Assembly (NCBI GenBank): GCA_031263015.1
Contig: JAISGN010000007.1
Span: forward strand, 313 to 64,312
Direction of reading: 5' to 3'
DNA length: 64,000 nt
Source of the DNA: Bacteroidales bacterium
GTDB taxonomy: Bacteria; Bacteroidota; Bacteroidia; Bacteroidales; P3
This document shows positions 1 to 64,000 of the stretch, piece after piece; position 1 is the stretch's first letter, and each line of letters opens with the position of its first letter. A program made the translations under genes and the position numbers. The notes under the pieces were generated by a model. The model did not search any database. It saw only the letters and a program-made list of their open reading frames with translations, and was not told the DNA's origin.

Positions 1-803
1 GGTTTGCCGGTTTTCCCCTCCAGTTCAAGACGGGCATTGCGGGCAATCGTGCCGCCCTGAGCAGCTACATTGGCGTGTTCGCTGAAAGTTTCTGGGTTTT
101 GTGTTTCGGAAATCTGTTTAGTTGAAAGCTCGGCGAGCATATTAAGGACGAGTTCCGTATTGGTCATGTTGTCTCGCAAGTTTTCTTTTTTTAACCCTTT
201 GAATTGTTTATATTGCTTGGTGGTTTTGTCGCTCCAAGTTTTTGTGATAATATCCGTCAGCGTGGCAAATTGCTGACCTTCCTGCACTCCACGCCGTTTC
301 CATTCATCTGTTAAGTCTTTGCGAATCTCAATGCTTTTCAGGCGTTGATTAATCCAATTGTCCGAATAGCCGAGCCGTTTGTAATCCATCATTGCCTGCT
401 CTATGGAGAGTTCGGGGTCTTGCAGTTGGTCGAGCCGCTCGTTGGCAATCGCAGCCATCCATTGCTTAAACGGTTCGGCTTTTGGTGAAGGTATAGATTG
501 TATCAGGCGGAAAAGTTGCTCTGCCGTAGCAACATCGGTAAAACGCATTTTGCCGTCGGCAGCAAGCATTTTCAAACGGTTACAATTTGTAACCGTTTCG
601 TTCCCTTCCGTTTTTAAACGGTGTTTGAGAACTTTCCAATAGTTTCTTGCATTCTCGTGCGTGGGCTGGTCGGTTAATACTTTTACTACATCTACAATTG
701 CAAAGTACCATTCTTCACGTTCTTTATCCCACACAGTGCGGACTTTCTTCTCTTCAAAAAGTTTGATTTCGGATTTAGTACCTTTTACATTGATTTTTGC
801 CAT
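1..803 (-). CDS. Bro-N / DinD-like (DNA-damage-inducible protein D family) protein; 3' end cut by the window edge
   Basis: The minus-strand frame is open from ATG at 803 to position 1. It is missing from the ORF track because no stop lies in the window. The N-terminus MAKINVKGTKSEIKLFEEKKVRTVWDKEREEWYFAIVDVVKVL is Bro-N-like. The later segment LRDNMTNTELVLNMLAELST...GGTIARNARLELEGKTGK fits the DinD/Bro family pattern. Confidence 0.7.
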   Translation of the reverse strand, partial: MAKINVKGTKSEIKLFEEKKVRTVWDKEREEWYFAIVDVVKVLTDQPTHENARNYWKVLKHRLKTEGNETVTNCNRLKMLAADGKMRFTDVATAEQLFRLIQSIPSPKAEPFKQWMAAIANERLDQLQDPELSIEQAMMDYKRLGYSDNWINQRLKSIEIRKDLTDEWKRRGVQEGQQFATLTDIITKTWSDKTTKQYKQFKGLKKENLRDNMTNTELVLNMLAELSTKQISETQNPETFSEHANVAAQGGTIARNARLELEGKTGK

Positions 804-826
804 AACATATTTTATTTATAACATTG

Positions 827-834
827 CAAAGGTA
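827..834 (-). promoter_or_regulatory. Bacteroidota -7 box (TACCTTTG) for the Bro-N gene
   Basis: The reverse complement of caaaggta is TACCTTTG, which matches TAnnTTTG. It lies 24 nt upstream of the ATG at 803. Confidence 0.5.
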
Positions 835-1010
835 TTATTTATTTTATAACCCGAAGATAGTGATTTGTTGAAAAACAGCTGAATGTTTGGTTAAACATGG
901 TGGCGGCTTCACGCAGTATCGTTTTTGTGAGTGACAAAACTTGCAAGTTCGCAGTACCTTTCAGGCTGGCTATACCGCCACTTTTGGGTAGCTGCTGTTG
1001 GCAGTAGTTC

Positions 1011-1397
1011 TTATTTCTCTTCGTCTTTCTTTGGTGGTTCGTAGTTCCAAAAGTCTTCTCTATTTAATGCTCCTAATAGTTTTCCAAGTTTTCCAATTCC
1101 CAATTTTTCCAACGGTTCATTTCCTTCAAATCCACTAGCTTCAGGTCGGGCAATTAAGAAAAAACCACCATCTTTTAGAATGGCTGGTTTGTTTTGTAAT
1201 GATGCAGAAGCAAAATAATAGTCGTCACTCAGAACAACTATAACTTCGGACATTCCTCTCTTTCTATAAACTTTATAAATATAATACTCTTCATTGTCAA
1301 TTAGCTCGAACCAACCAACAGCAAAATGGTTCATTAAAGCTCTTTCAATAAAGGGTATGATAGAATAGTGTAAGTTTTTACCCATTTTTACTTTCAA
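1011..1397 (-). CDS. hypothetical 128-aa protein, partner of the membrane nucleotidyltransferase
   Basis: This is a complete ORF whose start overlaps the upstream gene's stop by 20 nt, which looks like an operon. No family was recognised. The sequence looks mixed alpha/beta with a charged tail (PPKKDEEK). Confidence 0.5.
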   Translation of the reverse strand: MKVKMGKNLHYSIIPFIERALMNHFAVGWFELIDNEEYYIYKVYRKRGMSEVIVVLSDDYYFASASLQNKPAILKDGGFFLIARPEASGFEGNEPLEKLGIGKLGKLLGALNREDFWNYEPPKKDEEK

Positions 1398-2346
1398 ATT
1401 TTAGTTGGTTAAAATCAACAAATTCTGAAAAGGCAGATTTGTTAGTTTCTTCAAATAATGTAGTATGAAGTGGTTGACGGAATTTAACTTTAAAGTCAAA
1501 CTTAATATTTTCAATTTTTTTGTTTGTCTCGTATAGGTCTGCTGCCTTGTCTAGTAAAATTGCAATGTCAAAATCGCTCGCTTTTTTAGGTGTCAAAATT
1601 GCTGAACCAAATGCAATCCAATGGGGTAAGTTCAAAGGTTTTAAATTATTTGAAAGCCATTTAAGTTTCCGTTTTAGTAACTTATCGTTCTTTGCCCTTT
1701 CAAAACAATGTGTCAAAATTATATCTGGAAATGTTTTAGGAAATTGAAATTCGGAGTAATCAAAATTCGGATTTTCAATGTGTTTTTGAAACGTATCAAT
1801 ATGTAAAACCATTCTTTTAAAATCGTTTTCATACTTTGATGGAATTATCGCATTATTATCTTTAATAAGGTTTTTAATAGCTTCATTATTTGGCTTTATA
1901 ACTTCTTTTTTTAACTCTTCCCACATTGTTAAGTCCGTTCTTAACTTTCCTGTATTATCACGCCCAGAATTAGGTCCTGTCATTTTGAATATGTATTCGT
2001 TGTCTTTTAAGATTGGTAGTATTTCTTGGCAAAGTTCTCCAAAGTCAGAAAATGATTTGTATTCAGCATGATTAAATGCTGGTTCGTTTGGCTTTTCATA
2101 TTTTAAATCCAAATATTTATGAATAGTGTTGTAGGTCAAGGCAAACAGAATAACAGTCAAGCCAATAGCCCAATCATATTCCCCAATTAATGAAAACTGA
2201 AATTTACTAAAAGCAATATTGAGAATGTCAACCCAAATGGGTTTAGAAAGCAGAGTCAGTCCGCCAAGTACAAGTATTCTTGTCAGAATGTTGTAGTATT
2301 TGGGTCTTAATAGTTTAAATATTTCTGCTAATGATTTGATGTTCAC
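1378..2346 (-). CDS. 2-TM membrane protein with a C-terminal minimal nucleotidyltransferase (Pol-beta fold, MNT-like) motif
   Basis: This is a 322-aa ORF. It has two N-terminal hydrophobic helices (ILTRILVLGGLTLLSKPIWVDIL and WAIGLTVILFALTY). The C-terminal WIAFGSAILTPKKASDFDIAILLD fits the hG[GS]x9-13Dh[DE]h signature. The middle ~130 aa are unassigned. Confidence 0.6.
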   Translation of the reverse strand: MNIKSLAEIFKLLRPKYYNILTRILVLGGLTLLSKPIWVDILNIAFSKFQFSLIGEYDWAIGLTVILFALTYNTIHKYLDLKYEKPNEPAFNHAEYKSFSDFGELCQEILPILKDNEYIFKMTGPNSGRDNTGKLRTDLTMWEELKKEVIKPNNEAIKNLIKDNNAIIPSKYENDFKRMVLHIDTFQKHIENPNFDYSEFQFPKTFPDIILTHCFERAKNDKLLKRKLKWLSNNLKPLNLPHWIAFGSAILTPKKASDFDIAILLDKAADLYETNKKIENIKFDFKVKFRQPLHTTLFEETNKSAFSEFVDFNQLKFESKNG

Positions 2347-2455
2347 TGTCGTTTTTTAGAATTACTGCTAACTCTTAAATATGCGAAATTAAAACTATTT
2401 TTTGTCGTCGCCATATTATTAATGTTGTTGATATGATTTATGATTAAAATTCGGT

Positions 2456-2581
2456 GAATAAAACTTTTTTTCTTGGGAAGAAAAGTTCTCGTCCGTGGAA
2501 GAAAAGTTCCCGTCCGTGGAAGAAAAGTTCTCGTCCGTGGAAGAAAAGTTCTCGTCTGTGGAAAAAATGCTCTTTTCGGAA
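2456..2581. repeat. 21-bp tandem array: 4 near-perfect units plus 2 degenerate flanking units
   Basis: The core units at 2477-2560 read gaagaaaagttctcgtccgtg / gaagaaaagttcccgtccgtg / gaagaaaagttctcgtccgtg / gaagaaaagttctcgtctgtg. The flanking units are gaataaaactttttttcttgg and gaaaaaatgctcttttcggaa. Confidence 0.9.
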
Positions 2582-2767
2582 GTATAAAACAGATAGTCGC
2601 AAGCCGCAACTCTGTATTTACAGAGTTTTAAATCATTGAGAACGAGGCTTTTACCCCCCCCACTGACAAAATGTCAGCAGCGATGATATGGTATCTTGCT
2701 CTTGTTAAATCCGTTTCTTTATACATAAAATTATTATAATTGTGCAATTTCTCTTATTAAGAGATTG

Positions 2768-2775
2768 CAAAGATA
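2768..2775 (-). promoter_or_regulatory. candidate -7 box (TATCTTTG) pointing toward the nucleotidyltransferase operon
   Basis: The reverse complement of caaagata is TATCTTTG. It lies ~420 nt upstream of the ATG at 2346, so the 21-bp array would fall in the leader. Confidence 0.3.
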
Positions 2776-2889
2776 ATTAAATTATTTAAATCACAAATAA
2801 AATTGCTAAATAATAAATAAAAAGATGCTTTTAATCGGTAATCTAATACAATTCAGCATTTGGGGGGTAAGAGAGATTGCGGGTCATTG

Positions 2890-2977
2890 TCGTCATTGCG
2901 GGCTTGACCCGCAATCCCCTTTTTTTATGGTGCAAAAAGGTATTATTGGGGATTGCGGGTCAAGCCCGCAATGACGA
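2890..2977. repeat. perfect 30-bp inverted repeat (cruciform-capable) built from CGCAATGAC-type palindromic units
   Basis: The left arm at 2890-2919 is tcgtcattgcgggcttgacccgcaatcccc. It is the exact reverse complement of the right arm at 2948-2977, with a 28-bp spacer. Each arm also contains the palindrome attgcggg-cttga-cccgcaat. Degenerate copies lie at ~2875-2889, 2978-2996 and 2597-2610. Confidence 0.9.
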
Positions 2978-3061
2978 GTAGCAAGCCGCAATGACGATGG
3001 GTAAGTAGCAAGTCGCCGACTTCTCGCTGATGAGCGACAAGGAATTGACAAAAGTAGTGTA

Positions 3062-3256
3062 TTATTTGGAAGAGTTTAGACGTTTATCGGAAGCATCATC
3101 GGAATCCCAGTCTTTACGATAAGTGATAATACCCCAAATGAAGCCTGCAAGATAGATAGGAGAAAGCAAAATGTAAATAAGAACTATTCCTATTTTACCG
3201 CTGCAAAGCCATTCAATAGCCCCAATTGCAAGAATAATTAAGATAATGCTCGTCAT
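3062..3256 (-). CDS. small hypothetical membrane protein (64 aa, 2 predicted TM helices)
   Basis: The ORF has two hydrophobic segments and a charged tail (RKDWDSDDASDKRLNSSK). No homology was recognised. Confidence 0.3.
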   Translation of the reverse strand: MTSIILIILAIGAIEWLCSGKIGIVLIYILLSPIYLAGFIWGIITYRKDWDSDDASDKRLNSSK

Positions 3257-3461
3257 TTATTATGATTTTGAGAGTACAAAGATAAACAAAATAGATAACC
3301 TTATCTTCACGGCTCCTGATGCAGTCCATCAATAAAATTATCTATTTTTATTTTGCAAAGTAGATACTTTGACAGACGAGATACTTCCTTCAAAAAGGAC
3401 ACTCTCAGAAAAACCAAAATATCTACTTTGATGTGGCAAAGATAATAAAAAAATTGAAATG

Positions 3462-3524
3462 CAAATTAAACAGCGTTTAAACAATAATGAAAGGCTGCTT
3501 AATTTGTTTAAGTCGCCTTTTTAT
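3462..3524. repeat. 21-bp-phased array (3 units) of the AAACAGCNTTT family
   Basis: The units are caaattaaacagcgtttaaac / aataatgaaaggctgcttaat / ttgtttaagtcgcctttttat. Confidence 0.6.
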
Positions 3525-3560
3525 TTTTCTGAAATTTGCTTGTATTTGAAAGAAATTATA

Positions 3561-3568
3561 TATCTTTG
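3561..3568 (+). promoter_or_regulatory. -7 box (TATCTTTG) upstream of the tandem hairpin RNA candidate
   Basis: This is an exact TAnnTTTG match, ~8 nt before the first hairpin arm. No ORF follows it. Confidence 0.45.
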
Positions 3569-3575
3569 CAGCCAG

Positions 3576-3710
3576 AAATAAGTTCTTAATGTGGGACTGC
3601 GAGGGTAGCAGTTGCAAGCCGTTAAAAACTTATTTTTTATATGAAATAAGTTCTTAGTAGAAGACCGATTAAGGGAATCGGCACCAATCGCTAAGAACTT
3701 ATTTCTTTTT
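3576..3710 (+). ncRNA. candidate small RNA: two tandem paralogous stem-loops, each ending in a U-run
   Basis: In hairpin 1, AAATAAGTT (3577-3585) pairs with AACTTATTT (3627-3635), followed by TTT. In hairpin 2, GAAATAAGTTCTTAG (3643-3657) pairs with CTAAGAACTTATTTC (3691-3705), followed by TTTTT. Each has an inner hairpin: ACTGC-gagggta-GCAGT and CCGATT-aaggg-AATCGG. Both inner loops contain AGGG. Confidence 0.35.
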
Positions 3711-3907
3711 TATATAGTTGCTTATATTCGGTGGCAATCCTTTACTTAACTTATCCAAATCACACATTCCATAAATACAGTAAAGCACTTTCCTTTGATG
3801 TCAAAGTTGTTTATTCATAGTAAATATTGCAGATATGTTATTTTGCAAATTCAAAATATATTCAAGTGTATTTGTAGCCATATTCTAAATTTTCTTATCT
3901 TTGCCCT

Positions 3908-4159
3908 ATGATTGGAACTATTATATCTGCACTTTTTATTATTTACTTCTCAATAAATATTTTGAGTTTTTGTGCAGGCGTTCTCAAAACACTTATTAAG
4001 ATTATAACTACTGTTATAATTGCTGTTGCATTTATTCCGGTAATGCCTTTTGTTGTTGCTTATAGATGTCGTAAAGAGAAACCAATCATATCAAAGTGGC
4101 TTTTTGTACTATGGAGTCTTTTTTATATATTGCTCGCCGCAATTATTATCTTTCCATAA
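3908..4159 (+). CDS. small hypothetical membrane protein (83 aa, ~3 TM helices)
   Basis: The ORF is hydrophobic. A TATCTTTG box at 3896-3903 ends only 5 nt before the ATG, so the ORF would have to be translated leaderless. That lowers confidence. Confidence 0.3.
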   Translation: MIGTIISALFIIYFSINILSFCAGVLKTLIKIITTVIIAVAFIPVMPFVVAYRCRKEKPIISKWLFVLWSLFYILLAAIIIFP

Positions 4160-4380
4160 CCTTTCATTGCTGCTGCTTTTCTTTCAAGCAATTCAAGTTC
4201 TTAAAGTCTCATTGCCTACTGAATATCCGACAAATCTTCCGTGTTTTGAATGTTCATATACTTACGCAACCGTGCGTTGGCTATTAGTAATCCGTCAGTT
4301 TGGATTTCAAAGATACAATTTTTTTGCAAACAATTCACAATTGCCTCCTGTGGGATAAGTAGTATGGTGAGGGGATAGGA

Positions 4381-4677
4381 TTATGCTTTTTTATAGCGTA
4401 TGACCCAACGGCTGTTCTCAAACTGATGCGCGCCATCTACCATATTTATCTTGCCATCTCTACCATCTCTTAACATTTGCCTGAAATTAAATCCCGGCTG
4501 AGGAGGAACTTGTTCTAATACACCTTTTGATAATAATATATCGGCGCATTCGTCTGCTGACATTTTTTCAATGCAATTTTCACGCATATAATCTTGCAAT
4601 ACATTAGAAACCTCTTGGACTTGGTCATTATTAAACTTACTGTCTTCCATATAATTTTCTGTTTTAAATTTATGCAA
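4381..4677 (-). CDS. hypothetical protein (98 aa)
   Basis: This is a complete ORF with non-repetitive, plausibly globular sequence (…PGFNFRQMLRDGRDGKINMVDGAHQFENSRWVIRYKKA). No family was recognised. Confidence 0.4.
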   Translation of the reverse strand: MHKFKTENYMEDSKFNNDQVQEVSNVLQDYMRENCIEKMSADECADILLSKGVLEQVPPQPGFNFRQMLRDGRDGKINMVDGAHQFENSRWVIRYKKA

Positions 4678-4819
4678 AGATACAAGAAATTATTAAATAC
4701 AATGATTTACTTCGTATTAAGAACAAAGCAATCAAAATATACCTGTCCAATGTTGCCGCTATATAGGTCGGCGAGACTGCCGTAGCCATTTGTCTTTCAA
4801 AGAACAAGGATGCAATTAA

Positions 4820-4910
4820 CCAAAGGCTGTTTTGTGCTGATGAAACAGCCTTTCATTTTTCTAAAACGGCGTTTCGTTAGCACGAAACAGCGTTTTAGTT
4901 TTGGCAAAGG
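4820..4910. repeat. 21-bp-phased array (about 4 units), AAACAGCCTTT family, directly downstream of ftsW
   Basis: AAAGGCTGTTT (4822-4832) and AAACAGCCTTT (4843-4853) form an 11-bp stem followed by cattttt. The following units are gcctttcatttttctaaaacg / gcgtttcgttagcacgaaaca / gcgttttagttttggcaaagg. Confidence 0.85.
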
Positions 4911-4937
4911 GGATAGTGTCGGCAGGAAACCCGTTTT

Positions 4938-6227
4938 CTAATCGGCAGTTGCTGGCTTTGTGTTCGTGGAGTCGGCAGTCTCCGTGTCATTATTATCGGA
5001 AACGGCATCCTTTTCCTTTTTGTCGTAAGTTGTAGATACATTCAGCACAACGCCTAATGCCATGCAGGCAAAAAGTATTGATGTGCCGCCTTTGGAAACA
5101 AAAGGTAAAGTTTGCCCTGTTACAGGTATCAAGCCGGTTGAAACTCCTATATGAATCAGAGCCTGAATGGTGAGAATCAAACCTATGGAGTAACACAGCA
5201 TACTGCCGAAGAAGCCCGCCGAGTGCCTTGCTATATAAAAACAACGATAAATGAGTATCATAAACAGCAATATCACAGAAATAGCCCCAAGCAATCCTGT
5301 TTCCTCTGTTATTACCATAAACACAAAGTCATTCTGTGCCTCTCTTTGGTTATGAGCCATAACGGAATTGCCTACTCCTAAGCCGATAATGCCTGCATTG
5401 CCTATTGCTAATTTTGCTTGATGCCGCTGTTGAGTTGGGTCGTCGGTTTTGGTAGCACTTGTCCGCGAGGCAGCAGTAGTGAATCTGCCGAAAGGAGGTA
5501 CTTTGTCAATGCCGGGAACGGTTTTTGCCAAAAGCATAATGCATATAAATAAGACGGCTGTTGCTGAAAAAACGATAGCAAGGTATCTCTTTGGTATGCC
5601 TGCAATGAATAACACAATGGTAGTTGTGGTGAATATGATGATAGCCGTTGATAGATTGCTCGCTCCTATTGCTACACACATAATACAAACGGGTATCATA
5701 ATTTTTTTGAAGGTTTCCCAGAGTTTTAGCTTGTCTTTGAATACTGTTGTCTTCCATGCCATCCACATAATAGTAATAAATTTTGCCATTTCGGCAGGTT
5801 GGAAGCTGAATCCTGCAGGTAAAGGAATCCATCGCCCCATCTTTAAGGATTTAAACATATTCGGGTCAGGGTATGCGTACTTATAATACATTCCGGTAGC
5901 AAATGCCCCGACAACAAGGATGAAAGATAGAATCATAAGAGCATTGAGGAAATGAGGAAGCAGACTGTATTTGAAATTTTGGAAGACATAAGCCACTACA
6001 ATCCCAAATGACAACATAATAATATGCTTAACGAAATATGCAGTGGGCGTTTGTGCATTTTTATCAAAATAAACTTCGCTCGCAACGGCACTGAATACTT
6101 CCACGGCAGAGATGATGGATAATAATATGAGGAGTATCCATATTGCTTTGTCTCCTCGGAGTTTTATGTTGGCTGGTTTGAATTTTGTAGCGAGCGAATG
6201 TTTCATAGCAAAGATGTTAGATGGCAT
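4938..6227 (-). CDS. ftsW: FtsW/RodA (SEDS) family cell-division protein
   Basis: This is a 429-aa polytopic membrane protein with SEDS-like motifs (…GLIPVTGQTLPFVSKGGTS…). It sits after murD' in the dcw cluster. An alternative start lies at 6206. Confidence 0.9.
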   Translation of the reverse strand: MPSNIFAMKHSLATKFKPANIKLRGDKAIWILLILLSIISAVEVFSAVASEVYFDKNAQTPTAYFVKHIIMLSFGIVVAYVFQNFKYSLLPHFLNALMILSFILVVGAFATGMYYKYAYPDPNMFKSLKMGRWIPLPAGFSFQPAEMAKFITIMWMAWKTTVFKDKLKLWETFKKIMIPVCIMCVAIGASNLSTAIIIFTTTTIVLFIAGIPKRYLAIVFSATAVLFICIMLLAKTVPGIDKVPPFGRFTTAASRTSATKTDDPTQQRHQAKLAIGNAGIIGLGVGNSVMAHNQREAQNDFVFMVITEETGLLGAISVILLFMILIYRCFYIARHSAGFFGSMLCYSIGLILTIQALIHIGVSTGLIPVTGQTLPFVSKGGTSILFACMALGVVLNVSTTYDKKEKDAVSDNNDTETADSTNTKPATAD

Positions 6228-6750
6228 TTATAGCAAGGAAATAATCTCTTGAGTTTTGCTTTGTTTCATTGTTATTACCGCAAGCGGGAGAGTAAAGCAC
6301 GGCTTCTCCTGCCGATGCGTAATTATATGCTATTTCAACGGCTTGGTATATGTTTTCAACACTGATTATTGTTTTTACAATGCCTTCAAACGGACGTATC
6401 AAGTCGGAATTTCCGATGTTTATAAGGATTCTGACTTTTTCTTTGGCTACCTGTTGCAATGAATAGAGCGATTGTTGCAACATATTGCCGCCTGCTATCC
6501 ATATAACGGACTGATTGATGCCTGTAAGTGAATACCACGTCATATTTGGTTTGGTTGATTGCGAGTCATCAAGGAAATTTACGCCTTTAATAGTGGCTAT
6601 TTCTTTGAAATGGTTAGTGTTTCTGTCGTTTCCAACGAAAATTTTTGATAGTGCTTGTTTGCGTGCATAAAATATCTCGTTAAAATTGTTCTTAACTTGA
6701 TTGTTTTGTAATGAAACCGCACCTGCCTGTTTGAAAATCTCTGTATTCAT
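6217..6750 (-). CDS. murD: MurD C-terminal-domain-only homolog (truncated, divergent UDP-N-acetylmuramoylalanine--D-glutamate ligase)
   Basis: The ORF is 177 aa, whereas full-length MurD is ~440 aa. HFKEIATIKGVNFLDDSQSTK aligns to the HRLE..GV.FINDSKATN region. AVLYSPACGNNNE aligns to the LLSPACASFD region. The N-terminal and central ATP-binding domains are absent, because mraY ends only 21 nt upstream. Confidence 0.6.
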   Translation of the reverse strand: MNTEIFKQAGAVSLQNNQVKNNFNEIFYARKQALSKIFVGNDRNTNHFKEIATIKGVNFLDDSQSTKPNMTWYSLTGINQSVIWIAGGNMLQQSLYSLQQVAKEKVRILINIGNSDLIRPFEGIVKTIISVENIYQAVEIAYNYASAGEAVLYSPACGNNNETKQNSRDYFLAINAI

Positions 6751-6771
6751 ATATATTTCTTTGTTTCTTTA

Positions 6772-8025
6772 TTATCTTAATTTAAGTGTTACAATTGTTA
6801 ATACCGATAAGATTATGCTTACCAAAAGGAATCTCATTACAATCTTCGGTTCTGCAAATCCTTTTTTTTGAAAATGATGATGAAGAGGGGACATAAGGAA
6901 TATTCTTTTGCCCTGTCCATATCTTTTTTTTGTGTATTTGAAATAACTCACCTGCATAATCACGGAGATGTTCTCAATAATGAATACTCCGCAAAGAATA
7001 GGCAATAGAAACTCTTTTCGGATTAAAATAGCAAAGACAGCAATGATTCCTCCTAAGGCTAACGAACCCGTATCTCCCATAAAGACTTGAGCAGGGTATG
7101 TGTTGTACCAAAGGAAGCCTGTGGTAGCTCCTACAAATGCAGCAATAAATATGGTTAATTCGCCACTGTTAGGAATATACATTATATTTAAGTAGTGAGC
7201 AAAGATAATGTTGCCCGATACCCATGAGAGAATTGCCAATGTGCTGCCTATAATTGCCGAAGTGCCTGTTGCCAATCCGTCTATTCCGTCAGTGAGGTTA
7301 GCCCCATTTGATATTGCCGTTATGATAAATATTACTATCGGGATGAATATTAACCAAGCCCAATCTTTATAATTCTTCCCTGTCCATTTTACGAGACTTG
7401 TGTAGTCAAATTCTTGGTTTTTGACAAAAGGAATAGTGGTTTTTGTGGAGCGTTTGGCTTGCTGTTCAAAATCTGCTTTGGCTTTTTCGTATTTTGTTTG
7501 ACTTTGTATGTTGTGTTGTTGAACGTATTGGTCAATTTCAACTTTTTCTTTGATTGTTATGGATGGATTAAAATATATAAGCCCTCCTACAACTATTCCG
7601 AGAAGAACCTGTCCTATGATTTTAACTTTGCCCGAAAGTCCTCGCTTGTCTTTGCGGAATACTTTTATGTAATCATCTGCAAAGCCGAGAAGTCCCAGCC
7701 AAATGGTGGTGAGCAACATAATTATTATGTAGATGTTAAATATTTTAGCAAAGAGTATTGTTGGAATAATGATAGAGGCAAGAATTATTAACCCTCCCAT
7801 TGTCGGCGTGCCTTCTTTTGCTTTTTGCCCTTCTAAGCCTAATTCCCGCACAGTTTCACCTACTTGCTTTTTTTTGAGATAGTTGATGATGTTCTTGCCG
7901 AAAACAATAGAGATTAGTAAAGAGCAGATTATAGCCATTGCGGCTCTGAACGAAATGTATTGAAAAACTCCCGTTAAAGGAACATCGTATTCTCTGTATA
8001 ACCAATCAAATAAATAATATAACAT
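6772..8025 (-). CDS. mraY: phospho-N-acetylmuramoyl-pentapeptide transferase
   Basis: This is a 417-aa polytopic protein with MraY motifs ([43 protein letters not shown]). Confidence 0.95.
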
Positions 8026-8040
8026 ATTCTATCTGTTTTT

Positions 8041-9483
8041 TTAACAATATTTCAAAACTTCCTCTTTGTCGTCAAAATGATGTTTAATGCCATCTATCTC
8101 TTGATATGTCTCATGTCCTTTGCCTGCAATGACTACAATGTCTTTTGATGTTGCTATATGGCATGCGGTTTTTATTGCAGAAGCTCTGTCTTGAATTACC
8201 AGTACATTGTCGTCATTAGTAATGCCTGCGAGCATATCGGAAATAATATCTTCAGGTTTTTCTTTACGAGGATTGTCGGTTGTGATAATAACAGTGTCGC
8301 TTCCCTTGTCGGCGATATCTGCCATCTCAGGACGCTTGGTTTTATCTCTATTGCCTCCGCACCCTATAACTGTTATTATTTTAGAATCATTATTCACAAT
8401 ATCCCTAATTGTTGATAGTACGTTTGCAAGTGCGTCGGGAGTATGAGCGTAATCAACAATGGCTGTGCTTCCGTTACGTAAGTGGAATGTGTTAAATCGT
8501 CCGTCAGGGCTGTCTAATTTGCTTATACCTATTAATGTTTCTTCTTTGCTAATACCACAGATAACAGATGTAGCGAAAACCGCTAATATATTATATGCAT
8601 TAAATCTGCCGACAAGTTTAGTGGATACATCTATTCCGTTTATGTTTAGCAATAGTCCTTCTAAAGTATTTTCTATTATTGATGCTTTGAATGAGGCAAT
8701 CTGGTTTATGGTATAGGTGAATATTTTGGCTTTTGTGTTTTGAGCCATAAACAATCCATTCTTATCATCTATATTTATGAGGCAGAATGCAGTCGCAGGT
8801 AATAAATCAAAGAAAGTCTTTTTTGCATCCCTATATGCGGCAAAAGTTTTATGGTAATCTAAGTGGTCGTGCGTTATGTTGCTGAAGATGCCTCCGAAAA
8901 AATTAATACCCGATATGCGATGTTGTACTATTGCATGTGAAGATACCTCCATAAAGACGTATTGGCAATCTGCTTCTACCATTTGTGCAAATAGATATTG
9001 CAATTCTATGGCATCAGGTGTTGTGTGAGAGGCAGGCAATACATTATAATTGATACGATTTATTATAGTGGAAATAAGCCCTACTTTATACCCTAAAGAC
9101 ATAAAGAGGTTATATAATAATGTTACTGTTGTAGTTTTTCCATTTGTGCCTGTTATTCCGATAACTTTTAATTTGGATGTAGGCTCATCATAAAAAGCAG
9201 AAGCAATTATTCCTAAAGCAAGGTTACTGTCTTTAACTTGGATATAAGTAATATCGGTATGAATATTAAGAGGTATATTTTCGCAAACAATAACAACTGC
9301 ACCACCATTGATACTTTGCTCAATATATTTGTGCCCATCTAATTCAGTGCCGTTCTGTGCAATGAAAATACTATCAGGTTTGACTTTGCGAGAATCAAAA
9401 CAAATGGCTGAGATTTGTTTTGATTGTACTCCGACAATGTTTAGTATTTCTATATTCTTTATTAAGTCAGATAGTGTTTTCAT
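8041..9483 (-). CDS. murE: UDP-N-acetylmuramoyl-L-alanyl-D-glutamate--2,6-diaminopimelate ligase
   Basis: The ORF is 480 aa. It carries the Mur ligase P-loop GITGTNGKTT, plus DYAHTPDAL and GCGGNRDKTKRP motifs, and sits in the dcw position. Confidence 0.93.
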   Translation of the reverse strand: MKTLSDLIKNIEILNIVGVQSKQISAICFDSRKVKPDSIFIAQNGTELDGHKYIEQSINGGAVVIVCENIPLNIHTDITYIQVKDSNLALGIIASAFYDEPTSKLKVIGITGTNGKTTTVTLLYNLFMSLGYKVGLISTIINRINYNVLPASHTTPDAIELQYLFAQMVEADCQYVFMEVSSHAIVQHRISGINFFGGIFSNITHDHLDYHKTFAAYRDAKKTFFDLLPATAFCLINIDDKNGLFMAQNTKAKIFTYTINQIASFKASIIENTLEGLLLNINGIDVSTKLVGRFNAYNILAVFATSVICGISKEETLIGISKLDSPDGRFNTFHLRNGSTAIVDYAHTPDALANVLSTIRDIVNNDSKIITVIGCGGNRDKTKRPEMADIADKGSDTVIITTDNPRKEKPEDIISDMLAGITNDDNVLVIQDRASAIKTACHIATSKDIVVIAGKGHETYQEIDGIKHHFDDKEEVLKYC

Positions 9484-9488
9484 AATAT

Positions 9489-11552
9489 TTATTTTAATGT
9501 GAGTTTAATTGTGTTTGATGTATTCGTCATGATATTTGTACCTGCACTTACCGATTGGGAAACAACTTTGCCGTATCCATTAATAGAACTTTTTAGACCT
9601 AATGCAGACAATATATATACAGCATCCTTTGCACTAAGTCCGATAAGATTAGGCATAATATTGTTCGTTCTACTTTGCTCAATTATACGTTGGTTATTTT
9701 GAGCGGAGTTATTAATACCGAATTTTATGTTTCTAATTATGGTATTTGAATCGGTTCTTACTTTGGTCGTGTCCAAGAAAGTTTCTTTAGTTCCCATGAC
9801 TCTATCAGCCAAATCTTTGAAAACAGGTGCTGCCACTTCTCCTCCATGCTTTGTTGTGGCATTTATTACGACTATACATGAGTATTTAGGAGCATCGGCT
9901 GGGAAATAACCAACAAAAGAAGCGTGATTAAGTTTTGTTTTTATATCTTCCGATGTGCCTGTCTTGCCCGCAACACCATACGAAGATTTGGAAACTTTTG
10001 CAGTGCCGTGTTCCACAACATCTTTCAAAACACTTTGCAAAATATCTAATGTCTCCTTCTTGCAAATATTGATTCGTAGAGTATCAGGGCTAAGAGCAAT
10101 GGCTTGTCTTTTGTTATCAACAGTACGAATGATGTGAGACACAAACATAGGCTTTATCATAATACCATTATTAGCAATAGCATTATAAAAAGTCAGCATT
10201 TGCAATGGAGTTATCATAGATACATAGCCATAACTTAGCCGCAAAATATCATCAACGCTTGCAGCATTTTTGCTTATATAAGCAACAGGTTCTTCCGAAA
10301 CGAAAGAATTTCCATTGCTGCTAAAAATAAATTTATAATCCAGATGTAAAGAAGAATCAAACCAAAAATATTGTTTAAGATCCTTTATAAATTGCTTTTT
10401 GTTTTTGCTTTCAACATAATTTTTATAAACCAAATAACTAATACCCACGTTAGAAGAATATTGAATGGCTTCTCTAAATGTGAAAGAGCCTATTTTCCCT
10501 CCGCCGTCATCAACAATCTCTTTAATAGTGTTAGGGAAACGCCTTCTGCCCTTAGGAACAATATCGGTTATTTTTGCTAAGCCTTTATCAAGAAGCACCA
10601 TTGCAGAAACGGTCTTAAAAGTAGAGCCAGGCTCCATACGTTGTGTTAAAGCCATATTCTCTATCTCTCTGAAATTCCCAAACGAATCTTTTTTCAAATT
10701 AGAGATGGCACGTACATACCCTGAATCTACATCCATTAATACTACACAGCCCGAAGAGGCATCATTTTCCCGCAAGCATTTCTCCAAAGAATAATCAGCC
10801 AATTCCTGCAAGCCCACATCAATAGTTGTGATTATATCGGCGGGTTCGCTATTCCCCATTTGTTTATAATATAGACCTCTTGCTATTTTTTGAGCCGGTA
10901 CGCTGTCGGCTTGTCTTAGAATAGTTGAATCGTAATATCCAGAGATACCATCATACATACCGATGTTGCTAATCAATATCCCGAGTGTGCGTCTTGCCAT
11001 CTTCATTTTGTCAGCATAAGGATATGTACGGATATAATGTTTTTTAGCAGAGACCGCACCTCCTATGAATTTCTTCATATAGGGAATAGTTTCTATTCTA
11101 TCGTATTGAGAAATACTTACGTCTTTTGCAATCAGTGTAGAGCGATTCCCTTTACGGCGTTGCTCTTTAAAATATTTCAAATATTCATTTTTGGTTTTTT
11201 GCGGTAAGATTTTTGCGAGGCTATCACAAACCGTATGTATCCAACCTTTATATATGGAATCCGGAATAACATAGGCGTTTTTGTTTTTTCCTAAATCAAT
11301 TCGCATTTCGTATCTTAATACATCGGTGGCAAATAATAATGTGTCATTATTTGCTTCATCCACCGAAAGAATGTTGCCTCGTTTGATAGGAATTTGAGCA
11401 TATTTCAGGAATCTGGCTTTATATTCCTTTTCATACTTGTCGTGCTGCCAAAGTTGTAAATAAAGAATTTGTCCGATGATTATTATACAAGGGACAAACA
11501 GCAAGATATACACCAAACTGCTTCTTTGCTTTATGCCTTTGTTATCATTCAT
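9489..11552 (-). CDS. ftsI: penicillin-binding protein (FtsI-type transpeptidase) with a C-terminal PASTA domain
   Basis: The ORF is 687 aa with an N-terminal TM helix. It has the transpeptidase motifs STFK (PGSTFKTVS), SSN and KTGT. The C-terminal IMPNLIGLSAKDAVYILSALGLK… is PASTA-like. Confidence 0.9.
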   Translation of the reverse strand: MNDNKGIKQRSSLVYILLFVPCIIIIGQILYLQLWQHDKYEKEYKARFLKYAQIPIKRGNILSVDEANNDTLLFATDVLRYEMRIDLGKNKNAYVIPDSIYKGWIHTVCDSLAKILPQKTKNEYLKYFKEQRRKGNRSTLIAKDVSISQYDRIETIPYMKKFIGGAVSAKKHYIRTYPYADKMKMARRTLGILISNIGMYDGISGYYDSTILRQADSVPAQKIARGLYYKQMGNSEPADIITTIDVGLQELADYSLEKCLRENDASSGCVVLMDVDSGYVRAISNLKKDSFGNFREIENMALTQRMEPGSTFKTVSAMVLLDKGLAKITDIVPKGRRRFPNTIKEIVDDGGGKIGSFTFREAIQYSSNVGISYLVYKNYVESKNKKQFIKDLKQYFWFDSSLHLDYKFIFSSNGNSFVSEEPVAYISKNAASVDDILRLSYGYVSMITPLQMLTFYNAIANNGIMIKPMFVSHIIRTVDNKRQAIALSPDTLRINICKKETLDILQSVLKDVVEHGTAKVSKSSYGVAGKTGTSEDIKTKLNHASFVGYFPADAPKYSCIVVINATTKHGGEVAAPVFKDLADRVMGTKETFLDTTKVRTDSNTIIRNIKFGINNSAQNNQRIIEQSRTNNIMPNLIGLSAKDAVYILSALGLKSSINGYGKVVSQSVSAGTNIMTNTSNTIKLTLK

Positions 11553-11883
11553 GCTCCTCTTTCTTTATTATAATGCGTTGTTTTATGGGTTCTGTCGGTA
11601 TTTTCACGCCTGTTGCCTGAAGTTTATCTGCTACTTCAATCATAAGGGTTGTTTGTTGCCACAGACTCCTTTGCTCGCTTGCTTTGTCTTGCAATCTTTC
11701 TATTTTGGCAGTAGTAATTCCTATTTGTTTAATAGTGCTTTCTGTCCTGTATCTGATAGCTATGTAAAATGTAAAGAAGAATGCAAACAAAAAAACAAAA
11801 GATAGATTTTTTAACACCAAATCCGATGTTAGAAAACCGCCGTCAAACATATCTTTTAATTTTATTTTGCCTCTATTTTTCAT
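11545..11883 (-). CDS. ftsL: FtsL-like cell-division protein
   Basis: The ORF is 112 aa with a single TM helix followed by a coiled segment. It lies between rsmH and ftsI and overlaps the ftsI start by 8 nt. Confidence 0.7.
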   Translation of the reverse strand: MKNRGKIKLKDMFDGGFLTSDLVLKNLSFVFLFAFFFTFYIAIRYRTESTIKQIGITTAKIERLQDKASEQRSLWQQTTLMIEVADKLQATGVKIPTEPIKQRIIIKKEEHE

Positions 11884-11909
11884 TCTTTCTTTACTATATT
11901 ATATTGTGT

Positions 11910-12815
11910 CTATCGTTTCTGACCAATTCTCAATTTTGCACTTCTTGCTCTGCTGTTATTCTTAACCTCTTTCTCCGATGCAATGATTGGTTTGCGGTTT
12001 ATCAAATCAAAAGGCGATAATTTATTCCCAAAGAAATCTTTATCCTCAATGCCTTCAAAATTGCCGCTGCGAAGGAAATTTTTTACTATTCTGTCTTCTA
12101 ATGAATGGTAACTAAGCACTACCAATCGCCCTCCCTGCTTCAAACATTCCAAAGACTGCTTTAACATTTCTTTAAGGCTCTCCAGCTCGCTATTAACCTC
12201 TATTCTCAACGACTGAAACACCATTGCATAAAATTTATTCTCGGTTTTAGGCGATGCCAAATGAGCAATGGATTCTTTTAAATCAAAAGTGGTTTTTATA
12301 GGACTTGCTTCCCGCCGAGCAATAATTGCATTCGCGATAAGTTTAGCGGCTTTCAATTCTCCGTAATACCTGAATATTCTTGTTAAATCCTCTTTCCCAT
12401 ACTCATTGACAATGTTCTGTGCCGATAAACTTTGCTTTGTATCCATCCTTAAGTCCAAATCCCCGTTGAAACGTGTGGAAAATCCTCGTGAAGGCTCATC
12501 TATTTGATATGACGACACACCTAAATCCGCCAAAATGCCGTCTAATCCGAATTCTCTGAACATTCGCAGATTGGAGATGAGGTTTGCGTAATTATCTTCT
12601 ATGAAAGAAAATCTGCTATCGTTGATAATATTTTGCTTACTGCTGGCATCCCTGTCAAAAGCATAAAGTCTGCCGTCCGCATTCAGACGTTCCAAAATAG
12701 CCTTTGAATGACCGCCGCCGCCGAAAGTAACATCCGCATACACCCCATCAGGCTTTATGTTTAAGCCATCAATGCATTCTTGCAGCATAACGGGTCTATG
12801 GTAAGGCATATTCAT
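11910..12815 (-). CDS. rsmH: 16S rRNA (cytosine1402-N4)-methyltransferase
   Basis: The ORF is 301 aa. HRPVMLQECIDGL, DVTFGGGGHS and ADLGVSSYQID are typical RsmH/MraW motifs. Confidence 0.95.
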   Translation of the reverse strand: MNMPYHRPVMLQECIDGLNIKPDGVYADVTFGGGGHSKAILERLNADGRLYAFDRDASSKQNIINDSRFSFIEDNYANLISNLRMFREFGLDGILADLGVSSYQIDEPSRGFSTRFNGDLDLRMDTKQSLSAQNIVNEYGKEDLTRIFRYYGELKAAKLIANAIIARREASPIKTTFDLKESIAHLASPKTENKFYAMVFQSLRIEVNSELESLKEMLKQSLECLKQGGRLVVLSYHSLEDRIVKNFLRSGNFEGIEDKDFFGNKLSPFDLINRKPIIASEKEVKNNSRARSAKLRIGQKR

Positions 12816-12818
12816 ATT

Positions 12819-13304
12819 TTATTGCACTTTTTGTTCGTTATCTTTGTATGCTTTTGAGAGTTTTGAACGCAGTTGCTTCAAAGCCTTCTCGTTTTTCTTC
12901 CTTTCATCATTACGTTTTTCATATTGGGCGGCGATGCGTATTTCAAAGCAATTTCCCACACCTCTTATCACTATGTCATTACCCGTTCCTATCTCCTCAT
13001 CAAATCGTTTGGGCAACGGCAAACGCTCACTTGCGTCCAAATCTATTACATCCACATCAGTCAAAGCATAAAATAGAGCCTCTTCTTCCTCTGACGAATC
13101 TCTGTTGATTTGCTTGGTTATAACTTCCATTTCTTCCTGAAAGCCATTATAATGAAAGAGTTCAAGGCATTGGTCATCTAATTTTTTACGAATAGCAAAA
13201 GATTTATTGGAAGACAAATCGAGTTGCTCCAAAAGTTTTTTCGGCATCTTGAATCGTCCATTCGTATCAACCTTACAGTGTTCGTTTCCAATTAGATGTT
13301 TCAT
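12819..13304 (-). CDS. mraZ: transcriptional regulator MraZ
   Basis: The ORF is 161 aa and is the first gene of the dcw cluster. The N-terminus (HCKVDTNGRFKMPKKL) is MraZ/SpoVT-AbrB-like. A TAATTTTG box lies at 13327-13334 on the minus strand. Confidence 0.85.
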   Translation of the reverse strand: MKHLIGNEHCKVDTNGRFKMPKKLLEQLDLSSNKSFAIRKKLDDQCLELFHYNGFQEEMEVITKQINRDSSEEEEALFYALTDVDVIDLDASERLPLPKRFDEEIGTGNDIVIRGVGNCFEIRIAAQYEKRNDERKKNEKALKQLRSKLSKAYKDNEQKVQ

Positions 13305-13326
13305 TTTTACTATTGTTATACGGGTA

Positions 13327-13334
13327 CAAAATTA
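13327..13334 (-). promoter_or_regulatory. -7 box (TAATTTTG) of the dcw operon
   Basis: The reverse complement of caaaatta is TAATTTTG. It lies 23 nt upstream of the mraZ ATG. Confidence 0.5.
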
Positions 13335-13521
13335 CTAAAAATATTTCTAAAAATGCTTTTTCTCACTTTTTTTTACTTTTTTTTGCTTTTATTTTTGCGG
13401 ATTGTACGAAGATTATCGTAAAATGTTACACGGACGGGCTATTATTTGCATTCAATTTTTGCAAATCTCGTTTGCCTGCTTCAATAAGAACAATGATTAA
13501 AATATTGCTGCACAATAATTT

Positions 13522-13584
13522 CACCAAAGGCTGTTTGGTGCGAACGAAAGGCTGTTTTATTTTTACCAAACAGGCTTTTGAAAA
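13522..13584. repeat. 21-bp-phased array (3 units), AAAGGCTGTTT family
   Basis: The units are caccaaaggctgtttggtgcg / aacgaaaggctgttttatttt / taccaaacaggcttttgaaaa. The array lies between the divergent mraZ and radical-SAM promoters. Confidence 0.85.
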
Positions 13585-13691
13585 AATAATATCTGATTAG
13601 ATTCCGGGCAAAGCAAACCGATATGCACCGATATTTGTTTTGAGAAAAATATTCTCTGACGGCGGGAATATTTATTTTGATAAAAATGTTA

Positions 13692-13699
13692 TATCTTTG
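13692..13699 (+). promoter_or_regulatory. -7 box (TATCTTTG) of the radical SAM gene
   Basis: This is an exact TAnnTTTG match, 25 nt upstream of the ATG at 13724. It lies inside the longer track ORF, which argues for the later start. Confidence 0.5.
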
Positions 13700-13723
13700 C
13701 AAACTAAAAATTTAGAACCAAAT

Positions 13724-14491
13724 ATGCTATTTCAGAATGTGGTTTTCGGACCGATACAATCAAGAAGGCTCGGCACAAGTCTTGGTATAAATTTACTGCC
13801 TTCCAACCATAAAATATGCAACTTTGATTGCTGCTATTGCGAATGCGGGTTTAACGAAAAGGAAACAGGCGAAAAACCGGCTCTTCCTTCCATTCACGAC
13901 ATTGTTTCAAGCCTTGAACAATACGCTTCTTCGCATACCAAAGCGGAAATGAAGAAAATCAATTCTATTACTTTTAGCGGCAACGGCGAACCGACACTTC
14001 ATACGGATTTTGCGGAGATTTGCCGACTTATATCCGCTTTTCGCAAGGAGTTTGCCCCGCAAGCAAAAATTACTTTGCTGACCAATGCCACTCAAATAGG
14101 CAAACAGGATGTCCAAAACGCCGTGCGGTATATAGATAACCTGCTTTTAAAATTAGATTGCGGCACAGCAGAACAATATAATAAGATAAATCGCCCGGTG
14201 TCTCTTCGTTTTGAAAAATTGGTTGAAAACCTTATTCGCTTCGGACAGGGTTCTGTTATACAGACTCTTCTTCTTAAATCGGCGAATCCCGAAGACGGCA
14301 TTGACAATACAAAGGATGATGAATTTGCCGCTTATATGAAAATCATAAAACAGGTAAATCCCAAACGTATAATGCTGTATGGTATTGACAGAACGACACC
14401 TAATTCCAATCTTATCAAGTTGAGTAAGGATGAACTGGACGTTTATGCCGACCGATTGAGGTTTATAGGTTTTGAAACAGAGGTCTATTAA
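13724..14491 (+). CDS. radical SAM protein
   Basis: The CNFDCCYC segment gives a CxxxCxxC cluster, and GNGEPTL is a glycine-rich SAM motif. The start was moved from 13640 to 13724 because of the promoter box. Confidence 0.85.
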   Translation: MLFQNVVFGPIQSRRLGTSLGINLLPSNHKICNFDCCYCECGFNEKETGEKPALPSIHDIVSSLEQYASSHTKAEMKKINSITFSGNGEPTLHTDFAEICRLISAFRKEFAPQAKITLLTNATQIGKQDVQNAVRYIDNLLLKLDCGTAEQYNKINRPVSLRFEKLVENLIRFGQGSVIQTLLLKSANPEDGIDNTKDDEFAAYMKIIKQVNPKRIMLYGIDRTTPNSNLIKLSKDELDVYADRLRFIGFETEVY

Positions 14492-14536
14492 TATTTATCA
14501 CTATTTGTAGGTATTGCAAACGCAATATTTAACGCA

Positions 14537-14544
14537 TAACTTTG
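14537..14544 (+). promoter_or_regulatory. -7 box (TAACTTTG) of feoAB
   Basis: This is an exact TAnnTTTG match, 25 nt upstream of the ATG at 14569. Confidence 0.5.
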
Positions 14545-14568
14545 CATCCCTTAAAATGAAGTAACGCA

Positions 14569-17052
14569 ATGTCGGAGCAAAATCATCATACACAACCATT
14601 AACTCTAAACAGATTACAGCAAGGGGACAAAGCAATAGTCTTAAAGGTAAAAGGAAGAGACCGATTCGTCAGAAGGCTTACCGAGATGGGCTTTGTCAGG
14701 GGAACGGTTGTTGAGATGATGAAATCCGCACCTTTTAATGATCCGGTGAATTATCGTATTCTTGATTCGGAAGTAAGTATCCGCCGACAGGATGCTGCGT
14801 TGGTTGAAGTCATGCCTTATTCCGAAGATGCCAAAAGCAACATCGGTTTCGGTTATAGCGGCACTAAGGACAGCGATGACTGCTTTTGTGTGAGCGATTT
14901 CAACAAACGCCGCGATGTTTTGCAGAATAAAATCATTGATATAGCCCTTGTCGGCAATCCTAACACAGGAAAAACATCGCTTTTCAATGCTTTGTCGGGT
15001 TATAAGGAGAAGGTGGGCAATTATAGCGGCGTTACGGTTGATATAAAGCAAGCAACATTTCATTATAAAGGCTATACATTTCATTTAACCGACCTTCCGG
15101 GAACATATAGTCTTGATTCATACAGTCAGGATGAGGATATAGTTTCGGCATACATAGGAGAAAAAGTGCCTGACTTGGTTATAAATATTGTAGATGCGGC
15201 AAACTTGGAACGCAATCTCTTTCTGACAACACAACTCATAGATATGGACGTGCGAATGTTGATTGCATTAAATATGTATGACGATTTGACGGCACGAGGA
15301 GACACTTTTGATTATCAACTCTTCGGTTCAATGGTCGGAGTGCCTGTCGTACCGACTGTAGCCAGCAAAAAACAGGGAATAAACGAACTTTTGGATACTG
15401 CAATAGCCGTTTTCTGCCATCAAAACGACATCGTGCGCCACGTACATATCAATTACGGAGAACAGATTGAGGAAAACCTTGATTTATTAGCAAGGAAGAT
15501 TCATTCAAGTGCTTCATATACCGAATCGGTTGCAGCACGTTATTACGCCATAAGGCTGTTGGAACGCGACAAACGCATAATTGACGAATTGGAAACCTGG
15601 CAAGACCACGATGATTTGCACGAAGTAGCCGATATTGCCATCAAAAAAATTGAGCAAACCTACAAAACCGATTGCCAAACGGTGATTACCAATGCACGAT
15701 ATGGCTTTATAGCAGGAGCATTGAAAGAAACATTTCAATATAACGCCGAAAACCGAAAACAAAAACCAAGAACGCTTACACAGAAACTTGATAATATTTT
15801 TCTGAACTCTTGGTTGGCATATCCGATATTTGCTTTTATTATATGGTTAATGTTCTTTTGTACTTTTAAAGTAGGACAATATCCGATGGATTGGCTGCAA
15901 AAAGGAGTTGAATGGCTCTCTTCATACATAGAAAATCTGCTTCCGAGCGGCTGGTTCGCTGATTTGCTTACACAGGGCGTCATTTCGGGTGTCGGAGGTG
16001 TTGTTGTATTCCTACCGAACATACTTATACTTTTCTTTTTTGTCTCTTTGATGGAACAGACAGGCTATATGTCGCGCGTAGCCTTTCTTATGGACAGACT
16101 GATGCATAAATTGGGTTTGCACGGAAAAAGTTTCGTTCCTATGATTATGGGTTTCGGTTGCAACGTGCCTGCTATTATGGCAACAAGAACATTAGACAGC
16201 CGCAAGGATAGGCTTCTGACGATGATGATACTGCCTTTTATGTCTTGCTCTGCCCGTATGCCGGTGTATATCCTTCTTGTCGGCACATTCTTCCCTGACA
16301 ACAGTGTGCTGGTTATTTGTCTGCTTTATTTGTTAGGCGTCCTCCTTTCAATCTTCTTTGCAATCATCTTCAATAAAACATTGTTTCGCCGCAAGGAAAG
16401 CCCGTTTGTTATGGAGCAACCGCCGTATAGAATCCCTACAACTATGAGTCTGTTGCGAAATATTCTGACAAGAGCATCGCAATATCTTAAAAAAATGGGC
16501 GGAATCATACTTTTAGCATCCGTAATCGTGTGGGCGTTGATGTATTTCCCGCAAAGAAATACCGAAAACATCCATTCCAGTTACATAGCCAAGATAGGAA
16601 AGACGATAGAGCCTGTTTTGTCGCCGCTTGGCTTTGATTGGCGGAGCAGCGTTGCGGTTTTGACGGGCATAAGTGCCAAAGAATTAATCGTAAGCACTAT
16701 GTCCGTGCTTTATAACGATGATTCGCCTCAACCAAACGAGCCATCATTATCACCGGTGCCGCATGCATCCAATCAACCCCCTGTTTCGGCGGATGAAAAC
16801 AGGTCTTTGGGGCAGCGATTGCAAACATCAACGTATCAGGACGGCATCAGGGCGGGGCAGAAGGTCTTTACATTGCCGTCAGTTATCAGTTTGTTGATAT
16901 TTATTGCTGTTTATTTTCCGTGTTTGTCGGTTTTCGTGGTCGTAGGCAAAGAAAGCCGCTGGAAATGGGCTGTATTCCTCGCCGTTTATACCACTTTAAC
17001 GGCTTGGGTGCTTGCTTTCCTCTCATACAACCTCGTTTCCTTAATCGTTTAG
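14569..17052 (+). CDS. feoB: ferrous iron transporter, FeoA-FeoB fusion
   Basis: The ORF is 827 aa. The N-terminal FeoA-like SH3 domain includes GDKAIVLKVKG…MGFVRGTVVE. It is followed by a G-domain (GNPNTGKTSLFN, DLPGTYSL) and a polytopic membrane domain. Confidence 0.93.
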   Translation: MSEQNHHTQPLTLNRLQQGDKAIVLKVKGRDRFVRRLTEMGFVRGTVVEMMKSAPFNDPVNYRILDSEVSIRRQDAALVEVMPYSEDAKSNIGFGYSGTKDSDDCFCVSDFNKRRDVLQNKIIDIALVGNPNTGKTSLFNALSGYKEKVGNYSGVTVDIKQATFHYKGYTFHLTDLPGTYSLDSYSQDEDIVSAYIGEKVPDLVINIVDAANLERNLFLTTQLIDMDVRMLIALNMYDDLTARGDTFDYQLFGSMVGVPVVPTVASKKQGINELLDTAIAVFCHQNDIVRHVHINYGEQIEENLDLLARKIHSSASYTESVAARYYAIRLLERDKRIIDELETWQDHDDLHEVADIAIKKIEQTYKTDCQTVITNARYGFIAGALKETFQYNAENRKQKPRTLTQKLDNIFLNSWLAYPIFAFIIWLMFFCTFKVGQYPMDWLQKGVEWLSSYIENLLPSGWFADLLTQGVISGVGGVVVFLPNILILFFFVSLMEQTGYMSRVAFLMDRLMHKLGLHGKSFVPMIMGFGCNVPAIMATRTLDSRKDRLLTMMILPFMSCSARMPVYILLVGTFFPDNSVLVICLLYLLGVLLSIFFAIIFNKTLFRRKESPFVMEQPPYRIPTTMSLLRNILTRASQYLKKMGGIILLASVIVWALMYFPQRNTENIHSSYIAKIGKTIEPVLSPLGFDWRSSVAVLTGISAKELIVSTMSVLYNDDSPQPNEPSLSPVPHASNQPPVSADENRSLGQRLQTSTYQDGIRAGQKVFTLPSVISLLIFIAVYFPCLSVFVVVGKESRWKWAVFLAVYTTLTAWVLAFLSYNLVSLIV

Positions 17053-17103
17053 TGCATATTGCACTGGCAATACCTTCTTTTATAAAAACGCAAAGCCATA
17101 AGG

Positions 17104-17187
17104 AAAAAATAAAAGGCTGTTTTGTGAAAACGAAACAGCCTTTCGTGCGAATGAAACGGCGTTTTAGTAAAATAAAACAGCCTTTCG
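17104..17187. repeat. 21-bp-phased array (4 units), AAACAGCCTTT family
   Basis: The units are aaaaaataaaaggctgttttg / tgaaaacgaaacagcctttcg / tgcgaatgaaacggcgtttta / gtaaaataaaacagcctttcg. Units 1 and 2 are inverted relative to each other and can form a ~12-bp stem. Confidence 0.9.
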
Positions 17188-17337
17188 TTGGAGCATAGTC
17201 TGCTAAGCACACATCCAAGCCTAATAATGATGAAATGAAACGTTACAAAATTATTAAAAAATAAGATTATATAACTATAAAATAAACGACTTTAATCAAA
17301 TTTTAATTAAAGAATGCTTTTATAAATTATTTTTTTG

Positions 17338-17345
17338 TAATTTTG
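17338..17345 (+). promoter_or_regulatory. -7 box (TAATTTTG) of the large GLUG gene
   Basis: This is an exact TAnnTTTG match, 44 nt upstream of the ATG at 17389. Confidence 0.5.
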
Positions 17346-17388
17346 CAGCGTAAAAAAATATGTTTTGTTATTTAAATTAGGTTATTAA

Positions 17389-20300
17389 ATGAAAAAGAAA
17401 TCGGTTATTTACCTTTTAGTATTGGTCTTCTTTGCTTTTGCCCAAAGCATTTCGGCACAGCAAATAATATTTGGCTTATCCGGCATTAACGGTTCAACGA
17501 ATGTGGGGTCGGCTTCAAATCCTTACGCCATCAGATACGCTTCTGACTTGGTTACTCTTTCGGATTATGTGAAGGCTTCCGAATCTAATACTTGCGTTGG
17601 CACATACTTTGAAGTTACTGACAACATTGATATGTCGGGAATAGAGAATTTCGTTCCTATTGGCGGACGAAACAGCCGCAATAGATATGCTAAGAGGAAT
17701 GCATTCAAAGGTAATTTTGATGGGAGTGAATTTGTGATTAGCAATTTGAAGATTGAAAGCGACCAAACATGCACAGGCTTGTTCGGATACACACAAGATG
17801 CCATGCTTATAGACATTGTGCTCTATAATGCTAATATTAAAGGTACAGGTGTTGTGGGTGCTTTAGCCGGAGACATAACAAGTTCTGATTCGACGGCAGT
17901 TAGTCGTTGCAGAGGCAATGCTATTATTGATTCTCGCATAGAAGGCACTGACGGATGCATAGGAGGACTTGTCGGCAATTTGAAGCAAAGCGGTATGGAC
18001 TCGTCTTTTGTGAGAAATACAAAGATTATTGCCAACAATACGACAAATGCTATTTATGTAGGCTCACTTGTAGGTCAGGTTAGCAACACGGTAGCACAAA
18101 CTATAGAGTATTGTTATGCCGTAAAGGACACTCTTACCGGCGGAACATACATCGGCGGTCTTGTAGGCGGATGTTCCGCCAACGGGACATTATTGAATAT
18201 TAGTTGGTCATACGCTGTTGTTGAAATTAACTCAACAAATCCTGTCGCAACAGCAGGAGGTATTATTGCAACAAGCAATTATAATGTGAATGTGGTGTAT
18301 GTTAATGATTCTTGGCAGGGTAGTGGCACGTTTGCTTCTATTTATATTGCTACTTGGACAGATTTTCCTGATAGCTACTTTTTTGTAGATGGAGATCAGA
18401 CAGGATACGCTACGTTGTTTGGAGCACTAAATACAAGTAGCAAATTTGCGAGTGATAATGAGATTAGCGGACTACAGATAAACTATGGTTGTCCTGTTTT
18501 AAAATCAGAATTGCCTATTTATATAATAAAGACTCCGTCTGATCTTCAATCCTTGTCTTCATATGTTAGGACTGCTGAAGACAATAATGGTTACGGCTTT
18601 ATGTTTTTGCAGGTAAACGACATAGATATGAGTGCCATACCTACTTTTATTCCGATAGGAGGCAGAACTGATAATGGTTATTCTTATACTGATAGCAGAT
18701 ATTTCAGAGGAATGTATGACGGACTCGGACATACGATAAAAAAACTCACAATAAATGATAGCAGAGGCGGAGATTATCATACGGGATTCTTCGGACTGGC
18801 TAAAAACGGAGCATCCATTCAAAATATCACATTAGATAGTTGTAATATTACAGGAAGAAATTATACTGGAGCATTAATCGGTTATCTTAGAGTAGATAAT
18901 AATGCATATCCCAATAAAATAAAGAATTGCCACGTACGAAACACAAAGGTATTACAATTTGCTGCTAATGACCGTCTCGGAGGAATGATAGGATATTCTT
19001 ATAATTCTACCGCTGAAACTACTAATCCTTCAACATTGGACAGCTGTTCGGTAAAATTTGTAAATGTTATGCCTTACGGCAGCTCAGATCGTGTAGGAGG
19101 ATTGATAGGCGAGATAGAAAGAGGATTAAATATTACTAACTGCTATACCGAGCATTCTACAATCGGTATGAGTACTACAACAAACAAAGCGGGTAGTTAT
19201 GTAGGGGGAGTAATCGGACAATATTCAGGAGGAAGCAATCAATCAAGTCGCCGAATCATTGATAACTGCCATTCATCTCATAATATAGTTAGAGGAGATG
19301 GTGATTATACCGGAGGAATGATTGGTAGATTAGATAATTATACTGATATTACTAATTGTTATTCTACATACGACAGCGTTTATACGGATGCTAACTGGGT
19401 AGGTGGATTAACCGGATGGAATGACAATTATGTTGAAGTTTATCGTTGCTTTGCCGTGTATTGTCAGGTCTATGGCGGACATGATGCAGGAGGTTTAATC
19501 GGCGATAAAGGAGATACTCCAAATTCAACAGTTATAGAATGCTATTCTTTATATTGTTCTGTTCGCGGTACCGATTATGTCGGAGGTCTGGTAGGCGGTA
19601 CAACCAATCAATCTCTTGTTAGAGATTGTTATTCTTCTTTATGTGAAATTACTTCAACATCTTCTTATGTAGGAGGGCTAATCGGATACGCCGATGTAAC
19701 GGATTTTGTAAATTGTTATACCACTAACACGATAGACTCAACATTAGCTACCTCTCAAAAGGGAGGATTGTCCGGTTATAGTGCAAATGCTACCGATGTA
19801 ACAAATAGCTATTATATTGATACTTGGTGGGAGGGCAGCTCAGTCCCTAATCAAGCCGATAACGCAAAACGAGGAACAGCTTTGCCTTCTTCTCAAATGA
19901 AAGATATGATGTCTTTTGTCGATACATTAAACGCAGGACGTGCCGAAACAGTGTGGTATTTGGATACATCTTTGTACGTCAATGGCGGATACCCTATTTT
20001 AGCACATAGTCGTGGCGTTCCAGGTGCCACATATCAGATTTGGACGCCGGATGATTTGAAAGAATTATCATCTATGGTGCAAAACGGATTCCAAACTGCC
20101 GAAGTAAATTTCACACTAATGGATAACATCATCTTCTCTACGCAAGATAACACCACAAACCCTATGGTGCCGATAGGAGGATGGGCAGATGCCAACACAA
20201 ACGATACGACAAAAGCATTTAGCGGCAATTTCGTCGGTAATAAATTCCATTTTGAGAACATCAATATTACTAAAAATGCTCAATCACACGATTATGTAGG

Positions 20301-22410
20301 AATATTCGGCTTGGTAAAAGGAGGACGCATTGAAGAGGTTGCCCTTATATCTTCTAATATGAGCGGGCGTGATTATGTCGGCGGCTTAGTAGGAAAGTTA
20401 GATTCCACAGCAGTATTGACGGAAGCGTTTGCAACAGGAGACATTGTCGGCAATGCATATATCGGCGGCTTGATAGGTGCTTCAACCGCACTAACAAATG
20501 TTTCTGCCTGCTACTCTAGGTCAAATGTTGAAGGGGTATCTAATGTCGGTGGTTTGATTGGACAGTCCGGAAATCTATCCAATTCTTACAGCGTATCAAA
20601 TGTTAATATCGCTCCGACAACATCAACAATAGATACTTCAACATTCGGAGGTCTGGTCGGCAGCACAACAAATGCAGCAAGCATTCATCATAGTTATTAT
20701 TCACAGACTTGGACGGACAATCCGTCTATAAGCAATAATGCTTTCGGAGTTCCTACCCCTAAAACGGATATGATTTATAAACAACCTTTTATTGATTCTC
20801 TTAACAGAGGTCTTACTTTCAATGCATGGAGTATGGACAATCAACCATGGTTCCGCAACGGCGGTTATCCTATACTTGGTTATGAACCGTCAGCTAGTGA
20901 GCTTGTTATTATAGAATCAGGTGTAACCGTTAAGGTATCAACAACGAACGATTACAACACAAGACCGAGAAGGATAATCATTAGAGACGGCGGCAGTTTC
21001 GTTAATGCCATCACATCCAAACCTGCTTTCACAAACGTAAATGTTGAACACAAACTTTTCAATGAAAGATATGCCTTTGTTGGTTCTACTTTCGGTACTT
21101 TAAAAGTAAAGAACTATCTCGGCATACCTGATTCCAATCACTCCTTATACAATAACATCCGTAACGGGTCAGCAGTCTCTATGCTACAATTTAATTATCT
21201 CACAAACAAATGGTCTGGCGATCCCGGAACACCTACTTATCTCGGATACAATTCCGATATGGTTCCTGCCCACGGCTATTTCGCTTACGTACTTGACCCT
21301 ACCTACGACCCAACTCTTCCGAATAACGGATTGACTGATTCTGTCGGCACATCAATCAACCTTTCTATGGCGACGCCGTCAGGCAGCAAACTTTTCAGTC
21401 AAGATACCGCTATCACAATTATAAACACCGGAAGATTATTAACCGATGAAGAGCCGAATATACCTGCTTTGTGGTACGCCATATCTAATCCTTATCCCGG
21501 AAATCTTTATGCTTACATTTTCGGTAACGGTGGCAGTAGTTATAACGGCAACAACACCGAATTGAAATCTAATTATATTTATCGCCTTTCAGACAATGGC
21601 ACTTGGCAAGCAGTACCTACGGATGTCAATAGCAGGGAACATTTTGTCAAAATGGGCGAAGGATTTTTCGTTGCAGGCAAAGGAGACCTCACAACCCCAT
21701 CGCATACATTTACTTTCAAATCATCTATGACTGATGGTTCAAGTCTCGCTGCCAAAAAGTCGTTACACAAACCACAAAGCATAGTTGTGAAAGTTGTTAC
21801 GGAGAGAGATTATCGCCTTTCGCAGCAAGCACAAATCAATATCAACTCTAACAGCAGCAATGGCTTTGATGAGAAAGATGCCTTCAAACTTCGCGGACAT
21901 AATGAAAAGATTTGCGAGCCGTTTTTCGTGATTGATAGTTCTAATCTTGCGGTTAATACCATTTCAACCTTACCTTATGCCTGCGATATGAATATTTCCA
22001 GTGCCGATGTAAAGTATGTAACTATTATGATTTCGGTTCCAGATAATATTACGGCACAATTTATTGACCAAAGCGACACTCTGAATATCGGAAACAGATT
22101 TGAATACAATGCAATCTTATCTCGTGGCGACAATAGCAACAGATTCAAGATTTTAATTGATGGAAAATCATCATTAAACAGCGTTTTGCAGGAGGCTCTT
22201 GACGTTTGGATTTACGACAACGTGTTAAAGATAAACGGAAGAGACTTAAAAAATCTGCAAATCGTCAATTCACTCGGACAGATTGTTTATTCAAAGACGC
22301 TAAGCGGCGATGCATTTGAAACAAATCTTAATCTGCCAAAAGGAAATTACATAGCAAAGGCAACAAGCAGCACCGGCTCCAAAACAATTAAGTTTGTGAT
22401 GGTACGATAG
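17389..22410 (+). CDS. GLUG-motif repeat surface protein with a T9SS C-terminal sorting domain (1673 aa)
   Basis: The signal peptide is MKKKSVIYLLVLVFFAFAQSISAQ. There are many GLUG-type motifs (YVGGLVG, YIGGLIG, NVGGLIG). Three N-terminal modules each end in …NGGYPIL. The C-terminus (LQIVNSLGQIVYSKTL…GNYIAKATSSTGSKTIKFVMVR) looks like a Por secretion tail. Confidence 0.85.
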   Translation: MKKKSVIYLLVLVFFAFAQSISAQQIIFGLSGINGSTNVGSASNPYAIRYASDLVTLSDYVKASESNTCVGTYFEVTDNIDMSGIENFVPIGGRNSRNRYAKRNAFKGNFDGSEFVISNLKIESDQTCTGLFGYTQDAMLIDIVLYNANIKGTGVVGALAGDITSSDSTAVSRCRGNAIIDSRIEGTDGCIGGLVGNLKQSGMDSSFVRNTKIIANNTTNAIYVGSLVGQVSNTVAQTIEYCYAVKDTLTGGTYIGGLVGGCSANGTLLNISWSYAVVEINSTNPVATAGGIIATSNYNVNVVYVNDSWQGSGTFASIYIATWTDFPDSYFFVDGDQTGYATLFGALNTSSKFASDNEISGLQINYGCPVLKSELPIYIIKTPSDLQSLSSYVRTAEDNNGYGFMFLQVNDIDMSAIPTFIPIGGRTDNGYSYTDSRYFRGMYDGLGHTIKKLTINDSRGGDYHTGFFGLAKNGASIQNITLDSCNITGRNYTGALIGYLRVDNNAYPNKIKNCHVRNTKVLQFAANDRLGGMIGYSYNSTAETTNPSTLDSCSVKFVNVMPYGSSDRVGGLIGEIERGLNITNCYTEHSTIGMSTTTNKAGSYVGGVIGQYSGGSNQSSRRIIDNCHSSHNIVRGDGDYTGGMIGRLDNYTDITNCYSTYDSVYTDANWVGGLTGWNDNYVEVYRCFAVYCQVYGGHDAGGLIGDKGDTPNSTVIECYSLYCSVRGTDYVGGLVGGTTNQSLVRDCYSSLCEITSTSSYVGGLIGYADVTDFVNCYTTNTIDSTLATSQKGGLSGYSANATDVTNSYYIDTWWEGSSVPNQADNAKRGTALPSSQMKDMMSFVDTLNAGRAETVWYLDTSLYVNGGYPILAHSRGVPGATYQIWTPDDLKELSSMVQNGFQTAEVNFTLMDNIIFSTQDNTTNPMVPIGGWADANTNDTTKAFSGNFVGNKFHFENINITKNAQSHDYVGIFGLVKGGRIEEVALISSNMSGRDYVGGLVGKLDSTAVLTEAFATGDIVGNAYIGGLIGASTALTNVSACYSRSNVEGVSNVGGLIGQSGNLSNSYSVSNVNIAPTTSTIDTSTFGGLVGSTTNAASIHHSYYSQTWTDNPSISNNAFGVPTPKTDMIYKQPFIDSLNRGLTFNAWSMDNQPWFRNGGYPILGYEPSASELVIIESGVTVKVSTTNDYNTRPRRIIIRDGGSFVNAITSKPAFTNVNVEHKLFNERYAFVGSTFGTLKVKNYLGIPDSNHSLYNNIRNGSAVSMLQFNYLTNKWSGDPGTPTYLGYNSDMVPAHGYFAYVLDPTYDPTLPNNGLTDSVGTSINLSMATPSGSKLFSQDTAITIINTGRLLTDEEPNIPALWYAISNPYPGNLYAYIFGNGGSSYNGNNTELKSNYIYRLSDNGTWQAVPTDVNSREHFVKMGEGFFVAGKGDLTTPSHTFTFKSSMTDGSSLAAKKSLHKPQSIVVKVVTERDYRLSQQAQININSNSSNGFDEKDAFKLRGHNEKICEPFFVIDSSNLAVNTISTLPYACDMNISSADVKYVTIMISVPDNITAQFIDQSDTLNIGNRFEYNAILSRGDNSNRFKILIDGKSSLNSVLQEALDVWIYDNVLKINGRDLKNLQIVNSLGQIVYSKTLSGDAFETNLNLPKGNYIAKATSSTGSKTIKFVMVR

Positions 22411-22427
22411 CTGATTTCGTCATAACA

Positions 22428-22466
22428 AAAGGGCGTTTGGTTTTAACCAAACGCCCTTTGCTTTTT
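22428..22466. terminator. hairpin terminator between convergent genes, built from AAACGCCCTTT-family units
   Basis: AAAGGGCGTTTGG (22428-22440) pairs with CCAAACGCCCTTT (22447-22459) around a ttttaa loop, and gcttttt follows. The surrounding sequence is phased in 21-bp units across 22425-22487. Confidence 0.7.
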
Positions 22467-22484
22467 ATAAAACGCTGTTTAGAT

Positions 22485-24425
22485 TTATTCTTTTGCTTCT
22501 TCCTCTGCCTGAGGTGTTTGTTCCGAAGACGCAGCATTGGTTTGCACTTCTTCTTTCTTCTTAGCGGCTTCTTTGTCTATCATCTTAATTTTAGCTTCCA
22601 GCAATGCAATTTGCTGACGTGTCTTTTCCAACTTTTTTTCGTACTCTGCCCGCAACACATCGGTAGATTTGGATTTTGAAAGGAAGCCAATATTGTTTTC
22701 CCATAAGTTTAATTCTTTCTGGAGAGTTGATATCTGATTCTTCAAATCACGTTTGACGTTGCCGGAATGAGAATTGAGGTTAGATACAAACTTATCTTTG
22801 AATTTTGAAAGCTCCGAATCTCTTATCGTTGTCTTCAATTTGTCAAAGTGTGCATCAATCGCCGCTCTGAATTCCGCATACAATTCTTCTCTAATCTTAG
22901 GTGAGGTGTATCCTATTTCAGACCAGCGTCTTTGAAACTCCTTTATGGCATCCAGATTGGTGCTTTGTTCGGCGCCGAACTCAAAAGCCTTAACTTCATC
23001 AATGATTCCTCGTTTTTTATTGATGTTTTCTTCTTCGGAAGCCCGATTTTGCTCGTAACTTGCGGCTTTTTTAGCAAAAAATTCATCACAAGCCTTGCGA
23101 AAACGCTGCCAAAGTTTTTCCGAACGCTCCTTTGATATGTATCCGATAGTTTTCCATTTCTGTTGAAGCTCCAATAATTCGGCTGTTGCTTTTTTCCAGT
23201 CGGACCTAATGGCAATTGCTTCCGCTTTTAAGCAGATTTCAACTTTTTCATTATAGTTTTGTATCTGTTCTGCCTTCATTTTGTCAAAGGCTTCTTTCTT
23301 TCGGGCGTAGAAAGTGTCGGTTGCGGTTTTGAATCTCGTCCATAAAACTTCGTTATGCTTCTTTGGTATGCCGCCGATAGACCTCCACAGATTTTTTAAC
23401 TCATCTACTTCTGTTGTTGTGCTGAGCCAATCTTTTACAAGGCTGATTTCTTTGCCCAATATCTCGTCTATTTTGTCGCATAGCTCTGTTTTGGCTTTCA
23501 GATTCAGTTCCATTTCAGCGAATTTCTGCTGATAATATTCCTGACGTCTCTCATTGATTTTCTCAGATGCCAAACGAAAGCGTTCCCATATCTCATCATT
23601 TTTATCACTCGGCACAGGACCAATTTCTCTCCATTGTTGCTGAATGTCTTGCAAGGTATGGAAAGAATCATTGACGGAAGAATCCAGCAACAACGCCTCT
23701 GCCTTTTCGCATAAGCCTATTTTGGCATCCAGATTCTTCTTCATATCCATATCGCGCAGTTCTCTGTTGAGTTTTACCTTGTCATAAAACTTCTCAATTA
23801 AGAAATGGTAGTTTTCCCACAAAGCATTAACTTCCGAACGAGGCACTTGCCCGATTTCTTTCCACTTGTCCTGTATCAGATTGAACTGATCGTAGATTTC
23901 TTTCAAAGAGCCGTCGGCATCAAGCAAGGTTCGCAATTCATCAAGCACCGCCTGCTTTTTTACAAGGTTGGTTTGCTTGATTTTTTCCTGCTCTTCAAGA
24001 TATTTTTGTCTTTTATCCTTGTAGGATTGATAAAGATTATGAAAATCAGTCTCTATTTTGTTTTCTGCTGCCTTGAAATCAATAGCATTACCGCCCTCCG
24101 CAATAAATTTATCAAGGGAAATACGGTTTTTATGTTCTATAAGATTATTGAAAGCGTTGCGAATAAGCGATGCTTTTGCCTTTAACTGCTCAAAATTGCT
24201 TGCTTCATACAATTGTTTCATCTCCGCAAGTAATTCTTCTTCGGTCATACGGGCATAATTCTTTATAAACTGAGTCGTATCGGTCTCTTCCTGAATTTCA
24301 TCCTCTGTAATCTTCTCAACATCTGTCGTTTTAACGGCTTCTTTGGTGCTTTCATCTTCAATGTTGTTCATTTCAACATCGGTATTGCCCACTTCTTCGG
24401 GTTGAGGTTTTGTTAAATCATCCAT
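22485..24425 (-). CDS. DUF349 domain-containing protein
   Basis: The ORF is 646 aa, acidic and helical. The recurring module W..IG.VP…..LW.RF…..F is characteristic of DUF349 repeats. Confidence 0.8.
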   Translation of the reverse strand: MDDLTKPQPEEVGNTDVEMNNIEDESTKEAVKTTDVEKITEDEIQEETDTTQFIKNYARMTEEELLAEMKQLYEASNFEQLKAKASLIRNAFNNLIEHKNRISLDKFIAEGGNAIDFKAAENKIETDFHNLYQSYKDKRQKYLEEQEKIKQTNLVKKQAVLDELRTLLDADGSLKEIYDQFNLIQDKWKEIGQVPRSEVNALWENYHFLIEKFYDKVKLNRELRDMDMKKNLDAKIGLCEKAEALLLDSSVNDSFHTLQDIQQQWREIGPVPSDKNDEIWERFRLASEKINERRQEYYQQKFAEMELNLKAKTELCDKIDEILGKEISLVKDWLSTTTEVDELKNLWRSIGGIPKKHNEVLWTRFKTATDTFYARKKEAFDKMKAEQIQNYNEKVEICLKAEAIAIRSDWKKATAELLELQQKWKTIGYISKERSEKLWQRFRKACDEFFAKKAASYEQNRASEEENINKKRGIIDEVKAFEFGAEQSTNLDAIKEFQRRWSEIGYTSPKIREELYAEFRAAIDAHFDKLKTTIRDSELSKFKDKFVSNLNSHSGNVKRDLKNQISTLQKELNLWENNIGFLSKSKSTDVLRAEYEKKLEKTRQQIALLEAKIKMIDKEAAKKKEEVQTNAASSEQTPQAEEEAKE

Positions 24426-24588
24426 ATTCTTTAATTGTTCAAATGGTTAGTCTGTAAAGACATCTTGAATAGTTGTTTAATATTTTTAAATGCCCATAAG
24501 GCTTTTTTTTGAGTTTGCAAACATAAAACTTTTTTTTGATATACTACACATAAAACGTAAAAAAAAGTATTTAATGCGGATATAATTT

Positions 24589-24651
24589 TTATTTTACCTT
24601 GTTTCGTTTTCCTAAAACCTGATATTATGATAACCAAACAAGGTTTTAAAA
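24589..24651. repeat. degenerate 21-bp-phased array (3 units), AAACAAGGTTT variant
   Basis: The units are ttattttaccttgtttcgttt / tcctaaaacctgatattatga / taaccaaacaaggttttaaaa. ACCTTGTTT and AAACAAGGT form an inverted pair. Confidence 0.5.
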
Positions 24652-24661
24652 ATCTCTTCCC

Positions 24662-25324
24662 TTACCTTAAATCAACGCTTTGCACCTTCGGATATTTGCT
24701 TGTCGGAAAAGAGAAATCGGTTGGCAGGGTTGCCTGTTTTGTTTGATAGTTTGAGATGGTGTAAGTGTAGATTTTGCCGTCTGAGGTGTAGATTACCATT
24801 TCGGAAATGCGATTTGTGTTTGCCGTTGCCACTATCCGCACTTTTATAACCGAGTTTATTTTTGTTGCCGTCAGGTCTAATATATTCATTGTGCCGTTCG
24901 GGCGTTTTTCTTCACGGATTAGTTTCGGGCGAAAGCCATTTAAATAAGTTGAAATCATATTAGAGAAGTTGAACATTGAGCTTCCGCCGTCCATATTTGA
25001 GATTTCAACCTCGTTAGCCGCCTTTATATAATGCCAAAGTGTCTTTCCATCGCAATAATCCTCAAAAGCGGAGGTATAAACCCTGTATTTGTCGTTATCA
25101 GACAGGAAAGCACCTTTTTCATTCTGCACAATCTTGCCCTCTTCCTGTATCTTGAGCGTAAAATTAAAGGCTACGGGCGAATCGGTCTTTAATTTCTTTG
25201 CGATATTCTTAACGATTTTTTCCGCACTATGGTCAATCACCACGCCGTTCTTCATTTCCCTTTGCCCGAAAGCGGATGTTATGAACAGGATGCTTGACAA
25301 GGCGATGCTAAAAAGGTGTTTCAT
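24662..25324 (-). CDS. LolA-like outer-membrane lipoprotein carrier family protein
   Basis: The signal peptide is MKHLFSIALSSILFITSAFGQ, followed by a LolA-like beta-rich body. The start was set at ATG 25324 because the TTG at 25363 falls inside the TAATTTTG box (25361-25368, minus strand). Confidence 0.7.
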   Translation of the reverse strand: MKHLFSIALSSILFITSAFGQREMKNGVVIDHSAEKIVKNIAKKLKTDSPVAFNFTLKIQEEGKIVQNEKGAFLSDNDKYRVYTSAFEDYCDGKTLWHYIKAANEVEISNMDGGSSMFNFSNMISTYLNGFRPKLIREEKRPNGTMNILDLTATKINSVIKVRIVATANTNRISEMVIYTSDGKIYTYTISNYQTKQATLPTDFSFPTSKYPKVQSVDLR

Positions 25325-25427
25325 TTCTGTTTTGTTTTGAATGGAAGTTGTTTTATGTCGCAAAATTATGAAAAATCTTCATACTACCTAAAAAAACGTT
25401 GGTATCCGAAATATATTTTCTGCTTTG

Positions 25428-25490
25428 GTTAAAATGAAACGCCGTTTCGTGCGGATGAAACAGCGTTTTATGAAAATGAAACAGCCTTTC
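25428..25490. repeat. 21-bp-phased array (3 units), AAACAGCCTTT family
   Basis: The units are gttaaaatgaaacgccgtttc / gtgcggatgaaacagcgtttt / atgaaaatgaaacagcctttc. Confidence 0.9.
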
Positions 25491-25641
25491 ATTTTTGCCT
25501 TGTTTGATATGCTGAAAATGAAACGATTAAAGGCTGCTGCGAATTGCGGAAACGTATCGCCAAAACAATGTTTTTGGTAGTTAATATCTCATTTTGGGAT
25601 AAAAAATATTGATTCGGCTGCTTTTTTAACAAAATAAATTT

Positions 25642-25649
25642 TAATTTTG
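25642..25649 (+). promoter_or_regulatory. -7 box (TAATTTTG)
   Basis: This is an exact TAnnTTTG match, 46 nt upstream of the ATG at 25695. Confidence 0.45.
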
Positions 25650-25694
25650 CAGGCGATATAATTATTAATACAAAACTTAAAAACATTAATTCTT

Positions 25695-26390
25695 ATGAAA
25701 AGAATTTTTTTATTGGCTATTACCTGTGTTTTCCTTCTGTCGCTAAGCGCCAATGCACAACAGGGTAAATGGATAGGAACTGTTAAATACAAATTAACTT
25801 ATGACGGTGCTGTTTCTCCGCAAGCCCCTTCGGAATTTGAAGTGAAGGTTTATGAGAATAAGGCAAAATTTACGGACATGTTTGCTTCCGGTGCCACTGT
25901 TATCGCAAATGCGGCTGCCAAAACGCTGACAATGATGTGGGATTTCTCACAAGTTCCCGTTGATGGCGTGAATGGAAAATGGTATATGAGAGAAAAAGTA
26001 GCGGATTCGGTGATTGCGAAAACTACTTACACATTTACAGGCAACACAAAGCAGTTAGCCGGCAAGAATGTGAAGGAAGTGGTTTCCGTAAGCAAGAATG
26101 ACGATGGCACGGAGGAGAAAGAAACTATTTGGGCTTGCGATGAAATCGGTCCGACTATGAATTTGTTTTTCTATACGGGCTTAAAGGCGATGCCTTTTGA
26201 GTTTAAAGTGGAAATGAAAGAAGCAGGAATCACTATAAACTTCACAGCATCCGAAGTAATTGACGGAAAGGTGAAAGATACCGACCTTATGCTTGAATCA
26301 GACTACGAAGAGCAATCACAGGAAGAAATAGAAGAAATCTTCAATGCCCTTATAAAAGCAATGGGTGGCGGAGGAGAAGATGATATTTAG
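25695..26390 (+). CDS. hypothetical secreted protein (231 aa)
   Basis: It has the signal peptide MKRIFLLAITCVFLLSLSANAQ and an acidic C-terminal tail. It is positioned between the LolA-like gene and ftsK. Confidence 0.65.
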   Translation: MKRIFLLAITCVFLLSLSANAQQGKWIGTVKYKLTYDGAVSPQAPSEFEVKVYENKAKFTDMFASGATVIANAAAKTLTMMWDFSQVPVDGVNGKWYMREKVADSVIAKTTYTFTGNTKQLAGKNVKEVVSVSKNDDGTEEKETIWACDEIGPTMNLFFYTGLKAMPFEFKVEMKEAGITINFTASEVIDGKVKDTDLMLESDYEEQSQEEIEEIFNALIKAMGGGGEDDI

Positions 26391-26399
26391 CTTTGATTA

Positions 26400-28835
26400 A
26401 TGCCAAAGAAAGCAAGAAAAAAATCAAATCACAAAAAAGACAAAGAATTAGCGATTAACGAAACACCAATGAGTTTAATAACTAAGGCGATTAAGTCTCC
26501 TCAGTTCGTAAAGGTTATTGGTGTTTTTTTATGCTTCTTTTCATTGTTTTGCTTTGTAAGTTTCCTGTCGTTCTTCCTTCAAACCGACGGCAACTGGGGA
26601 GGGATTATCGGTTTGTTCGTATCAAAGATATTTGTTATTAAAACTTTCGGCATCGGGGCATTTGGTTATATTTTGCTTTTCCTTTTCATTGCTTTGCGGA
26701 TATTCAACGTCGGCAGGGCTAAATTCTGGCAAAATTTCATTACTACTTTAATCGTAATGCTGTGGGTGGCGTTTGCGATGGGTTTTGTGGTGAATATTTT
26801 CAATCAACCGCAGCTTGAAGATTACGGAGGGACGGTTGGCATTGTTCTAAACCTGTGGTTGATAGGTGCGATAGGCAAAATAGGGGATGGATTTGTGTTT
26901 TTGTTTCTCACGATTACGCTTCCGATGTTGCTTTTCGGCGTTCGCTATCGCTGGTTTATTGCCTTGTTTAAGAGAAAGCCTAAAACAATTTTACCAAATC
27001 AAGCTTCAGCGGATTTAAATCAGGTTTCATCGTCCTTAAATCAAGCTTCATCACAGGCAAACAAAGTCTCTGTTCCTCAGGAGGATGATACATTGTTTTT
27101 GGAGGAAGATTTTGAGGTTAATATGCCCAATATAAATATATCGGAGGCTGTGCCGCAAAATCCGAAGGCTGATTTGTCGGAAGCAAAGGCTGATGACGAA
27201 AACATAGTCTTCACAATAGAAAAAGCAGAGTATGCATCGGAAGCAGGAGAGGCTCAACCGCCGGATGAAATTGACGAAGAAATGGATTATTTGCGGGAGG
27301 AACTGGAACATCATACTATAAACGAGCCGTATGACCCTAAGGCAGATTTGTCGGACTTCAAATTGCCGCCGATAGACTTCCTTATAAATTATGAAGACAG
27401 CAATGTGGAGGTTACCAAAGAGGAATTGGTTGCCAACAAAGAGCGAATTGTTGAAACATTACGAAATTACAGCATAGAGATAGTAAAGATTACCGCAACG
27501 CCTGGTCCTACCGTTACGCTGTATGAAATAATCCCTGCACCGGGTATTCGTATCAGCAAAATAAAGAACCTTGAGGATGACATAGCATTAAGCCTTGCGG
27601 CGTTGGGAATACGTATCATCGCGCCATTGCCCGGTAAGGGAACGATAGGAATTGAAGTGCCGAACAGCAAACCGCAAATCGTTTCCATGAAATCAATGCT
27701 TATTTCGCCGCAATTTTGTAATAATAAATACGAACTGCCTATCGCTATCGGCAAAACTATTTCCAGCGAACCGTATGTTACAGACCTTGTGAAGATGCCG
27801 CACTTGCTCATGGCAGGAGCAACAGGGCAGGGAAAATCCGTTGGTTTGAACGCCATCATATCTTCTTTGCTTTACAGGAAACACCCGTCCGAGTTAAAGT
27901 TTGTAATGGTTGATCCGAAGAAAGTGGAGTTATCTCTTTATTCAAAGATAGAACATCATTATTTGGCAAAGCTTCCAGACTCCGAAGACGCAATTATTAC
28001 CGATACTCACAAGGTTGTGCGCACTCTTAATTCACTTTGTATTGAGATGGACCAGCGTTATGATTTGCTTAAGATGGCTCAATGCCGCAAAATCACCGAA
28101 TACAATCTTAAATTCATAGCTCGCAAACTTAATCCTTTGGATGGACATCGTTATCTGCCTTATATTATTCTTATTATTGACGAATTTGCCGACCTTATTA
28201 TGACTGCGGGCAAGGAAGTAGAGATGCCGATTGCTCGATTGGCTCAATTGGCAAGGGCTGTGGGCATACATTTGATTATTGCCACGCAAAGACCATCGGT
28301 TAATATAATTACGGGAACGATAAAGGCTAATTTCCCGGCACGTATCGCCTTTAAAGTTAGTTCAAAGATTGATTCCCGCACCATTTTGGACACATCAGGG
28401 GCAGAGCAGTTGATAGGACGGGGCGATATGCTGATAACCAACGGCAATGACCTCATTCGTTTGCAATGTGCTTTGATAGATACCGACGAAATTGAGCAAG
28501 TAGCAAATTTTATCGGCAATCAGCGAGGATATTCCGAGATATTTGCTTTGCCGGAGTACCTTGACGAAAACGATGCTCCGAATAAAGAATTTGACCCTAA
28601 GAGTTTGGACAATGAATTTGAAGCAGCGGCGCGTCTTGTTGTGCTTCACCAGCACGGAAGCACCTCTTTGCTGCAACGCAAAATGGCTTTGGGCTACAAC
28701 AGAGCAGGAAGGGTTATGGACCAACTTGAAGCCGCCGGCATCGTGGGTCCTTTCAACGGCAGCAAAGCCCGTGAGGTTAAAGTGAAAACGGAGATAGAAC
28801 TTGACGAACTGCTTAAAGATTATATGAGGAAGTAA
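26400..28835 (+). CDS. ftsK: DNA translocase FtsK/SpoIIIE
   Basis: The ORF is 811 aa with N-terminal TM helices and a low-complexity linker. The motor domain has Walker A GATGQGKSV and Walker B IIDEFADL. The C-terminal gamma domain is winged-helix-like (LLQRKMALGYNRAGRVMDQLE). Confidence 0.95.
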   Translation: MPKKARKKSNHKKDKELAINETPMSLITKAIKSPQFVKVIGVFLCFFSLFCFVSFLSFFLQTDGNWGGIIGLFVSKIFVIKTFGIGAFGYILLFLFIALRIFNVGRAKFWQNFITTLIVMLWVAFAMGFVVNIFNQPQLEDYGGTVGIVLNLWLIGAIGKIGDGFVFLFLTITLPMLLFGVRYRWFIALFKRKPKTILPNQASADLNQVSSSLNQASSQANKVSVPQEDDTLFLEEDFEVNMPNINISEAVPQNPKADLSEAKADDENIVFTIEKAEYASEAGEAQPPDEIDEEMDYLREELEHHTINEPYDPKADLSDFKLPPIDFLINYEDSNVEVTKEELVANKERIVETLRNYSIEIVKITATPGPTVTLYEIIPAPGIRISKIKNLEDDIALSLAALGIRIIAPLPGKGTIGIEVPNSKPQIVSMKSMLISPQFCNNKYELPIAIGKTISSEPYVTDLVKMPHLLMAGATGQGKSVGLNAIISSLLYRKHPSELKFVMVDPKKVELSLYSKIEHHYLAKLPDSEDAIITDTHKVVRTLNSLCIEMDQRYDLLKMAQCRKITEYNLKFIARKLNPLDGHRYLPYIILIIDEFADLIMTAGKEVEMPIARLAQLARAVGIHLIIATQRPSVNIITGTIKANFPARIAFKVSSKIDSRTILDTSGAEQLIGRGDMLITNGNDLIRLQCALIDTDEIEQVANFIGNQRGYSEIFALPEYLDENDAPNKEFDPKSLDNEFEAAARLVVLHQHGSTSLLQRKMALGYNRAGRVMDQLEAAGIVGPFNGSKAREVKVKTEIELDELLKDYMRK

Positions 28836-28838
28836 TTC

Positions 28839-28901
28839 CGCAAAACATAACAGCCTTTCATTCTTATTTTCTTTGATTTTATGGAAATGAAACAAGGTTC
28901 T
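28839..28901. repeat. degenerate 21-bp-phased array (3 units)
   Basis: The units are cgcaaaacataacagcctttc / attcttattttctttgatttt / atggaaatgaaacaaggttct. Confidence 0.45.
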
Positions 28902-28994
28902 GTCGGCGTGGAATCAAGTTTAAATAGAATGATGTTTCTCAATGCCGTATTGAAATAATTTAAGGCGACAGCGATTTGTTTTAAGAAAAAATTG

Positions 28995-29002
28995 TAACTT
29001 TG
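28995..29002 (+). promoter_or_regulatory. -7 box (TAACTTTG) of tRNA-Gln
   Basis: This is an exact TAnnTTTG match, 23 nt upstream of the tRNA 5' end. Confidence 0.5.
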
Positions 29003-29024
29003 CACCTTCATTTTGTTTATTGAT

Positions 29025-29095
29025 TGTCCCATAGTGTAACGGTAACACAAGAGATTCTGGCTCTCTTATTTCAGGTTCGAATCCTGATGGGATAA
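29025..29095 (+). tRNA. tRNA-Gln (anticodon CUG)
   Basis: I folded a cloverleaf by hand. The acceptor stem is TGTCCCA/TGGGATA. The D arm is GTGT-AACGGTA-ACAC. The anticodon arm is AGAGA-TTCTGGC-TCTCT with anticodon CTG. The T arm is TCAGG-TTCGAAT-CCTGA. The discriminator base is A and no CCA is encoded. Confidence 0.9.
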
Positions 29096-29100
29096 CTTAA

Positions 29101-29135
29101 AAAGCCGAGTAATTGTTGCTCGGCTTTGTTTGTTT
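29101..29135 (+). terminator. intrinsic terminator after tRNA-Gln
   Basis: AAAGCCGAG-taattgttg-CTCGGCTTT is followed by gtttgttt. Confidence 0.7.
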
Positions 29136-29165
29136 ATATGCTTTGGCTGAAATATTTTCATCAAA

Positions 29166-30056
29166 TTACCTTACGCTGTTATAAGTCTCGCATTTCTGGG
29201 AAGAAGGCAGTTTAGTAGTGAAAGTTATTCCGAAAAAATTATACCAGTCCTTTGTTTGGTCGTTGCCGCGCATTGCTCCGACTTTGTGATACACGCCCTG
29301 CTCAATTTCATTCGTCCTGTCGGACGCCAAAGCCGACATATTGCCGTATTCGGACGCCAATTCGTTTCTGTCAGCGTAGATAGTACTGATATCATCAATG
29401 TAATCGGTAAATGTTTTTCGCCATCCGTACTCCAGACCTATGCATATATAATCACTAATGCTGAATTTAACGCCAAGACCGAAAGGAATAGCCAACTGAA
29501 ACTGCGAATAAATTGACGGATTGCTCCCTATACCCTGTCCTTCGGTCGCAAAATCTCTAAGATTTATTGTTTCTGTTTCGTGAGTGTAAGGATTAAATAT
29601 ATCGGTTTGAGGATTCATATAGAATAAAGCAAGACCTGCAAACATATAAGGGCTGATTCGGTGCATACGACTGCCCGTTAAATAATCCAGAAAGTTGAAT
29701 TCAACAACCAAAGATGCCTCATTGCACCACGTAGAGAATGAAAGATTGCGACTATTATCAAAGTGTGCGTCCTCGCCCCAAAGTTTCGTAAAAATAAGAC
29801 TGCCTTTCAGTACCCAGCGAGGGCTGAAATTATATCTGTAAATCAAACCTGCCATAAAACTTGTGTTGTAAAAATCAAAACTTGTCTCAAATTGGTTCTT
29901 AAAAGTTTGATTTGATACTTCGCGAGCATTGTTTATATCGCCTACATAGTTGGATCCGCCGAGCATAATGCCGATTTCGCTCCTTGAACCCAACTGTCCG
30001 TGAGCATTTATGCCGATTGCGAGGACGGCAAGCAAGATAAAGAGTTTTCTAACCAT
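29166..30056 (-). CDS. outer-membrane beta-barrel protein (hypothetical)
   Basis: The signal peptide is MVRKLFILLAVLAIGINAHGQ. The body has alternating aromatic beta-strand patterns and a C-terminal F. The start was set at ATG 30056, with a TATATTTG box at 30086-30093 on the minus strand. Confidence 0.7.
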   Translation of the reverse strand: MVRKLFILLAVLAIGINAHGQLGSRSEIGIMLGGSNYVGDINNAREVSNQTFKNQFETSFDFYNTSFMAGLIYRYNFSPRWVLKGSLIFTKLWGEDAHFDNSRNLSFSTWCNEASLVVEFNFLDYLTGSRMHRISPYMFAGLALFYMNPQTDIFNPYTHETETINLRDFATEGQGIGSNPSIYSQFQLAIPFGLGVKFSISDYICIGLEYGWRKTFTDYIDDISTIYADRNELASEYGNMSALASDRTNEIEQGVYHKVGAMRGNDQTKDWYNFFGITFTTKLPSSQKCETYNSVR

Positions 30057-30100
30057 ATAAAAATCTGTTAAGACCAAATAAAACGCAAATATAAGCAAAT

Positions 30101-30592
30101 TTATTTGTCATATTCCAAAAGTTCAAGATTTTTCATCATCCTTTGGTCAATATCAAGCCTTATAAGCGTGCATTTTTTGTGGATTCCGCTCTTGCCACAC
30201 GCCCCCGGATTGATATGCAACAGGCTTAAATCATCATCATACATCACCTTGCAAATATGAGAGTGCCCACAGATGAACAGATTGGGCTTTTCAGCAGTCA
30301 AAAGTCTTTTAATATTTCCCTGATAGTGCTTCGGATAGCCGCCGATGTGCGTAAGAACAACTTTAATCTGCTCAATGCTGAAAATCTCCACCTCTTTCAC
30401 GCCACCGAAATCATATATGCTGTCCGTATTACCTCTTACGGCTATCGTGTTCTTAAAGTTTCGCAATTCCCAAAGCACATCCGCACTGCCGATATCACCT
30501 GCGTGGAGAATCAAATCAACGTTCTCAAAAAACGAATAAACTTTCGGCGGCACAATACCGTGAGAATCGCTCATTATTCCTACTTTTGTCAT
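30101..30592 (-). CDS. metallophosphoesterase (YfcE/MJ0936 family)
   Basis: The ORF is 163 aa with the motifs DSHG, HAGD, GNTD and GHSH. A TACCTTTG box lies at 30618-30625 on the minus strand. Confidence 0.85.
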   Translation of the reverse strand: MTKVGIMSDSHGIVPPKVYSFFENVDLILHAGDIGSADVLWELRNFKNTIAVRGNTDSIYDFGGVKEVEIFSIEQIKVVLTHIGGYPKHYQGNIKRLLTAEKPNLFICGHSHICKVMYDDDLSLLHINPGACGKSGIHKKCTLIRLDIDQRMMKNLELLEYDK

Positions 30593-30698
30593 AATCTTCT
30601 GTTGTTTTAGCGGCTGCCAAAGGTATAAAAAAACATCAAAATCAACTCATAACATTATATGATAAAGAATGCTAACCATATTGTGCAGCAATACTTTC

Positions 30699-30840
30699 AC
30701 GAAAGCCTGTTTGTGCGTGTCGCACTGACATTATATTTTTTTAAGGGAATGTTTGGCGGAAATGAAACGCTGTTTAAATTTTCTGAAAGGCTGTTTCATT
30801 TTTACCAAACAGCGTTTTATTTTCGCCAAACAGCCTTTCG
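30699..30840. repeat. composite element: GTGCGTGTCGCAC hairpin head plus a 21-bp-phased array (4 units)
   Basis: The head is cacgaaagcctgtttGTGCGTGTCGCACtgacattatattttttt, with the hairpin at 30713-30725. The units are ggcggaaatgaaacgctgttt / aaattttctgaaaggctgttt / catttttaccaaacagcgttt / tattttcgccaaacagccttt. Confidence 0.9.
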
Positions 30841-30900
30841 TAAAACTATAATCTCAAATCAATCTCTGCTTATGCCGTTCCGATTTAACTAAATTTTATC

Positions 30901-30908
30901 TACTTTTG
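30901..30908 (+). promoter_or_regulatory. -7 box (TACTTTTG) of purH
   Basis: This is an exact TAnnTTTG match, 29 nt upstream of the ATG at 30937. Confidence 0.5.
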
Positions 30909-30936
30909 TTCTTTGATTACATAATACAGATGAACT

Positions 30937-32460
30937 ATGAAACAGATACGAAGTGCTTTGATTTCCGTATTTTATAAGGACGGATTGGACGAAATTATCA
31001 GGCAATTGGATGCCTTAAACGTTGAGATTTATTCCACAGGAGGAACTTTTGATTTTATAAAATCGCTTGGTGTGAAAGCGAAAAGGGTTGAGGATTTGAC
31101 GGGATATCCTTCTATTCTCGGCGGAAGGGTGAAAACGTTGCATCCGAAGGTGTTTGGCGGCATTCTTGGCAGAAGAGAAAACAGCGAAGACCTGCTTCAG
31201 ATGGAGCAATATCAGATTCCGCAAATTGATTTGGTCATTGTAGATTTGTATCCCTTTGAAAAAACAGCCGCTTCGCAAGCCTCAACCGAGCAGGACATAA
31301 TAGAAAAAATAGATATCGGCGGAATATCGCTCATAAGGGCTGCTGCTAAAAATTTTAATGACGTATTAATTGTGCCTTCCGTTGATTACTATAAAGAATT
31401 GCTGCAAATCATTACATCCAATTCAGGTTCCTGTGATTTGGAAACCCGTCGCAGATTTGCAACCTATGCTTTTGCGGTGTCCTCTGCTTATGATACGGCG
31501 ATTTTCAACTATTTTAACGCAAGGGAACGTATATCCGCTTTCCGCAAAACTTATAACAATGCCACAAGTCTGCGATATGGAGAAAATCCTCATCAGAAGG
31601 GGGTATTTTACGGCGACCTTAATGAGTTTTTTGAGCAGTTGCACGGCAAGGAAATCTCATATAATAATATTGGAGACATTGATGCGGCTTGCGGTTTGAT
31701 AGATGATTTTGAGCAAACGACCTTCGCCATCATCAAACACAACAATGCGTGCGGTATTGCAAGCAGAGATAATCTTTGTGAGGCATATAAAGCGGCTCTT
31801 GCAGGCGATCCCGTGTCGGCTTTCGGCGGAGTATTGGTGGCAAACCGCACAATAGACAAAGCAACGGCTGAAGAAATGAATTCCTTGTTTATGGAAATAT
31901 GCATAGCACCTGATTTTACGGCGGAGGCTCTTGATATCCTTAAATCCAAAAAGAATAGAATTTTGTTGAAACGCAAGTCGGATGCAAGGATACCGAATAT
32001 GCAATTCCGCTCTGCCCTTAATGGTGTTCTGGTACAGGATAAGGATAGCGTCATTGAGCGTGCCGATGAACTGAAAAGTGTTACCGACCGAGAGTTATCG
32101 GCAGAAGAAAGAGAGGATTTAATCTTTGCCAACATTTTAGTGAAGCATACGAAGTCCAATGCAATAGTTCTTGCCAAGAATAAGCAGTTATGTGCCAGCG
32201 GAACGGGACAAACATCCCGCGTTGATGCATTACGTCAGGCTATAGACAAGGCTAAGAGTTTCGGATTTGATTTGCATGGAGCGGTAATGGCGTCCGATGC
32301 GTTTTTTCCTTTCCCCGATTGTGTTGAAATAGCACATAATGAAGGTATAGATTGCGTTATTCAGCCCGGAGGCTCTATCAAGGACAATCTTTCAATAGAA
32401 TACTGCAAGCAAAACAATATGGCGATGGCTATAACAGGTTTTCGTCATTTTAAGCATTGA
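30937..32460 (+). CDS. purH: bifunctional AICAR formyltransferase / IMP cyclohydrolase
   Basis: The ORF is 507 aa. SVFYKDGL, STGGT, GGRVKTLHPKV, YGENPHQ and ASDAFFPF are PurH hallmarks. Confidence 0.95.
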   Translation: MKQIRSALISVFYKDGLDEIIRQLDALNVEIYSTGGTFDFIKSLGVKAKRVEDLTGYPSILGGRVKTLHPKVFGGILGRRENSEDLLQMEQYQIPQIDLVIVDLYPFEKTAASQASTEQDIIEKIDIGGISLIRAAAKNFNDVLIVPSVDYYKELLQIITSNSGSCDLETRRRFATYAFAVSSAYDTAIFNYFNARERISAFRKTYNNATSLRYGENPHQKGVFYGDLNEFFEQLHGKEISYNNIGDIDAACGLIDDFEQTTFAIIKHNNACGIASRDNLCEAYKAALAGDPVSAFGGVLVANRTIDKATAEEMNSLFMEICIAPDFTAEALDILKSKKNRILLKRKSDARIPNMQFRSALNGVLVQDKDSVIERADELKSVTDRELSAEEREDLIFANILVKHTKSNAIVLAKNKQLCASGTGQTSRVDALRQAIDKAKSFGFDLHGAVMASDAFFPFPDCVEIAHNEGIDCVIQPGGSIKDNLSIEYCKQNNMAMAITGFRHFKH

Positions 32461-32477
32461 TATTGAAAAAATATATG

Positions 32478-32485
32478 TAACTTTG
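32478..32485 (+). promoter_or_regulatory. -7 box (TAACTTTG) of mreB
   Basis: This is an exact TAnnTTTG match, 52 nt upstream of the ATG at 32537. Confidence 0.5.
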
Positions 32486-32536
32486 CAGTCTCCAAATTAG
32501 TAATTTGTAACACAGAAAAAAGATAAAAAGAACATA

Positions 32537-33559
32537 ATGGGCTTATTTTCATTCCTAACACGAGAAGTTGCTATTGACTTAGGTACGGCTAACACGGTTA
32601 TCATTTGCAATGATGAAATTGTTGTTGATGAGCCATCTATTGTTGCAATAGATAGAAAATCCGGAAAGATAATTGCCGTCGGTCATGAGGCAATGATGAT
32701 GCATGGAAGAACGCACGAAAATATCCAAACAATACGTCCTTTGAAGGATGGAGTAATTGCCAATTTTGATGTGGCGAACGATATGATTAGAGAGTTCATT
32801 AAGAAGATTCCTAACAAGAATACTCTCATTCCTCCCGCATTAAAAATGGTTATTTGTATCCCTTCAGGCATTACTAACGTTGAAGAAAGAGCCGTAAGAG
32901 ACTCTGCCGAGCAGGCAGGAGCGAAAGATGTTCGTCTAATCCACGAACCTATGGCTGCGGCTATTGGTATCGGAATTAATGTGCTGGCTCCTAAAGGCAA
33001 TATGATAGTAGATATTGGTGGAGGAACATCCGAAATAGCGGTTATAGCCTTAGGAGGAATTGTTTGTAATAAATCTGTCCGTATAGCAGGAGATGAATTT
33101 AATAGTGATATTGTTGAATACATGAAAAAGCAGCATAATATCAATATTGGTGATAGAATGGCAGAGAATATCAAGATTGAATGCGGTGCTGCGGTGTCGG
33201 AATTGGAGAATCCTCCGCTTGATTATCCTGTAAGAGGGCGTGATGTTCTTACTGGTATTCCTAAGGAACTTACTGTTAATTATAAAGAAATTGCACACGC
33301 ATTAGACAAATCCATAGCCAAAGTTGAGAGTGCTATCTTAGAGGCTTTGTCGCTTACTCCGCCCGAATTGGCTTCTGATATTTATGATGAAGGGATTTAT
33401 CTCGCAGGTGGTGGCTCGCTATTGAGAGGATTGGACAAGAGAATAAGACAAAAAACGAAACTTTCCGTTCATGTGGCGGACGACCCTTTGAAAGCAGTTG
33501 CTCGTGGTACGGGAATAGCACTTAAAGATTACGATAAATTGACGTTTTTGATTAAATAG
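32537..33559 (+). CDS. mreB: rod-shape-determining protein MreB
   Basis: The ORF is 340 aa with actin-fold motifs (IDLGTANT, DIGGGTSEIAVI, LAGGGSLLRGLD). Confidence 0.95.
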   Translation: MGLFSFLTREVAIDLGTANTVIICNDEIVVDEPSIVAIDRKSGKIIAVGHEAMMMHGRTHENIQTIRPLKDGVIANFDVANDMIREFIKKIPNKNTLIPPALKMVICIPSGITNVEERAVRDSAEQAGAKDVRLIHEPMAAAIGIGINVLAPKGNMIVDIGGGTSEIAVIALGGIVCNKSVRIAGDEFNSDIVEYMKKQHNINIGDRMAENIKIECGAAVSELENPPLDYPVRGRDVLTGIPKELTVNYKEIAHALDKSIAKVESAILEALSLTPPELASDIYDEGIYLAGGGSLLRGLDKRIRQKTKLSVHVADDPLKAVARGTGIALKDYDKLTFLIK

Positions 33560-33585
33560 TAAAATTTTTTAATGATATTAGACAG

Positions 33586-33616
33586 CGGCAAGGTCATTTT
33601 GACTTTGCCGTTTTTT
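33586..33616 (+). terminator. intrinsic terminator after mreB
   Basis: CGGCAAGGTC-atttt-GACTTTGCCG forms a 10-bp stem with one G-U pair, followed by TTTTTT. Confidence 0.75.
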
Positions 33617-33857
33617 GTTTTGAAAAAATATTGCTTGCTTTCAATTTACCAAAACGAAGCATAAACGGATTATTATTTGGTTATATCAGATTAAAATCAA
33701 ATCCACATAAAATATATTTGCAAATAGTGCTTTTGTAAAGAGTATTCAATAATTTCATTGTTGATTTTATATAAATAAATAAAGTTTGTGTAGAATTAAG
33801 ATTTAATGAAAAATGAATTTTTTTTGAGAAAAAATTGTCGTTTGTTAAAAATTGTAG

Positions 33858-33865
33858 TAATTTTG
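33858..33865 (+). promoter_or_regulatory. -7 box (TAATTTTG) of bcp
   Basis: The box lies 28 nt upstream of the ATG at 33893 and inside the longer track ORF, which supports the later start. Confidence 0.5.
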
Positions 33866-33892
33866 CAAGCGAAAAAATTAATATTTAGACTT

Positions 33893-34369
33893 ATGGCACT
33901 GACAATTGGCGACAAGATTCCTGCAATACTTGGAAAGAATCAAGCAGGAAAGGAAATTAAAGCAAGCGACTTTAATGGCAAAAAACTAATACTTTACTTT
34001 TATCCCAAAGATAATACTCCCGGATGCTCGGCAGAGGCATGTAGTTTGAGAAATAATTATTCCATATTTCAGGATAACGGATATGCGGTTGTCGGAGTGA
34101 GCGTTGATAGTGCTGCGTCTCACCAAAAATTTATAGAAAGCAAGAATCTGCCTTTTGATTTAATAGCCGATGAGGATAATAGGCTGGTTAAGGAATTTGG
34201 TGTTTGGATTGAGAAAACTATGTTCGGAAATAAATACATGAGAACTTTAAGACAGACGTTTATAATCAACGAAGAAGGCGTTATAGAGAAGATTTATTAT
34301 CCTCAATCTTTGAGAACAACTCGTCATGGCGAGCAAATAAGACGAGATCTCATTGATAAAAAAGCCTAA
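33893..34369 (+). CDS. bcp: thioredoxin-dependent peroxiredoxin Bcp
   Basis: FYPKDNTPGCSAEAC contains the peroxidatic Cys motif. The start was moved from 33806 to 33893. Confidence 0.88.
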   Translation: MALTIGDKIPAILGKNQAGKEIKASDFNGKKLILYFYPKDNTPGCSAEACSLRNNYSIFQDNGYAVVGVSVDSAASHQKFIESKNLPFDLIADEDNRLVKEFGVWIEKTMFGNKYMRTLRQTFIINEEGVIEKIYYPQSLRTTRHGEQIRRDLIDKKA

Positions 34370-34439
34370 AATCTGTTATTATCTTGGAAAAATGTTGTAT
34401 CTTTGTCATTTTAATTGATAACATATTTATATAATAGTT

Positions 34440-35255
34440 ATGGAACACAAGAAGATGTTGTTTAGGGATGTTAAAATCAATTATCAGGATGAAGGTGTTG
34501 CACAAAGCAAAGCCACAATTGTATTTTTGCATGGCTTTATGAACGATTTGGATATTTGGCACTACTATTTGGTTGATTATATGCAGAAAGTACGTGTCAT
34601 AACTATTGATTTGCTTGGTCATGGAGCAAGTGAAAATTTGTCGGATGTGCATTCTATGGAATTGCAAGCCGATATGGTTAAAGCGGTATTAGATAATGTT
34701 GAAGTAAAGAATTGTGTTATTGTAGGGCATTCAATGGGTGGATATGTCGGTTTGGCGTTTGCGCAAAAATATCCGCAATATGTGAAAGGTCTTTGCTTAT
34801 TACATTCGCACGCTTTGTCCGACAGAGAAGACGAAAAGCAAGCAAGAAACCGAATATGCGAAACATTAAAGCACAATAAACCAAATTTTATTTTAGATTT
34901 TATTCCTAATCTTTTTGCAGAATCAAATAGAGAAAGATTACATAAAGATATTGAGGATATGAAAGCCTCTGCCTTGCAAATGAAAGCAGAAAGCATTATT
35001 GCCGCAGAGCAAGGTATGGCGGCAAGACCTTCTACTCTGAATATATTATCGTCAAGTAATTATCCCATCCTTTTTATTCTTGGCAAGAAAGATACGAGAA
35101 TTCCTGTCGAACTTGCTTTGTCGCAAGCAATGCTTCCTTCGCATTCGGAGTTATTGCTTTTGGATAACGTAGGGCATATGTCTCACGTTGAGAAAAAAGA
35201 GATAGTAAAAAGAAGACTTTATTCATTCCTCTTGATGTGCTATTCCGTCGCTTAA
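34440..35255 (+). CDS. alpha/beta hydrolase
   Basis: The ORF is 271 aa with the nucleophile elbow GHSMGG, an HG oxyanion motif (FLHGF) and a C-terminal His (GHMSHVE). A TATCTTTG box lies at 34398-34405. Confidence 0.85.
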   Translation: MEHKKMLFRDVKINYQDEGVAQSKATIVFLHGFMNDLDIWHYYLVDYMQKVRVITIDLLGHGASENLSDVHSMELQADMVKAVLDNVEVKNCVIVGHSMGGYVGLAFAQKYPQYVKGLCLLHSHALSDREDEKQARNRICETLKHNKPNFILDFIPNLFAESNRERLHKDIEDMKASALQMKAESIIAAEQGMAARPSTLNILSSSNYPILFILGKKDTRIPVELALSQAMLPSHSELLLLDNVGHMSHVEKKEIVKRRLYSFLLMCYSVA

Positions 35256-36901
35256 TTCCTTTGTTTTATATCGTTTTAATGTGCTTTGGCTTTACGCTTA
35301 CCGCACAAAATTATCCTAAACATTACTTTTCATCCGTTCTTAATATACCTCTTTATCCTTCGGCGAGCTTTGGCGAAATTCGTCCCAACCATTTTCATTC
35401 CGGAATAGACATTCGTACCAACGAAAGGACGGGTTATCCTGTTTTTTCGCCTGCTGACGGATATATTTCCCGCATTAAAGTACAGGCATCGGGCGGAGGA
35501 AAAAATCTTTACGTCAATCACCCGAACGGATACACCACAGTATATATGCATTTGGAGCGTTACGCACCCGAAATTGAGCAATACCTGAAAGAATATCAAT
35601 ATTCACATCACAGATACGAAGTAGATATAAATTTATCGCCCGACAAAATCAAAGTAAAGCGGGGACAAACTATCGGATACACAGGAAACACCGGCGGATC
35701 GGGCGGTCCGCATTTGCATTACGAGATTCGCACGACATCAAATCAGGAAACAATAAATCCATTGCTCTTTTCATTTCCGATAAACGACACAATACCGCCC
35801 TTTTTTGCTAACATAATGGTAAAGGGAGACGATTATATTTCGGTAAAACGCCCTTACGACACAGTGATTGCAAAAGGTAATGAATTTTATATCTGCATTG
35901 AGGGCTACGACAAGGCACAAAATTCCACTAATCGCTTAGGTGTTTATTCCACAGAGGTGTTTTGCGACAATGAATTGATGTATCGCTGCAATATTAGCAA
36001 GTTTCTTTTTTCTCAAACAAGGGATGTCAATGCCATAACGGACTTTCGGGCATACATAGAGCAAGGAAGAACAATGCTGATGACCAAAAAATTACGCAAG
36101 AACAACTTTCCGTCCCTCTATTACAAAGAAAACGGGATTTTGAAAGCCTATTCATCTCACATTTACACCATCAGATGTATTCAAAAGGACTTTTTCGGCA
36201 ACCAGAGCGACTTTGTATTTTTCCTAAAAGCCGTTTGGTCGGACGTAAGCCTCAATTCAAATGATTCGGGCACTACATTATTTGACTGTGAAGACGAAAA
36301 CGTTTATACCTTTGCCGACAAAAGCACGATAAAAGTACCGAAGGGTGCATTGTATGATGATTATATTGTATCCGATAAGGCGAAATATGATTTTAAAACC
36401 TCGTATTATATTCCTAAATCCAACCTTATTCCGCTTAAAAAGAGCATTTCCGTTTCGTTAAACGCCGCTAAAATTCCTCAACATCTCCGTTCCAAAGCCT
36501 TAATCACCAGAAACGGCTCATCAATCGGCGGTTCATCACAAGGAAACTTCATTCAAACGACATCAAGTGCCTTCGGACGTTTTGCAATCGCCATAGACAC
36601 AATTTCTCCTCTCATTTCGCCGCAAAACTTTACCGATAAAAGACGATTATCGCCCGACCAAATGACTTTAAGCCTTAAAATAACGGACAAATTATCCGAT
36701 ATCGCCACATACAACGGCTGGTTAAACGGGCGGTGGATACTTTTTGAGTACGACAAGAAGCGTTCGGTGATAACCTTTGACCTTCATGAGTTGTTTATTG
36801 ACGACCCCGTGCTGCTCAATGACGGAAAAAATGTGCTCAAAGTTGAGGTCGCCGACAAGAAAGGCAACATCACCACCGCCGAATACACTATCATTAAGTA
36901 G
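35237..36901 (+). CDS. M23 family metallopeptidase
   Basis: HFHSGIDIRT and GGPHLHYEIR are the M23 zinc motifs. A GTG start gives the signal peptide MLFRRLIPLFYIVLMCFGFTLTAQ. The ORF overlaps the upstream gene by 19 nt. Confidence 0.85.
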   Translation: MLFRRLIPLFYIVLMCFGFTLTAQNYPKHYFSSVLNIPLYPSASFGEIRPNHFHSGIDIRTNERTGYPVFSPADGYISRIKVQASGGGKNLYVNHPNGYTTVYMHLERYAPEIEQYLKEYQYSHHRYEVDINLSPDKIKVKRGQTIGYTGNTGGSGGPHLHYEIRTTSNQETINPLLFSFPINDTIPPFFANIMVKGDDYISVKRPYDTVIAKGNEFYICIEGYDKAQNSTNRLGVYSTEVFCDNELMYRCNISKFLFSQTRDVNAITDFRAYIEQGRTMLMTKKLRKNNFPSLYYKENGILKAYSSHIYTIRCIQKDFFGNQSDFVFFLKAVWSDVSLNSNDSGTTLFDCEDENVYTFADKSTIKVPKGALYDDYIVSDKAKYDFKTSYYIPKSNLIPLKKSISVSLNAAKIPQHLRSKALITRNGSSIGGSSQGNFIQTTSSAFGRFAIAIDTISPLISPQNFTDKRRLSPDQMTLSLKITDKLSDIATYNGWLNGRWILFEYDKKRSVITFDLHELFIDDPVLLNDGKNVLKVEVADKKGNITTAEYTIIK

Positions 36902-36936
36902 AATACAGGTCTTGCATCAACGTCTCTTCATTTGCC

Positions 36937-37083
36937 GAAAATAAAACGCTGTTTGTGCGTGTCGCACTGACTTTATTTTTTATTAAGAGAATGTTTAGTG
37001 AAAACGAAACGCTGTTTGGTTAAAATGAAACAGGCTTTCGTGCGAATGAAACAGCCTTTTATTTTCACCAAACAGCGTTTTGT
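36937..37083. repeat. composite element: GTGCGTGTCGCAC hairpin head plus a 21-bp-phased array, between convergent genes
   Basis: The head is aaaacgctgtttGTGCGTGTCGCACtgactttatttttt, with the hairpin at 36955-36967. The following units include gaaacgctgtttggttaaaat / gaaacaggctttcgtgcgaat / gaaacagccttttattttcacc / aaacagcgtttt. The element is co-linear with the one at 30699-30840. Confidence 0.9.
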
Positions 37084-37113
37084 TAAAGCGAATGCAGGAG
37101 CGAGCCGAACGAA

Positions 37114-38583
37114 TTAAAAGCCCGGCAGATTGAAATAAAGTGTCGGCAGCAGCACAAGAAACCCTATGATGCACATAAGCAGTATAAATTTCCAGATGTA
37201 GCGAACCCAATCCACAAAGTCAATCTTCGCCACGCCCAAAACCGCTATCAGCACACCGGAAGTAGGTGTCAATAAATTTGTAAAGCCATCGCCGATATGG
37301 AAAGCCGTTACCGTTGTCTGCAAAGAAAGCCCTACCAAATCGGAAACCTGTCCGAAGATAGGCATAAGAAGAGCCGCCTTCGCCGAACCTGATGTGATGA
37401 GAGCATTAAGAAGAGTTTGCACGCCGTACATAAGTCCTAATGTGCCGACTTCCGAATTGCCGCCGCTGTTTGCTTGCAAGGCGACAAGCATTTCTGCTAT
37501 CACGCCGCCGTTTTCAAGCACCACAATAATGCCTGAGGCTAATCCGACAACCAAAGCGGCACTCAACATATCCTTTGCTCCTTCCAAAAATTCTTTTGCA
37601 ATCTTTGAGCCGCCGTAACCGAGAGATATGCCGCTTATTACGGCAAAAGCAAGGAATAAAGCGGCGATTTGCTGCAACGACCACTCATATTGTATCACTC
37701 CGACAATCAAACAGGCGATTGTAAAGCCGAAAAGAAACATCATATACTGATTTCGTCCCTTTGAAATGAGGTATGCACCCGCCGAAATGAAGACCACGCT
37801 CAATATTATGGGCGTTATTGCCACCGAATCCAAGGATTGAAAAATTGAAAAGAGTATCAATGCCGCACAAACCAAGCCGTATGATAACCAAGAGCCTTTT
37901 ACGGAGTGATTTTCGTTGGTTTGGTTTTGGTCAAATGAGGATTCGGACGATTGAGGCTTGATTTGGTTAAGTTTCTTTGCTTGTTTTGCGTGGCGAAGAA
38001 TAAATACCATGCCGATGAAAGTAAATAATAACCATATTAAAATGCGGTATTCTATGCCTGAAAACAAGGGTAAGCCGACTATTTCCTGAGCAATGCCCAG
38101 CGTAAAGGGATTTAAGATGCAGCCTGCAAAGCCTAAACCCGCCGCAAGGAAGCAAAGAGATACTCCTGTGAGTTTATCGTAGCCCATAGCTAGGGATAAA
38201 GTTACCATAATAGGCACAAAAGCTATCGTTTCTTCGCTCATGCCGAACAAAGCACCGAATGCCGAAAACAAAATAATGATGCATGCCATTATAATGTTGT
38301 TTGCTCCCAGCCAACGGAACACCCGATGCCGCTCAAGCTTGCTTGCAGAACCGAGAAACTTGACAATACCCCAGTCTAACGCCTTTGAAGAATTGTAAAT
38401 CCAGAATGCACCGCCGATAATCAGCAAAAAGACGATGATGTTTGCTGTTTTGGTGAAGCCGATACCAAAGCTTGTGAAAATTTGCCAGGAAACGGGCGTG
38501 GCATTAGGTACAATCCATGTGCTGATTGTTGCCAATAAAAGCAGAAAAGCAATGATGACGTAAGTATGAGGAAATTTCTTCAT
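37114..38583 (-). CDS. YfcC family transporter (DcuC-like anaerobic C4-dicarboxylate/basic amino acid carrier fold)
   Basis: The protein is polytopic. The start was set at MKKFPHTYVIIAFLLLL (38583), with a TATTTTTG box at 38627-38634 on the minus strand. The longer track ORF runs into the divergent promoter. Confidence 0.8.
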   Translation of the reverse strand: MKKFPHTYVIIAFLLLLATISTWIVPNATPVSWQIFTSFGIGFTKTANIIVFLLIIGGAFWIYNSSKALDWGIVKFLGSASKLERHRVFRWLGANNIIMACIIILFSAFGALFGMSEETIAFVPIMVTLSLAMGYDKLTGVSLCFLAAGLGFAGCILNPFTLGIAQEIVGLPLFSGIEYRILIWLLFTFIGMVFILRHAKQAKKLNQIKPQSSESSFDQNQTNENHSVKGSWLSYGLVCAALILFSIFQSLDSVAITPIILSVVFISAGAYLISKGRNQYMMFLFGFTIACLIVGVIQYEWSLQQIAALFLAFAVISGISLGYGGSKIAKEFLEGAKDMLSAALVVGLASGIIVVLENGGVIAEMLVALQANSGGNSEVGTLGLMYGVQTLLNALITSGSAKAALLMPIFGQVSDLVGLSLQTTVTAFHIGDGFTNLLTPTSGVLIAVLGVAKIDFVDWVRYIWKFILLMCIIGFLVLLPTLYFNLPGF

Positions 38584-38645
38584 AATGATGTTTGTATTTA
38601 TGTTGTTATTACTAAGGTTTATGCGGCAAAAATAATGAAAAGTTG

Positions 38646-38653
38646 TATCTTTG
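38646..38653 (+). promoter_or_regulatory. -7 box (TATCTTTG) of the nitroreductase gene
   Basis: This is an exact TAnnTTTG match, 45 nt upstream of the ATG at 38698. Confidence 0.5.
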
Positions 38654-38697
38654 CAAATGAATATTAAAATGAAACACACAACTAATACATTTTTCTT

Positions 38698-39297
38698 ATG
38701 AATAAAAGTCTTAAAGAATGCATTGCTGCCCGCCGAACTTACTATTCTATCAGTGATAATTCGTTATTGAAAGATGAAGAGATAGAACGCTTGGTTGAAT
38801 TCGCCTTAAAAAATGTTCCGTCAGCCTTTAACTCTCAATCAACAAGGATTGTATTGCTATTAAACGAGCATCACAAAGCATTATGGCAAATAACAAAAGA
38901 CGTATTGCGGGAAATAGTTTCCGAAAAAGCCTTTTCGGCGACCGAAAACAAGATAAACGGCTTTGCAAAAGGCTATGGCACGATACTATTCTTTGAAGAC
39001 AATGATACGATAGAGCGTTTGCAGAAATCGTTCCCTTCTTATGCATCAGCATTCCCTAATTATTCCGAACACACATCGGGAATGCATCAATTCGCTCTTT
39101 GGATGCTTTTGGAAGATGCAGGTTTCGGTGCATCGTTGCAGCATTATAATCCTATTATTGACCAAAAGGTTAAAAGCAAATGGGACTTGCCCGCTTCATG
39201 GAGGCTGATTGCTCAAATGCCTTTTGGCATTCCTACCGCAGAACCTTCACAAAAATCTTGCGAACCGATAGAAAACAGAATGAAAGTCTTCAAATAG
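38698..39297 (+). CDS. nitroreductase family protein
   Basis: The ORF is 199 aa. RRTYYSI and the S/T-rich NSQSTRIV segment are typical of the FMN nitroreductase fold. Confidence 0.8.
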   Translation: MNKSLKECIAARRTYYSISDNSLLKDEEIERLVEFALKNVPSAFNSQSTRIVLLLNEHHKALWQITKDVLREIVSEKAFSATENKINGFAKGYGTILFFEDNDTIERLQKSFPSYASAFPNYSEHTSGMHQFALWMLLEDAGFGASLQHYNPIIDQKVKSKWDLPASWRLIAQMPFGIPTAEPSQKSCEPIENRMKVFK

Positions 39298-39335
39298 AGT
39301 AGCATAATCACGCATCTGTAAAATAATATCAAACT

Positions 39336-40367
39336 ATGCCGACACCAAAAGAAAGAGGATTTTATTTTCCCGCCGAATGGCATAAACATAACAGCACTTG
39401 GTTGTCATATCCTCATAATGAAAATTCATTTCCTGCTAAAATCCATACGATTTTCCCTGCTTACAACCTGTTCATAAGAGAATTGGCGAAAAGCGAACGG
39501 GTTAATATTAACATTTTGGACGATGCGATGAGAATAAGGCTTGAAAAGGAGTTAAATGAAACAGGCGTTTATATGAATAATGTTTGCTTTCATTTTTTTG
39601 AAACCAACGATGCGTGGTGCCGAGATCACGGACCGGCGTTTTTAATCAATGGAAAGGGCGAACGAATCATTGTTGATTGGGATTATAACGCTTGGGGAGG
39701 GAAATATCCTGCTGAAAAAGATAATCTTATTCCTGAAAAAATCGCCGCCTATCTTGATTTGGAAGCCGTAAAACCAAATATCGTTATGGAGGGAGGCAGC
39801 ATTGATGTAAATGGAAAGGGAACTCTGCTCACTACAACCTCATGTCTTTTGAACCAAAACCGCAATCCTCATCTTAATCAATCACAAATTGAGGATAAAC
39901 TTTGCAATTATTATGGTGTAGAGAAGATTATTTGGCTTGAGGAGGGCATTGACGGCGATGATACCGACGGACATATTGACGATATGGCACGTTTTACGGA
40001 TGAAAGCAGCATTGCAATAGCCGTTGAGACCAATAGACGGGATGAAAACTATGAATCGCTTCAACAAAACCTCAAACTGCTCAAACAATGTCGGCTTCAA
40101 GACGGCAAACAACCAACGATTATTGAATTGCCTATGCCTATGCCTGTCGTATGGCAAGAACAGAGGCTGCCGGCTTCTTATGCTAATTTTTACATATCAA
40201 ATTCCGCTGTCATTGTTCCTACATATAGATGCGAGCAAGACAACAAAGCAATTTATATTTTAGAGGAATGTTTTAAGGAAAGGAAGGTTGTCGGTATTGA
40301 TTCCACTGAAATAATTTGGGGATTAGGCTCTTTCCATTGCCTTTCTCAACAAGAACCGTCGGCATAG
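39336..40367 (+). CDS. aguA: agmatine deiminase
   Basis: The ORF is 343 aa. PAEWHKH, WCRDHGP, DGHIDD and the catalytic GSFHCLSQQ Cys motif are present. Confidence 0.92.
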   Translation: MPTPKERGFYFPAEWHKHNSTWLSYPHNENSFPAKIHTIFPAYNLFIRELAKSERVNINILDDAMRIRLEKELNETGVYMNNVCFHFFETNDAWCRDHGPAFLINGKGERIIVDWDYNAWGGKYPAEKDNLIPEKIAAYLDLEAVKPNIVMEGGSIDVNGKGTLLTTTSCLLNQNRNPHLNQSQIEDKLCNYYGVEKIIWLEEGIDGDDTDGHIDDMARFTDESSIAIAVETNRRDENYESLQQNLKLLKQCRLQDGKQPTIIELPMPMPVVWQEQRLPASYANFYISNSAVIVPTYRCEQDNKAIYILEECFKERKVVGIDSTEIIWGLGSFHCLSQQEPSA

Positions 40368-40403
40368 GCTGTTTCACATATACATTAACAACAAAAAACG
40401 CCT

Positions 40404-41018
40404 GTGATACTCACCTTATACGAAGATAACCCCAATCCGAAACAGATAGAGCAAATTGTACGGGTTTTAGAGCAAGGAGGCGTTATAATTTATCCGACAG
40501 ATACGCTTTATGCCTTTGCTTGCGACATCAACAACGCCAAAGCCGCAAGACGATTGGCTGCTTTGAAAGGCAAGATGTTGGAAAAAAGTTATTTTTCCAT
40601 TGTTTGCCGCAACATAAGTCAGGTTTCGCAATACGTAAAGCCCCTTTCCAACGAACAATTCAGGATTTTAAAAGCCAATTTGCCGGGTTCATTTACATTT
40701 GTGCTTAAAACATCACCGCTAACGCCCAGAATATTCCAAACAAAACGCCAAACAATAGGAATAAGAGTACCTAATAACGCCATCGCTCTTGCTATAGTTG
40801 AAATGTTTGGGCGTCCTGTTCTGACTTCATCGCTTTGCAGAGACGGGAAATGCACGGAGGATTACGCCGATGCAGGTCTTATTGAAGAGCAATACGGCAA
40901 TAAAGTTGATTTGATAGTGGATGGCGGGCAGATAAGCAACATTCCATCAACTGTTGTGAGCCTTATAGATGACCAAACGGCGATTCTCCGCGAAGGATTG
41001 TGCTTACCACGTCTGTAA
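40404..41018 (+). CDS. tsaC: L-threonylcarbamoyladenylate synthase (YrdC/TsaC)
   Basis: The ORF is 204 aa with a GTG start. YPTDTLYAFACD is the YrdC-domain signature. The 3' end overlaps the convergent DUF2461 gene by 15 nt. Confidence 0.88.
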   Translation: MILTLYEDNPNPKQIEQIVRVLEQGGVIIYPTDTLYAFACDINNAKAARRLAALKGKMLEKSYFSIVCRNISQVSQYVKPLSNEQFRILKANLPGSFTFVLKTSPLTPRIFQTKRQTIGIRVPNNAIALAIVEMFGRPVLTSSLCRDGKCTEDYADAGLIEEQYGNKVDLIVDGGQISNIPSTVVSLIDDQTAILREGLCLPRL

Positions 41019-41783
41019 ATCTTCCTTTTCCTGTTCGCAAACGTAGTCTATAGCCCTGTTTATGAAGTTTAGAAACGGCTTTGTAGCCTTTGCCTGTTCG
41101 CAAATGAAGTTTGCCAGCATTCCGTTCTCAATTACATCATTTTTTACGGCTGATTTTTTGCCTGCATTGAGGATTTCTTTTTCCTTAACCTGCTTTACGA
41201 GGCAGAAATCCTTCAATTTAAGATATTCATCAGCAATTCCGCTCTCAAAACCCGCAGGAAGTTTTTTTAATGTGTTATATCGGTCAAGCGAAAACGCAGA
41301 AGCCTGCTCCAAAACCTTTGAAAACGCCTGCCAATCATTGTAAATATCTTCTCTAATCACCTTTACATACTTTGATTCCAGCATATAAGTGCCTGAAGCC
41401 AGCAAATAATTCCCGTTATCCGCAGAACGGTTGAAATCCATCGGGAAACCATTTTCCTTATTGCCCGCAGAATACGGCTCAAAGTGGAAATAATAGCCCG
41501 CATAGCCTGATTTCTTGCCGCCTTTGGCTATAAAAATTCCCAGATATGCCTTATACGGCGACTTATCCTTGCTAAAACGAATATCGCGGTTGATTCTGTA
41601 CAGACAATCCGCAGGTTGCAAGCCGCTAATGCTTGAATCCCATTGCGAGATGTTTGCAATAAGTTGAGCGGTCAGCGTTTCAATCTTTTTTTTCACCGCT
41701 TTGTACTCATTTCTGTTGGCATCAAACCATTCTTTGTTGTTATTGTCGCGCAATTGTCTGAAAAAATCAAGTATATCTTTCAT
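41004..41783 (-). CDS. DUF2461 (TIGR02453) family protein
   Basis: The ORF is 259 aa. The N-terminus FFRQLRDNNNKEWFDANRNEYK and RINRDIRFSKDKSPYK are typical of the family. A TATCTTTG box lies at 41807-41814 on the minus strand. Confidence 0.85.
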   Translation of the reverse strand: MKDILDFFRQLRDNNNKEWFDANRNEYKAVKKKIETLTAQLIANISQWDSSISGLQPADCLYRINRDIRFSKDKSPYKAYLGIFIAKGGKKSGYAGYYFHFEPYSAGNKENGFPMDFNRSADNGNYLLASGTYMLESKYVKVIREDIYNDWQAFSKVLEQASAFSLDRYNTLKKLPAGFESGIADEYLKLKDFCLVKQVKEKEILNAGKKSAVKNDVIENGMLANFICEQAKATKPFLNFINRAIDYVCEQEKEDLQTW

Positions 41784-41847
41784 AATATCAATATATTTAT
41801 TGATTGCAAAGATACAAAATTTGCTTTTATTTCCATCAAACTTGCTT

Positions 41848-41952
41848 TGCCGAAAATGAAATCAGGTTTGGTTGAAATGAAATCAGATTTGGTTGAAATG
41901 AAATCAGGTTTGATAAAAATGAAATCAGGTTTTGCATAAATCAAACAAGGCA
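41848..41952. repeat. 21-bp tandem array (5 units), GAAATGAAATCAGGTTT variant
   Basis: The units are tgccgaaaatgaaatcaggtt / tggttgaaatgaaatcagatt / tggttgaaatgaaatcaggtt / tgataaaaatgaaatcaggtt / ttgcataaatcaaacaaggca. The array fills the gap between two divergent -7 boxes. Confidence 0.9.
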
Positions 41953-41962
41953 TTTTTTTTAT

Positions 41963-41970
41963 TATCTTTG
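41963..41970 (+). promoter_or_regulatory. -7 box (TATCTTTG) of the EamA transporter gene
   Basis: This is an exact TAnnTTTG match, 35 nt upstream of the ATG at 42005. Confidence 0.5.
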
Positions 41971-42004
41971 CACGCCCGTAGCCAAAAGGGCTTTTTATAA
42001 CGAT

Positions 42005-42898
42005 ATGTTCAAGAAAACAAGAAAGTTTTACGCATATATTGCCGTTATTGTGGCAATGTTTTTCTGGGGAATAAGCTTTGTCTGGACCAAGGAATTGCTT
42101 AACAATGGTTTTAACGTGATTTTTATCGTTACTACCAGACTTTTGATTGCGTTTCTGCTGTTGTATATCATTTTTAAGGCGAGCGGCAAGCTGGAAAGCA
42201 TAAAACGAAAAGATGTTCCGAAGTTTCTGCTGCTGGCTTTTTGCGAACCTTTTATGTATTTCATAGGTGAGAATTACGGATTGAAGTTTGTGGATGCGAG
42301 TTTTGCAGCTATTTTCATTGCTATCATACCTGTGATGGTTCCTTTCGGATTACGGATTTTTTGTAAGCAGAAACTGCACGCTACAATCATAATCGGCGTT
42401 GTGATTTCAGTCATCGGTATTGCCGTAATGTCGTTGGGAAATGGTCTTTCTTTCAATGTCAGCCTTAAAGGCGTGTTGCTGTTGCTGCTTGCAGTGATTG
42501 CGGCTGTCGGATACAGCGTTATGCTTGACAAACTGCTGTCTTATAGTCCTGTAACAATAACTGTGGTTCAGAATATCATAGCTGTCGTTTATTATCTGCC
42601 GCTTTTTATTTTTGTTGAGCCGCCTCAGTTTGACGCTATGCAGTGGAATCCGCATACAATCTTTTCTCTGATTATGCTTGCTGTGTTTTGTTCGTCAATA
42701 GCCTTTCTTGGTTATTCTTATTCTGCGAAACATATCTCTGTTGCCAAAGCCGCAGTTTTTACGAACACTATTCCCGTTGTTACTATTGCGTTTGCGGTGT
42801 TGATAGGGCAAGAAACGTTGTCGTTAAACAAGGTAATAGGCGGACTAATCGTTATCGGGGGAGTATTTTTCAGCCAATTCGTGTTGAAAAAGAAGTAA
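42005..42898 (+). CDS. DMT superfamily (EamA-like) transporter
   Basis: The ORF is 297 aa with ~10 TM helices in two EamA-like halves. Confidence 0.85.
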   Translation: MFKKTRKFYAYIAVIVAMFFWGISFVWTKELLNNGFNVIFIVTTRLLIAFLLLYIIFKASGKLESIKRKDVPKFLLLAFCEPFMYFIGENYGLKFVDASFAAIFIAIIPVMVPFGLRIFCKQKLHATIIIGVVISVIGIAVMSLGNGLSFNVSLKGVLLLLLAVIAAVGYSVMLDKLLSYSPVTITVVQNIIAVVYYLPLFIFVEPPQFDAMQWNPHTIFSLIMLAVFCSSIAFLGYSYSAKHISVAKAAVFTNTIPVVTIAFAVLIGQETLSLNKVIGGLIVIGGVFFSQFVLKKK

Positions 42899-42993
42899 TG
42901 AAAATATTATTATTTTTATAGAATATCGTATCTTTGCAGACCTAAACTTTAAATGCAAATAATTTGTTGTCTAACCTACAAAAGGAAAAAACG

Positions 42994-43602
42994 ATGCACG
43001 TTGCGATAGCCGGCAATATAGGTTGCGGAAAAACGACATTGACTTCCATATTGGCAAAACACTTTAAGTGGGAGCCGATTTATGAGGCGATGGAGTCCAA
43101 TCCTTATATAGAATTGTTCTATGAGGATATGAGGCGGTGGGCTTTTAATTTACAGATATATTTTCTTAATACGCGCTTCCGCAGAGTTGTTGATGCAAGA
43201 AGTAAATACGATAAGATTATTCAGGATCGTACTCTGTTTGAAGACGCATGTATTTTCGCTCCGAACTTATATGAGATGGGGCTGATGACAACGCGTGATT
43301 TTGAAACATATAAGGCAATGTTTGAATTGTTGTCATCCTTCGTGCCGATACCAGACCTTGTTATTTACATGAAAGCATCAGAACCTACATTGATACGGCA
43401 GATTCTTAAACGGGGACGAGCCTATGAAGCATCCATAAGCCTTGAATACATAAAGACTCTTAATTTGAGATACGAGGAATGGATTAACAATTACACAGGA
43501 CGGTATATTGTGATTGATATGGACGAGATGGATTTGGATATACCGGAAGACCTGAACAAGATAATTGAGAAAATCAATGCGGAAATAAATGGGCTTTTTT
43601 GA
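42994..43602 (+). CDS. deoxynucleoside kinase
   Basis: It has the P-loop GNIGCGKTTL and a dNK-like ERS/DR motif region (QDRTLFED). The ATG at 42994 is preferred over the TTG at 42964. Confidence 0.88.
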   Translation: MHVAIAGNIGCGKTTLTSILAKHFKWEPIYEAMESNPYIELFYEDMRRWAFNLQIYFLNTRFRRVVDARSKYDKIIQDRTLFEDACIFAPNLYEMGLMTTRDFETYKAMFELLSSFVPIPDLVIYMKASEPTLIRQILKRGRAYEASISLEYIKTLNLRYEEWINNYTGRYIVIDMDEMDLDIPEDLNKIIEKINAEINGLF

Positions 43603-43604
43603 AT

Positions 43605-44363
43605 ATGAAGACTTTGGCAGTTATTCCCGCTCGTTATGGCAGCAGTCGCTTTGTCGGCAAGCCGTTGGCAAAGATTGCCGACAAGGAAATGATATTTTGG
43701 GTGTGCGAAGCCGTAAATAATTCCGCTCTTTTTACTAAAACAATTGTTGCAACGGACAATAGACAAATTTATGATTTGGTTTTAGGACATGGTTTTGAGG
43801 CAATGATGACTTCCGAAGCCCATACTAACGGCACACAACGCTGTGAGCAGGTGTTGAATGAGGAAGAAAAAGCGGGAAATTATTATGATGTGCTGGTGAA
43901 TGTGCAGGGTGATGAGCCGATGATAAAGAAGGAGCAGTTGAAACTTGTTTTGCAGGCATTCGAAGAAGATAAGAATACTCAAATAGCAACATTGTGCAAA
44001 CGTATTGATGATATTGATACGTTATTGTCTCCGAATGTTGTAAAGGTTGCAGCCAGTGGAGAAAATGCTCTTTGCTTTTCACGTTCTGTTATCCCCTTTG
44101 CACGAACTAAAACGCAGGAAGAAGGTATTGAAAGCGGCATTTACTACAAACATATTGGGCTTTACGCATACAAAACGGAGATTCTTCATAAATTAGTAGC
44201 CTTAAAACCAACTCCTTTGGAACAAATGGAGTCATTGGAGCAACTTCGGTGGCTGGAAAACGGCTATCGTATCAAAATAAAGCAAACAACAATAGATTCT
44301 TTTGGCATTGATACAAAAGAAGAACTTGATTTATTAAACTCGACCTTACTTTCCAACTACTAA
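43605..44363 (+). CDS. kdsB: 3-deoxy-manno-octulosonate cytidylyltransferase
   Basis: AVIPARYGSSRFVGKPL and NVQGDEPMI are KdsB signatures. The ATG at 43605 is preferred over the TTG at 43599. Confidence 0.92.
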   Translation: MKTLAVIPARYGSSRFVGKPLAKIADKEMIFWVCEAVNNSALFTKTIVATDNRQIYDLVLGHGFEAMMTSEAHTNGTQRCEQVLNEEEKAGNYYDVLVNVQGDEPMIKKEQLKLVLQAFEEDKNTQIATLCKRIDDIDTLLSPNVVKVAASGENALCFSRSVIPFARTKTQEEGIESGIYYKHIGLYAYKTEILHKLVALKPTPLEQMESLEQLRWLENGYRIKIKQTTIDSFGIDTKEELDLLNSTLLSNY

Positions 44364-44379
44364 AATCCCTCTTATAATT

Positions 44380-45447
44380 ATGGATACAAAGTTTAGAATT
44401 TTTGATGACAATGCTCCGCTGTTTGATTCAATGATTGCGGATTTTCTTCAAGCCAAAAAATCTATATTTTTTGAGATATACCGCTTCGGACACGACGAAA
44501 TGGGTGAAAGATTTGCTGATGTATTGATACAAAAAGCCAAACAGGGATTAGATGTCAGGCTTATAGCGGATGCTTGGGGGACAGGAGAAAATCAGCCTTT
44601 GATAGAAAAAATGCAAAAAGGCGGAGTGCAGGTGAGAATATACCATAAACTCATATTGGACAGAGGTTATTTGGCAAAAAATCATTGTCGTAATCATCGC
44701 AAGTTAATCATTATTGATGCTAATATCTCATATCTTGGCTCTTCAAACATCACTGCTTACTCGCTTTGTTGGAGAGAACTAAATCTAAGGATAGAAGACC
44801 CTTCGTTTGCGAGCAGTTTTACCCGCGCCTTCAAGGATAGCTATCGCACATACAACAAATATTCCATCCGAAAGAACAATACCAAACGGGATATGAAGAT
44901 TGGCGACTGGCTTTTCATACAGGATTTGCCTACTCCTTATAGACAAAAGATTAAAGTGAGGTATGAGAAGATGATAAACAACGCAAAAAAGAGTATTGTG
45001 ATAGAAACACCATATTTTTTGCCCGGATACGTATTACGAAAGGAACTTGCAGAGGCGGTAAGCAGGGGAGTAGATGTGCGAGTCATTACTCCGTTTCAAT
45101 CTGATGTTCATGTCGTGGATATAATACGACGTCATTATTTGGGCTTATTGCATGAGAACGGAGTGCAGTTGATGTTTTATACTCCCGGAAACCTGCATGC
45201 GAAATGCCTGATGGTGGATGATAATATTTTTTCTATCAGTTCTGCCAATTTTGATTACAGATCTTTTCGTTATCAGAACGAAATTGCTCTCGTCGGCAAG
45301 GATAAGTATGTGCTTACGCTCTTACGCAACCATATAGACAAGACTTTGCAGAACTGTGAGGCGTTTGATTATCATAAATGGAAGAATCGTTCGCTGATAG
45401 AACGGTTTATAGAATATCTTTTGTTGCCTTTCCGACATCTGTTCTGA
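44380..45447 (+). CDS. phospholipase D-like / cardiolipin synthase-like protein
   Basis: The ORF is 355 aa with two HKD motifs (HRKLIIIDANISYLGSSN and HAKCLMVDDNIFSISSANFD). Confidence 0.88.
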   Translation: MDTKFRIFDDNAPLFDSMIADFLQAKKSIFFEIYRFGHDEMGERFADVLIQKAKQGLDVRLIADAWGTGENQPLIEKMQKGGVQVRIYHKLILDRGYLAKNHCRNHRKLIIIDANISYLGSSNITAYSLCWRELNLRIEDPSFASSFTRAFKDSYRTYNKYSIRKNNTKRDMKIGDWLFIQDLPTPYRQKIKVRYEKMINNAKKSIVIETPYFLPGYVLRKELAEAVSRGVDVRVITPFQSDVHVVDIIRRHYLGLLHENGVQLMFYTPGNLHAKCLMVDDNIFSISSANFDYRSFRYQNEIALVGKDKYVLTLLRNHIDKTLQNCEAFDYHKWKNRSLIERFIEYLLLPFRHLF

Positions 45448-45514
45448 TTGGGAATACTCTATTAGTATTGTTGCCGACTATTTCTCTCTTTATCTGCTTT
45501 TTGTAAAAGTTTAT

Positions 45515-45522
45515 TATCTTTG
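45515..45522 (+). promoter_or_regulatory. -7 box (TATCTTTG) of the M20 peptidase gene
   Basis: This is an exact TAnnTTTG match, 35 nt upstream of the ATG at 45557. Confidence 0.5.
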
Positions 45523-45556
45523 CATACTTGAATTTGTAAATATAATACTTGACAAT

Positions 45557-46924
45557 ATGGAAAAATTAAATCAATTCATAGACCAGAACAAGCAAAGAAT
45601 ACTTGACGAACTTTTTAGTTTGCTGCGCATTCCTTCAATCTCATCGGATTCATCACACAAAGACGATATGATAAGGTGTGCCCAGAGATGGAAAGAACTG
45701 TTACTTGAAGCAGGTGTTGATAAATGCGAGATTATGCCGACAAAAGGCAATCCGGTTGTTTATGCAGAAAAAATTATTGACAAACAAAAGCCTACTGTTT
45801 TGGTGTATGGACATTATGATGTGATGCCTGTCGGCGAGAAAGAGTTGTGGCACAGCGAGCCTTTTGAGCCTGTGATTAAGGATAACATAATCTGGGGGCG
45901 CGGAGCAGACGATGACAAAGGACAATCGTTTATGCACGCTAAGGCTTTTGAGTTCATGGTTAAGGAAAATTGCCTGCCGTGCAATGTTAAGTTTATGTTG
46001 GAAGGCGAGGAAGAGATTGGTTCAACGAGTTTGTATGATTTTTGCAGTGAGAACAAAGCAATGTTGCAGGCGGATGTGATTTTAGTTTCCGATACCTCTA
46101 TGATAGCGGCGGATATTCCGTCAATAACGACAGGGCTTAGGGGCTTAGGCTATGTTGAAGTGAAAGTAAAGGCTGCAAATAGAGATTTGCATTCGGGAAT
46201 CTATGGTGGTGCAGTTGCAAACCCTATTAACGTTTTGTGTCAAATGATTAGTAAATTGACAGATGAGAATAACCACGTAACAGTTACCGATTTCTATAAG
46301 GAAGTTTTGAATGTGTCGGATGAAGAACGTAGTTTGATGGCACAGGCTCCGTTTTCATTAGACAAATATAAAAAAGAATTGGGTATTAACAATATTCATG
46401 GCGAATCAGGTTTCTCTACCATTGAACGTACGGGCATAAGACCATCGTTAGACGTTTGTGGAATTTGGGGAGGCTATCAAGGAGAAGGCTCTATGACGGT
46501 AATACCTTCTGAAGCCTTTGCCAAGATTTCGTTTCGCTTAGTTCCGGACCAAGATTTTAATGTAATAACCGAGCGTTTTGTCAAATACTTTAAATCTCTT
46601 GCGCCGGACAGCGTAGAGGTTGAGGTTAAGGAGCTGCATGGAGGCTATGCCTATGTATGTCCTATTGATTTGCCGGCTTATCGTGCGGCAGAAAAAGCGT
46701 ATGAACAGGTTTATGGCAAACGACCCGTACCTACTCGTAGTGGAGGCTCTATTCCTATCATTGCAGGTTTTGAACGCATTTTGGGAATTAAGTCCGTGCT
46801 TATTGGATTTGGGCTTTCAACTGATGCAATTCACTCTCCAAATGAGAACTATCCGCTTACTCAATTATTTAACGGGATAAAGACGATTCCTTTGTTTTAT
46901 CAGGAGTTCGCAAAAACAAGATAA
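45557..46924 (+). CDS. M20 family dipeptidase
   Basis: The ORF is 455 aa. HYDVMP, GRGADDDKG and EGEEEIGS are metal-binding motifs of M20/M25/M40 peptidases. Confidence 0.9.
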   Translation: MEKLNQFIDQNKQRILDELFSLLRIPSISSDSSHKDDMIRCAQRWKELLLEAGVDKCEIMPTKGNPVVYAEKIIDKQKPTVLVYGHYDVMPVGEKELWHSEPFEPVIKDNIIWGRGADDDKGQSFMHAKAFEFMVKENCLPCNVKFMLEGEEEIGSTSLYDFCSENKAMLQADVILVSDTSMIAADIPSITTGLRGLGYVEVKVKAANRDLHSGIYGGAVANPINVLCQMISKLTDENNHVTVTDFYKEVLNVSDEERSLMAQAPFSLDKYKKELGINNIHGESGFSTIERTGIRPSLDVCGIWGGYQGEGSMTVIPSEAFAKISFRLVPDQDFNVITERFVKYFKSLAPDSVEVEVKELHGGYAYVCPIDLPAYRAAEKAYEQVYGKRPVPTRSGGSIPIIAGFERILGIKSVLIGFGLSTDAIHSPNENYPLTQLFNGIKTIPLFYQEFAKTR

Positions 46925-46966
46925 TAATATTTATATTAGATATTGTTTTTATTAAGTAATTTTTCG

Positions 46967-46974
46967 TAACTTTG
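46967..46974 (+). promoter_or_regulatory. -7 box (TAACTTTG) of the second GLUG gene
   Basis: This is an exact TAnnTTTG match, 19 nt upstream of the ATG at 46993. Confidence 0.5.
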
Positions 46975-46992
46975 CAGCCTAATTTTTAATTA

Positions 46993-49446
46993 ATGATACA
47001 AATGAAGTTAATATTATTTTTAATAACAATTGCAGGTTTTAGCATTTTGTCGGCACATAATAGTATGGATACTATTCATATTGCAACGCCTGCCGACCTT
47101 GTTGCCTTGTCCGACAGTGTTGCGACAGGCAATAATTATCTGAATGACACTATTTATTTGGATAATGATATTGATATGGCGTCTGTTCCGAACTTTACTC
47201 CAATCGGATCTACTAATTCTTTCAAGGGTTGTTTCGATGGACAGGGACATACTATAAACAATCTTACTATTACAAGTAATAATGAAAAGTTAGGCTTGTT
47301 TGGGGATGTACGAACGACAGATACAACAAAATTTATCAGAAATCTAACTATTGACAATGCGGATATTATATCTACAAATGTAAATGCACTTGGTGTTGGC
47401 GGATTAATAGGCTATATTTATGGTGCAATTAAAATTGATAATTGTCATATAACAAACAGCAATATAAAAAGCATTAACAATACAGGCGGATTGATAGGAA
47501 ACCTTAATGTTAGTGCAAATAATAAATATATCATAATACTAAATAGTTTTGTAAGGGGCTGCAACATTAAAGGGACTATTGTTGGGGGATTGATAGGGGT
47601 ATCTAATAAATTATATTCTATAAATAATTCTTATGTATCAAGCACAAAAATGACAGGAATGTATTCTTCCAATAGTTCTGTCGGAGGGATGATTGGAGCC
47701 ATATCAACGATTAATCCAATAGAGATTGATAATTGTTATGTAGCAGTTAGTATAGATTCCGCTATTTATGCTGGGGCTATTTGTGGAAATCCTTACAATT
47801 TAGCCTTAGTTCTTAACGTTGCCAACACATATTATAATGCCGACTGGCAAGGCTCTTTCATAAATCATACAACGCAAACCACAGCCGTATCAAAAACGAA
47901 AGAAGAAATGAAAGACTCTTCTTTTGTCGCATCTCTTAATACCGCAACTCCAAACCTTTTCAAGCAAGATATATGGTTAAACAACGGCTTTCCGATATTC
48001 GGCAATGAGATTTTTCCTAATCCTTTTGTCGTCAGAAACGGAACAACGATGACAATCCCTGCTGATTATAACGCCGCCATACCTGATAATATTTATATAG
48101 AATATGGTGGCTCGTTTATCAATAACAGCAACAAAAGTTATATAGCAACTCTTGAACGTCCTTTTTACAATATCAATTTCACCTTTGTTGGTGTGCCTTT
48201 TGCCTCTTGCGATTCGGTCAGGGCAGGGGATTATTTCGGCATCGTGGATACAACTTACAACAACGTGGAAGCAAATGAAAATTTTGACGGAATAACTTTG
48301 CTTAGATTTAATTATGATAATAACGATTGGATAAATGCTAATAACGAATACACTCTTCTTGGTTACAACAGCAAACTAAGTCTCGGCAACGGCTACATTG
48401 CTTACACGAGCGACAAACGTTCCAATAGCAATGACGATAGCCTTATCGCCGCAATAGAAAAAGAGATTATTGTTCAGCATTACCAAGATACTCTCTTTAA
48501 CGGCGATTTCAATCTGTCGTTTAGCAATAACGGCACAGCCGATGTTCTTTATTACGCTCTGGCTAATCCTTATCCTGCCAACCTCTTTGCTAATAAATTT
48601 ATCAATGCCAATTCGCAAAACATAGACCTTTATTCGCTGCTTCCCAATAGCACATGGGCGACTTTGCCACCTGATACCATAAAAGCCGGAGATGGTTTCC
48701 TTGTAGGCATACCTAATTCCTCGCAACCGCAATCATTTTCCTTTAACACGGATATGCTTTTGCCGACTTCAAATTCAAATAAGATTGCAGCCAATTCAGA
48801 TTTAATCAGCATAGACGTTACTAACGGCAGGGGCTTGACAAAGGATATTTACCTTGCATACAACCAAGAGGCGAGCAATGGCTTTGATGGTTATGACAGA
48901 ACGAAGTTATTCGGTTTCAACAGCGAGATTTGTGAGCCTTATTTCGCTTTTGACGACCATTATTTAGCCGTAAGCAGTTTCTCAAATCTGCCTTACGAAT
49001 GCCCAATCAACATTATGTCTCGTTCAAACGGCGAAGAATCAATACAAATCACCTTTTCCAACGTTATAGATTCAGGTAACATTGCAACATACCTTATTGA
49101 CGGGCAGCAGGAGTTAGAGATTGCTGACGGATTTGCCTATAATACCACGATAAGCAGCGGCAATAATGCCAATCGTTTCAGGATTAGAATCGGCGAAAAG
49201 TCGTCTCTCGCCGATATTATCAACGAAAATCCCGTTAATATGTGGTTTGCCGACAATGCCATCAACATCAACGGCAATAATCTGACCTATATAAATGTTT
49301 ATAACACACTTGGACAAAAGGTTTTCGGCAAAAGAATCGGCGGAAACGAATACAAAGCCGACCTGAACCTCGTTTGCGGAATGTATTCCGCCAAAGCCAC
49401 AAGCATAAACGGCTCTAAAACAATCAAATTCTTTGTTAGCAGGTAA
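46993..49446 (+). CDS. GLUG-motif repeat protein with a T9SS C-terminal sorting domain (817 aa), paralog of 17389..22410
   Basis: It has a signal peptide. The N-terminal module is PADLVALSDSV…DIDMASVPNFTPIG…FKGCFDGQGHTINNL. GLUG motifs are present (GVGGLIG, NTGGLIG, IVGGLIG). The middle region is co-linear with the large paralog (ANPYPANL, ICEPYF, NANRFRIRI). The C-terminus is NVYNTLGQKVFGKRI…GMYSAKATSINGSKTIKFFVSR. Confidence 0.85.
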   Translation: MIQMKLILFLITIAGFSILSAHNSMDTIHIATPADLVALSDSVATGNNYLNDTIYLDNDIDMASVPNFTPIGSTNSFKGCFDGQGHTINNLTITSNNEKLGLFGDVRTTDTTKFIRNLTIDNADIISTNVNALGVGGLIGYIYGAIKIDNCHITNSNIKSINNTGGLIGNLNVSANNKYIIILNSFVRGCNIKGTIVGGLIGVSNKLYSINNSYVSSTKMTGMYSSNSSVGGMIGAISTINPIEIDNCYVAVSIDSAIYAGAICGNPYNLALVLNVANTYYNADWQGSFINHTTQTTAVSKTKEEMKDSSFVASLNTATPNLFKQDIWLNNGFPIFGNEIFPNPFVVRNGTTMTIPADYNAAIPDNIYIEYGGSFINNSNKSYIATLERPFYNINFTFVGVPFASCDSVRAGDYFGIVDTTYNNVEANENFDGITLLRFNYDNNDWINANNEYTLLGYNSKLSLGNGYIAYTSDKRSNSNDDSLIAAIEKEIIVQHYQDTLFNGDFNLSFSNNGTADVLYYALANPYPANLFANKFINANSQNIDLYSLLPNSTWATLPPDTIKAGDGFLVGIPNSSQPQSFSFNTDMLLPTSNSNKIAANSDLISIDVTNGRGLTKDIYLAYNQEASNGFDGYDRTKLFGFNSEICEPYFAFDDHYLAVSSFSNLPYECPINIMSRSNGEESIQITFSNVIDSGNIATYLIDGQQELEIADGFAYNTTISSGNNANRFRIRIGEKSSLADIINENPVNMWFADNAININGNNLTYINVYNTLGQKVFGKRIGGNEYKADLNLVCGMYSAKATSINGSKTIKFFVSR

Positions 49447-49500
49447 CATAACCTGATTTGAGTTTGCGGTACTATTGATTTAATGAAGTAAAAGCAAGAT

Positions 49501-49743
49501 ATGAAGAAATTTATAGCCTTGTCGCTTGTCCTGATTGCGAGTAGCCTGATATCATTGCAAGCACAGACGGCACTACCCGCCTTAGGCGAATTCAGAGAAG
49601 AGCCTCCGCCGACCACAGATGAAGCAGGGGAGGACGATAGCTTCAATTCACAAACACCAATCGGCACTTCAACCTTACTCTTATTGGGTTTGGGCGGAGC
49701 ATTTGCTGTTTGCAAAGTCGGTTCGGATAAAAGAAGACAATAA
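49501..49743 (+). CDS. small secreted protein with a C-terminal hydrophobic helix and basic tail (80 aa)
   Basis: It has the signal peptide MKKFIALSLVLIASSLISLQAQ and an acidic Pro-rich middle. It ends …TPIGTSTLLLLGLGGAFAVCKVGSDKRRQ. Confidence 0.5.
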   Translation: MKKFIALSLVLIASSLISLQAQTALPALGEFREEPPPTTDEAGEDDSFNSQTPIGTSTLLLLGLGGAFAVCKVGSDKRRQ

Positions 49744-49845
49744 ACGCCCGTATCGGCATTGTGAATCCGCAATCCGTTTTCATAAAACCTTATTTAATTT
49801 TTTTAATATCAGCAACGGATAAAATAATGCTTGATAATCCGTTAG

Positions 49846-49930
49846 CGAAAGGCTGCTTGGTAAAAATATAATGTCAAATTAATCTCTGTGTGAGATACAC
49901 CGACACGCACAAACCGCCTTTGATGAAAAT
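49846..49930. repeat. degenerate head/array element in reverse orientation
   Basis: The sequence is cgaaaggctgcttggtaaaaatataatgtca…caccgacacgcacaaaccgcctttgatgaaaat. It matches the reverse complement of the 30699-30745 head, interrupted by a ~23-bp insertion. Confidence 0.55.
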
Positions 49931-49935
49931 TTATG

Positions 49936-49943
49936 TATATTTG
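49936..49943 (+). promoter_or_regulatory. -7 box (TATATTTG) of frr
   Basis: This is an exact TAnnTTTG match, 67 nt upstream of the ATG at 50010. Confidence 0.45.
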
Positions 49944-50009
49944 CATTTCTTATTATAATATTTTAGGAGAATAAACGATTAAAATACAACACTAAAAAGT
50001 CATAAAACT

Positions 50010-50573
50010 ATGAGTGAAGGAACAAAAAAATTGTTGGAAGAAGCAAAACAGACTATGAGTGGGGCTGTGGCTCATTTGGATAAGGAATTGCTTAAATTAA
50101 GAGCAGGTAAAGCCACTCCGTCTATGCTTTCCGGCGTGAAGGTTGATTATTACGGCACGCCGACACCTATTGAGAACATCGGCAACATTAGTACCCCCGA
50201 CCCAAAACAAATAGTTATTCAGCCATGGGAAAAGAATATGCTGCCGATAATAGACAAGGCTATTCTGGCTGCTAATCTTGGCTTCACTCCAAAGGTGGAT
50301 GCCGACGTGGTTCGCATCATTCTGCCTCCCGTAACGGAGGAACGCCGCAAGGAATTGGTAAAAAGAGCCAAGACAGAGGCGGAAGACGGCAAGATAGCCA
50401 TAAGAAACATCCGCAGAAACATCAATGACAAGATTAAGAAACTGAAAGACGACGGCGTTTCGGAGGATGAGCTCAAGCAAGCCGAGAAAGAGTTGCAGGA
50501 TGTAACCGATAAATACGTCAAAGAGTGCGATGCCGTAGTTGCGGAGAAGGAAAAAGAAATTATGGCTATATAA
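50010..50573 (+). CDS. frr: ribosome recycling factor
   Basis: The ORF is 187 aa. LRAGKATPSMLSGVKVDYYG, PPVTEERRKELVK and IRNIRR are Frr signatures. Confidence 0.95.
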   Translation: MSEGTKKLLEEAKQTMSGAVAHLDKELLKLRAGKATPSMLSGVKVDYYGTPTPIENIGNISTPDPKQIVIQPWEKNMLPIIDKAILAANLGFTPKVDADVVRIILPPVTEERRKELVKRAKTEAEDGKIAIRNIRRNINDKIKKLKDDGVSEDELKQAEKELQDVTDKYVKECDAVVAEKEKEIMAI

Positions 50574-50580
50574 TACTCGT

Positions 50581-51798
50581 ATGAAGATACCTTTCTCGCC
50601 GCCCTTCATTGATAAAGACGTTATCAATGAGGTTGTGGATACTTTGGAAAGCGGTTGGATAACCACAGGACCAAAAGTTGCTGCATTGGAACGGGAAGTC
50701 GCTGAGTTCGTACATTGTTCCGCCGCTGTAGCAGTTAATTCCTGGACCAGCGGAGCAACTCTTGCTTTGCGCTGGTTTGGCATAGGCGAAGGCGATGAAG
50801 TCATTGTGCCGGCATATACCTATTGTGCTACCGCTATTGCAGTGATGGATTGCGGTGCAACGCCGATTATGGTTGATATAACGAAGAACCTGACCATTGA
50901 TACGGCACAAGTGGAGAAGGCAATCACCGAAAGAACAAAAGCAATCTTGCCCGTAGATATCGGAGGCGTGCCTTGCGACTATCAAAGTCTGCGAACAATC
51001 ATATCCAAACCTGAAATACGAAATCTGTTCCTTGCTAAGACGCAGCCGCAACTTGATTTGGGCAGAATATTGCTTGTTTCCGATTCGGCACATTCAATAG
51101 GCGCCAAATCGGAAGGCAGGAATATAGCCGAATTAGTTGATATCGCCGTGCTGTCTCTTCATGCCGTCAAAAACATCACTGCTGCCGAAGGCGGGATGAT
51201 TTGTTTGAATATGCCGAAACCTTTTAACAATGCGGAATTGTCTGCTCTGCTGAAAATCTTATCCCTTAACGGACAGACCAAAGATGCTTTGACCAAATCC
51301 CAAGCGGGCGGTTGGCGTTATGATGTGATGCCCGGCGGAATGAAAATCAATATGCCCGATGTTAATGCGGCGATTGCGCTGGCTCAATTGAGGAAATACG
51401 ACTACCTTCTGGCGGAACGTCAGCGTGTTCATAACAGATATTGTGCCGCATTGAGCAAATACGACTGGGCTATGCTGCCTGCGGGAAGCGATGCCTCATT
51501 TCAGTCTTCCTATCACCTGTTTCCGTTGCGCATAAAGGGCATCGGCGAGGAGCAACGCAACGAAATCATTTCTTATATGGCGGAACGGGGCATTGCGACC
51601 AACGTTCATTATATTCCTATGCCGCTTCTGACGCTGTTTAGGAACAAAGGCTACGATATTGCCGACTATCCTCAGTCTCTTGCCGCATATCAGCACGAGA
51701 TAACCCTGCCTCTGTATCCGCAACTGACCGATGAGCAGATTGATTTCATATTAGACAATCTTCTTGCGGCATATAAAGCCATTGTTCTTAGCGAATGA
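50581..51798 (+). CDS. DegT/DnrJ/EryC1/StrS family aminotransferase
   Basis: The start is set at MKIPFSPPFIDKD. It has the PLP-lysine region SLHAVKNITAAEGG and a typical sugar aminotransferase fold pattern. Confidence 0.9.
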   Translation: MKIPFSPPFIDKDVINEVVDTLESGWITTGPKVAALEREVAEFVHCSAAVAVNSWTSGATLALRWFGIGEGDEVIVPAYTYCATAIAVMDCGATPIMVDITKNLTIDTAQVEKAITERTKAILPVDIGGVPCDYQSLRTIISKPEIRNLFLAKTQPQLDLGRILLVSDSAHSIGAKSEGRNIAELVDIAVLSLHAVKNITAAEGGMICLNMPKPFNNAELSALLKILSLNGQTKDALTKSQAGGWRYDVMPGGMKINMPDVNAAIALAQLRKYDYLLAERQRVHNRYCAALSKYDWAMLPAGSDASFQSSYHLFPLRIKGIGEEQRNEIISYMAERGIATNVHYIPMPLLTLFRNKGYDIADYPQSLAAYQHEITLPLYPQLTDEQIDFILDNLLAAYKAIVLSE

Positions 51799-52370
51799 AA
51801 CGGGCTTTTGACGTCATAGCCTCCTTTTGCGGGCTTTTGGTGCTGTCGCCCCTGCTTTTGTTTCTGGCATTGTGGGTAGGATTGAGCAGCAAAGGCGGAA
51901 TATTCTATTGTCAGCAGCGAGTAGGGCGGCATAACAAAGACTTCACCTTATATAAGTTCCGTTCAATGCGTTTAAATGCCGATAAACAAGGACTATTGAC
52001 CGTAGGAGGCAGAGATAGCCGCATCACAAAAGCGGGTTACTTCATTCGCCGATACAAATTGGACGAATTGCCGCAGTTATTCAACGTTTTGCTGGGCGAT
52101 ATGAGCCTCGTGGGACCGCGACCCGAAGTAAGAAAGTACGTGAATATGTATTCGGAGGCACAGAAAGCCGTATTGAATGTGCGACCTGGCATCACAGACC
52201 CCGCATCCATTGCCTACCGCAACGAAAACGACATACTGGCATCTCAAAACGACCCCGAACGCTATTATATTGAGCAAATAATGCCTGCCAAACTTGCTAT
52301 AAATCTGCAATATATTGCTTCCGCAACGTTCTTATCGGATATAAAAACCATTTTCCGCACAATCGTTTAG
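51795..52370 (+). CDS. sugar transferase (small monotopic phosphoglycosyl transferase, PglC/WbaP C-terminal type)
   Basis: The ORF is 191 aa. KRAFDVIASF, the re-entrant helix, DELPQLFNVLLGDMSLVGPRP and PGITD motifs are present. An ATGA overlap links it to the upstream gene. Confidence 0.9.
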   Translation: MKRAFDVIASFCGLLVLSPLLLFLALWVGLSSKGGIFYCQQRVGRHNKDFTLYKFRSMRLNADKQGLLTVGGRDSRITKAGYFIRRYKLDELPQLFNVLLGDMSLVGPRPEVRKYVNMYSEAQKAVLNVRPGITDPASIAYRNENDILASQNDPERYYIEQIMPAKLAINLQYIASATFLSDIKTIFRTIV

Positions 52371-52398
52371 ACAAAACGCTATTTGCCGCCAACATTCC

Positions 52399-53406
52399 TT
52401 ACCAAGACCACCCTCTTTCTTTTAACCATTGCTTTGCCTTTTCATTTCCAAGCTGTGCGGCTTTCTGATAAAATTCTATTGCCTGTTCGTAACCACCTTT
52501 GCCTTCATAAGCCATTCCCATATCGTAGTATGCGTCCGCAGCATCGGGCTCTAATTCTATTACTTTCTTATAACATTCAATTGCTTTATCATATTGTTCG
52601 CCCCAATTCTTATAAGAAATTCCTATATTGAAGTATGCGTCCGCATAATCGGGCTCTAATTCTATTGCTTTCTTATAACATTCTATGGCTTTCTCATATT
52701 GTTCGTTCCAAACAACATAAGCATTTCCCATATTGTAGTATGCATCCGCAGCATCGGGCTCTAATTCTATTACTTTTTTATAACATTCTATTGCTTTCTC
52801 ATATTGTCCGTCCCAATCGTGATAAGCAAGTCCCATATTGTTGTATGCGTCCGCCAAATCGGGCTTTAATTCAATTGCCTTCTCATAATATTCAATTGCT
52901 TTCTCATATTGTTCGTTCCAAGTACGATAAACGTTTCCCATATTGTAGTATGCGTCCGCATAATCAGGCTTATATTTTAGTGCTTCGTTGTAACATTCTA
53001 TCGCTTTCTCATATTGTCCGTCCGAACCACTATAAGCATCTCCCATATTCTTGTATGCGTATGCGTTATATGGCTTTATGGCAATAACCTTTTCATAATA
53101 ACCAATGGCGGCTTCAAAATCCCCTTTTATTTGAGCAGCATACGCTTTTATAAGGTATTCTTCGGCAGTTTTAGGATTTGTTATGATTTCACCAAAACTT
53201 CTTACTTCTTCCTTTAATTCAGGCGTTGCGTCTTTTGGTTGCACCTTCCGTATCTCTTCTATTAGGTTTTCATACTTTTGAGTATCTTCTTGTTCCTTTT
53301 CTTTCTCTCTTCGTTTGTCTTTTTTCCTCCAATACCAAGTTATAACAAAAGTAAGCACTCCTATAGCAAGACCTCCAAACAAGAAATTCAAAACTTGTTG
53401 CATCAT
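52399..53406 (-). CDS. membrane-anchored TPR repeat protein (335 aa)
   Basis: It has the N-terminal TM helix FLFGGLAIGVLTFVITWYW, followed by ~7 tandem 35-aa TPR-like units (DAYxNMGxAYxxWxxQYEKAIECYKKxIELxPD). A TAAGTTTG box lies at 53427-53434 on the minus strand. Confidence 0.85.
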   Translation of the reverse strand: MMQQVLNFLFGGLAIGVLTFVITWYWRKKDKRREKEKEQEDTQKYENLIEEIRKVQPKDATPELKEEVRSFGEIITNPKTAEEYLIKAYAAQIKGDFEAAIGYYEKVIAIKPYNAYAYKNMGDAYSGSDGQYEKAIECYNEALKYKPDYADAYYNMGNVYRTWNEQYEKAIEYYEKAIELKPDLADAYNNMGLAYHDWDGQYEKAIECYKKVIELEPDAADAYYNMGNAYVVWNEQYEKAIECYKKAIELEPDYADAYFNIGISYKNWGEQYDKAIECYKKVIELEPDAADAYYDMGMAYEGKGGYEQAIEFYQKAAQLGNEKAKQWLKERGWSW

Positions 53407-53765
53407 TATCAGATAATTTAAGTCTGCAAACTTATTAAAAAACTTTTAAATCAAGCATTATCGCACTTTGGCACGATTATTGATATATGAAAGTTGAGAA
53501 AACCAAAACATTATGAGAACACAACAAAATATTATGAAGAAAAACCGCACCGAAACGCCGCAAAAGTCTATCGCAGACCAAATAGTGTGCTGTGAAAACA
53601 AAGTTGTATCTTCTGCGTACCTGATAACGGCGGCGTCTTTGTGCGTTATGTGCCTGCGGACGTAAGTCTCACGCCAACACAACCTCAACGCATCGGATTA
53701 AAATCAACGAAGGGCGGCTCTTAAACGGGCTTCCCTTCTTTTTTTGCCTTTTTTCGCCGCCACAG

Positions 53766-53877
53766 AATCAAATTACAGAATTCTATAATCAAGTTTCAGA
53801 ACTCTGTAATCAAATTACAGAATTTTGTAATCAAGTTTCGTGATTCCGAAGTCAAATAATGTCCGTGCGACACGCAC
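53766..53877. repeat. 21-bp-phased array (alternating A/B units, giving a 42-bp super-repeat) ending in a reverse-orientation hairpin head
   Basis: The units are aatcaaattacagaattctat / aatcaagtttcagaactctgt / aatcaaattacagaattttgt / aatcaagtttcgtgattccga / agtcaaataatgtccgtgcga. The head GTGCGACACGCAC lies at 53865-53877. Confidence 0.85.
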
Positions 53878-53951
53878 TCTCACGTTGATGGCATCAAATT
53901 CCTTGAAAATATGGTCAAAAAACACTCAAATAAACGCAAATTATGCAATGA

Positions 53952-54056
53952 ATGGAATCAAATAATATAAAAATGAAGTCAAAAATCACCCGAATAAAAG
54001 CAGATTATAAAAGCGATAAAAGCAAATAATATAAAAATATTGTCAATTCGCCACGC
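53952..54056. repeat. A-rich 21-bp-phased units shared with the 55871-55912 element
   Basis: The units are atggaatcaaataatataaaa / atgaagtcaaaaatcacccga / ataaaagcagattataaaagc / gataaaagcaaataatataaa / aatattgtcaattcgccacgc. Confidence 0.6.
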
Positions 54057-54091
54057 ACCGAAACCTAATTTTTGCGGCACATTCCTTACCA

Positions 54092-55657
54092 CTAATATCC
54101 GTTTTCTTCTAACAATTGCTGTATATACTCATCTCCGAGTTCTTTGGCTTTCTTCAGGTAATCTTCTGCCTTCTTTTCATCTCCTATTCCCATATAATAA
54201 AGTCTCATAAGGATGTATGTACCTATATAATTGGGATTTACTTCTATTGCTTTTTGCCAACATTCAATTGCTTTCTCATGTTGTCCGTCCCAATCCATAT
54301 AAACACTTCCCATAAAGCAGTATGCTTCCGCATAATCGGGCTTTAATTCTATCGCCTGCTCAAAACATTTTATTGCTTTCTTATATTCCTGATTATTAAA
54401 TGCTATATAACCATCCAAAAACCACTCTTCGGCAACTTGATAGTTTGTATCAGATTCGTTGAAGTCAGGTTTTATTTCCTCTACTATATTATATTGTTCA
54501 TTCAAGGTCTCATAAGCCAGTTTCATATTGTAGTATGCGTCCGCATAATTAGAGTTTAATTCGCTGGCTTTCTTATAACATTCTATCGCTTTCTCATATT
54601 GTTCGTTCCAATCAGCATAAGCGACTCCCATATTGAAGTATGCTTCCGCATAATCGGGCTTTAATTCTATGGCTTTCTGATAACATTCTATCGCTTTCTC
54701 GTAATCATTATTATTAAATGCTTTTAAACCTTTCAAATACCATCCTTCGGCAAGTTGAGAGTTAGTATCAGATTCTTTATGGTCAGTTGTTGTTGCCCCA
54801 GATATCCTAATTTGTCCGGTCAAAGCCTTATAAGCAAGTTTCTTATTTTGGTGTGCATCCGCAAAATCGGGCTTTAATTTTATTGCTTTCTCAAAATATT
54901 CTATCGCTTTCTTATATTGTCCGTTCCAATTGCAATAAGCGACTCCCATATTATTGTATGCTACTGCATTATCGGGCTTTAATTCTATTGCTTTCTCATA
55001 ACATTCTATAGCCTTCTCATATTTTCCGTTCCAATTCTGATAAGCAACGCCCATATTGACGTATGCGTCCGCTAAATCGGGCTTATATTCTATTGCTTTC
55101 TTATAATATTCTACGGCTTTCTTATATTGTCCCTTCCATTTACTATAAACCAGTCCCATATTGAAGTATGCTTCCGCATCATCGGGATTTAATTCTATGG
55201 ATTTCTTATAACATTCTATTGCTTTCTCATATTGTCCGTTCCAATCAGCATAAGCAAGTCCCATATCGTTATACGCTTCCGCCAAATCGGGCTTTAATTC
55301 TATTGCCTTCTGATAACATTCTATCGCTTTCTTATATTGTCCTTTCCAAGCATAATAAGCATTTCCCATATTGCCGTATGCATCTGCATAATTGGGCTTT
55401 AATTCTACGGCTTTCTGATAACATTCTATTGCTTTCTTATATTCCTTATTATTAAATGCTATAGAACCATCTAAAAACCATTCTTCGGCAGTTTGAGAGC
55501 TGGTATCAGGTTCGTTGAGGTTTGATATTATTTCCCCGTTGTCAGAAAATATTTTGTCAAAACCAAGCATTGTGTTTGTGTTCCCACATTGTGCTGCAAC
55601 AAAAGCAAAGAGGGAGAAAACCAAAGCAAACATTCTAATAATATTGTGAAATTTCAT
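54092..55657 (-). CDS. secreted TPR repeat protein (521 aa), paralog of 52399..53406
   Basis: The signal peptide is MKFHNIIRMFALVFSLFAFVAAQ. It has three blocks, each opening with ESDTN.Q.AE.W.L.G..AFNN.EYKKAIECYQKA. These are followed by the same 35-aa TPR-like units. A TAACTTTG box lies at 55697-55704 on the minus strand. Confidence 0.85.
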   Translation of the reverse strand: MKFHNIIRMFALVFSLFAFVAAQCGNTNTMLGFDKIFSDNGEIISNLNEPDTSSQTAEEWFLDGSIAFNNKEYKKAIECYQKAVELKPNYADAYGNMGNAYYAWKGQYKKAIECYQKAIELKPDLAEAYNDMGLAYADWNGQYEKAIECYKKSIELNPDDAEAYFNMGLVYSKWKGQYKKAVEYYKKAIEYKPDLADAYVNMGVAYQNWNGKYEKAIECYEKAIELKPDNAVAYNNMGVAYCNWNGQYKKAIEYFEKAIKLKPDFADAHQNKKLAYKALTGQIRISGATTTDHKESDTNSQLAEGWYLKGLKAFNNNDYEKAIECYQKAIELKPDYAEAYFNMGVAYADWNEQYEKAIECYKKASELNSNYADAYYNMKLAYETLNEQYNIVEEIKPDFNESDTNYQVAEEWFLDGYIAFNNQEYKKAIKCFEQAIELKPDYAEAYCFMGSVYMDWDGQHEKAIECWQKAIEVNPNYIGTYILMRLYYMGIGDEKKAEDYLKKAKELGDEYIQQLLEENGY

Positions 55658-55769
55658 AACTATTTATTTTTATTTAGACATTATTTAATTAGGTTGCAAA
55701 GTTATAAAAAATAATTAGAATATCAACAACGCTTACAAGAATTTTACGAAACGGCATTGTATTTTTACA

Positions 55770-55926
55770 AAAGGCTGTTTGTGCGTGTCGCACTGACATT
55801 ACTTTTTAACAAAACGACGTTTTAGAAAAACGAAAGGCTGTTTTATTTTGATTAAAGGCTGTTTTATTTTGATTAAAGCAAATAATATAAAGATGAAGTC
55901 AAAAAAAATGTCCGTGCGACACGCAC
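55770..55926. mobile_element. MITE-like composite: inverted GTGCGTGTCGCAC(T/G)GACATT termini flanking five 21-bp units
   Basis: The left end is GTGCGTGTCGCACTGACATT (55781-55800). The right end is AATGTCCGTGCGACACGCAC (55907-55926), which matches the left end's reverse complement at 19 of 20 positions. The interior units are aacaaaacgacgttttagaaa / aacgaaaggctgttttatttt / gattaaaggctgttttatttt / gattaaagcaaataatataaa / gatgaagtcaaaaaaaatgtc. Confidence 0.6.
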
Positions 55927-55935
55927 TGGGGGCGG

Positions 55936-56679
55936 CTATTCAAAGGTTAGGTTGATGTAAAAGACCTGTGAGCGGAACTTATCAATGACAGAGGTGTATA
56001 TAGTGTTGTATGAATGGACTAAAACGTCATTGAGGGCGAACGAAGTCTTTAATTCTATGCCGAATTTGAAGTATTGGAGGTAGAAGTCAAAGCCGAAGCC
56101 CAACGTATAAAACATTTCGTGACTGTCTAACTTGATAGGAATGTTGAGATTGTCCGTTTTCTTGCGTTTTAATGAGGCAAGGTCGTAGGCATATTTGACT
56201 CCGCCAATCAGATAGGGGCGAAAATTTTGCCAACGTTTCGCCTGAATCTTCAATTCCAAAGGAGCCTCAAGCCAGATGGTCTCTATATCGCTTTTAACCG
56301 TGCTTTCGCTGTTCTTAAAGGAGGTATTGAAGATGGTTTTCCTGTTACAGAAGCTGATGGAAGGAGTGAGCCGCAGCCGCAAAAAAGATAATAATTTCAA
56401 ATCACTTACTACCCCGATTGTGAAACCGCTTTGGTGTGGGGTATTAACATCAAGTATTGTGTCCTTATGAGGTTGCGGGTTGTGCAAAGATACATTCTCC
56501 CACGCCTGATTATATCCCAGAATGAAGCCAAAGTGTATTAGACGCGTGTCATAGTAAGGCAGATTGTAGGGATTTCCTTGTGAGAACGTATTAAGGGCTA
56601 AAAAAGAAAGCAAAGAGAGCATTATGAATTTAATCCTTGATGCTCTCTTGTTTATTATGTGCTTTGGAGTTGTTCTCAC
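55936..56679 (-). CDS. porT: T9SS-associated outer-membrane beta-barrel protein PorT/SprT
   Basis: The ORF is 247 aa. It has a signal peptide, LPYYDTRLIHFGFILGYN and a C-terminal …YINLTFE beta-barrel terminus, which are typical of PorT. The annotated start is GTG, so the exact start is uncertain. Confidence 0.75.
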   Translation of the reverse strand: MRTTPKHIINKRASRIKFIMLSLLSFLALNTFSQGNPYNLPYYDTRLIHFGFILGYNQAWENVSLHNPQPHKDTILDVNTPHQSGFTIGVVSDLKLLSFLRLRLTPSISFCNRKTIFNTSFKNSESTVKSDIETIWLEAPLELKIQAKRWQNFRPYLIGGVKYAYDLASLKRKKTDNLNIPIKLDSHEMFYTLGFGFDFYLQYFKFGIELKTSFALNDVLVHSYNTIYTSVIDKFRSQVFYINLTFE

Positions 56680-56705
56680 TTTGTTTTAGCGGGATATTGT
56701 TTGCC

Positions 56706-57860
56706 TTAGATGCGGTTAGTGAGGATTTCCCTAACCTTAGACGGCGTTATGTTGTGGCGTTCGCCTAATGCCCAACCTCTTTTTTCAAGTCTCTCCACAA
56801 CGATATCAATGCATGATGCGTCGAGATTAACATCCGATAAATGAGTAGGGGCTCCCAGTGAGCGGAAAAAGCGTTCTATTGCCAATATTGCTTTGTCTGC
56901 GCGTTCTGTTCGTGAGCCTTCGTTGATGCCAAAGACACGTGAAGCCATTTGTGCGAGCTTATCCAGCTTGTCTTTCTTCATTACACGCAACACTCCCGGC
57001 AAAACAATTGACAGAGTTACGCCATGGTCTAATTCAAAGAAAGCCGTAAGTTCATGACCTATCATATGAGTGCTCCAATCTTCTGGTTGCCCGCAGGCAA
57101 TTAAGCCATTAAGCCCCAGAGTCGCCGCCCACATAAGATTAGACTTGATATCATAGTCGGTAGGGTTCTTCATAACTTTGCCACCCTCCTCAAGCAGAGT
57201 TTGAAGTATGCTTTCGGCAAATCTATCGGATATTTGGTTGCGCACAGGGTAAGTACAGTATTGCTCAATGACGTGAACAAAAGTATCAACAATGCCATTA
57301 GTAATCTGACGCTTCGGAAGGCTGTAAGTAGTTTCAGGATCTAAAATGGAGAATTGAGGGAATACTTTGTCGGAATGAAAAGCCAGTTTTTCTTTTGTTT
57401 CGGATTTGGTTATCACAGCCCCCTTATTCATTTCCGAACCAGTGGCTGGCAAGGTTAAAACACTACCAAAAGGCATCGCTTGCTTTACTTCAACCTGTTT
57501 AGACAAAATATCCCAGCTGTCTTTTCCCTCATAAAGAGCCGCAGCCGCAATAAACTTTGTCGCATCTATCACACTGCCGCCGCCAACGGGCAAAAGGAAA
57601 TCTATCTTCTTTTGTTTGATGATACTAACAGCGTCAAGGCAGGTTTCAAAATAAGGATTTGGCTCTACGCCTTCAAATTCCGTTACTTTTCTTTTGCCTA
57701 AGGCTTTAATTACTTGGTCATATACACCATTCTTTTTTATGCTTCCGCTGCCGTAAATCAACAATACTTTTGCCGTTTTGGGAACTAAAGCGTCTAATTG
57801 TGCTATTTCACCCTTTCCGAAGACTATTTTAGTCGGATTATAAAAAGAAAAATTGTTCAT
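56706..57860 (-). CDS. iron-containing alcohol dehydrogenase (butanol dehydrogenase/YqhD-like)
   Basis: The ORF is 384 aa. GGGSVIDATK and the His-rich metal site (HMIGHELT) are present. Confidence 0.9.
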   Translation of the reverse strand: MNNFSFYNPTKIVFGKGEIAQLDALVPKTAKVLLIYGSGSIKKNGVYDQVIKALGKRKVTEFEGVEPNPYFETCLDAVSIIKQKKIDFLLPVGGGSVIDATKFIAAAALYEGKDSWDILSKQVEVKQAMPFGSVLTLPATGSEMNKGAVITKSETKEKLAFHSDKVFPQFSILDPETTYSLPKRQITNGIVDTFVHVIEQYCTYPVRNQISDRFAESILQTLLEEGGKVMKNPTDYDIKSNLMWAATLGLNGLIACGQPEDWSTHMIGHELTAFFELDHGVTLSIVLPGVLRVMKKDKLDKLAQMASRVFGINEGSRTERADKAILAIERFFRSLGAPTHLSDVNLDASCIDIVVERLEKRGWALGERHNITPSKVREILTNRI

Positions 57861-57868
57861 AAAATACC

Positions 57869-58873
57869 CTAAATTTGTTTTATTAATTCGTTATACAAAA
57901 TGTTTTTATCAATTGGCGACACGCCAACCTTCTCACATACCAATCCTCCAGCAAGATTGCTTATTCTTGCAATGTCTGCCGCTTTTATTTTCAACGCCAA
58001 GCACAATGTAGCGACACTTATCACCGTGTCTCCCGCACCTGATACGTCCGCAATCTGCCTTAAATGTGCTTTAATATGGTAGGGAACTCTCATTTGCTCG
58101 CTATAATCCATCATAAACACACCTTTATCGCTCAAAGTGATGAATACTTTCTCTATATTGTGCTTTTTGTGCAATATATCGGCGGCTTGCATCAGTATAT
58201 CCTCATTTACCTTGCTTATATCTTCAAAATTCAGGTTCAAGCCCTCTTTTAATTCTTTCAGATTGGGCTTAAACAAGGTTATATTATTATAATGATTGAA
58301 GTTTCGCTTCTTTGGGTCGGTTGAAGTAGGAATATTCATTTGCTTTGCTTTGTCTGCAACCTTTTTTATGACATTTTTGGTTATCGTTCCCTTGTCATAA
58401 TCCTGAAAAACGATAGCATCTATGCGTTTTGCAGCCAATATGTCAAATATTCGCTTGATAAAATCTCTCTCTTCTTCCTTTGAAATCTCTCTGTCGGTCT
58501 CTTCATCAACACGAAGCAACTGCGAAGAGCCGCTTAGAAACCTTGTTTTGGATGTTGTTTGCCTTTGTGTTGATGTTATCATACCTTGTGTGGATAGATG
58601 CTCGTTTCGCATTAATGAAAGCAAGATTTCTCCGCTTATATCATTGCCAATAACCGAACAAAGTATAGGTTCGGCACCCATAGATGCGATATTCAAAGCG
58701 ACATTCGCCGCTCCGCCGAGCCGATTCTCCTTTTTAACAACGGCACACACAGGAACAGGAGCCTCAGGTGAGATTCTATTAACCTGACCCCACATATAAG
58801 AATCTACCATTACGTCTCCGATGATTAGAATGTTGAGTTTAGAAAATCGTTTGAATATTTCCTTGTAATCCAT
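57869..58873 (-). CDS. PfkB-family sugar kinase, RfaE/HldE domain I-like (D-glycero-beta-D-manno-heptose-7-phosphate kinase)
   Basis: The ORF is 334 aa. IIGDVMVDSYMWGQVNRISPEAPVPV, RLGGAANVALN and DVSGAGDTV motifs are present. Confidence 0.85.
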   Translation of the reverse strand: MDYKEIFKRFSKLNILIIGDVMVDSYMWGQVNRISPEAPVPVCAVVKKENRLGGAANVALNIASMGAEPILCSVIGNDISGEILLSLMRNEHLSTQGMITSTQRQTTSKTRFLSGSSQLLRVDEETDREISKEEERDFIKRIFDILAAKRIDAIVFQDYDKGTITKNVIKKVADKAKQMNIPTSTDPKKRNFNHYNNITLFKPNLKELKEGLNLNFEDISKVNEDILMQAADILHKKHNIEKVFITLSDKGVFMMDYSEQMRVPYHIKAHLRQIADVSGAGDTVISVATLCLALKIKAADIARISNLAGGLVCEKVGVSPIDKNILYNELIKQI

Positions 58874-58875
58874 GC

Positions 58876-59889
58876 TTATTGTTTTGTTATCTCACCTCGT
58901 AAGTTGGTGGTTAATAATTGTTTTATTTTTTCGTTATCTCTTTCGGTCGCTATCAAAAGCATTAATTTCGCAAGAGCAGCCTCTGTCGTTATGTCGTCTC
59001 CCGATATTACGCCCATACTCATTAGTTGTCGGCTTGTTTCATAATGTCCCATCACAACTTTGCCTGCTTTGCATTGCGTAACATTATAAACGATGATTCC
59101 CTTACTTATAGTATGTTGTATCAAATCAATAAACCATTTTTCAGTAGGGGCATTTCCGCTGCCGTAAGTCTCCAAAATCACTGCCCTTAGCCCGTCTGCC
59201 GCAAGTACTGCCTGCAAATATTTTTCTTTTAAGGCAGGATGGATTTTTATTATCACAATATCATCGCACAACTGCTTGTAAAATTTTGTTCTTCCTTGCG
59301 ATTGCGGGCATATAAGGTGGTCTTTGTAAGTTATATTGATGCCTACTTTCGCCAAAGAGGGATAATTGCCCGAGTAAAACGCCTCAAAATACTCGGAATT
59401 AATCTTTGTCGTGCGGTTTCCCCTGTAAAGTTTGTTGTCAAAGAAGATACAAACTTCGGGAATGACGACTTCATTATTTGAAGCAATCTCTATGGCTGAT
59501 ATAATGTTCTCTCGTCCGTCGGTTCTAATCATTCCGAGCGGCAATTGGCTGCCTGTGAGTATTATTGGCTTGGAAAGATTTTCTATCATAAAGGAAAGCG
59601 CCGATGCTGTGTAGCTCATGGTGTCCGTTCCGTGCAAAACGACAAATCCGTCATAGTTATCGTAATTGCATTCAATGATTCCGACCAGCCTTATCCAGAA
59701 ATCAATATTTACATTGGAGGAATCTATCACTGTTTCCAACGTTAGCGTTTCTATGATGCAGTCTAATTTTTTCAAAGTAGGGATTACCTCGCATATTTGT
59801 TCCAAATTAAATGGTCGTAATGCCCCAGTAACATTATCTTGCACCATTCCAATAGTTCCACCTGTGTAAATGACTAAAATTTTCTTCAT
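58876..59889 (-). CDS. ansA: type I L-asparaginase
   Basis: The start is set at MKKILVIYTGGTIGM (the catalytic TGGTIG motif), and HGTDTM is present. A TAATTTTG box at 59910-59917 on the minus strand supports this start over 59931. Confidence 0.9.
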   Translation of the reverse strand: MKKILVIYTGGTIGMVQDNVTGALRPFNLEQICEVIPTLKKLDCIIETLTLETVIDSSNVNIDFWIRLVGIIECNYDNYDGFVVLHGTDTMSYTASALSFMIENLSKPIILTGSQLPLGMIRTDGRENIISAIEIASNNEVVIPEVCIFFDNKLYRGNRTTKINSEYFEAFYSGNYPSLAKVGINITYKDHLICPQSQGRTKFYKQLCDDIVIIKIHPALKEKYLQAVLAADGLRAVILETYGSGNAPTEKWFIDLIQHTISKGIIVYNVTQCKAGKVVMGHYETSRQLMSMGVISGDDITTEAALAKLMLLIATERDNEKIKQLLTTNLRGEITKQ

Positions 59890-60039
59890 AAGGAGGCAAT
59901 TAAACGCTGCAAAATTACAACTTTTTTTCAACTTGTCCTTTTATTCCTTCGTTTGCTTGCCGTCCGACTGCCTTCTGTGCGGATAAAAGCCCGTATCCGC
60001 CCGACATTTCTTAACTCTGATTTCCTCTTGTCTTGCAAT

Positions 60040-60144
60040 GTTTTGACAAAAGGCTGTTTCATTTTTACCAAACAAAGTTTCATTCGCACCAAAGGCTGTT
60101 TTAGAAAAATGAAACAGCCTTTGATTTTGTGCAAAGGCGAAATT
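60040..60144. repeat. 21-bp-phased array (5 units), AAAGGCTGTTT/AAACAGCCTTT family
   Basis: The units are gttttgacaaaaggctgtttc / atttttaccaaacaaagtttc / attcgcaccaaaggctgtttt / agaaaaatgaaacagcctttg / attttgtgcaaaggcgaaatt. The array lies between the divergent ansA and fucosidase promoters. Confidence 0.9.
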
Positions 60145-60200
60145 GTCGTTGCGAAGCGTAGTTTTATCATAATATTAATTGCGTTTTGTATTTTATTTTG

Positions 60201-60208
60201 TACTTTTG
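60201..60208 (+). promoter_or_regulatory. -7 box (TACTTTTG) of the fucosidase gene
   Basis: This is an exact TAnnTTTG match, 21 nt upstream of the GTG at 60229. Confidence 0.5.
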
Positions 60209-60228
60209 CCCCACTAAATCAACAAAAA

Positions 60229-61986
60229 GTGAAAATAATTAAACGTTTTATCCTTGTCGTTTGCCTTTTGGGGACGGCGAGTAGCGGTTTTGCACAGCGC
60301 AAAGCCGATTTCTATCAAATGGAATATCCGAAATGGTTTTCGGATGCAAAACTCGGGATTTTTATTCATTATGGGCTTTACAGCGTACCTGCTTGGAGCG
60401 CCCCGGAACAGTATGCCGAGTGGTTTTATAAGGGTTTGATTTCGGGCGATACTGCAAGAATCAATTTCCAAAAGAGGGTTTATGGCGAGCAATTCAGGTA
60501 TGAGGATTACAAACGCCTGTTCAAAGCCGAGTTATTCAACGCTGACCACTGGGCAAAGTTGTTTAAGCAGAGCGGAGCAAAGTATGTGATTTTTACTGCC
60601 AAGCATCACGATGGTTATTGTATGTATGACAGCCGTTATGCCGTGAATTGGAACAGCGTAACGACCGCTCCGCACAGGGACTTTTGCAAAGAATTAGCCG
60701 ATGCGGTAAGAAAAGAGGAATTAAAGTTCGGTTTGTATTATTCTCTTTTGGAATGGAACAATCCATGGTTCAAATGGACGATAGATAGTGCGGGAATAGA
60801 GAAATATGTCAGCAATCACCTCAAACCACAGTTCAAAGAAATGGTCTCAAAGTTCAAACCGAGCATCGTTTTTGCTGATGGAGATTGGGATTTCGGCTAT
60901 CAGACGCTCCAAAGCGACTATTTGGTGCAATATTACTATGATAAGGTGGGCGAGGAAGGCATTGTGAATAATCGTTGGGGCGTTGGATTTGATTATGGCT
61001 TCCTTACGCCGGAATATAGCAGCGGAATAAGGGAAACGAAACGACCTTGGGCTGAATGCAGAGGACTTTCGCGTTCGTTCGGACTTAATCGTAATGCCGA
61101 TTTATCTTCATATATGACGAGCGAAGAACTGATTGAGCATTTTGTAACTTTGGTTTCTCAGGGCGGAGGCTTAACTCTGAATATTGCTCCTTCGGCTGAC
61201 GGACTTATTCCTTTGTTGCAACAGGAACGATTGCTGGATTTGGGAAAATGGTTGGCTATAAACGGCGAGGCAATCTATGGTTCATCTCCGTACATCGTTC
61301 ATAATATTGATACCATTTGCGGTTTTGAGACAACGGATTCCTGTTTGGATTACAATTGGGTGAGGAATTCGCCGCACAGAGAGATAACAGAAGACAATTT
61401 TACGATGTATGCCCAATGCGAAATGACACCTAAGGAGAGCGGAATCTGCAATTTCGTTGTTAAGGCGGACGATAAAGCCGTTATGACGATAAGCGAAATG
61501 ACCGAAAGCGGCTTTGAGACTATTGTAGTGAAGGATTCGGCTGTTGAAGGCAAGACTTGTGAAATTTCTGCTTGGTTGCGAGCAGACAAAACCTACAAAA
61601 TCGGCGTCAGATACGAGGAAAAAACTCACGATGCTTCGTTGTCGGTGAATATAATGAACAAAAACTCTCTTCAACCCTTCAAAGCGGATTGGAAAATAAG
61701 GTATGAATATCGCAAACCTTACGTCTATTTTACTCAAAAGGGCGATGATTTGTATCTTTTTGCAGATACGAAATTTTGTTCCGACATTTTGGAGGTTGAT
61801 TTGGGGCATCCGTGCCAAAAGGGTTTGAAAATAACTTTGCTAAACGAGCCAAAAACAGCCATTCCTTACCTTTCGGAAAATCATAACCTGATTCTGGATA
61901 TTTCAAACCTTAAATGCAATGCACAAAGCGGCGTTTCAAAGTCTGATATCATCGTTTTGAAATTGCAGAATTACCTAAGGGAATAA
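60229..61986 (+). CDS. alpha-L-fucosidase (GH29) with a C-terminal accessory beta-domain
   Basis: The proposed GTG start gives the signal peptide VKIIKRFILVVCLLGTASSGFAQ. GIFIHYGLYSVPAW and HHDGYCMYDS are GH29 motifs. The track ORF from 59953 reads through the repeat array and promoter and is not credible there. Confidence 0.85.
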   Translation: MKIIKRFILVVCLLGTASSGFAQRKADFYQMEYPKWFSDAKLGIFIHYGLYSVPAWSAPEQYAEWFYKGLISGDTARINFQKRVYGEQFRYEDYKRLFKAELFNADHWAKLFKQSGAKYVIFTAKHHDGYCMYDSRYAVNWNSVTTAPHRDFCKELADAVRKEELKFGLYYSLLEWNNPWFKWTIDSAGIEKYVSNHLKPQFKEMVSKFKPSIVFADGDWDFGYQTLQSDYLVQYYYDKVGEEGIVNNRWGVGFDYGFLTPEYSSGIRETKRPWAECRGLSRSFGLNRNADLSSYMTSEELIEHFVTLVSQGGGLTLNIAPSADGLIPLLQQERLLDLGKWLAINGEAIYGSSPYIVHNIDTICGFETTDSCLDYNWVRNSPHREITEDNFTMYAQCEMTPKESGICNFVVKADDKAVMTISEMTESGFETIVVKDSAVEGKTCEISAWLRADKTYKIGVRYEEKTHDASLSVNIMNKNSLQPFKADWKIRYEYRKPYVYFTQKGDDLYLFADTKFCSDILEVDLGHPCQKGLKITLLNEPKTAIPYLSENHNLILDISNLKCNAQSGVSKSDIIVLKLQNYLRE

Positions 61987-61993
61987 TAAGGCT

Positions 61994-63064
61994 TTAATCC
62001 TCAATGATGACTCCGCTTCCCAAGCAGAGTTTTGCTTCTTTGTCGTAGATAACACCAAATTGTCCGGCGGCAATACCTTGTATCTTCTTCTCGGATTCAA
62101 TTCTGTAAATATCGTTTATCTTCTTTAATTTGCCTCTTGTGAAGTCAGGCGTGTGGCGAATCTTAAAGAGTATATCTTTTTCGTCCTTAAAATCTCCCCA
62201 AACGTCCTCTGTGATAAATGCAAAGGCGGATAAATTTATTGTTGTGCCGTATTGAGTCTGCGGATCATAGCCCTGCGAGACGTAAAGCACGTTTTCGTCC
62301 ATATCTTTCTTGACCACAAACCACGGACCTCCGCTTAGACCCAAACCTTTCCTCTGTCCTATGGTGTGAAACCAATATCCGTTATGTTCCCCTATGATTC
62401 TGCCCGTTTCAAGCTCCACAATCTTGCCCTTTTTCTCGCCAAGATAGCGACGGATGAAGTCATTATAATTTATTTTGCCCAGAAAACATATCCCTTGGCT
62501 GTCTTTGCGTTCGGCAGACGGCATATCGGATTGGCGGGCTATGCTTCTGACCTCGCTTTTCAGCAGATGACCGATGGGAAACATCAATCGCGAAACCTGA
62601 ACGTAGTTTATCTGACCCAGAAAGTATGTTTGGTCTTTCGCTTTGTCGGCAGCGGTGGATAGAAATGTCTTTTCGCCGATTTGAGTCGTGGTACAATAAT
62701 GACCTGTGGCTATTTTGTCAAACTGATGTCCCCATTTGCGTTCGAAACTTCCGAATTTGATAAGTTTATTGCACATCATATCGGGATTAGGCGTCAATCC
62801 GCGCCTCACAGCCTCAATAGTATAACTCACAACGCTCTCCCAATAATCCTCTTGTAAAGAAACAATTTCCAGTTTGCAGCCATACTTCCTCGCAATGTAG
62901 GTTGTAATCTCAATATCCTCCTGAGCAGGGCAGTCAATGTAGCCTTCGCTGTCCTCCATGCCGATTTTGATGTAAAAAATGGTCGGTTCATACCCCGCAT
63001 CCTTCAACATCTTGACGCAAACGCTGCTATCAACGCCTCCGGATACTAATGCCGCTATGTTCAT
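61994..63064 (-). CDS. mnmA: tRNA 2-thiouridine(34) synthase
   Basis: The ORF is 356 aa with the PP-loop [11 protein letters not shown]…, and the KDQTYFL and DSQGICF motifs. A TACCTTTG box lies at 63109-63116 on the minus strand. Confidence 0.95.
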
Positions 63065-63172
63065 CTGCTGTTCTGTTGTTTTGTTATTTGCTTTAATAAA
63101 TTACACTGCAAAGGTATGATTTTTTTAATCGTTATAAAAACAGCCTGTTCTTTGCGGTTAATTTGTTTTTCT

Positions 63173-63180
63173 TACCTTTG
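63173..63180 (+). promoter_or_regulatory. -7 box (TACCTTTG)
   Basis: This is an exact TAnnTTTG match, 25 nt upstream of the ATG at 63205. Confidence 0.5.
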
Positions 63181-63204
63181 CATATCGTTTAATACCATTT
63201 AATA

Positions 63205-64000
63205 ATGAAAATATCAAAATTCCATCTGCTGTTAGCTGCTTTGATTCTTACCTTTGTTGCATGTAAGCCGTCAAAACAATACAATGAGCAGACGACAGAC
63301 TATTCCAAAACGGACATACCTCTTTTCAATGCCGACTCTGCTTATTCCTACGTTGCCGAACAATGTTCCTTCGGACCGAGAGTTCCTATGAGCGAGGCAC
63401 ATCGGCGTTGCGGCGAATACATCATTGACTTTATGAAACGGCATTGCGATACTGTTTATGAGCAACGCTTTAATACCGAACTCTATGATGGTACTGCCGT
63501 TACGGGAACAAACATCATCGCCGTCATCAATCCTTCGGCAACCGACAGAGTTCTTTTGGCGGCACACTGGGATAGTCGCGCGTGGGCGGATAACGATAAG
63601 GACACCGCCAACCATAATAAGCCGGTCATGGGAGCAAATGACGGGGCAAGCGGAGTTGGTATCCTGATGGAGATAGCAAGAATCATTAAAACCAAACCTT
63701 GCAATCAGGGCATAGATATTGTTTTCTTTGATTTGGAAGACCAGGGCGCTCCGTCATGGGCAGATTATCAGGCGGAAGACCAAAGAGACTGGTGTCTGGG
63801 GTCTCAATACTGGTCGCAGAATCTTCATTTGCCGTTTTACACTGCTAATTACGGCATTCTATTAGATATGGTCGGCTACTCATCTGCCCGTTTCACGAAA
63901 GAGTATCAGTCAATGGGCTATGCGGAATCAATCATGAACAAGGTATGGGATGTTGCTGCGAGTTTAGGATACGGGAACATTTTCCTCAATGAAAGAACCG
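63205..64000 (+). CDS. M28-family glutaminyl-peptide cyclotransferase-like lipoprotein; 3' end cut by the window edge
   Basis: The frame is open from ATG 63205 to the window end and is not in the track. The lipoprotein signal is MKISKFHLLLAALILTFVAC. AAHWDSR, GANDGASGVG and FFDLEDQG are M28/QC metal-site motifs. Confidence 0.8.
   Translation, partial: MKISKFHLLLAALILTFVACKPSKQYNEQTTDYSKTDIPLFNADSAYSYVAEQCSFGPRVPMSEAHRRCGEYIIDFMKRHCDTVYEQRFNTELYDGTAVTGTNIIAVINPSATDRVLLAAHWDSRAWADNDKDTANHNKPVMGANDGASGVGILMEIARIIKTKPCNQGIDIVFFDLEDQGAPSWADYQAEDQRDWCLGSQYWSQNLHLPFYTANYGILLDMVGYSSARFTKEYQSMGYAESIMNKVWDVAASLGYGNIFLNERT

Follow-up and report, generated by a model that had tools for sequence, protein, structure and literature searches.

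We found that two overlapping genes in the window (the whole stretch of 64,000 nucleotides that was analysed, from a Bacteroidales bacterium) form a real, strictly paired, mobile and accessory module. The large gene encodes two N-terminal hydrophobic segments (the 2TM module), a helical domain that we named X and a C-terminal minimal nucleotidyltransferase (MNT) domain. The small gene encodes a partner protein. The pair is probably an abortive-infection or toxin–antitoxin (TA)-like conflict system, in which the 2TM module acts as an effector under the control of X-MNT and the partner. Two findings go beyond the preliminary description of this DNA: in relatives, genuine toxic effector domains sit where this protein has its 'anchor', and the two genes move together as a discrete cassette. 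The genes and domains are located as follows.

1378..2346, minus strand: large gene, 322 aa, with the 2TM module, the helical X domain and the C-terminal MNT (ORF, homologues, AF2)
2077..2346, minus strand: N-terminal 2TM module, residues 1-90, candidate membrane effector (hydrophobic windows; N-terminal slot swapped in relatives)
1702..2064, minus strand: X domain, residues ~95-215, all-helical and absent from family libraries (AF2, conservation)
1381..1629, minus strand: MNT domain, residues ~240-322, with GS...DxD (motif conservation, Foldseek, Pfam matches in homologues)
1011..1385, minus strand: small partner gene, 124 aa, starting at ATG 1385, whose alpha/beta product belongs to a family without a name

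Homologues of the large protein form 73 clusters, and a profile search with it returned 718 relatives. Its AF2 model (pLDDT 84.7) has helices at residues 102-238, followed by a beta-alpha-beta nucleotidyltransferase (NTase) core at 242-312. The hydrophobic segments lie at residues ~20-42 and 51-71, with moderate Kyte-Doolittle means of 1.4-1.7, and the AF2 confidence is low over these two helices (pLDDT 59-80). Their K/R-rich flanks suggest an N-in/C-in topology. The 2TM module is also present on proteins with unrelated C-termini (P0291, P0304 and P0316), and it may serve as a mere anchor. No SLATT_1-5 match for this module is found among the Pfam matches of 25 homologues at E<=5. Searches of Pfam, NCBIfam, PADLOC and PHROGs with the large protein gave weak NTase-level matches and nothing more. 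A PPR-repeat match of its profile in the PDB was judged spurious.

The C-terminal domain is predicted to adopt an NTase fold. The MNT signature (hG[GS] and then, 9-13 residues on, [DE]h[DE]h) is present as FGS (247-248) and D258-F-D260-I. G247, S248, D258 and D260 are invariant among 25 close homologues; among 66 distant relatives, S248, D258 and D260 are kept in 100% and G247 in 97%. The core of the AF2 model is built from strands 242-246, 259-264 and 293-298 and a helix at 271-289. The structural neighbours of the C-terminus in Foldseek are 2rff, HI0073 and MNT antitoxins, with a probability of 0.97-0.99 for 2rff and 1no5 and of 0.82-0.93 for 8xeo and 8xeh, and the target-normalised TM-score is ~0.5 for the matches to solved MNTs. 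When the whole large model was used, the best 50 Foldseek matches comprised minimal NTase/MNT-antitoxin entries, zinc-transporter (ZnT/YiiP/MamM) entries and ribosomal chains. We regard the zinc-transporter matches as spurious, the NTase end alone being recovered. The Pfam Polbeta match of the window protein is sub-threshold (E 6.7e-4, 20.2 bits vs a cut-off of 26.9). Polbeta is matched in 14 of the 25 homologues at E<=5 and NTP_transf_2 in seven of the 25, DUF6932 is also matched, and one relative (P0194) clears the NTP_transf_2 threshold (24.7 vs 21). The NCBIfam MntA model matches the large protein weakly, and a PDB profile search with this protein returned no NTase chain at E<=10. An MNT-like module fused to a membrane anchor had been proposed in the preliminary description; the conserved motif, the NTase core in the AF2 model, the Foldseek matches to solved MNTs and the two hydrophobic segments all agree with it.

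The X domain is predicted by AF2 to contain helices at residues 102-123, 137-163 and 170-191. Residues N116, P125, W142, P152-N153-N154, H182, F186, H189, Y197 and F202-P203 are kept across 66 diverse relatives. No Pfam match to the X domain was found in the 25+20 proteins scanned. Neither X nor the partner has a match in Pfam, NCBIfam, PADLOC, PHROGs or the PDB, in line with the earlier view that no named family fits. The X domain was also compared with HEPN and this identity was rejected, as hhalign against 32 HepT sequences (PF01934) gave a probability of 0.4%.

We also investigated the small partner, whose homologues fall into 96 clusters, every one annotated as 'hypothetical'. All of the homologues begin with MGK(D/N)LH at the position equivalent to ATG 1385. 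Thus, the partner has 124 residues, and its start overlaps the stop of the large gene by 8 nt (ATGGGTAA). The ORFs of 322 and 128 aa reported earlier both exist, the latter being a longer reading from a TTG at 1397, but the small product is 124 aa long and the overlap of 20 nt given with it has to be shortened accordingly. The translational coupling proposed from the overlap held up. The genes overlap at most loci.

The AF2 model of the partner (pLDDT 87.5) has the secondary-structure order a-bbb-a-b-bb-a. The 32 aligned sequences, which include the partners of the TIR, SMEK, SEFIR and Metallophos versions described below, all share M1, K3, H6, H20, R41, D54, Y56, G73, P81, E82 and K99. No match at E<0.1 was found by Foldseek in the PDB and BFVD, and none by a partner profile in PDB sequences. 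The secondary-structure order fits the alpha-beta-beta-beta-alpha-beta core of PD-(D/E)xK proteins; the canonical catalytic motif is absent. Non-significant Foldseek matches (E 0.1-1) are FokI, MspJI, PaqCI, a tRNA-splicing endonuclease, Rpb5 and T7 endonuclease I. The partner had been judged not to look like HEPN, and we likewise rejected this identity: the predicted fold is alpha/beta, a conserved Rx4-6H is absent, and hhalign against the same 32 HepT sequences (PF01934) gave a probability of 0.2%. The RALMNH string pointed out as fitting Rx4H is present, but it is not a conserved motif, with H20 invariant and R15 variable.

The large gene and the partner gene are adjacent in 12 of 12 genome loci, and the pairing is also seen in L016, L017, L027 and L029 (metagenome loci included). 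The two genes are thus co-conserved. The 12 loci were found in a census of 185,579 species genomes, and the pair is present in one of 41 related genomes and absent from the other 40. X and MNT, together with the same partner, carry a variety of N-termini, identified with Pfam and PADLOC: TIR, SEFIR, a SMEK nuclease, a calcineurin-like phosphoesterase or another TM segment. HNH (a weak Pfam match) and alpha/beta-hydrolase N-termini are likewise found on X and MNT; the sharing of the partner refers to the other forms. The partner was matched by hhalign in the TIR version (L018; E 1e-42) and in the SMEK version (L021; E 3e-40), and it is found in both the phosphoesterase version (L024) and the SEFIR version (L023). 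SMEK is a nuclease domain of short-pAgo partners (PMC10810196). On three contigs, the system is split into three genes, encoding SMEK-X, then a 107-aa MNT and then the partner. In Adhaeribacter swui, an IS3 element splits the large gene and the partner is intact. This natural knock-out fits the large protein as the harmful component.

Across the family, a constant chassis, consisting of the X domain, the MNT-type nucleotidyltransferase and the 124-aa partner, bears interchangeable toxic domains at the N-terminus. The pair in the window is the membrane-bound form of this widespread family, which has no name as yet. In the window protein, the two-helix N-terminus would hold the protein at the inner membrane, with the remainder in the cytoplasm. 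The 2TM module may be the effector by position, since its slot holds toxic domains in relatives, and it would act by membrane damage or depolarisation. X is most likely a regulatory or receiver domain that links the MNT and the partner to the effector, because it is joined to the effector in every form, even where the MNT is encoded by a gene of its own. By analogy to MntA/HepT and Hailong, it can be speculated that the MNT, with its intact catalytic site, is constitutively active, either nucleotidylylating a protein or synthesising a nucleotide product. The invariant Y56 of the partner or Y197 of X might be the target. The modification or product might then silence the effector, and phage infection might lift the restraint. 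The gene pair itself, its predicted fold, the conserved catalytic motif, the joint conservation, the exchange of effectors, the mobility and the patchy occurrence are seen in the data; that the pair is toxic, serves in defence and uses this chemistry is what we infer. The defence assignment is based on architecture and association, because no relatives were found on viral contigs and no family members in PADLOC.

A more sweeping reading, which we offer tentatively, is that of a broad and undescribed anti-phage class, in which the MNT and the 124-aa partner gate diverse effectors (2TM, TIR, SEFIR, SMEK, HNH, phosphoesterase and lipase-like) through X. The mechanism would be of the guard type, via nucleotidylylation or an oligonucleotide product. 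The class would spread among Flavobacteriia in an integron-like manner, on a cassette platform using attC-like hairpins and an Xer-type recombinase, not canonical IntI. No system combining TIR, SEFIR or SMEK with an MNT was found in the literature covered. The MNT is the most abundant prokaryotic TA enzyme. If the pair is a defence system, it would represent a new family on an MNT base, rewired to membrane, NADase-type and nuclease effectors. It also provides two protein families without known relatives, namely the X domain and the 124-aa partner (with an invariant MGKxLH N-terminus and H, R, D, Y, E and K). With its fusions, its split forms and its exchanged effectors, the family offers a natural experimental series, in which the activity of the TIR and SMEK versions can be read out directly by enzyme assay.

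Alternatively, the pair might be a classical type VII-like TA system, with the small protein as toxin and the MNT of the large protein as an antitoxin that neutralises it by AMPylation; the membrane segment would then do no more than localise the antitoxin. MntA is known to oligo-AMPylate a Tyr residue of HepT (PMC7641770, PMC13000451). In favour of this, MntA-type antitoxins and HI0073 are the nearest structural neighbours of the MNT domain, NCBIfam gives its weak match to MntA, and the genes follow the mntA-hepT order, with the MNT gene first and the small overlapping partner second. The invariant Y56 of the partner and its invariant polar residues suggest an active site. However, the partner is not HEPN, given its alpha/beta fold, the lack of Rx4-6H and the hhalign probability of 0.2%, and the TIR, SEFIR, SMEK, HNH and phosphoesterase domains at the N-terminus of related large proteins are difficult to square with a pure antitoxin. 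Moreover, with an active toxin as partner, the loss of the large gene should be lethal, yet in Adhaeribacter swui this gene is split and the partner intact. We therefore consider a toxic partner unlikely.

Equally, the large protein might be a signal synthase like those of CBASS or Pycsar in one polypeptide, the partner sensing infection and turning on the MNT, whose product X would bind to activate the fused effector. An effector joined to a receiver, with swappable effectors, is the layout of cyclic-nucleotide defence. The polar invariants of X (N116, N153, N154, H182, H189 and Y197) are compatible with a ligand pocket, and the MNT can stand as its own gene, like a synthase. MNTs of 100 aa are not known to have the additional helical domain of CD-NTases, which speaks against this role. 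Neither the large protein nor its relatives have a CD-NTase, SMODS or SAVED match in PADLOC and Pfam, and the cis fusion of synthase and receiver in most members would forfeit the advantage of amplification. A second-messenger function thus seems improbable, and we favour the conflict system in which the X-MNT part and the partner restrain the N-terminal effector.

We also investigated the borders of the pair, which is a discrete 1.4-kb cassette with 87-93% nucleotide identity between genomes without common flanks. The border elements in the window are as follows.

2359..2372, minus strand: 5' boundary repeat GTTAGCAGTAATTC, 12 nt upstream of the GTG start
997..1010, minus strand: 3' boundary repeat GAACTACTGCCAAC, abutting the stop codon, an inverted copy of the 5' repeat
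900..996, minus strand: remnant of an attC-like hairpin, 5' half intact and 3' half gone

Nucleotide homology with other genomes begins exactly at the 5' boundary repeat, and the arms of the boundary repeats covary in L006/L008, L011/L012 and L013. In other genomes, the cassette is followed by an attC-like hairpin of ~130 nt, occurs in arrays (with a spacing of 570-800 nt) and has an adjacent Xer/IntI-like recombinase. The attC-like element (~132 nt, CTGCYAAC...A(A/C)CGTTRGC) is an imperfect palindrome with AAC/GTT terminal boxes. RNAalifold on seven copies gave 25 pairs, 15 of them with compensatory changes. The 5' half of the window hairpin is identical to that of L002 up to GTGGCGG; the AAC/GTT box was lost with the 3' half, and the only stem left pairs 975-981 with 900-906. 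The strict attC-like pattern has 0 matches in the genome of the window, and neither the repeats at the borders nor the hairpin behind the cassette has a match in Rfam. A 21-bp x 4.4 tandem repeat occurs at 2476-2567; we did not count it in the system because it lies outside the transferred cassette.

The adjacent recombinase is 378-396 aa long, and its best model is the Xer-type NF040815 (217.5 vs 220). Its score against TIGR02249 is 192 bits (cut-off 265), and the match is split at model positions 180-236, where IntI carries its specific insertion. No TIGR02249 match above 265 bits, as for a canonical IntI, was found in the window's genome (G000) or in 11 carrier genomes.

The GC content of the pair is ~0.31 vs 0.35-0.47 in the flanks. 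The pair adjoins a Bro-N gene (E 3e-12), as the preliminary description had recognised, and the window copy sits beside the dcw cluster. The neighbours vary among loci without any conserved neighbourhood. Some loci have defence or TA genes as immediate neighbours, namely ApeA, DUF4411/PIN, CAP12-TIR, a DNA methylase with GmrSD, ParE, DUF433/DUF5615 TA pairs and ThsB-TIR. About two thirds of the neighbourhoods consist of housekeeping or unannotated genes. The rare occurrence among related genomes and the variable neighbours, which include defence genes and form no conserved housekeeping operon, support the accessory, defence- or TA-like context originally suggested. A housekeeping or envelope nucleotidyltransferase (for example, for lipid or surface modification) with an accessory subunit and no conflict role would account for the membrane tethering, the many metabolic or envelope flanking genes and the dcw cluster beside the window copy, but it is very hard to credit for a 1.4-kb transferred cassette found in one of 41 related genomes, with no conserved neighbourhood and with a membrane part that soluble TIR, nuclease and other domains replace while the partner stays.

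The conflict system proposed here shares its effector repertoire (TIR, SEFIR, SMEK/REase, phosphoesterase, lipase-like and TM) on a constant chassis with CBASS, Pycsar, Thoeris and short pAgo systems. In contrast, PADLOC, Pfam and NCBIfam gave no match between the X-MNT-partner chassis and the sensors or synthases of these systems. In the account of Tan et al. 2025 that is given in PMC13434031, Hailong consists of a membrane channel, HalA, and a nucleotidyltransferase, HalB. As far as that account goes, both systems would combine a membrane effector with an NTase as a negative regulator, and Hailong offers a precedent for an NTase product closing a membrane effector. Measured against the same account, the present system differs in having the NTase and the membrane segment on one polypeptide, in its third conserved component, the small partner, and in an effector that can be replaced by soluble enzymes. 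No entry described as HalB or Hailong is among the best 50 Foldseek matches of the large model, a homology comparison based on the PDB, as PADLOC 2.0 may predate Hailong.

HepT/MntA and its fused form 'FhepTA' (PMC7641770, PMC13000451) resemble the pair in the ~100-aa MNT with GS...DxD, the small coupled operon and the location on mobile DNA. In Foldseek, the C-terminal domain comes closest to MNT antitoxins, and FhepTA shares the fused arrangement of a helical domain and an MNT. Unlike HepT/MntA, the present family has no HEPN, both X and the partner scoring <1% in hhalign against HepT and lacking Rx4-6H, and its N-terminal effectors, 2TM included, are swappable. The MNT is C-terminal, with the domain order reversed, and there is an extra conserved alpha/beta partner.

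The cassette itself is similar to integron cassettes carrying defence systems (10.1101/2024.07.02.601686; 10.1101/2024.07.02.601719), being compact and promoter-poor with GTT.../...AAC boxes, having a structured imperfect palindrome of ~130 nt with covarying stems downstream, and forming arrays of units beside a tyrosine recombinase. It differs from them in the lack of a canonical IntI, in boundary repeats of 14 nt instead of 7 and in its Bacteroidota host, a clade described in the integron survey as earlier found without integrons (10.1101/2024.07.02.601686). The cassette context suggests that some Flavobacteriia may have integron-like arrays served by an Xer-like recombinase. If so, this matters for gene flow and for defence 'biobanks' outside Proteobacteria.

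We classified the two-gene operon, from its sequence and that of its relatives, as a putative effector-swapping conflict system based on a minimal nucleotidyltransferase (MNT) and comprising two novel protein families. The finding made in the preliminary description is real and its interpretation is supported and extended here: both open frames are present, and the gene beside them does encode a Bro-N domain (E 3e-12). The features of the locus are as follows.

3..803, same strand as the pair (minus), downstream of it: Bro-N gene
997-1010: 3' inverted-repeat copy, GAACTACTGCYAAC, abutting the stop
1011..1397, minus strand: small gene, open frame of 128 aa
1378..2346, minus strand: large gene, open frame of 322 aa
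2359-2372: 5' inverted-repeat copy, GTTRGCAGTAATTC, preceding the start by 10-28 nt

All homologues of the small protein begin with MGK(D/N)LH, which places its start at the ATG at 1385; the product therefore has 124 aa, and its gene overlaps the large one by 8 nt (ATGGGTAA) rather than by the 20 nt given previously. The G+C content of the pair is about 31%, against 35-47% in the flanks. At 2476-2567, 130-220 nt upstream of the pair, a 21-bp unit (GGAAGAAAAGTTCTCGTCCGT) is repeated 4.4 times in near-perfect tandem copies; because the horizontally shared cassette reaches only to 2372, these copies are part of the host locus and not of the module. Over the 650 nt upstream of the pair there is a single TAnnTTTG box (2768-2775), at a distance of 429 nt from the start. 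Further upstream, 2891-2976 forms a perfect long hairpin with nested palindromes. It is a structured repeat and not a known RNA family; a microRNA precursor was rejected, the Rfam matches on both strands (MIR851, E 3e-6) being spurious and far below the gathering score.

The AlphaFold2 model of the large protein (25-sequence alignment) is confident (mean pLDDT 84.7), with helices at residues 20-33, 37-49 and 58-83 in a low-confidence N-terminal part, a helical region at 102-238 and a beta-alpha-beta core at 242-312. Residues 20-42 and 51-71 form two segments of moderate hydrophobicity which, with their K/R-rich cytoplasmic flanks, fit a putative N-in/C-in hairpin, the 2TM module. The C-terminus is an MNT with an intact catalytic motif: all 25 close homologues share G247, S248, D258 and D260, and among 66 distant relatives S248, D258 and D260 are conserved in 100% and G247 in 97%. 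Pfam detects Polbeta in 14/25 and NTP_transf_2 in 7/25 homologues, and the window's protein scores under the cut-off. Together with the motif and the model core, Foldseek matches to 2rff, HI0073 (1no5) and MNT antitoxins (8xeo, 8xeh; probability 0.82-0.99) uphold the earlier reading of an MNT fused behind two N-terminal hydrophobic segments. For the all-helical middle domain, X (residues about 95-215), Pfam, NCBIfam, PADLOC, PHROGs and PDB gave no match; its conserved polar residues are striking (N116, W142, P152-N153-N154, H182, H189 and Y197).

The model of the small partner is likewise confident (pLDDT 87.5), in the order alpha-beta-beta-beta-alpha-beta-beta-beta-alpha. This order agrees with weak, non-significant fold matches, mostly of the restriction-endonuclease fold (FokI, MspJI, PaqCI, tRNA-splicing endonuclease, Rpb5, T7 endonuclease I), which may hint at such a fold and is not proof of it; no significant fold neighbour was found in PDB or BFVD. 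We found no family match for the partner in Pfam, NCBIfam, PADLOC or PHROGs, no sequence match in PDB, and no name in any public source among its homologues. In line with the first description, neither protein could be assigned to a named family. Eleven residues (M1, K3, H6, H20, R41, D54, Y56, G73, P81, E82 and K99) are invariant in 32/32 partner sequences, very distant ones included. The 'Rx4H' string noticed earlier is not conserved among homologues, and a HEPN assignment, already doubted then, is rejected by profile-profile comparison with 32 HepT sequences (hhalign probability 0.2%).

We identified 718 relatives of the large protein in a profile search over 1.84 billion representative proteins, and sorted them by the profile region matched, followed by Pfam and PADLOC scans. 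The family splits into three separable modules. A constant chassis on which toxic N-terminal domains are swapped is a hallmark of abortive-infection defence systems. X and MNT together follow a TIR (P0188), SEFIR (P0218), calcineurin-like phosphoesterase (P0206) or DUF676-like alpha/beta-hydrolase (P0189) domain, an HNH domain (P0193, a weak match), various other TM segments, or a SMEK nuclease (P0192, P0194 and P0195; PADLOC Argonaute-associated REase, E 3e-42), a domain known from short-pAgo partners (PMC10810196). Many relatives are effector-X forms that stop exactly after X; X is coupled to the effector, and the MNT is separable. The small partner is encoded directly downstream in four other versions (TIR, SMEK, phosphoesterase and SEFIR), those of the TIR and SMEK versions matching the small-partner family with hhalign E 1e-42 and 3e-40. 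On three independent contigs the MNT is a gene of its own, between SMEK-X and the partner (299, 107 and 127 aa; GS...DxD in the MNT). The G+C content of these split loci ranges from 0.29 to 0.63, indicating that the family reaches past Bacteroidota. Judged by its position, the window's 2TM module would be the effector. This module also occurs on proteins with unrelated C-termini; at L026 (1948-3891), a 422-aa protein (P0304) joins it to an unrelated 330-aa region and is followed by overlapping 69-aa and 162-aa genes, possibly another system using the same membrane module. At L022 (477-2490), the gene of a SEFIR-X protein (P0231) is overlapped from upstream by a 340-aa ThsB-type TIR gene, and a 142-aa ORF also lies upstream; the family may combine with Thoeris-like components.

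A search of 5.8 billion proteins returned 73 homologue clusters for the large protein and 96 for the partner, the named sources of both being all Bacteroidota. The pair is co-conserved: in 12/12 genome loci the genes lie side by side in one and the same order, with an overlap in most cases, and likewise in further loci. Only one of 41 related genomes, the window's own, contains the pair, and none was found in the viral contigs searched. Three unrelated MAGs match the window at 87-93% nucleotide identity over 974..2372/2382 only, and the inverted repeat listed above bounds this unit. The repeat arms covary across lineages (A:T for G:C in L006/L008; GTTATGGGTAATT / AACTACCCATAAC in L011; GTTGCCATTAATTT / AAACTAATGGCAAC in L013), with one A.C mismatch conserved in all arm pairs. 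The mobility of this cassette explains the patchy distribution of the pair. In other genomes an imperfect palindrome of ~132 nt starts with the 3' arm and ends in A(A/C)CG|TTRGC; the RNAalifold consensus of seven copies has 25 pairs, of which 15 show compensatory changes. In Flavobacterium hydrocarbonoxydans, a Flavo-1 sRNA (Rfam RF01705, 73 bits; L008 5610-5685, minus strand) precedes the cassette by 300 nt.

In Flavobacteriia, a 378-396-aa Xer/IntI-like tyrosine recombinase stands at the head of arrays whose units have one or a few ORFs between GTT.../...AAC boxes, followed by a ~130-nt hairpin with covarying stems. L007 (1-3084) has three consecutive cassette-palindrome units, and its Flavobacterium MAG (G045) contains the strict repeat pattern 23 times (0 for the control), spaced 570-800 nt on many short contigs. 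In the same MAG, a cassette and a repeat come directly after the homologous recombinase. Tenacibaculum aestuariivivum (L013 1766-9260 plus L040) has three consecutive blocks (a 662-aa ORF, the pair and GmrSD), each ending in the same 130-nt repeat, at most 6.4 kb downstream of a 395-aa tyrosine recombinase; a block with a DNA methylase lies between recombinase and pair, and GmrSD is in the adjacent unit. A further array locus is L038 (2300-3371). Array layout and hairpin resemble those of integrons, whereas the recombinase differs: its best model is Xer-type NF040815 (217.5 bits, cut-off 220), and its match to TIGR02249 (192 bits, cut-off 265) is split at the site of the IntI-specific insertion, which it lacks. 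We therefore regard the arrays as integron-like, with a recombinase other than a canonical IntI. Integron cassettes are known to serve as a reservoir for compact defence systems (10.1101/2024.07.02.601686; 10.1101/2024.07.02.601719). No such recombinase was found in the window's genome, and the palindrome in the window lacks its 3' half; the window copy is probably a stranded cassette.

The defence or toxin-antitoxin context proposed earlier holds at several loci: among the genes next to the 2TM version are ApeA (L002), a DUF4411/PIN toxin (L004), a CAP12-type TIR protein (L009), a DNA methylase and GmrSD (L013) and ParE (L027), and DUF433/DUF5615 toxin-antitoxin pairs and a ThsB-TIR gene surround the TIR, SMEK and SEFIR versions. 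It does not extend to the remaining neighbourhoods, which are ordinary metabolism; flanking genes differ between loci, and a housekeeping role is very unlikely. In Adhaeribacter swui CP055156 (L015 3878-6354), the large gene is interrupted by an IS3-family transposase (rve); the break falls at profile positions of ~169 and 162, a short stretch is duplicated, and the partner is intact. At this locus the putative effector is naturally knocked out. The disruption would be tolerable if the large protein is harmful. It is awkward for a classical toxin-antitoxin pair with the partner as toxin, although the argument is circumstantial.

The defence function of the pair, which rests on architecture and association, and its chemistry are putative. 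X would be a receiver through which MNT and partner act on the effector. Constitutive activity of the MNT might place a modification on the partner (Y56) or on X (Y197), or yield a product that these bind, and infection would lift this restraint on the effector. A CBASS-like signal synthase and the classical toxin-antitoxin pair, against each of which there is evidence, are the rivals to such a guard, which we favour by analogy with two precedents. From MntA/HepT, in which the MNT oligo-AMPylates a tyrosine and silences the toxin (PMC7641770, PMC13000451), comes the idea of silencing by tyrosine modification; from Hailong, where an NTase product holds a membrane channel shut (PMC13434031), comes the idea that such a product may restrain a membrane effector.

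Follow-up and report, generated by a model that had tools for sequence, protein, structure and literature searches.

Most of this termite-gut-type Bacteroidales genome carries a DNA-level pattern in which an A-run, five or six G/C-rich bases, a T-run and about 10 freer bases repeat every 21 bases, and it is in the intergenic 21-base arrays that this pattern is most regular. The arrays, together with a conserved gene pattern in the same register, point to an undescribed way to package or read the chromosome. The reading we favour, though the chances that it is right are evenly balanced, is that of a nucleoid-wide 21-base code, to which the arrays contribute strong, phased sites for same-face docking or DNA shape. 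All counts for the window refer to the 64 kb of source genome analysed.

Each array unit comprises an 11-nt core, AAACAGC(C/G)TTT, and a 10-nt linker; the core is near-invariant across units, and the linkers between abutting units are themselves recurrent. The window contains 30 exact matches to AAACRGCSTTT on both strands (0.27 +/- 0.57 in shuffles, maximum 3), and 29 of them are intergenic, corresponding to 3.27 per kb of intergenic sequence vs 0.018 per kb of CDS, a 180-fold density excess. A preliminary description of this DNA had counted roughly 40 cores, all outside credible CDS; the number matches the 40 phased units obtained when up to 2 mismatches are allowed, but one exact core, at 22176, lies within a 1673-aa Glug-motif gene. 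The 21-bp phase also persisted under autocorrelation, with intergenic base identity of 0.355, 0.342 and 0.331 at lags 21, 42 and 63 over a baseline of ~0.28. Consistently, core pairs (<=2 mismatches, distances <=130) were found at 21 (21 pairs), 42 (13), 63 (9), 84 (3), 105 (2) and 126 (3) bases, and only five at distances that are not multiples of 21. True core arrays, defined as 3 or more phased cores, are the nine core and composite arrays below, with the one at 55770 counted to 55864. The at least 15 loci originally proposed divide into core arrays in about ten spacers, three or four degenerate pairs and three other 21-base families. On the chromosome, an array occurs roughly every 4-6 kb. 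An independent assembly (Logan SRR14710920, contig L201) was 100% identical across window positions 17138-30736. The features are as follows, with (+) and (-) giving unit orientation and strand stated where a feature has one.

2476 to 2567, plus strand: direct array of period 21 and unrelated sequence, 4.4 copies of GGAAGAAAAGTTCTCGTCCGT, fold z -0.6, matching the different-sequence array earlier placed at 2456-2581.
3468 to 3521: degenerate locus with cores at 3468 and 3490, out of 21-base phase because their spacing is 22 bases.
4822 to 4895: core array, units - + + + (cores 4822, 4843, 4864, 4885), in a tandem spacer downstream of an ftsW-like gene (4938-6227, minus strand); DNA fold -23.1 kcal/mol, z -6.0; both coding flanks in register.
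13526 to 13578: core array, units - - +, in the divergent spacer between mraZ (minus strand) and a radical-SAM gene (plus strand).
17112 to 17185: core array, units - + + +, downstream of feoB; fold z -5.9; flanks at phase +1.
22428 to 22480: core array, units - + -, with variant cores AAAGGGCGTTT / AAACGCCCTTT, in a convergent spacer.
24595 to 24647: degenerate dyad, ACCTTGTTT ... AAACAAGGTTT, 42 bases apart, in a spacer with lag-21 identity of 0.39.
25437 to 25489: core array, units - + +, in a divergent spacer; left flank in register.
28848 to 28900: two degenerate cores at a spacing of 42 bases, with ftsK on one side and a tRNA gene on the other; left coding flank strongly in register (7/17, p = 7e-6).
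30702 to 30838: composite array in a divergent spacer; core (-), accessory module GTGCGTGTCGCACTGAC (30713-30729), cores - - + +; both neighbouring genes in register.
36944 to 37080: composite array in a convergent spacer; core (-), module 36955-36971, cores - + + +; fold z -6.8; its second unit corresponds, in inverted form, to the second unit at 30786, and its register extends >300 bases into gene 37114-38679.
41854 to 41932, plus strand: direct array of a diverged unit, 3.8 copies of AAATGAAATCAGGTTTGGTTG (also given as AAATCAGGTTT), in a divergent spacer; no hairpin potential, fold z +1.2.
49848 to 49921: two cores (- +) at a distance of 63 bases, separated by non-core sequence.
53766 to 54056: different 21-base family, 3.3 copies of AATCAAATTACAGAATTCTGT, then ~200 bases where the sole element still in phase is a TCAAA(T/A) motif, spaced by 21-21.3 bases; accessory modules lie inverted within the feature (53861-53877 and 54042-54058).
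55770 to 55926: composite array; core (-), module 55781-55797, degenerate unit 55812, cores - - (55833, 55854); the module recurs, inverted, at 55910-55926.
60049 to 60122: core array in a divergent spacer, units -, degenerate + at 60070, -, +; fold z -4.1; right flank in register.
13640 to 63064: coding domain with 21-base (10.5-base W/S) synonymous-site periodicity.

Within each array the units form a dyad: between one and three (-) units come first, and between one and three (+) units follow (-+++, --+, -++, ---++, --+++ and so on), with one switch per array and 9 (-) to (+) junctions vs 1 (+) to (-). As initially noted, both orientations occur in single arrays and inverted neighbouring units can pair, here in stems of 11-14 bp. 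It is improbable, in our estimation, that the arrays work through RNA, having been multiplied by slippage and serving as intrinsic terminators in both directions, as hairpins that stabilise transcripts, or as insulators. Core arrays do fold into long hairpins (z -4 to -6.8), T-rich linkers follow many (+) cores, the 22428 array in its convergent spacer is a textbook terminator (14-bp stem and T-rich tail), and the lone dyad AAAGGCTGTTT-N10-AAACAGCCTTT recurs as a solitary hairpin in many unrelated metagenomic contigs. However, that terminator is the only strong classic one among the arrays, accompanied by a weaker 7-pair site at 13522-13540 that overlaps the array there, and terminator-like sites are at chance level overall (17 vs 16.6 expected). 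Arrays are equally common in divergent spacers (4/6 divergent, 2/4 convergent and 4/15 tandem), direct-only 21-base arrays are unstructured, and in an Rfam 15 scan only a tRNA passed, the sub-threshold hits being hairpin look-alikes of eukaryotic miRNA precursors. A role as RNA would also leave unexplained the strand-symmetric gene periodicity described below and its continuity across the divergent promoters at 30702. The common property of the arrays is the period rather than the hairpin, since direct-only arrays of unrelated sequence keep the 21-base period yet do not fold. These results uphold the earlier view that promoters and simple terminators are insufficient, and leave terminator, structured-RNA or insulator functions a side role at most.

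Inside genes, CDS identity peaked at lags 21 to 126 (0.288-0.300 vs 0.27) in 44 of 49 genes, while window positions 1-13300, which include the dcw operon, were nearly without coding periodicity. The lag-21 excess is concentrated at third codon positions (0.328 vs about 0.26, with only ~+0.01 at positions 1 and 2), and compared with synonymous-codon shuffles it reached z = 25 for all genes and z = 10.3 for feoB alone. In CDS, the W indicator has its highest spectral peak at 10.5 bases, above the codon peak; the A/T vs G/C repeat is one helical turn and falls within the 10-11.5 bases that define genome-wide helical-period periodicity, in coding and non-coding DNA and beyond what the proteins impose. 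AAA to TTT spacing in CDS peaks at lags 8-9, 29-30 and 50-51, and the AAA-anchored profile (A at 0-2, S at 3-8, T at 9-11) shows a correlation with the array matrix (r = 0.47 to 0.52) that is confined to shift 0 or -1. At lag 21, C to G and G to C couplings were raised as much as C to C and G to G, and A to A and T to T were raised but A to T was not. The gene periodicity therefore behaves as a compositional signal, not as exact copying.

The two patterns are locked in phase. With an ORF-based gene map, AAA/TTT runs in CDS 60-300 bases from arrays shared the register of the arrays (p = 7e-6, 2e-9 and 7e-3 for the distance bins); beyond 300 bases the match of CDS runs was not significant. In-register runs were enriched on both sides of arrays (p = 1e-11 and 8e-4), and the best phase was 0 or +1 in 13 of 22 flanks. 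The register is also conserved between species: between feoB orthologues with 23-31% protein divergence, cross-correlation gives z = 6.4, 6.1 and 5.7 at codon lags of +/-7, 14 and 21, compared to about 0 for Prevotella pairs as control.

Arrays and coding periodicity could together be a functionless mutational by-product, if copying or repair at a 21-base offset (out-of-register slippage or conversion) made the spacer arrays and imprinted synonymous sites. Several features fit such a process, which we nonetheless regard as quite unlikely: arrays of unrelated units have only the period in common, unit number varies among copies, and the imprint lies mostly at synonymous sites, in phase with neighbouring arrays, and fades within ~300 bases. 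However, copying does not predict the C to G coupling, and a 10.5-base W/S harmonic is present. Moreover, the periodicity persists >500 bases from any array, for example within feoB, the register is kept between the diverged orthologues, and genes have a common A-run / S / T-run profile in place of locus-specific patterns.

Several observations weigh against a nucleoid code, including arrays without coding periodicity in other organisms and the lack of a candidate binding protein in the window, both described below. Two more concern the arrays themselves. First, the near-invariant core and the >100-nt composite modules in three spacers represent sequence copied between loci, which a pure shape code does not require. 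Second, the 21-base arrays at 2476 and 53766 depart from the A-run / T-run layout. The arrays might instead be non-autonomous MITE or REP/BIME-type elements whose 21-base units bind a transposase encoded elsewhere, the coding periodicity being separate, an explanation that the near-invariant core favours but that we consider unlikely. Like MITEs, the arrays are dispersed copies without coding capacity in unrelated flanks; similarity between composite copies starts sharply at a core, a 118-nt module is common to three spacers, and the accessory module GTGCGTGTCGCACTGAC has six spacer copies and one 3-mismatch match inside feoB (7 vs 0.03 expected). Another organism has a related element in multiple copies whose flanks are unrelated, and both ends of contig L201 fall within arrays (17112-17185 and 30702-30838). 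Multiple subterminal binding sites at some transposon ends provide an analogue for the reiterated units. A precedent in the same bacterial order is the BrickBuilt minisatellite MITE of Porphyromonas gingivalis, which occurs alongside other intergenic tandem repeats of 22, 23 and 41 nt (PMC4596501). BrickBuilt resembles the arrays in being strictly intergenic, dispersed and multi-copy, with imperfect tandem units of about two helical turns in variable copy number; its units, however, are 23 nt and direct only, whereas ours are 21 nt, of unrelated sequence and arranged as a dyad of inverted units, without leader or tail inverted repeats.

Several marks of mobility were missing. Shared flank k-mers were 3-6 nt, AT-rich and inconsistent (mean 4.3 nt; null 3.3, 95th percentile 5), giving no consistent target-site duplication. 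No IS5/BrickBuilt-type terminal repeat (GAGACCTTTGCA-type) adjoined any array; matches to it (<=2 mismatches) were confined to gene interiors far from arrays, and the only inverted termini of arrays are the cores themselves. Element ends are not fixed, because unit number varies. No transposase, integrase or Y1 (RAYT) gene was found among the ORFs of the 64-kb window, and viral contigs gave no hit. The in-register coding flanks on both sides of arrays are not what random insertion would give. REP/BIME elements bind nucleoid proteins in enterobacteria, and the arrays share with them high copy number, extragenic location, palindromic potential, regular clustering and both orientations. REP, BIME and REPIN elements are mobilised by RAYT transposases (PMC2817692, PMC3116915, PMC3733652), as was suggested for these arrays, a suggestion for which the window offered no support: the REP tag is lacking (GTAG in 0/40 and CGTC in 2/40 oriented units), the unit measures 21 nt, self-complementarity of the core AAACAGCCTTT is weak, and orientation switches once per array instead of alternating regularly. 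Overall, no described repeat family fits.

Returning to the nucleoid-wide code, phased nucleoid- or iteron-type sites on one DNA face were among the first proposals and are now the favoured option, given the same layout in genes, in register and conserved across species. The motif would be a two-fold-symmetric same-face docking site or, equivalently, a DNA-shape signal, and it may be read by a nucleoid-associated protein, or a filament of protein, that is abundant and binds in a 21-base register; all proteins encoded in the window are housekeeping ones, and none was a candidate for the binding protein. The code would reach its optimum in spacers because coding constraint is absent there, and the arrays could then serve as high-affinity positioning or nucleation sites. 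Arrays probably change by slippage through gain and loss of whole units, which would preserve the register. Units may also flip between inverted cores; flipping is seen in two alignments (A1 and A2), and unit number differs between copies. Ectopic recombination or a putative mobilising activity might copy or homogenise arrays across spacers.

Several known systems resemble parts of this picture. Nucleosome and archaeal-histone rotational positioning relies on a helical-period A/T vs G/C preference laid over coding sequence via synonymous sites, as here, but our host is bacterial, the 21-base repeat has alternating A- and T-runs with a coherence of ~300-400 bases, and the window yielded no histone-like protein. 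Plasmid iterons and partition-site arrays are ~20-22 bp repeats that assemble a protein superstructure, each unit of about two helical turns presenting a dimeric site on one DNA face for cooperative higher-order assembly. Their tandem units are of similar length to ours; however, they are single loci beside rep or par genes on plasmids, whereas these arrays are chromosomal, recurrent and embedded in a genome-wide periodicity. An iteron or partition-site assignment was rejected, as the genes flanking arrays are unrelated housekeeping genes with no adjacent rep/par or other binding-protein gene, and so was CRISPR, as units abut with recurrent 10-nt linkers and the window has no cas genes. Some prokaryotic chromosomes have A-tract periodicity at the helical period of 10-11 bases, for example 10.9 bases in Mycoplasma hyopneumoniae, for which a role in nucleoid structure has been proposed (PMC3431218; PMC7537859, PMC1242344). 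The pattern here is likewise genome-wide, near the helical repeat, in coding and non-coding DNA and regionally heterogeneous (the dcw region lacks the signal). Unlike that periodicity, A-runs and T-runs alternate here, so that each has an exact 21.0-base period and W/S one of 10.5; the signal is placed at synonymous sites with a register conserved between species, and its phase is locked to that of discrete tandem arrays built on a defined 11-mer. We found these properties in none of the cited periodicity papers (PMC3431218, PMC7537859, PMC1242344).

More broadly, and tentatively, this clade of uncultured Bacteroidales, and one or more further lineages of Bacteroidota, might hold much of the chromosome in a chromatin-like lattice of protein, positioned in a 21-base register, its positions encoded in DNA as A-run / G+C / T-run per two helical turns, maintained across species by synonymous-site selection and anchored by arrays of idealised sites. 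If true, the lattice would be a bacterial counterpart of the nucleosome-positioning code. The coding periodicity is specific to certain lineages: it is strong in the window and in L001, L003, L202, L174 and L156, the median over 160 loci is 0.0009, and the Prevotella controls lack it. Arrays can exist without the genome-wide code, since the UZAT01 organism has phased arrays with the same core but no coding periodicity (0.005), and Prevotellaceae have many 22-base arrays, again without it. No strain-level relative was found in the collections searched; the nearest relative is 77% identical in FeoB and differs in synteny, and the spacer 3' of feoB has an array in the window but none in L001. Relatives carry period-21/22 arrays of their own, and the AATCAAATTACAGAATTCTGT unit family is also present in L003 (2969-3013) and L202 (8364-8459 and 12814-12900).

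The core AAACRGCSTTT occurs 30 times on the two strands of the window, compared to 0.27 expected from shuffles. The possibility, raised in the preliminary description, that the core is equally frequent within genes does not hold: 29 of the 30 exact copies are intergenic, corresponding to 3.27 per kb versus 0.018 per kb in coding DNA. The sole exact core within coding sequence (22176-22186, in a 1673-aa Glug-motif gene) is solitary and out of phase with other cores. When up to two mismatches were allowed, core pairs within 130 bases of each other lay at distances of 21 (21 pairs), 42 (13), 63 (9), 84 (3), 105 (2) and 126 (3), with only five pairs at distances other than multiples of 21. The register is visible directly once the loci are written out in 21-base rows, and the 21-bp phase proposed earlier survived autocorrelation of base identity over 8.9 kb of intergenic DNA, which peaks at lags 21 (0.355), 42 (0.342) and 63 (0.331) above a baseline of ~0.28. 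The locus list of the preliminary description was retained in part, as ten spacers with two or more phased cores, the remainder being degenerate or belonging to other families:

Listed intergenic loci of the window
Nine spacers, at least three phased cores each
One spacer, two cores
3468/3490, cores 22 apart
24595 and 28848, degenerate pairs
41854, direct array of a diverged unit
53766 and 2476, different period-21 families

Aligned in the same orientation, 40 phased units gave the consensus caTtaaaAcg-AAACAGCCTTT-cgTTataatc. Ten of the 11 core positions are kept in 34-40 of the 40 units, nine of them in 36-40, while the eighth is variable (C in 28, G in 11). The layout is that of a dyad, (-)n units followed by (+)m units, with nine (-)->(+) orientation junctions against one (+)->(-). 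Because of this dyad arrangement, the core arrays fold as single strands into long hairpins (z -4 to -6.8). Three spacers (30692, 36934 and 55760) have in common a composite of ~120 nt that starts abruptly at a core and contains an accessory module, GTGCGTGTCGCACTGAC. The module, GTGCGTGTCGCAC(T/G)GAC, has seven matches at up to three mismatches compared to 0.03 expected; one is within feoB (15340-15356, 3 mismatches) and six are in spacers:

Accessory-module copies in spacers
30713-30729, + strand
36955-36971, + strand
55781-55797, + strand
53861-53877, - strand
54042-54058, - strand
55910-55926, - strand

The module is itself a small hairpin and goes with some arrays; in the spacer 55658-55935 the array is bracketed by two inverted copies of it. 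Units also flip: the second unit of the 30692 array has its inverted counterpart in the second unit of the 36934 array, and in a related element of another organism, found on the UZAT01 contigs, the middle unit and both linkers are exactly reverse-complemented between copies.

The hairpins raise the possibility of a terminator or other hairpin role at the RNA level, and the array at 22428, in a convergent spacer, does look like a classic terminator. It is the only one that does, and terminator-like sites in the window are at chance level (17 versus 16.6 expected). Arrays are present in 4 of the 6 divergent spacers, 2 of the 4 convergent ones and 4 of the 15 tandem ones, supporting the earlier statement that simple terminators do not explain them. 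Folding potential is absent from the direct-only 21-base arrays 41854 and 2476, and we give the RNA-level reading lower weight; the period, not the hairpin, is the property common to all arrays. The Rfam search of the units suggested in the preliminary description, run at gathering and permissive thresholds, returned no relevant family, and viral contigs gave no match. A metagenome scan with the dyad pattern, which is also a generic terminator shape, returned mostly lone hairpins from unrelated taxa and was informative only for the UZAT01 contigs and one further contig, L088. The UG27 hairpin arrays of the Minerva preprint were considered and are unrelated, being prophage RT-associated ncRNAs. 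No known family thus fits the arrays, and the case in which they would match a described repeat of known function did not arise.

The 21-base period is also present inside genes. In coding DNA, analysed without the two TPR genes, base identity peaks at lags 21, 42, 63, 84, 105 and 126 (0.300 down to 0.288, versus 0.27 at other multiples of 3), the excess is positive in 44 of 49 genes, and the signal decays between lags of ~170 and 600 bases. Third codon positions carry the excess (0.328 versus ~0.26), with a gain of just ~0.01 at positions 1 and 2. When synonymous codons were permuted gene by gene, the periodicity statistic fell from 0.0635 to 0.0028 +/- 0.0024 (z = 25), and feoB alone gave z = 10.3. 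Protein heptad repeats as a cause are ruled out by the codon-position split and the synonymous shuffles. The periodicity is regional: in 1-kb windows the excess is ~0 over the dcw operon and its neighbours (1-13300) and nearly always +0.01 to +0.10 from 13 kb on (13600-63000). The two TPR genes, in tandem at 52399-53406 and 54092-55657, consist of repeats 105 bases long (5 x 21), within which there is a sub-period of 21 bases.

One rival holds that a neutral mutational process acting at lag 21 generated both arrays and periodicity. At third positions, A->A and T->T are raised at lag 21 and A->T is not, while C->G and G->C are raised to the same extent as C->C and G->G. Because of this coupling, the coding signal is compositional or structural rather than exact copying, which is disfavoured, and the neutral process receives lower weight. 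A global watermark or assembly artefact was also rejected. The signal has no global mod-21 phase and therefore is not a watermark, it is found in MAGs and contigs of several separate records, and an independent Logan assembly is identical across 13.6 kb, with both contig ends inside arrays.

The layout of the coding signal resembles that of the arrays. The top line in the A/T indicator spectrum of coding DNA is at 10.5 bases, exceeding the codon line, with aliases at 4.2 and 7.0. A->T coupling is maximal where the lag equals 9 (mod 21) and T->A coupling where it equals 12, and AAA->TTT counts peak at lags 8-9, 29-30 and 50-51. One to three periods downstream of a genic AAA, the profile reads A at 0-2, G/C at 3-8 and T at 9-11, then ~10 bases under weak constraint; its correlation with the array matrix is r = 0.47 at shift 0 and 0.52 at shift -1, compared to -0.29 to +0.15 at every other shift. 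The array core is an idealised form of this genome-wide motif.

Genes and arrays also share a register. AAA/TTT runs in coding sequence fall at the phase of the nearby array more often than expected at distances of 60-120 bases (14 versus 3.4, p = 7e-6), 120-200 bases (26 versus 6.5, p = 2e-9) and 200-300 bases (17 versus 8.8, p = 7e-3), with no excess past 300 bases. These are exact-phase binomial tests, which replaced a Rayleigh first-harmonic test insensitive to the spiky phase histogram. Eleven of 12 arrays contribute, enrichment is found on the left (37 versus 10.2) and right (22 versus 10.3), 13 of 22 flanks have a best-fitting phase of 0 or +1, and at four arrays, including that in the divergent spacer 30702, both flanks are in register. 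Such a shared register agrees with either arrays that grow in place in whole-unit steps or selection that keeps the register continuous. It bears on the view of the arrays as a mobile, MITE- or REP-like element: copying between loci is evident from the near-invariant core and the composite modules in common, yet random insertion would not put flanking genes in array register. REP hallmarks are absent, as are those of MITEs, the arrays having neither target-site duplications nor terminal repeats of an IS type, that of BrickBuilt included, and the genes of the 64-kb window include no transposase, integrase or Y1 transposase. We accordingly give the mobile element lower weight.

The register extends between species. 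When feoB orthologues are aligned, their third-position S/W patterns show cross-correlation at +/-7, 14 and 21 codons, with z of 6.4 (window and its closest relative, L001), 6.1 (window and a second relative, L003), 5.7 (L001 and L003) and 3.2 (window and L002), compared to -1.6 to 0.7 in three Prevotella/Xylanibacter FeoB pairs, where it is absent. Since the lagged sites differ, site-wise ancestry cannot account for this cross-correlation. At aligned codons with differing amino acids, S/W class still correlates between window and L001 (r = 0.20 versus ~0.04 in controls), which argues for maintenance by selection. feoB is itself periodic in L001 (z 6.8) and L003 (z 6.1), and not in comparison locus L004 or four Prevotella/Xylanibacter/Segatella genomes. 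Across 160 loci the periodicity statistic has a median of 0.0009; the outliers are the window, L202/L203, L001, L003, L174 and L156, the last two as strong as the window (0.055 and 0.053).

These analyses demonstrate that the arrays form a dispersed family, that a 21/10.5-base code of the same layout runs genome-wide at synonymous sites, that the two are phase-locked, that the register holds across species and that units flip. We infer that an abundant nucleoid protein or filament docks at the motif, or recognises its DNA shape, at two-fold-symmetric sites on one face of the helix, and that the arrays position it strongly. Caveats to this docking-site reading are the copying between loci and the occurrence of arrays in the UZAT01 organism and Prevotellaceae, whose genes lack the periodicity. 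No recognisable nucleoid protein is encoded among the window's genes, no candidate was found among its unannotated ORFs, and no binding protein for the motif was found in the 64 kb of genome seen. There is a substantial possibility that the phenomenon reflects an undescribed form of bacterial chromatin. Bacterial helical-period signals have been known for decades with no accepted cause, and dispersed intergenic repeats are commonly classed as selfish DNA. In this genome they are physically coupled: an 11-mer array sets the register, the silent sites of neighbouring genes follow it and orthologues keep it. A vague statistical property thereby becomes a concrete, testable system, with the array as DNA probe and a predicted 21-base footprint, and the protein behind it could be sought in a few periodic and non-periodic sister genomes; Md513_bin63, EPI_MAG_00054, UW_MP_BACTE7_1 and Prevotella count as the weakly periodic or non-periodic ones. 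Should a binding protein exist, it would represent a bacterial chromatin organiser of a new type and synonymous sites in such genomes would hold a second, positional code, bearing on codon-usage models, gene design and the reading of selection there.

In the searchable literature, we found no exact 21-base A-/T-run alternation, no localisation of a helical-period signal to synonymous sites, no such register conserved between species and no phase-locked arrays of a defined 11-mer. The core sequence returned unrelated primer and miRNA matches only, and searches on 21/22-base Bacteroidetes intergenic repeats, Bacteroides REP/MITE and 21-base genomic periodicity returned only BrickBuilt and general periodicity papers. 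Some prokaryotic chromosomes are known to show a persistent helical-period signal, which is unexplained (PMC3431218, PMC7537859).

Intergenic arrays also occur in the relatives, with a period of 21 or 22 and unit sequences of their own:

Arrays in relatives
L001 3850-4120
L002 10477-10858
L003 7527-7724
L202 4390-4679, 16180-16251 and 20533-20665

The AATCAAATTACAGAAT family is common to the window, L003 and L202. In the L001 array, variant-core units AAACGCCACTT / AAGTGGCGTTT, perfectly complementary inside the array, lie on either side of five copies of a 22-base unit, GATGTACATC, found again at L001 20310-20449. L202 4390-4679 holds 12 copies of a 22-base unit (6.6 of the 44-base double unit) on the perfect palindrome GAAACCTAGGTTTC and runs straight into window core-type units, AAAACGGGCTTTCGTTAAAATGAAACGGCG. 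A 42-base array of 6.9 copies lies at 5988-6277 of L174 (ODXQ01000037.1; 49% GC, Bacteroidota-type promoter), and a 22-base GTTTC/GAAAC array at 1327-1414 of L156 (RHMF01001302.1). In 1.47 Mb of Prevotellaceae loci, TRF periods show sharp maxima, with 46 rows at 22 and 25 at 21, compared to 0-4 rows at 19, 20 and 23; in 0.8 Mb of mixed-taxon contigs, the frequency of period-22 rows per kb is about eight times lower. Tandem arrays of period 22, and also of 21, are in sharp excess in L009-L080 (Prevotellaceae and other Bacteroidales), and many of their units hold a 7-9-bp palindrome, such as TTGACGATTCACGAATCGTCAA (L045 2370) and ATTTCGTCCGCAGACGAAATTT (L071 9753). For P. gingivalis, tandem repeats of 22, 23 and 41 nt are reported from intergenic DNA, that of 23 nt lying within the BrickBuilt MITE (PMC4596501). 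The multi-copy UZAT01 element (contigs L087, L099, L108, L111, L117 and L157) spans ~170 nt of AAACGCTGTTT/AAACAGCGTTT units, which share one 21-base register with 2-4 copies of a second unit type, TCCCACCTTTTTAAATTTATG. Coding periodicity was looked for and not found in the UZAT01 organism, and is absent at lags 21, 33 and 66 in the L009-L080 genomes; arrays can therefore exist without the code.

The window is part of a 66-kb contig belonging to the MAG of an uncultured Bacteroidales bacterium and has the gene content of an ordinary chromosome (dcw cluster, feoB, ftsK, mreB, purH, frr, the two TPR genes and other housekeeping genes) with Bacteroidota-type promoters. Its nearest relatives are the MAGs Hs463_bin99, Md513_bin63 and Md513_bin13 (FeoB identity 65-77%), the Md513 series being gut MAGs of a termite, Mastotermes darwiniensis (PMC12483993); protein identity to the next relatives is 60-64% for DUF349 and 77% for FeoB, and the collections searched held no strain-level relative.

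Other repeats were observed in the window. At 53766-54056, 3.3 clean copies of AATCAAATTACAGAATTCTGT are followed by ~200 bases in which only TCAAA(T/A) remains phased, at 21-21.3 bases, the rest having diverged; this unit family recurs at L003 2969-3013 and L202 8364-8459 and 12814-12900, in relatives just 60-65% identical in FeoB or DUF349 protein. The regions upstream of the TPR genes are partly duplicated (53854-53878 resembles 55903-55927, and 53956-53985 resembles 55876-55905). Within a 1.5-kb stretch without a long ORF (2347-3907), a long inverted repeat on GATTGCGGGTCAAGCCCGCAATGACG at 2880-2990 is regarded as a plain hairpin, because its sole Rfam match is a sub-threshold eukaryotic miRNA precursor. 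Lastly, two adjoining hairpin-like elements at 3575-3715, bounded by AAATAAGTTCTTA and TAAGAACTTATTT, lie directly downstream of a Bacteroidota-type promoter box, ATATCTTTGCA, and may be small RNAs.
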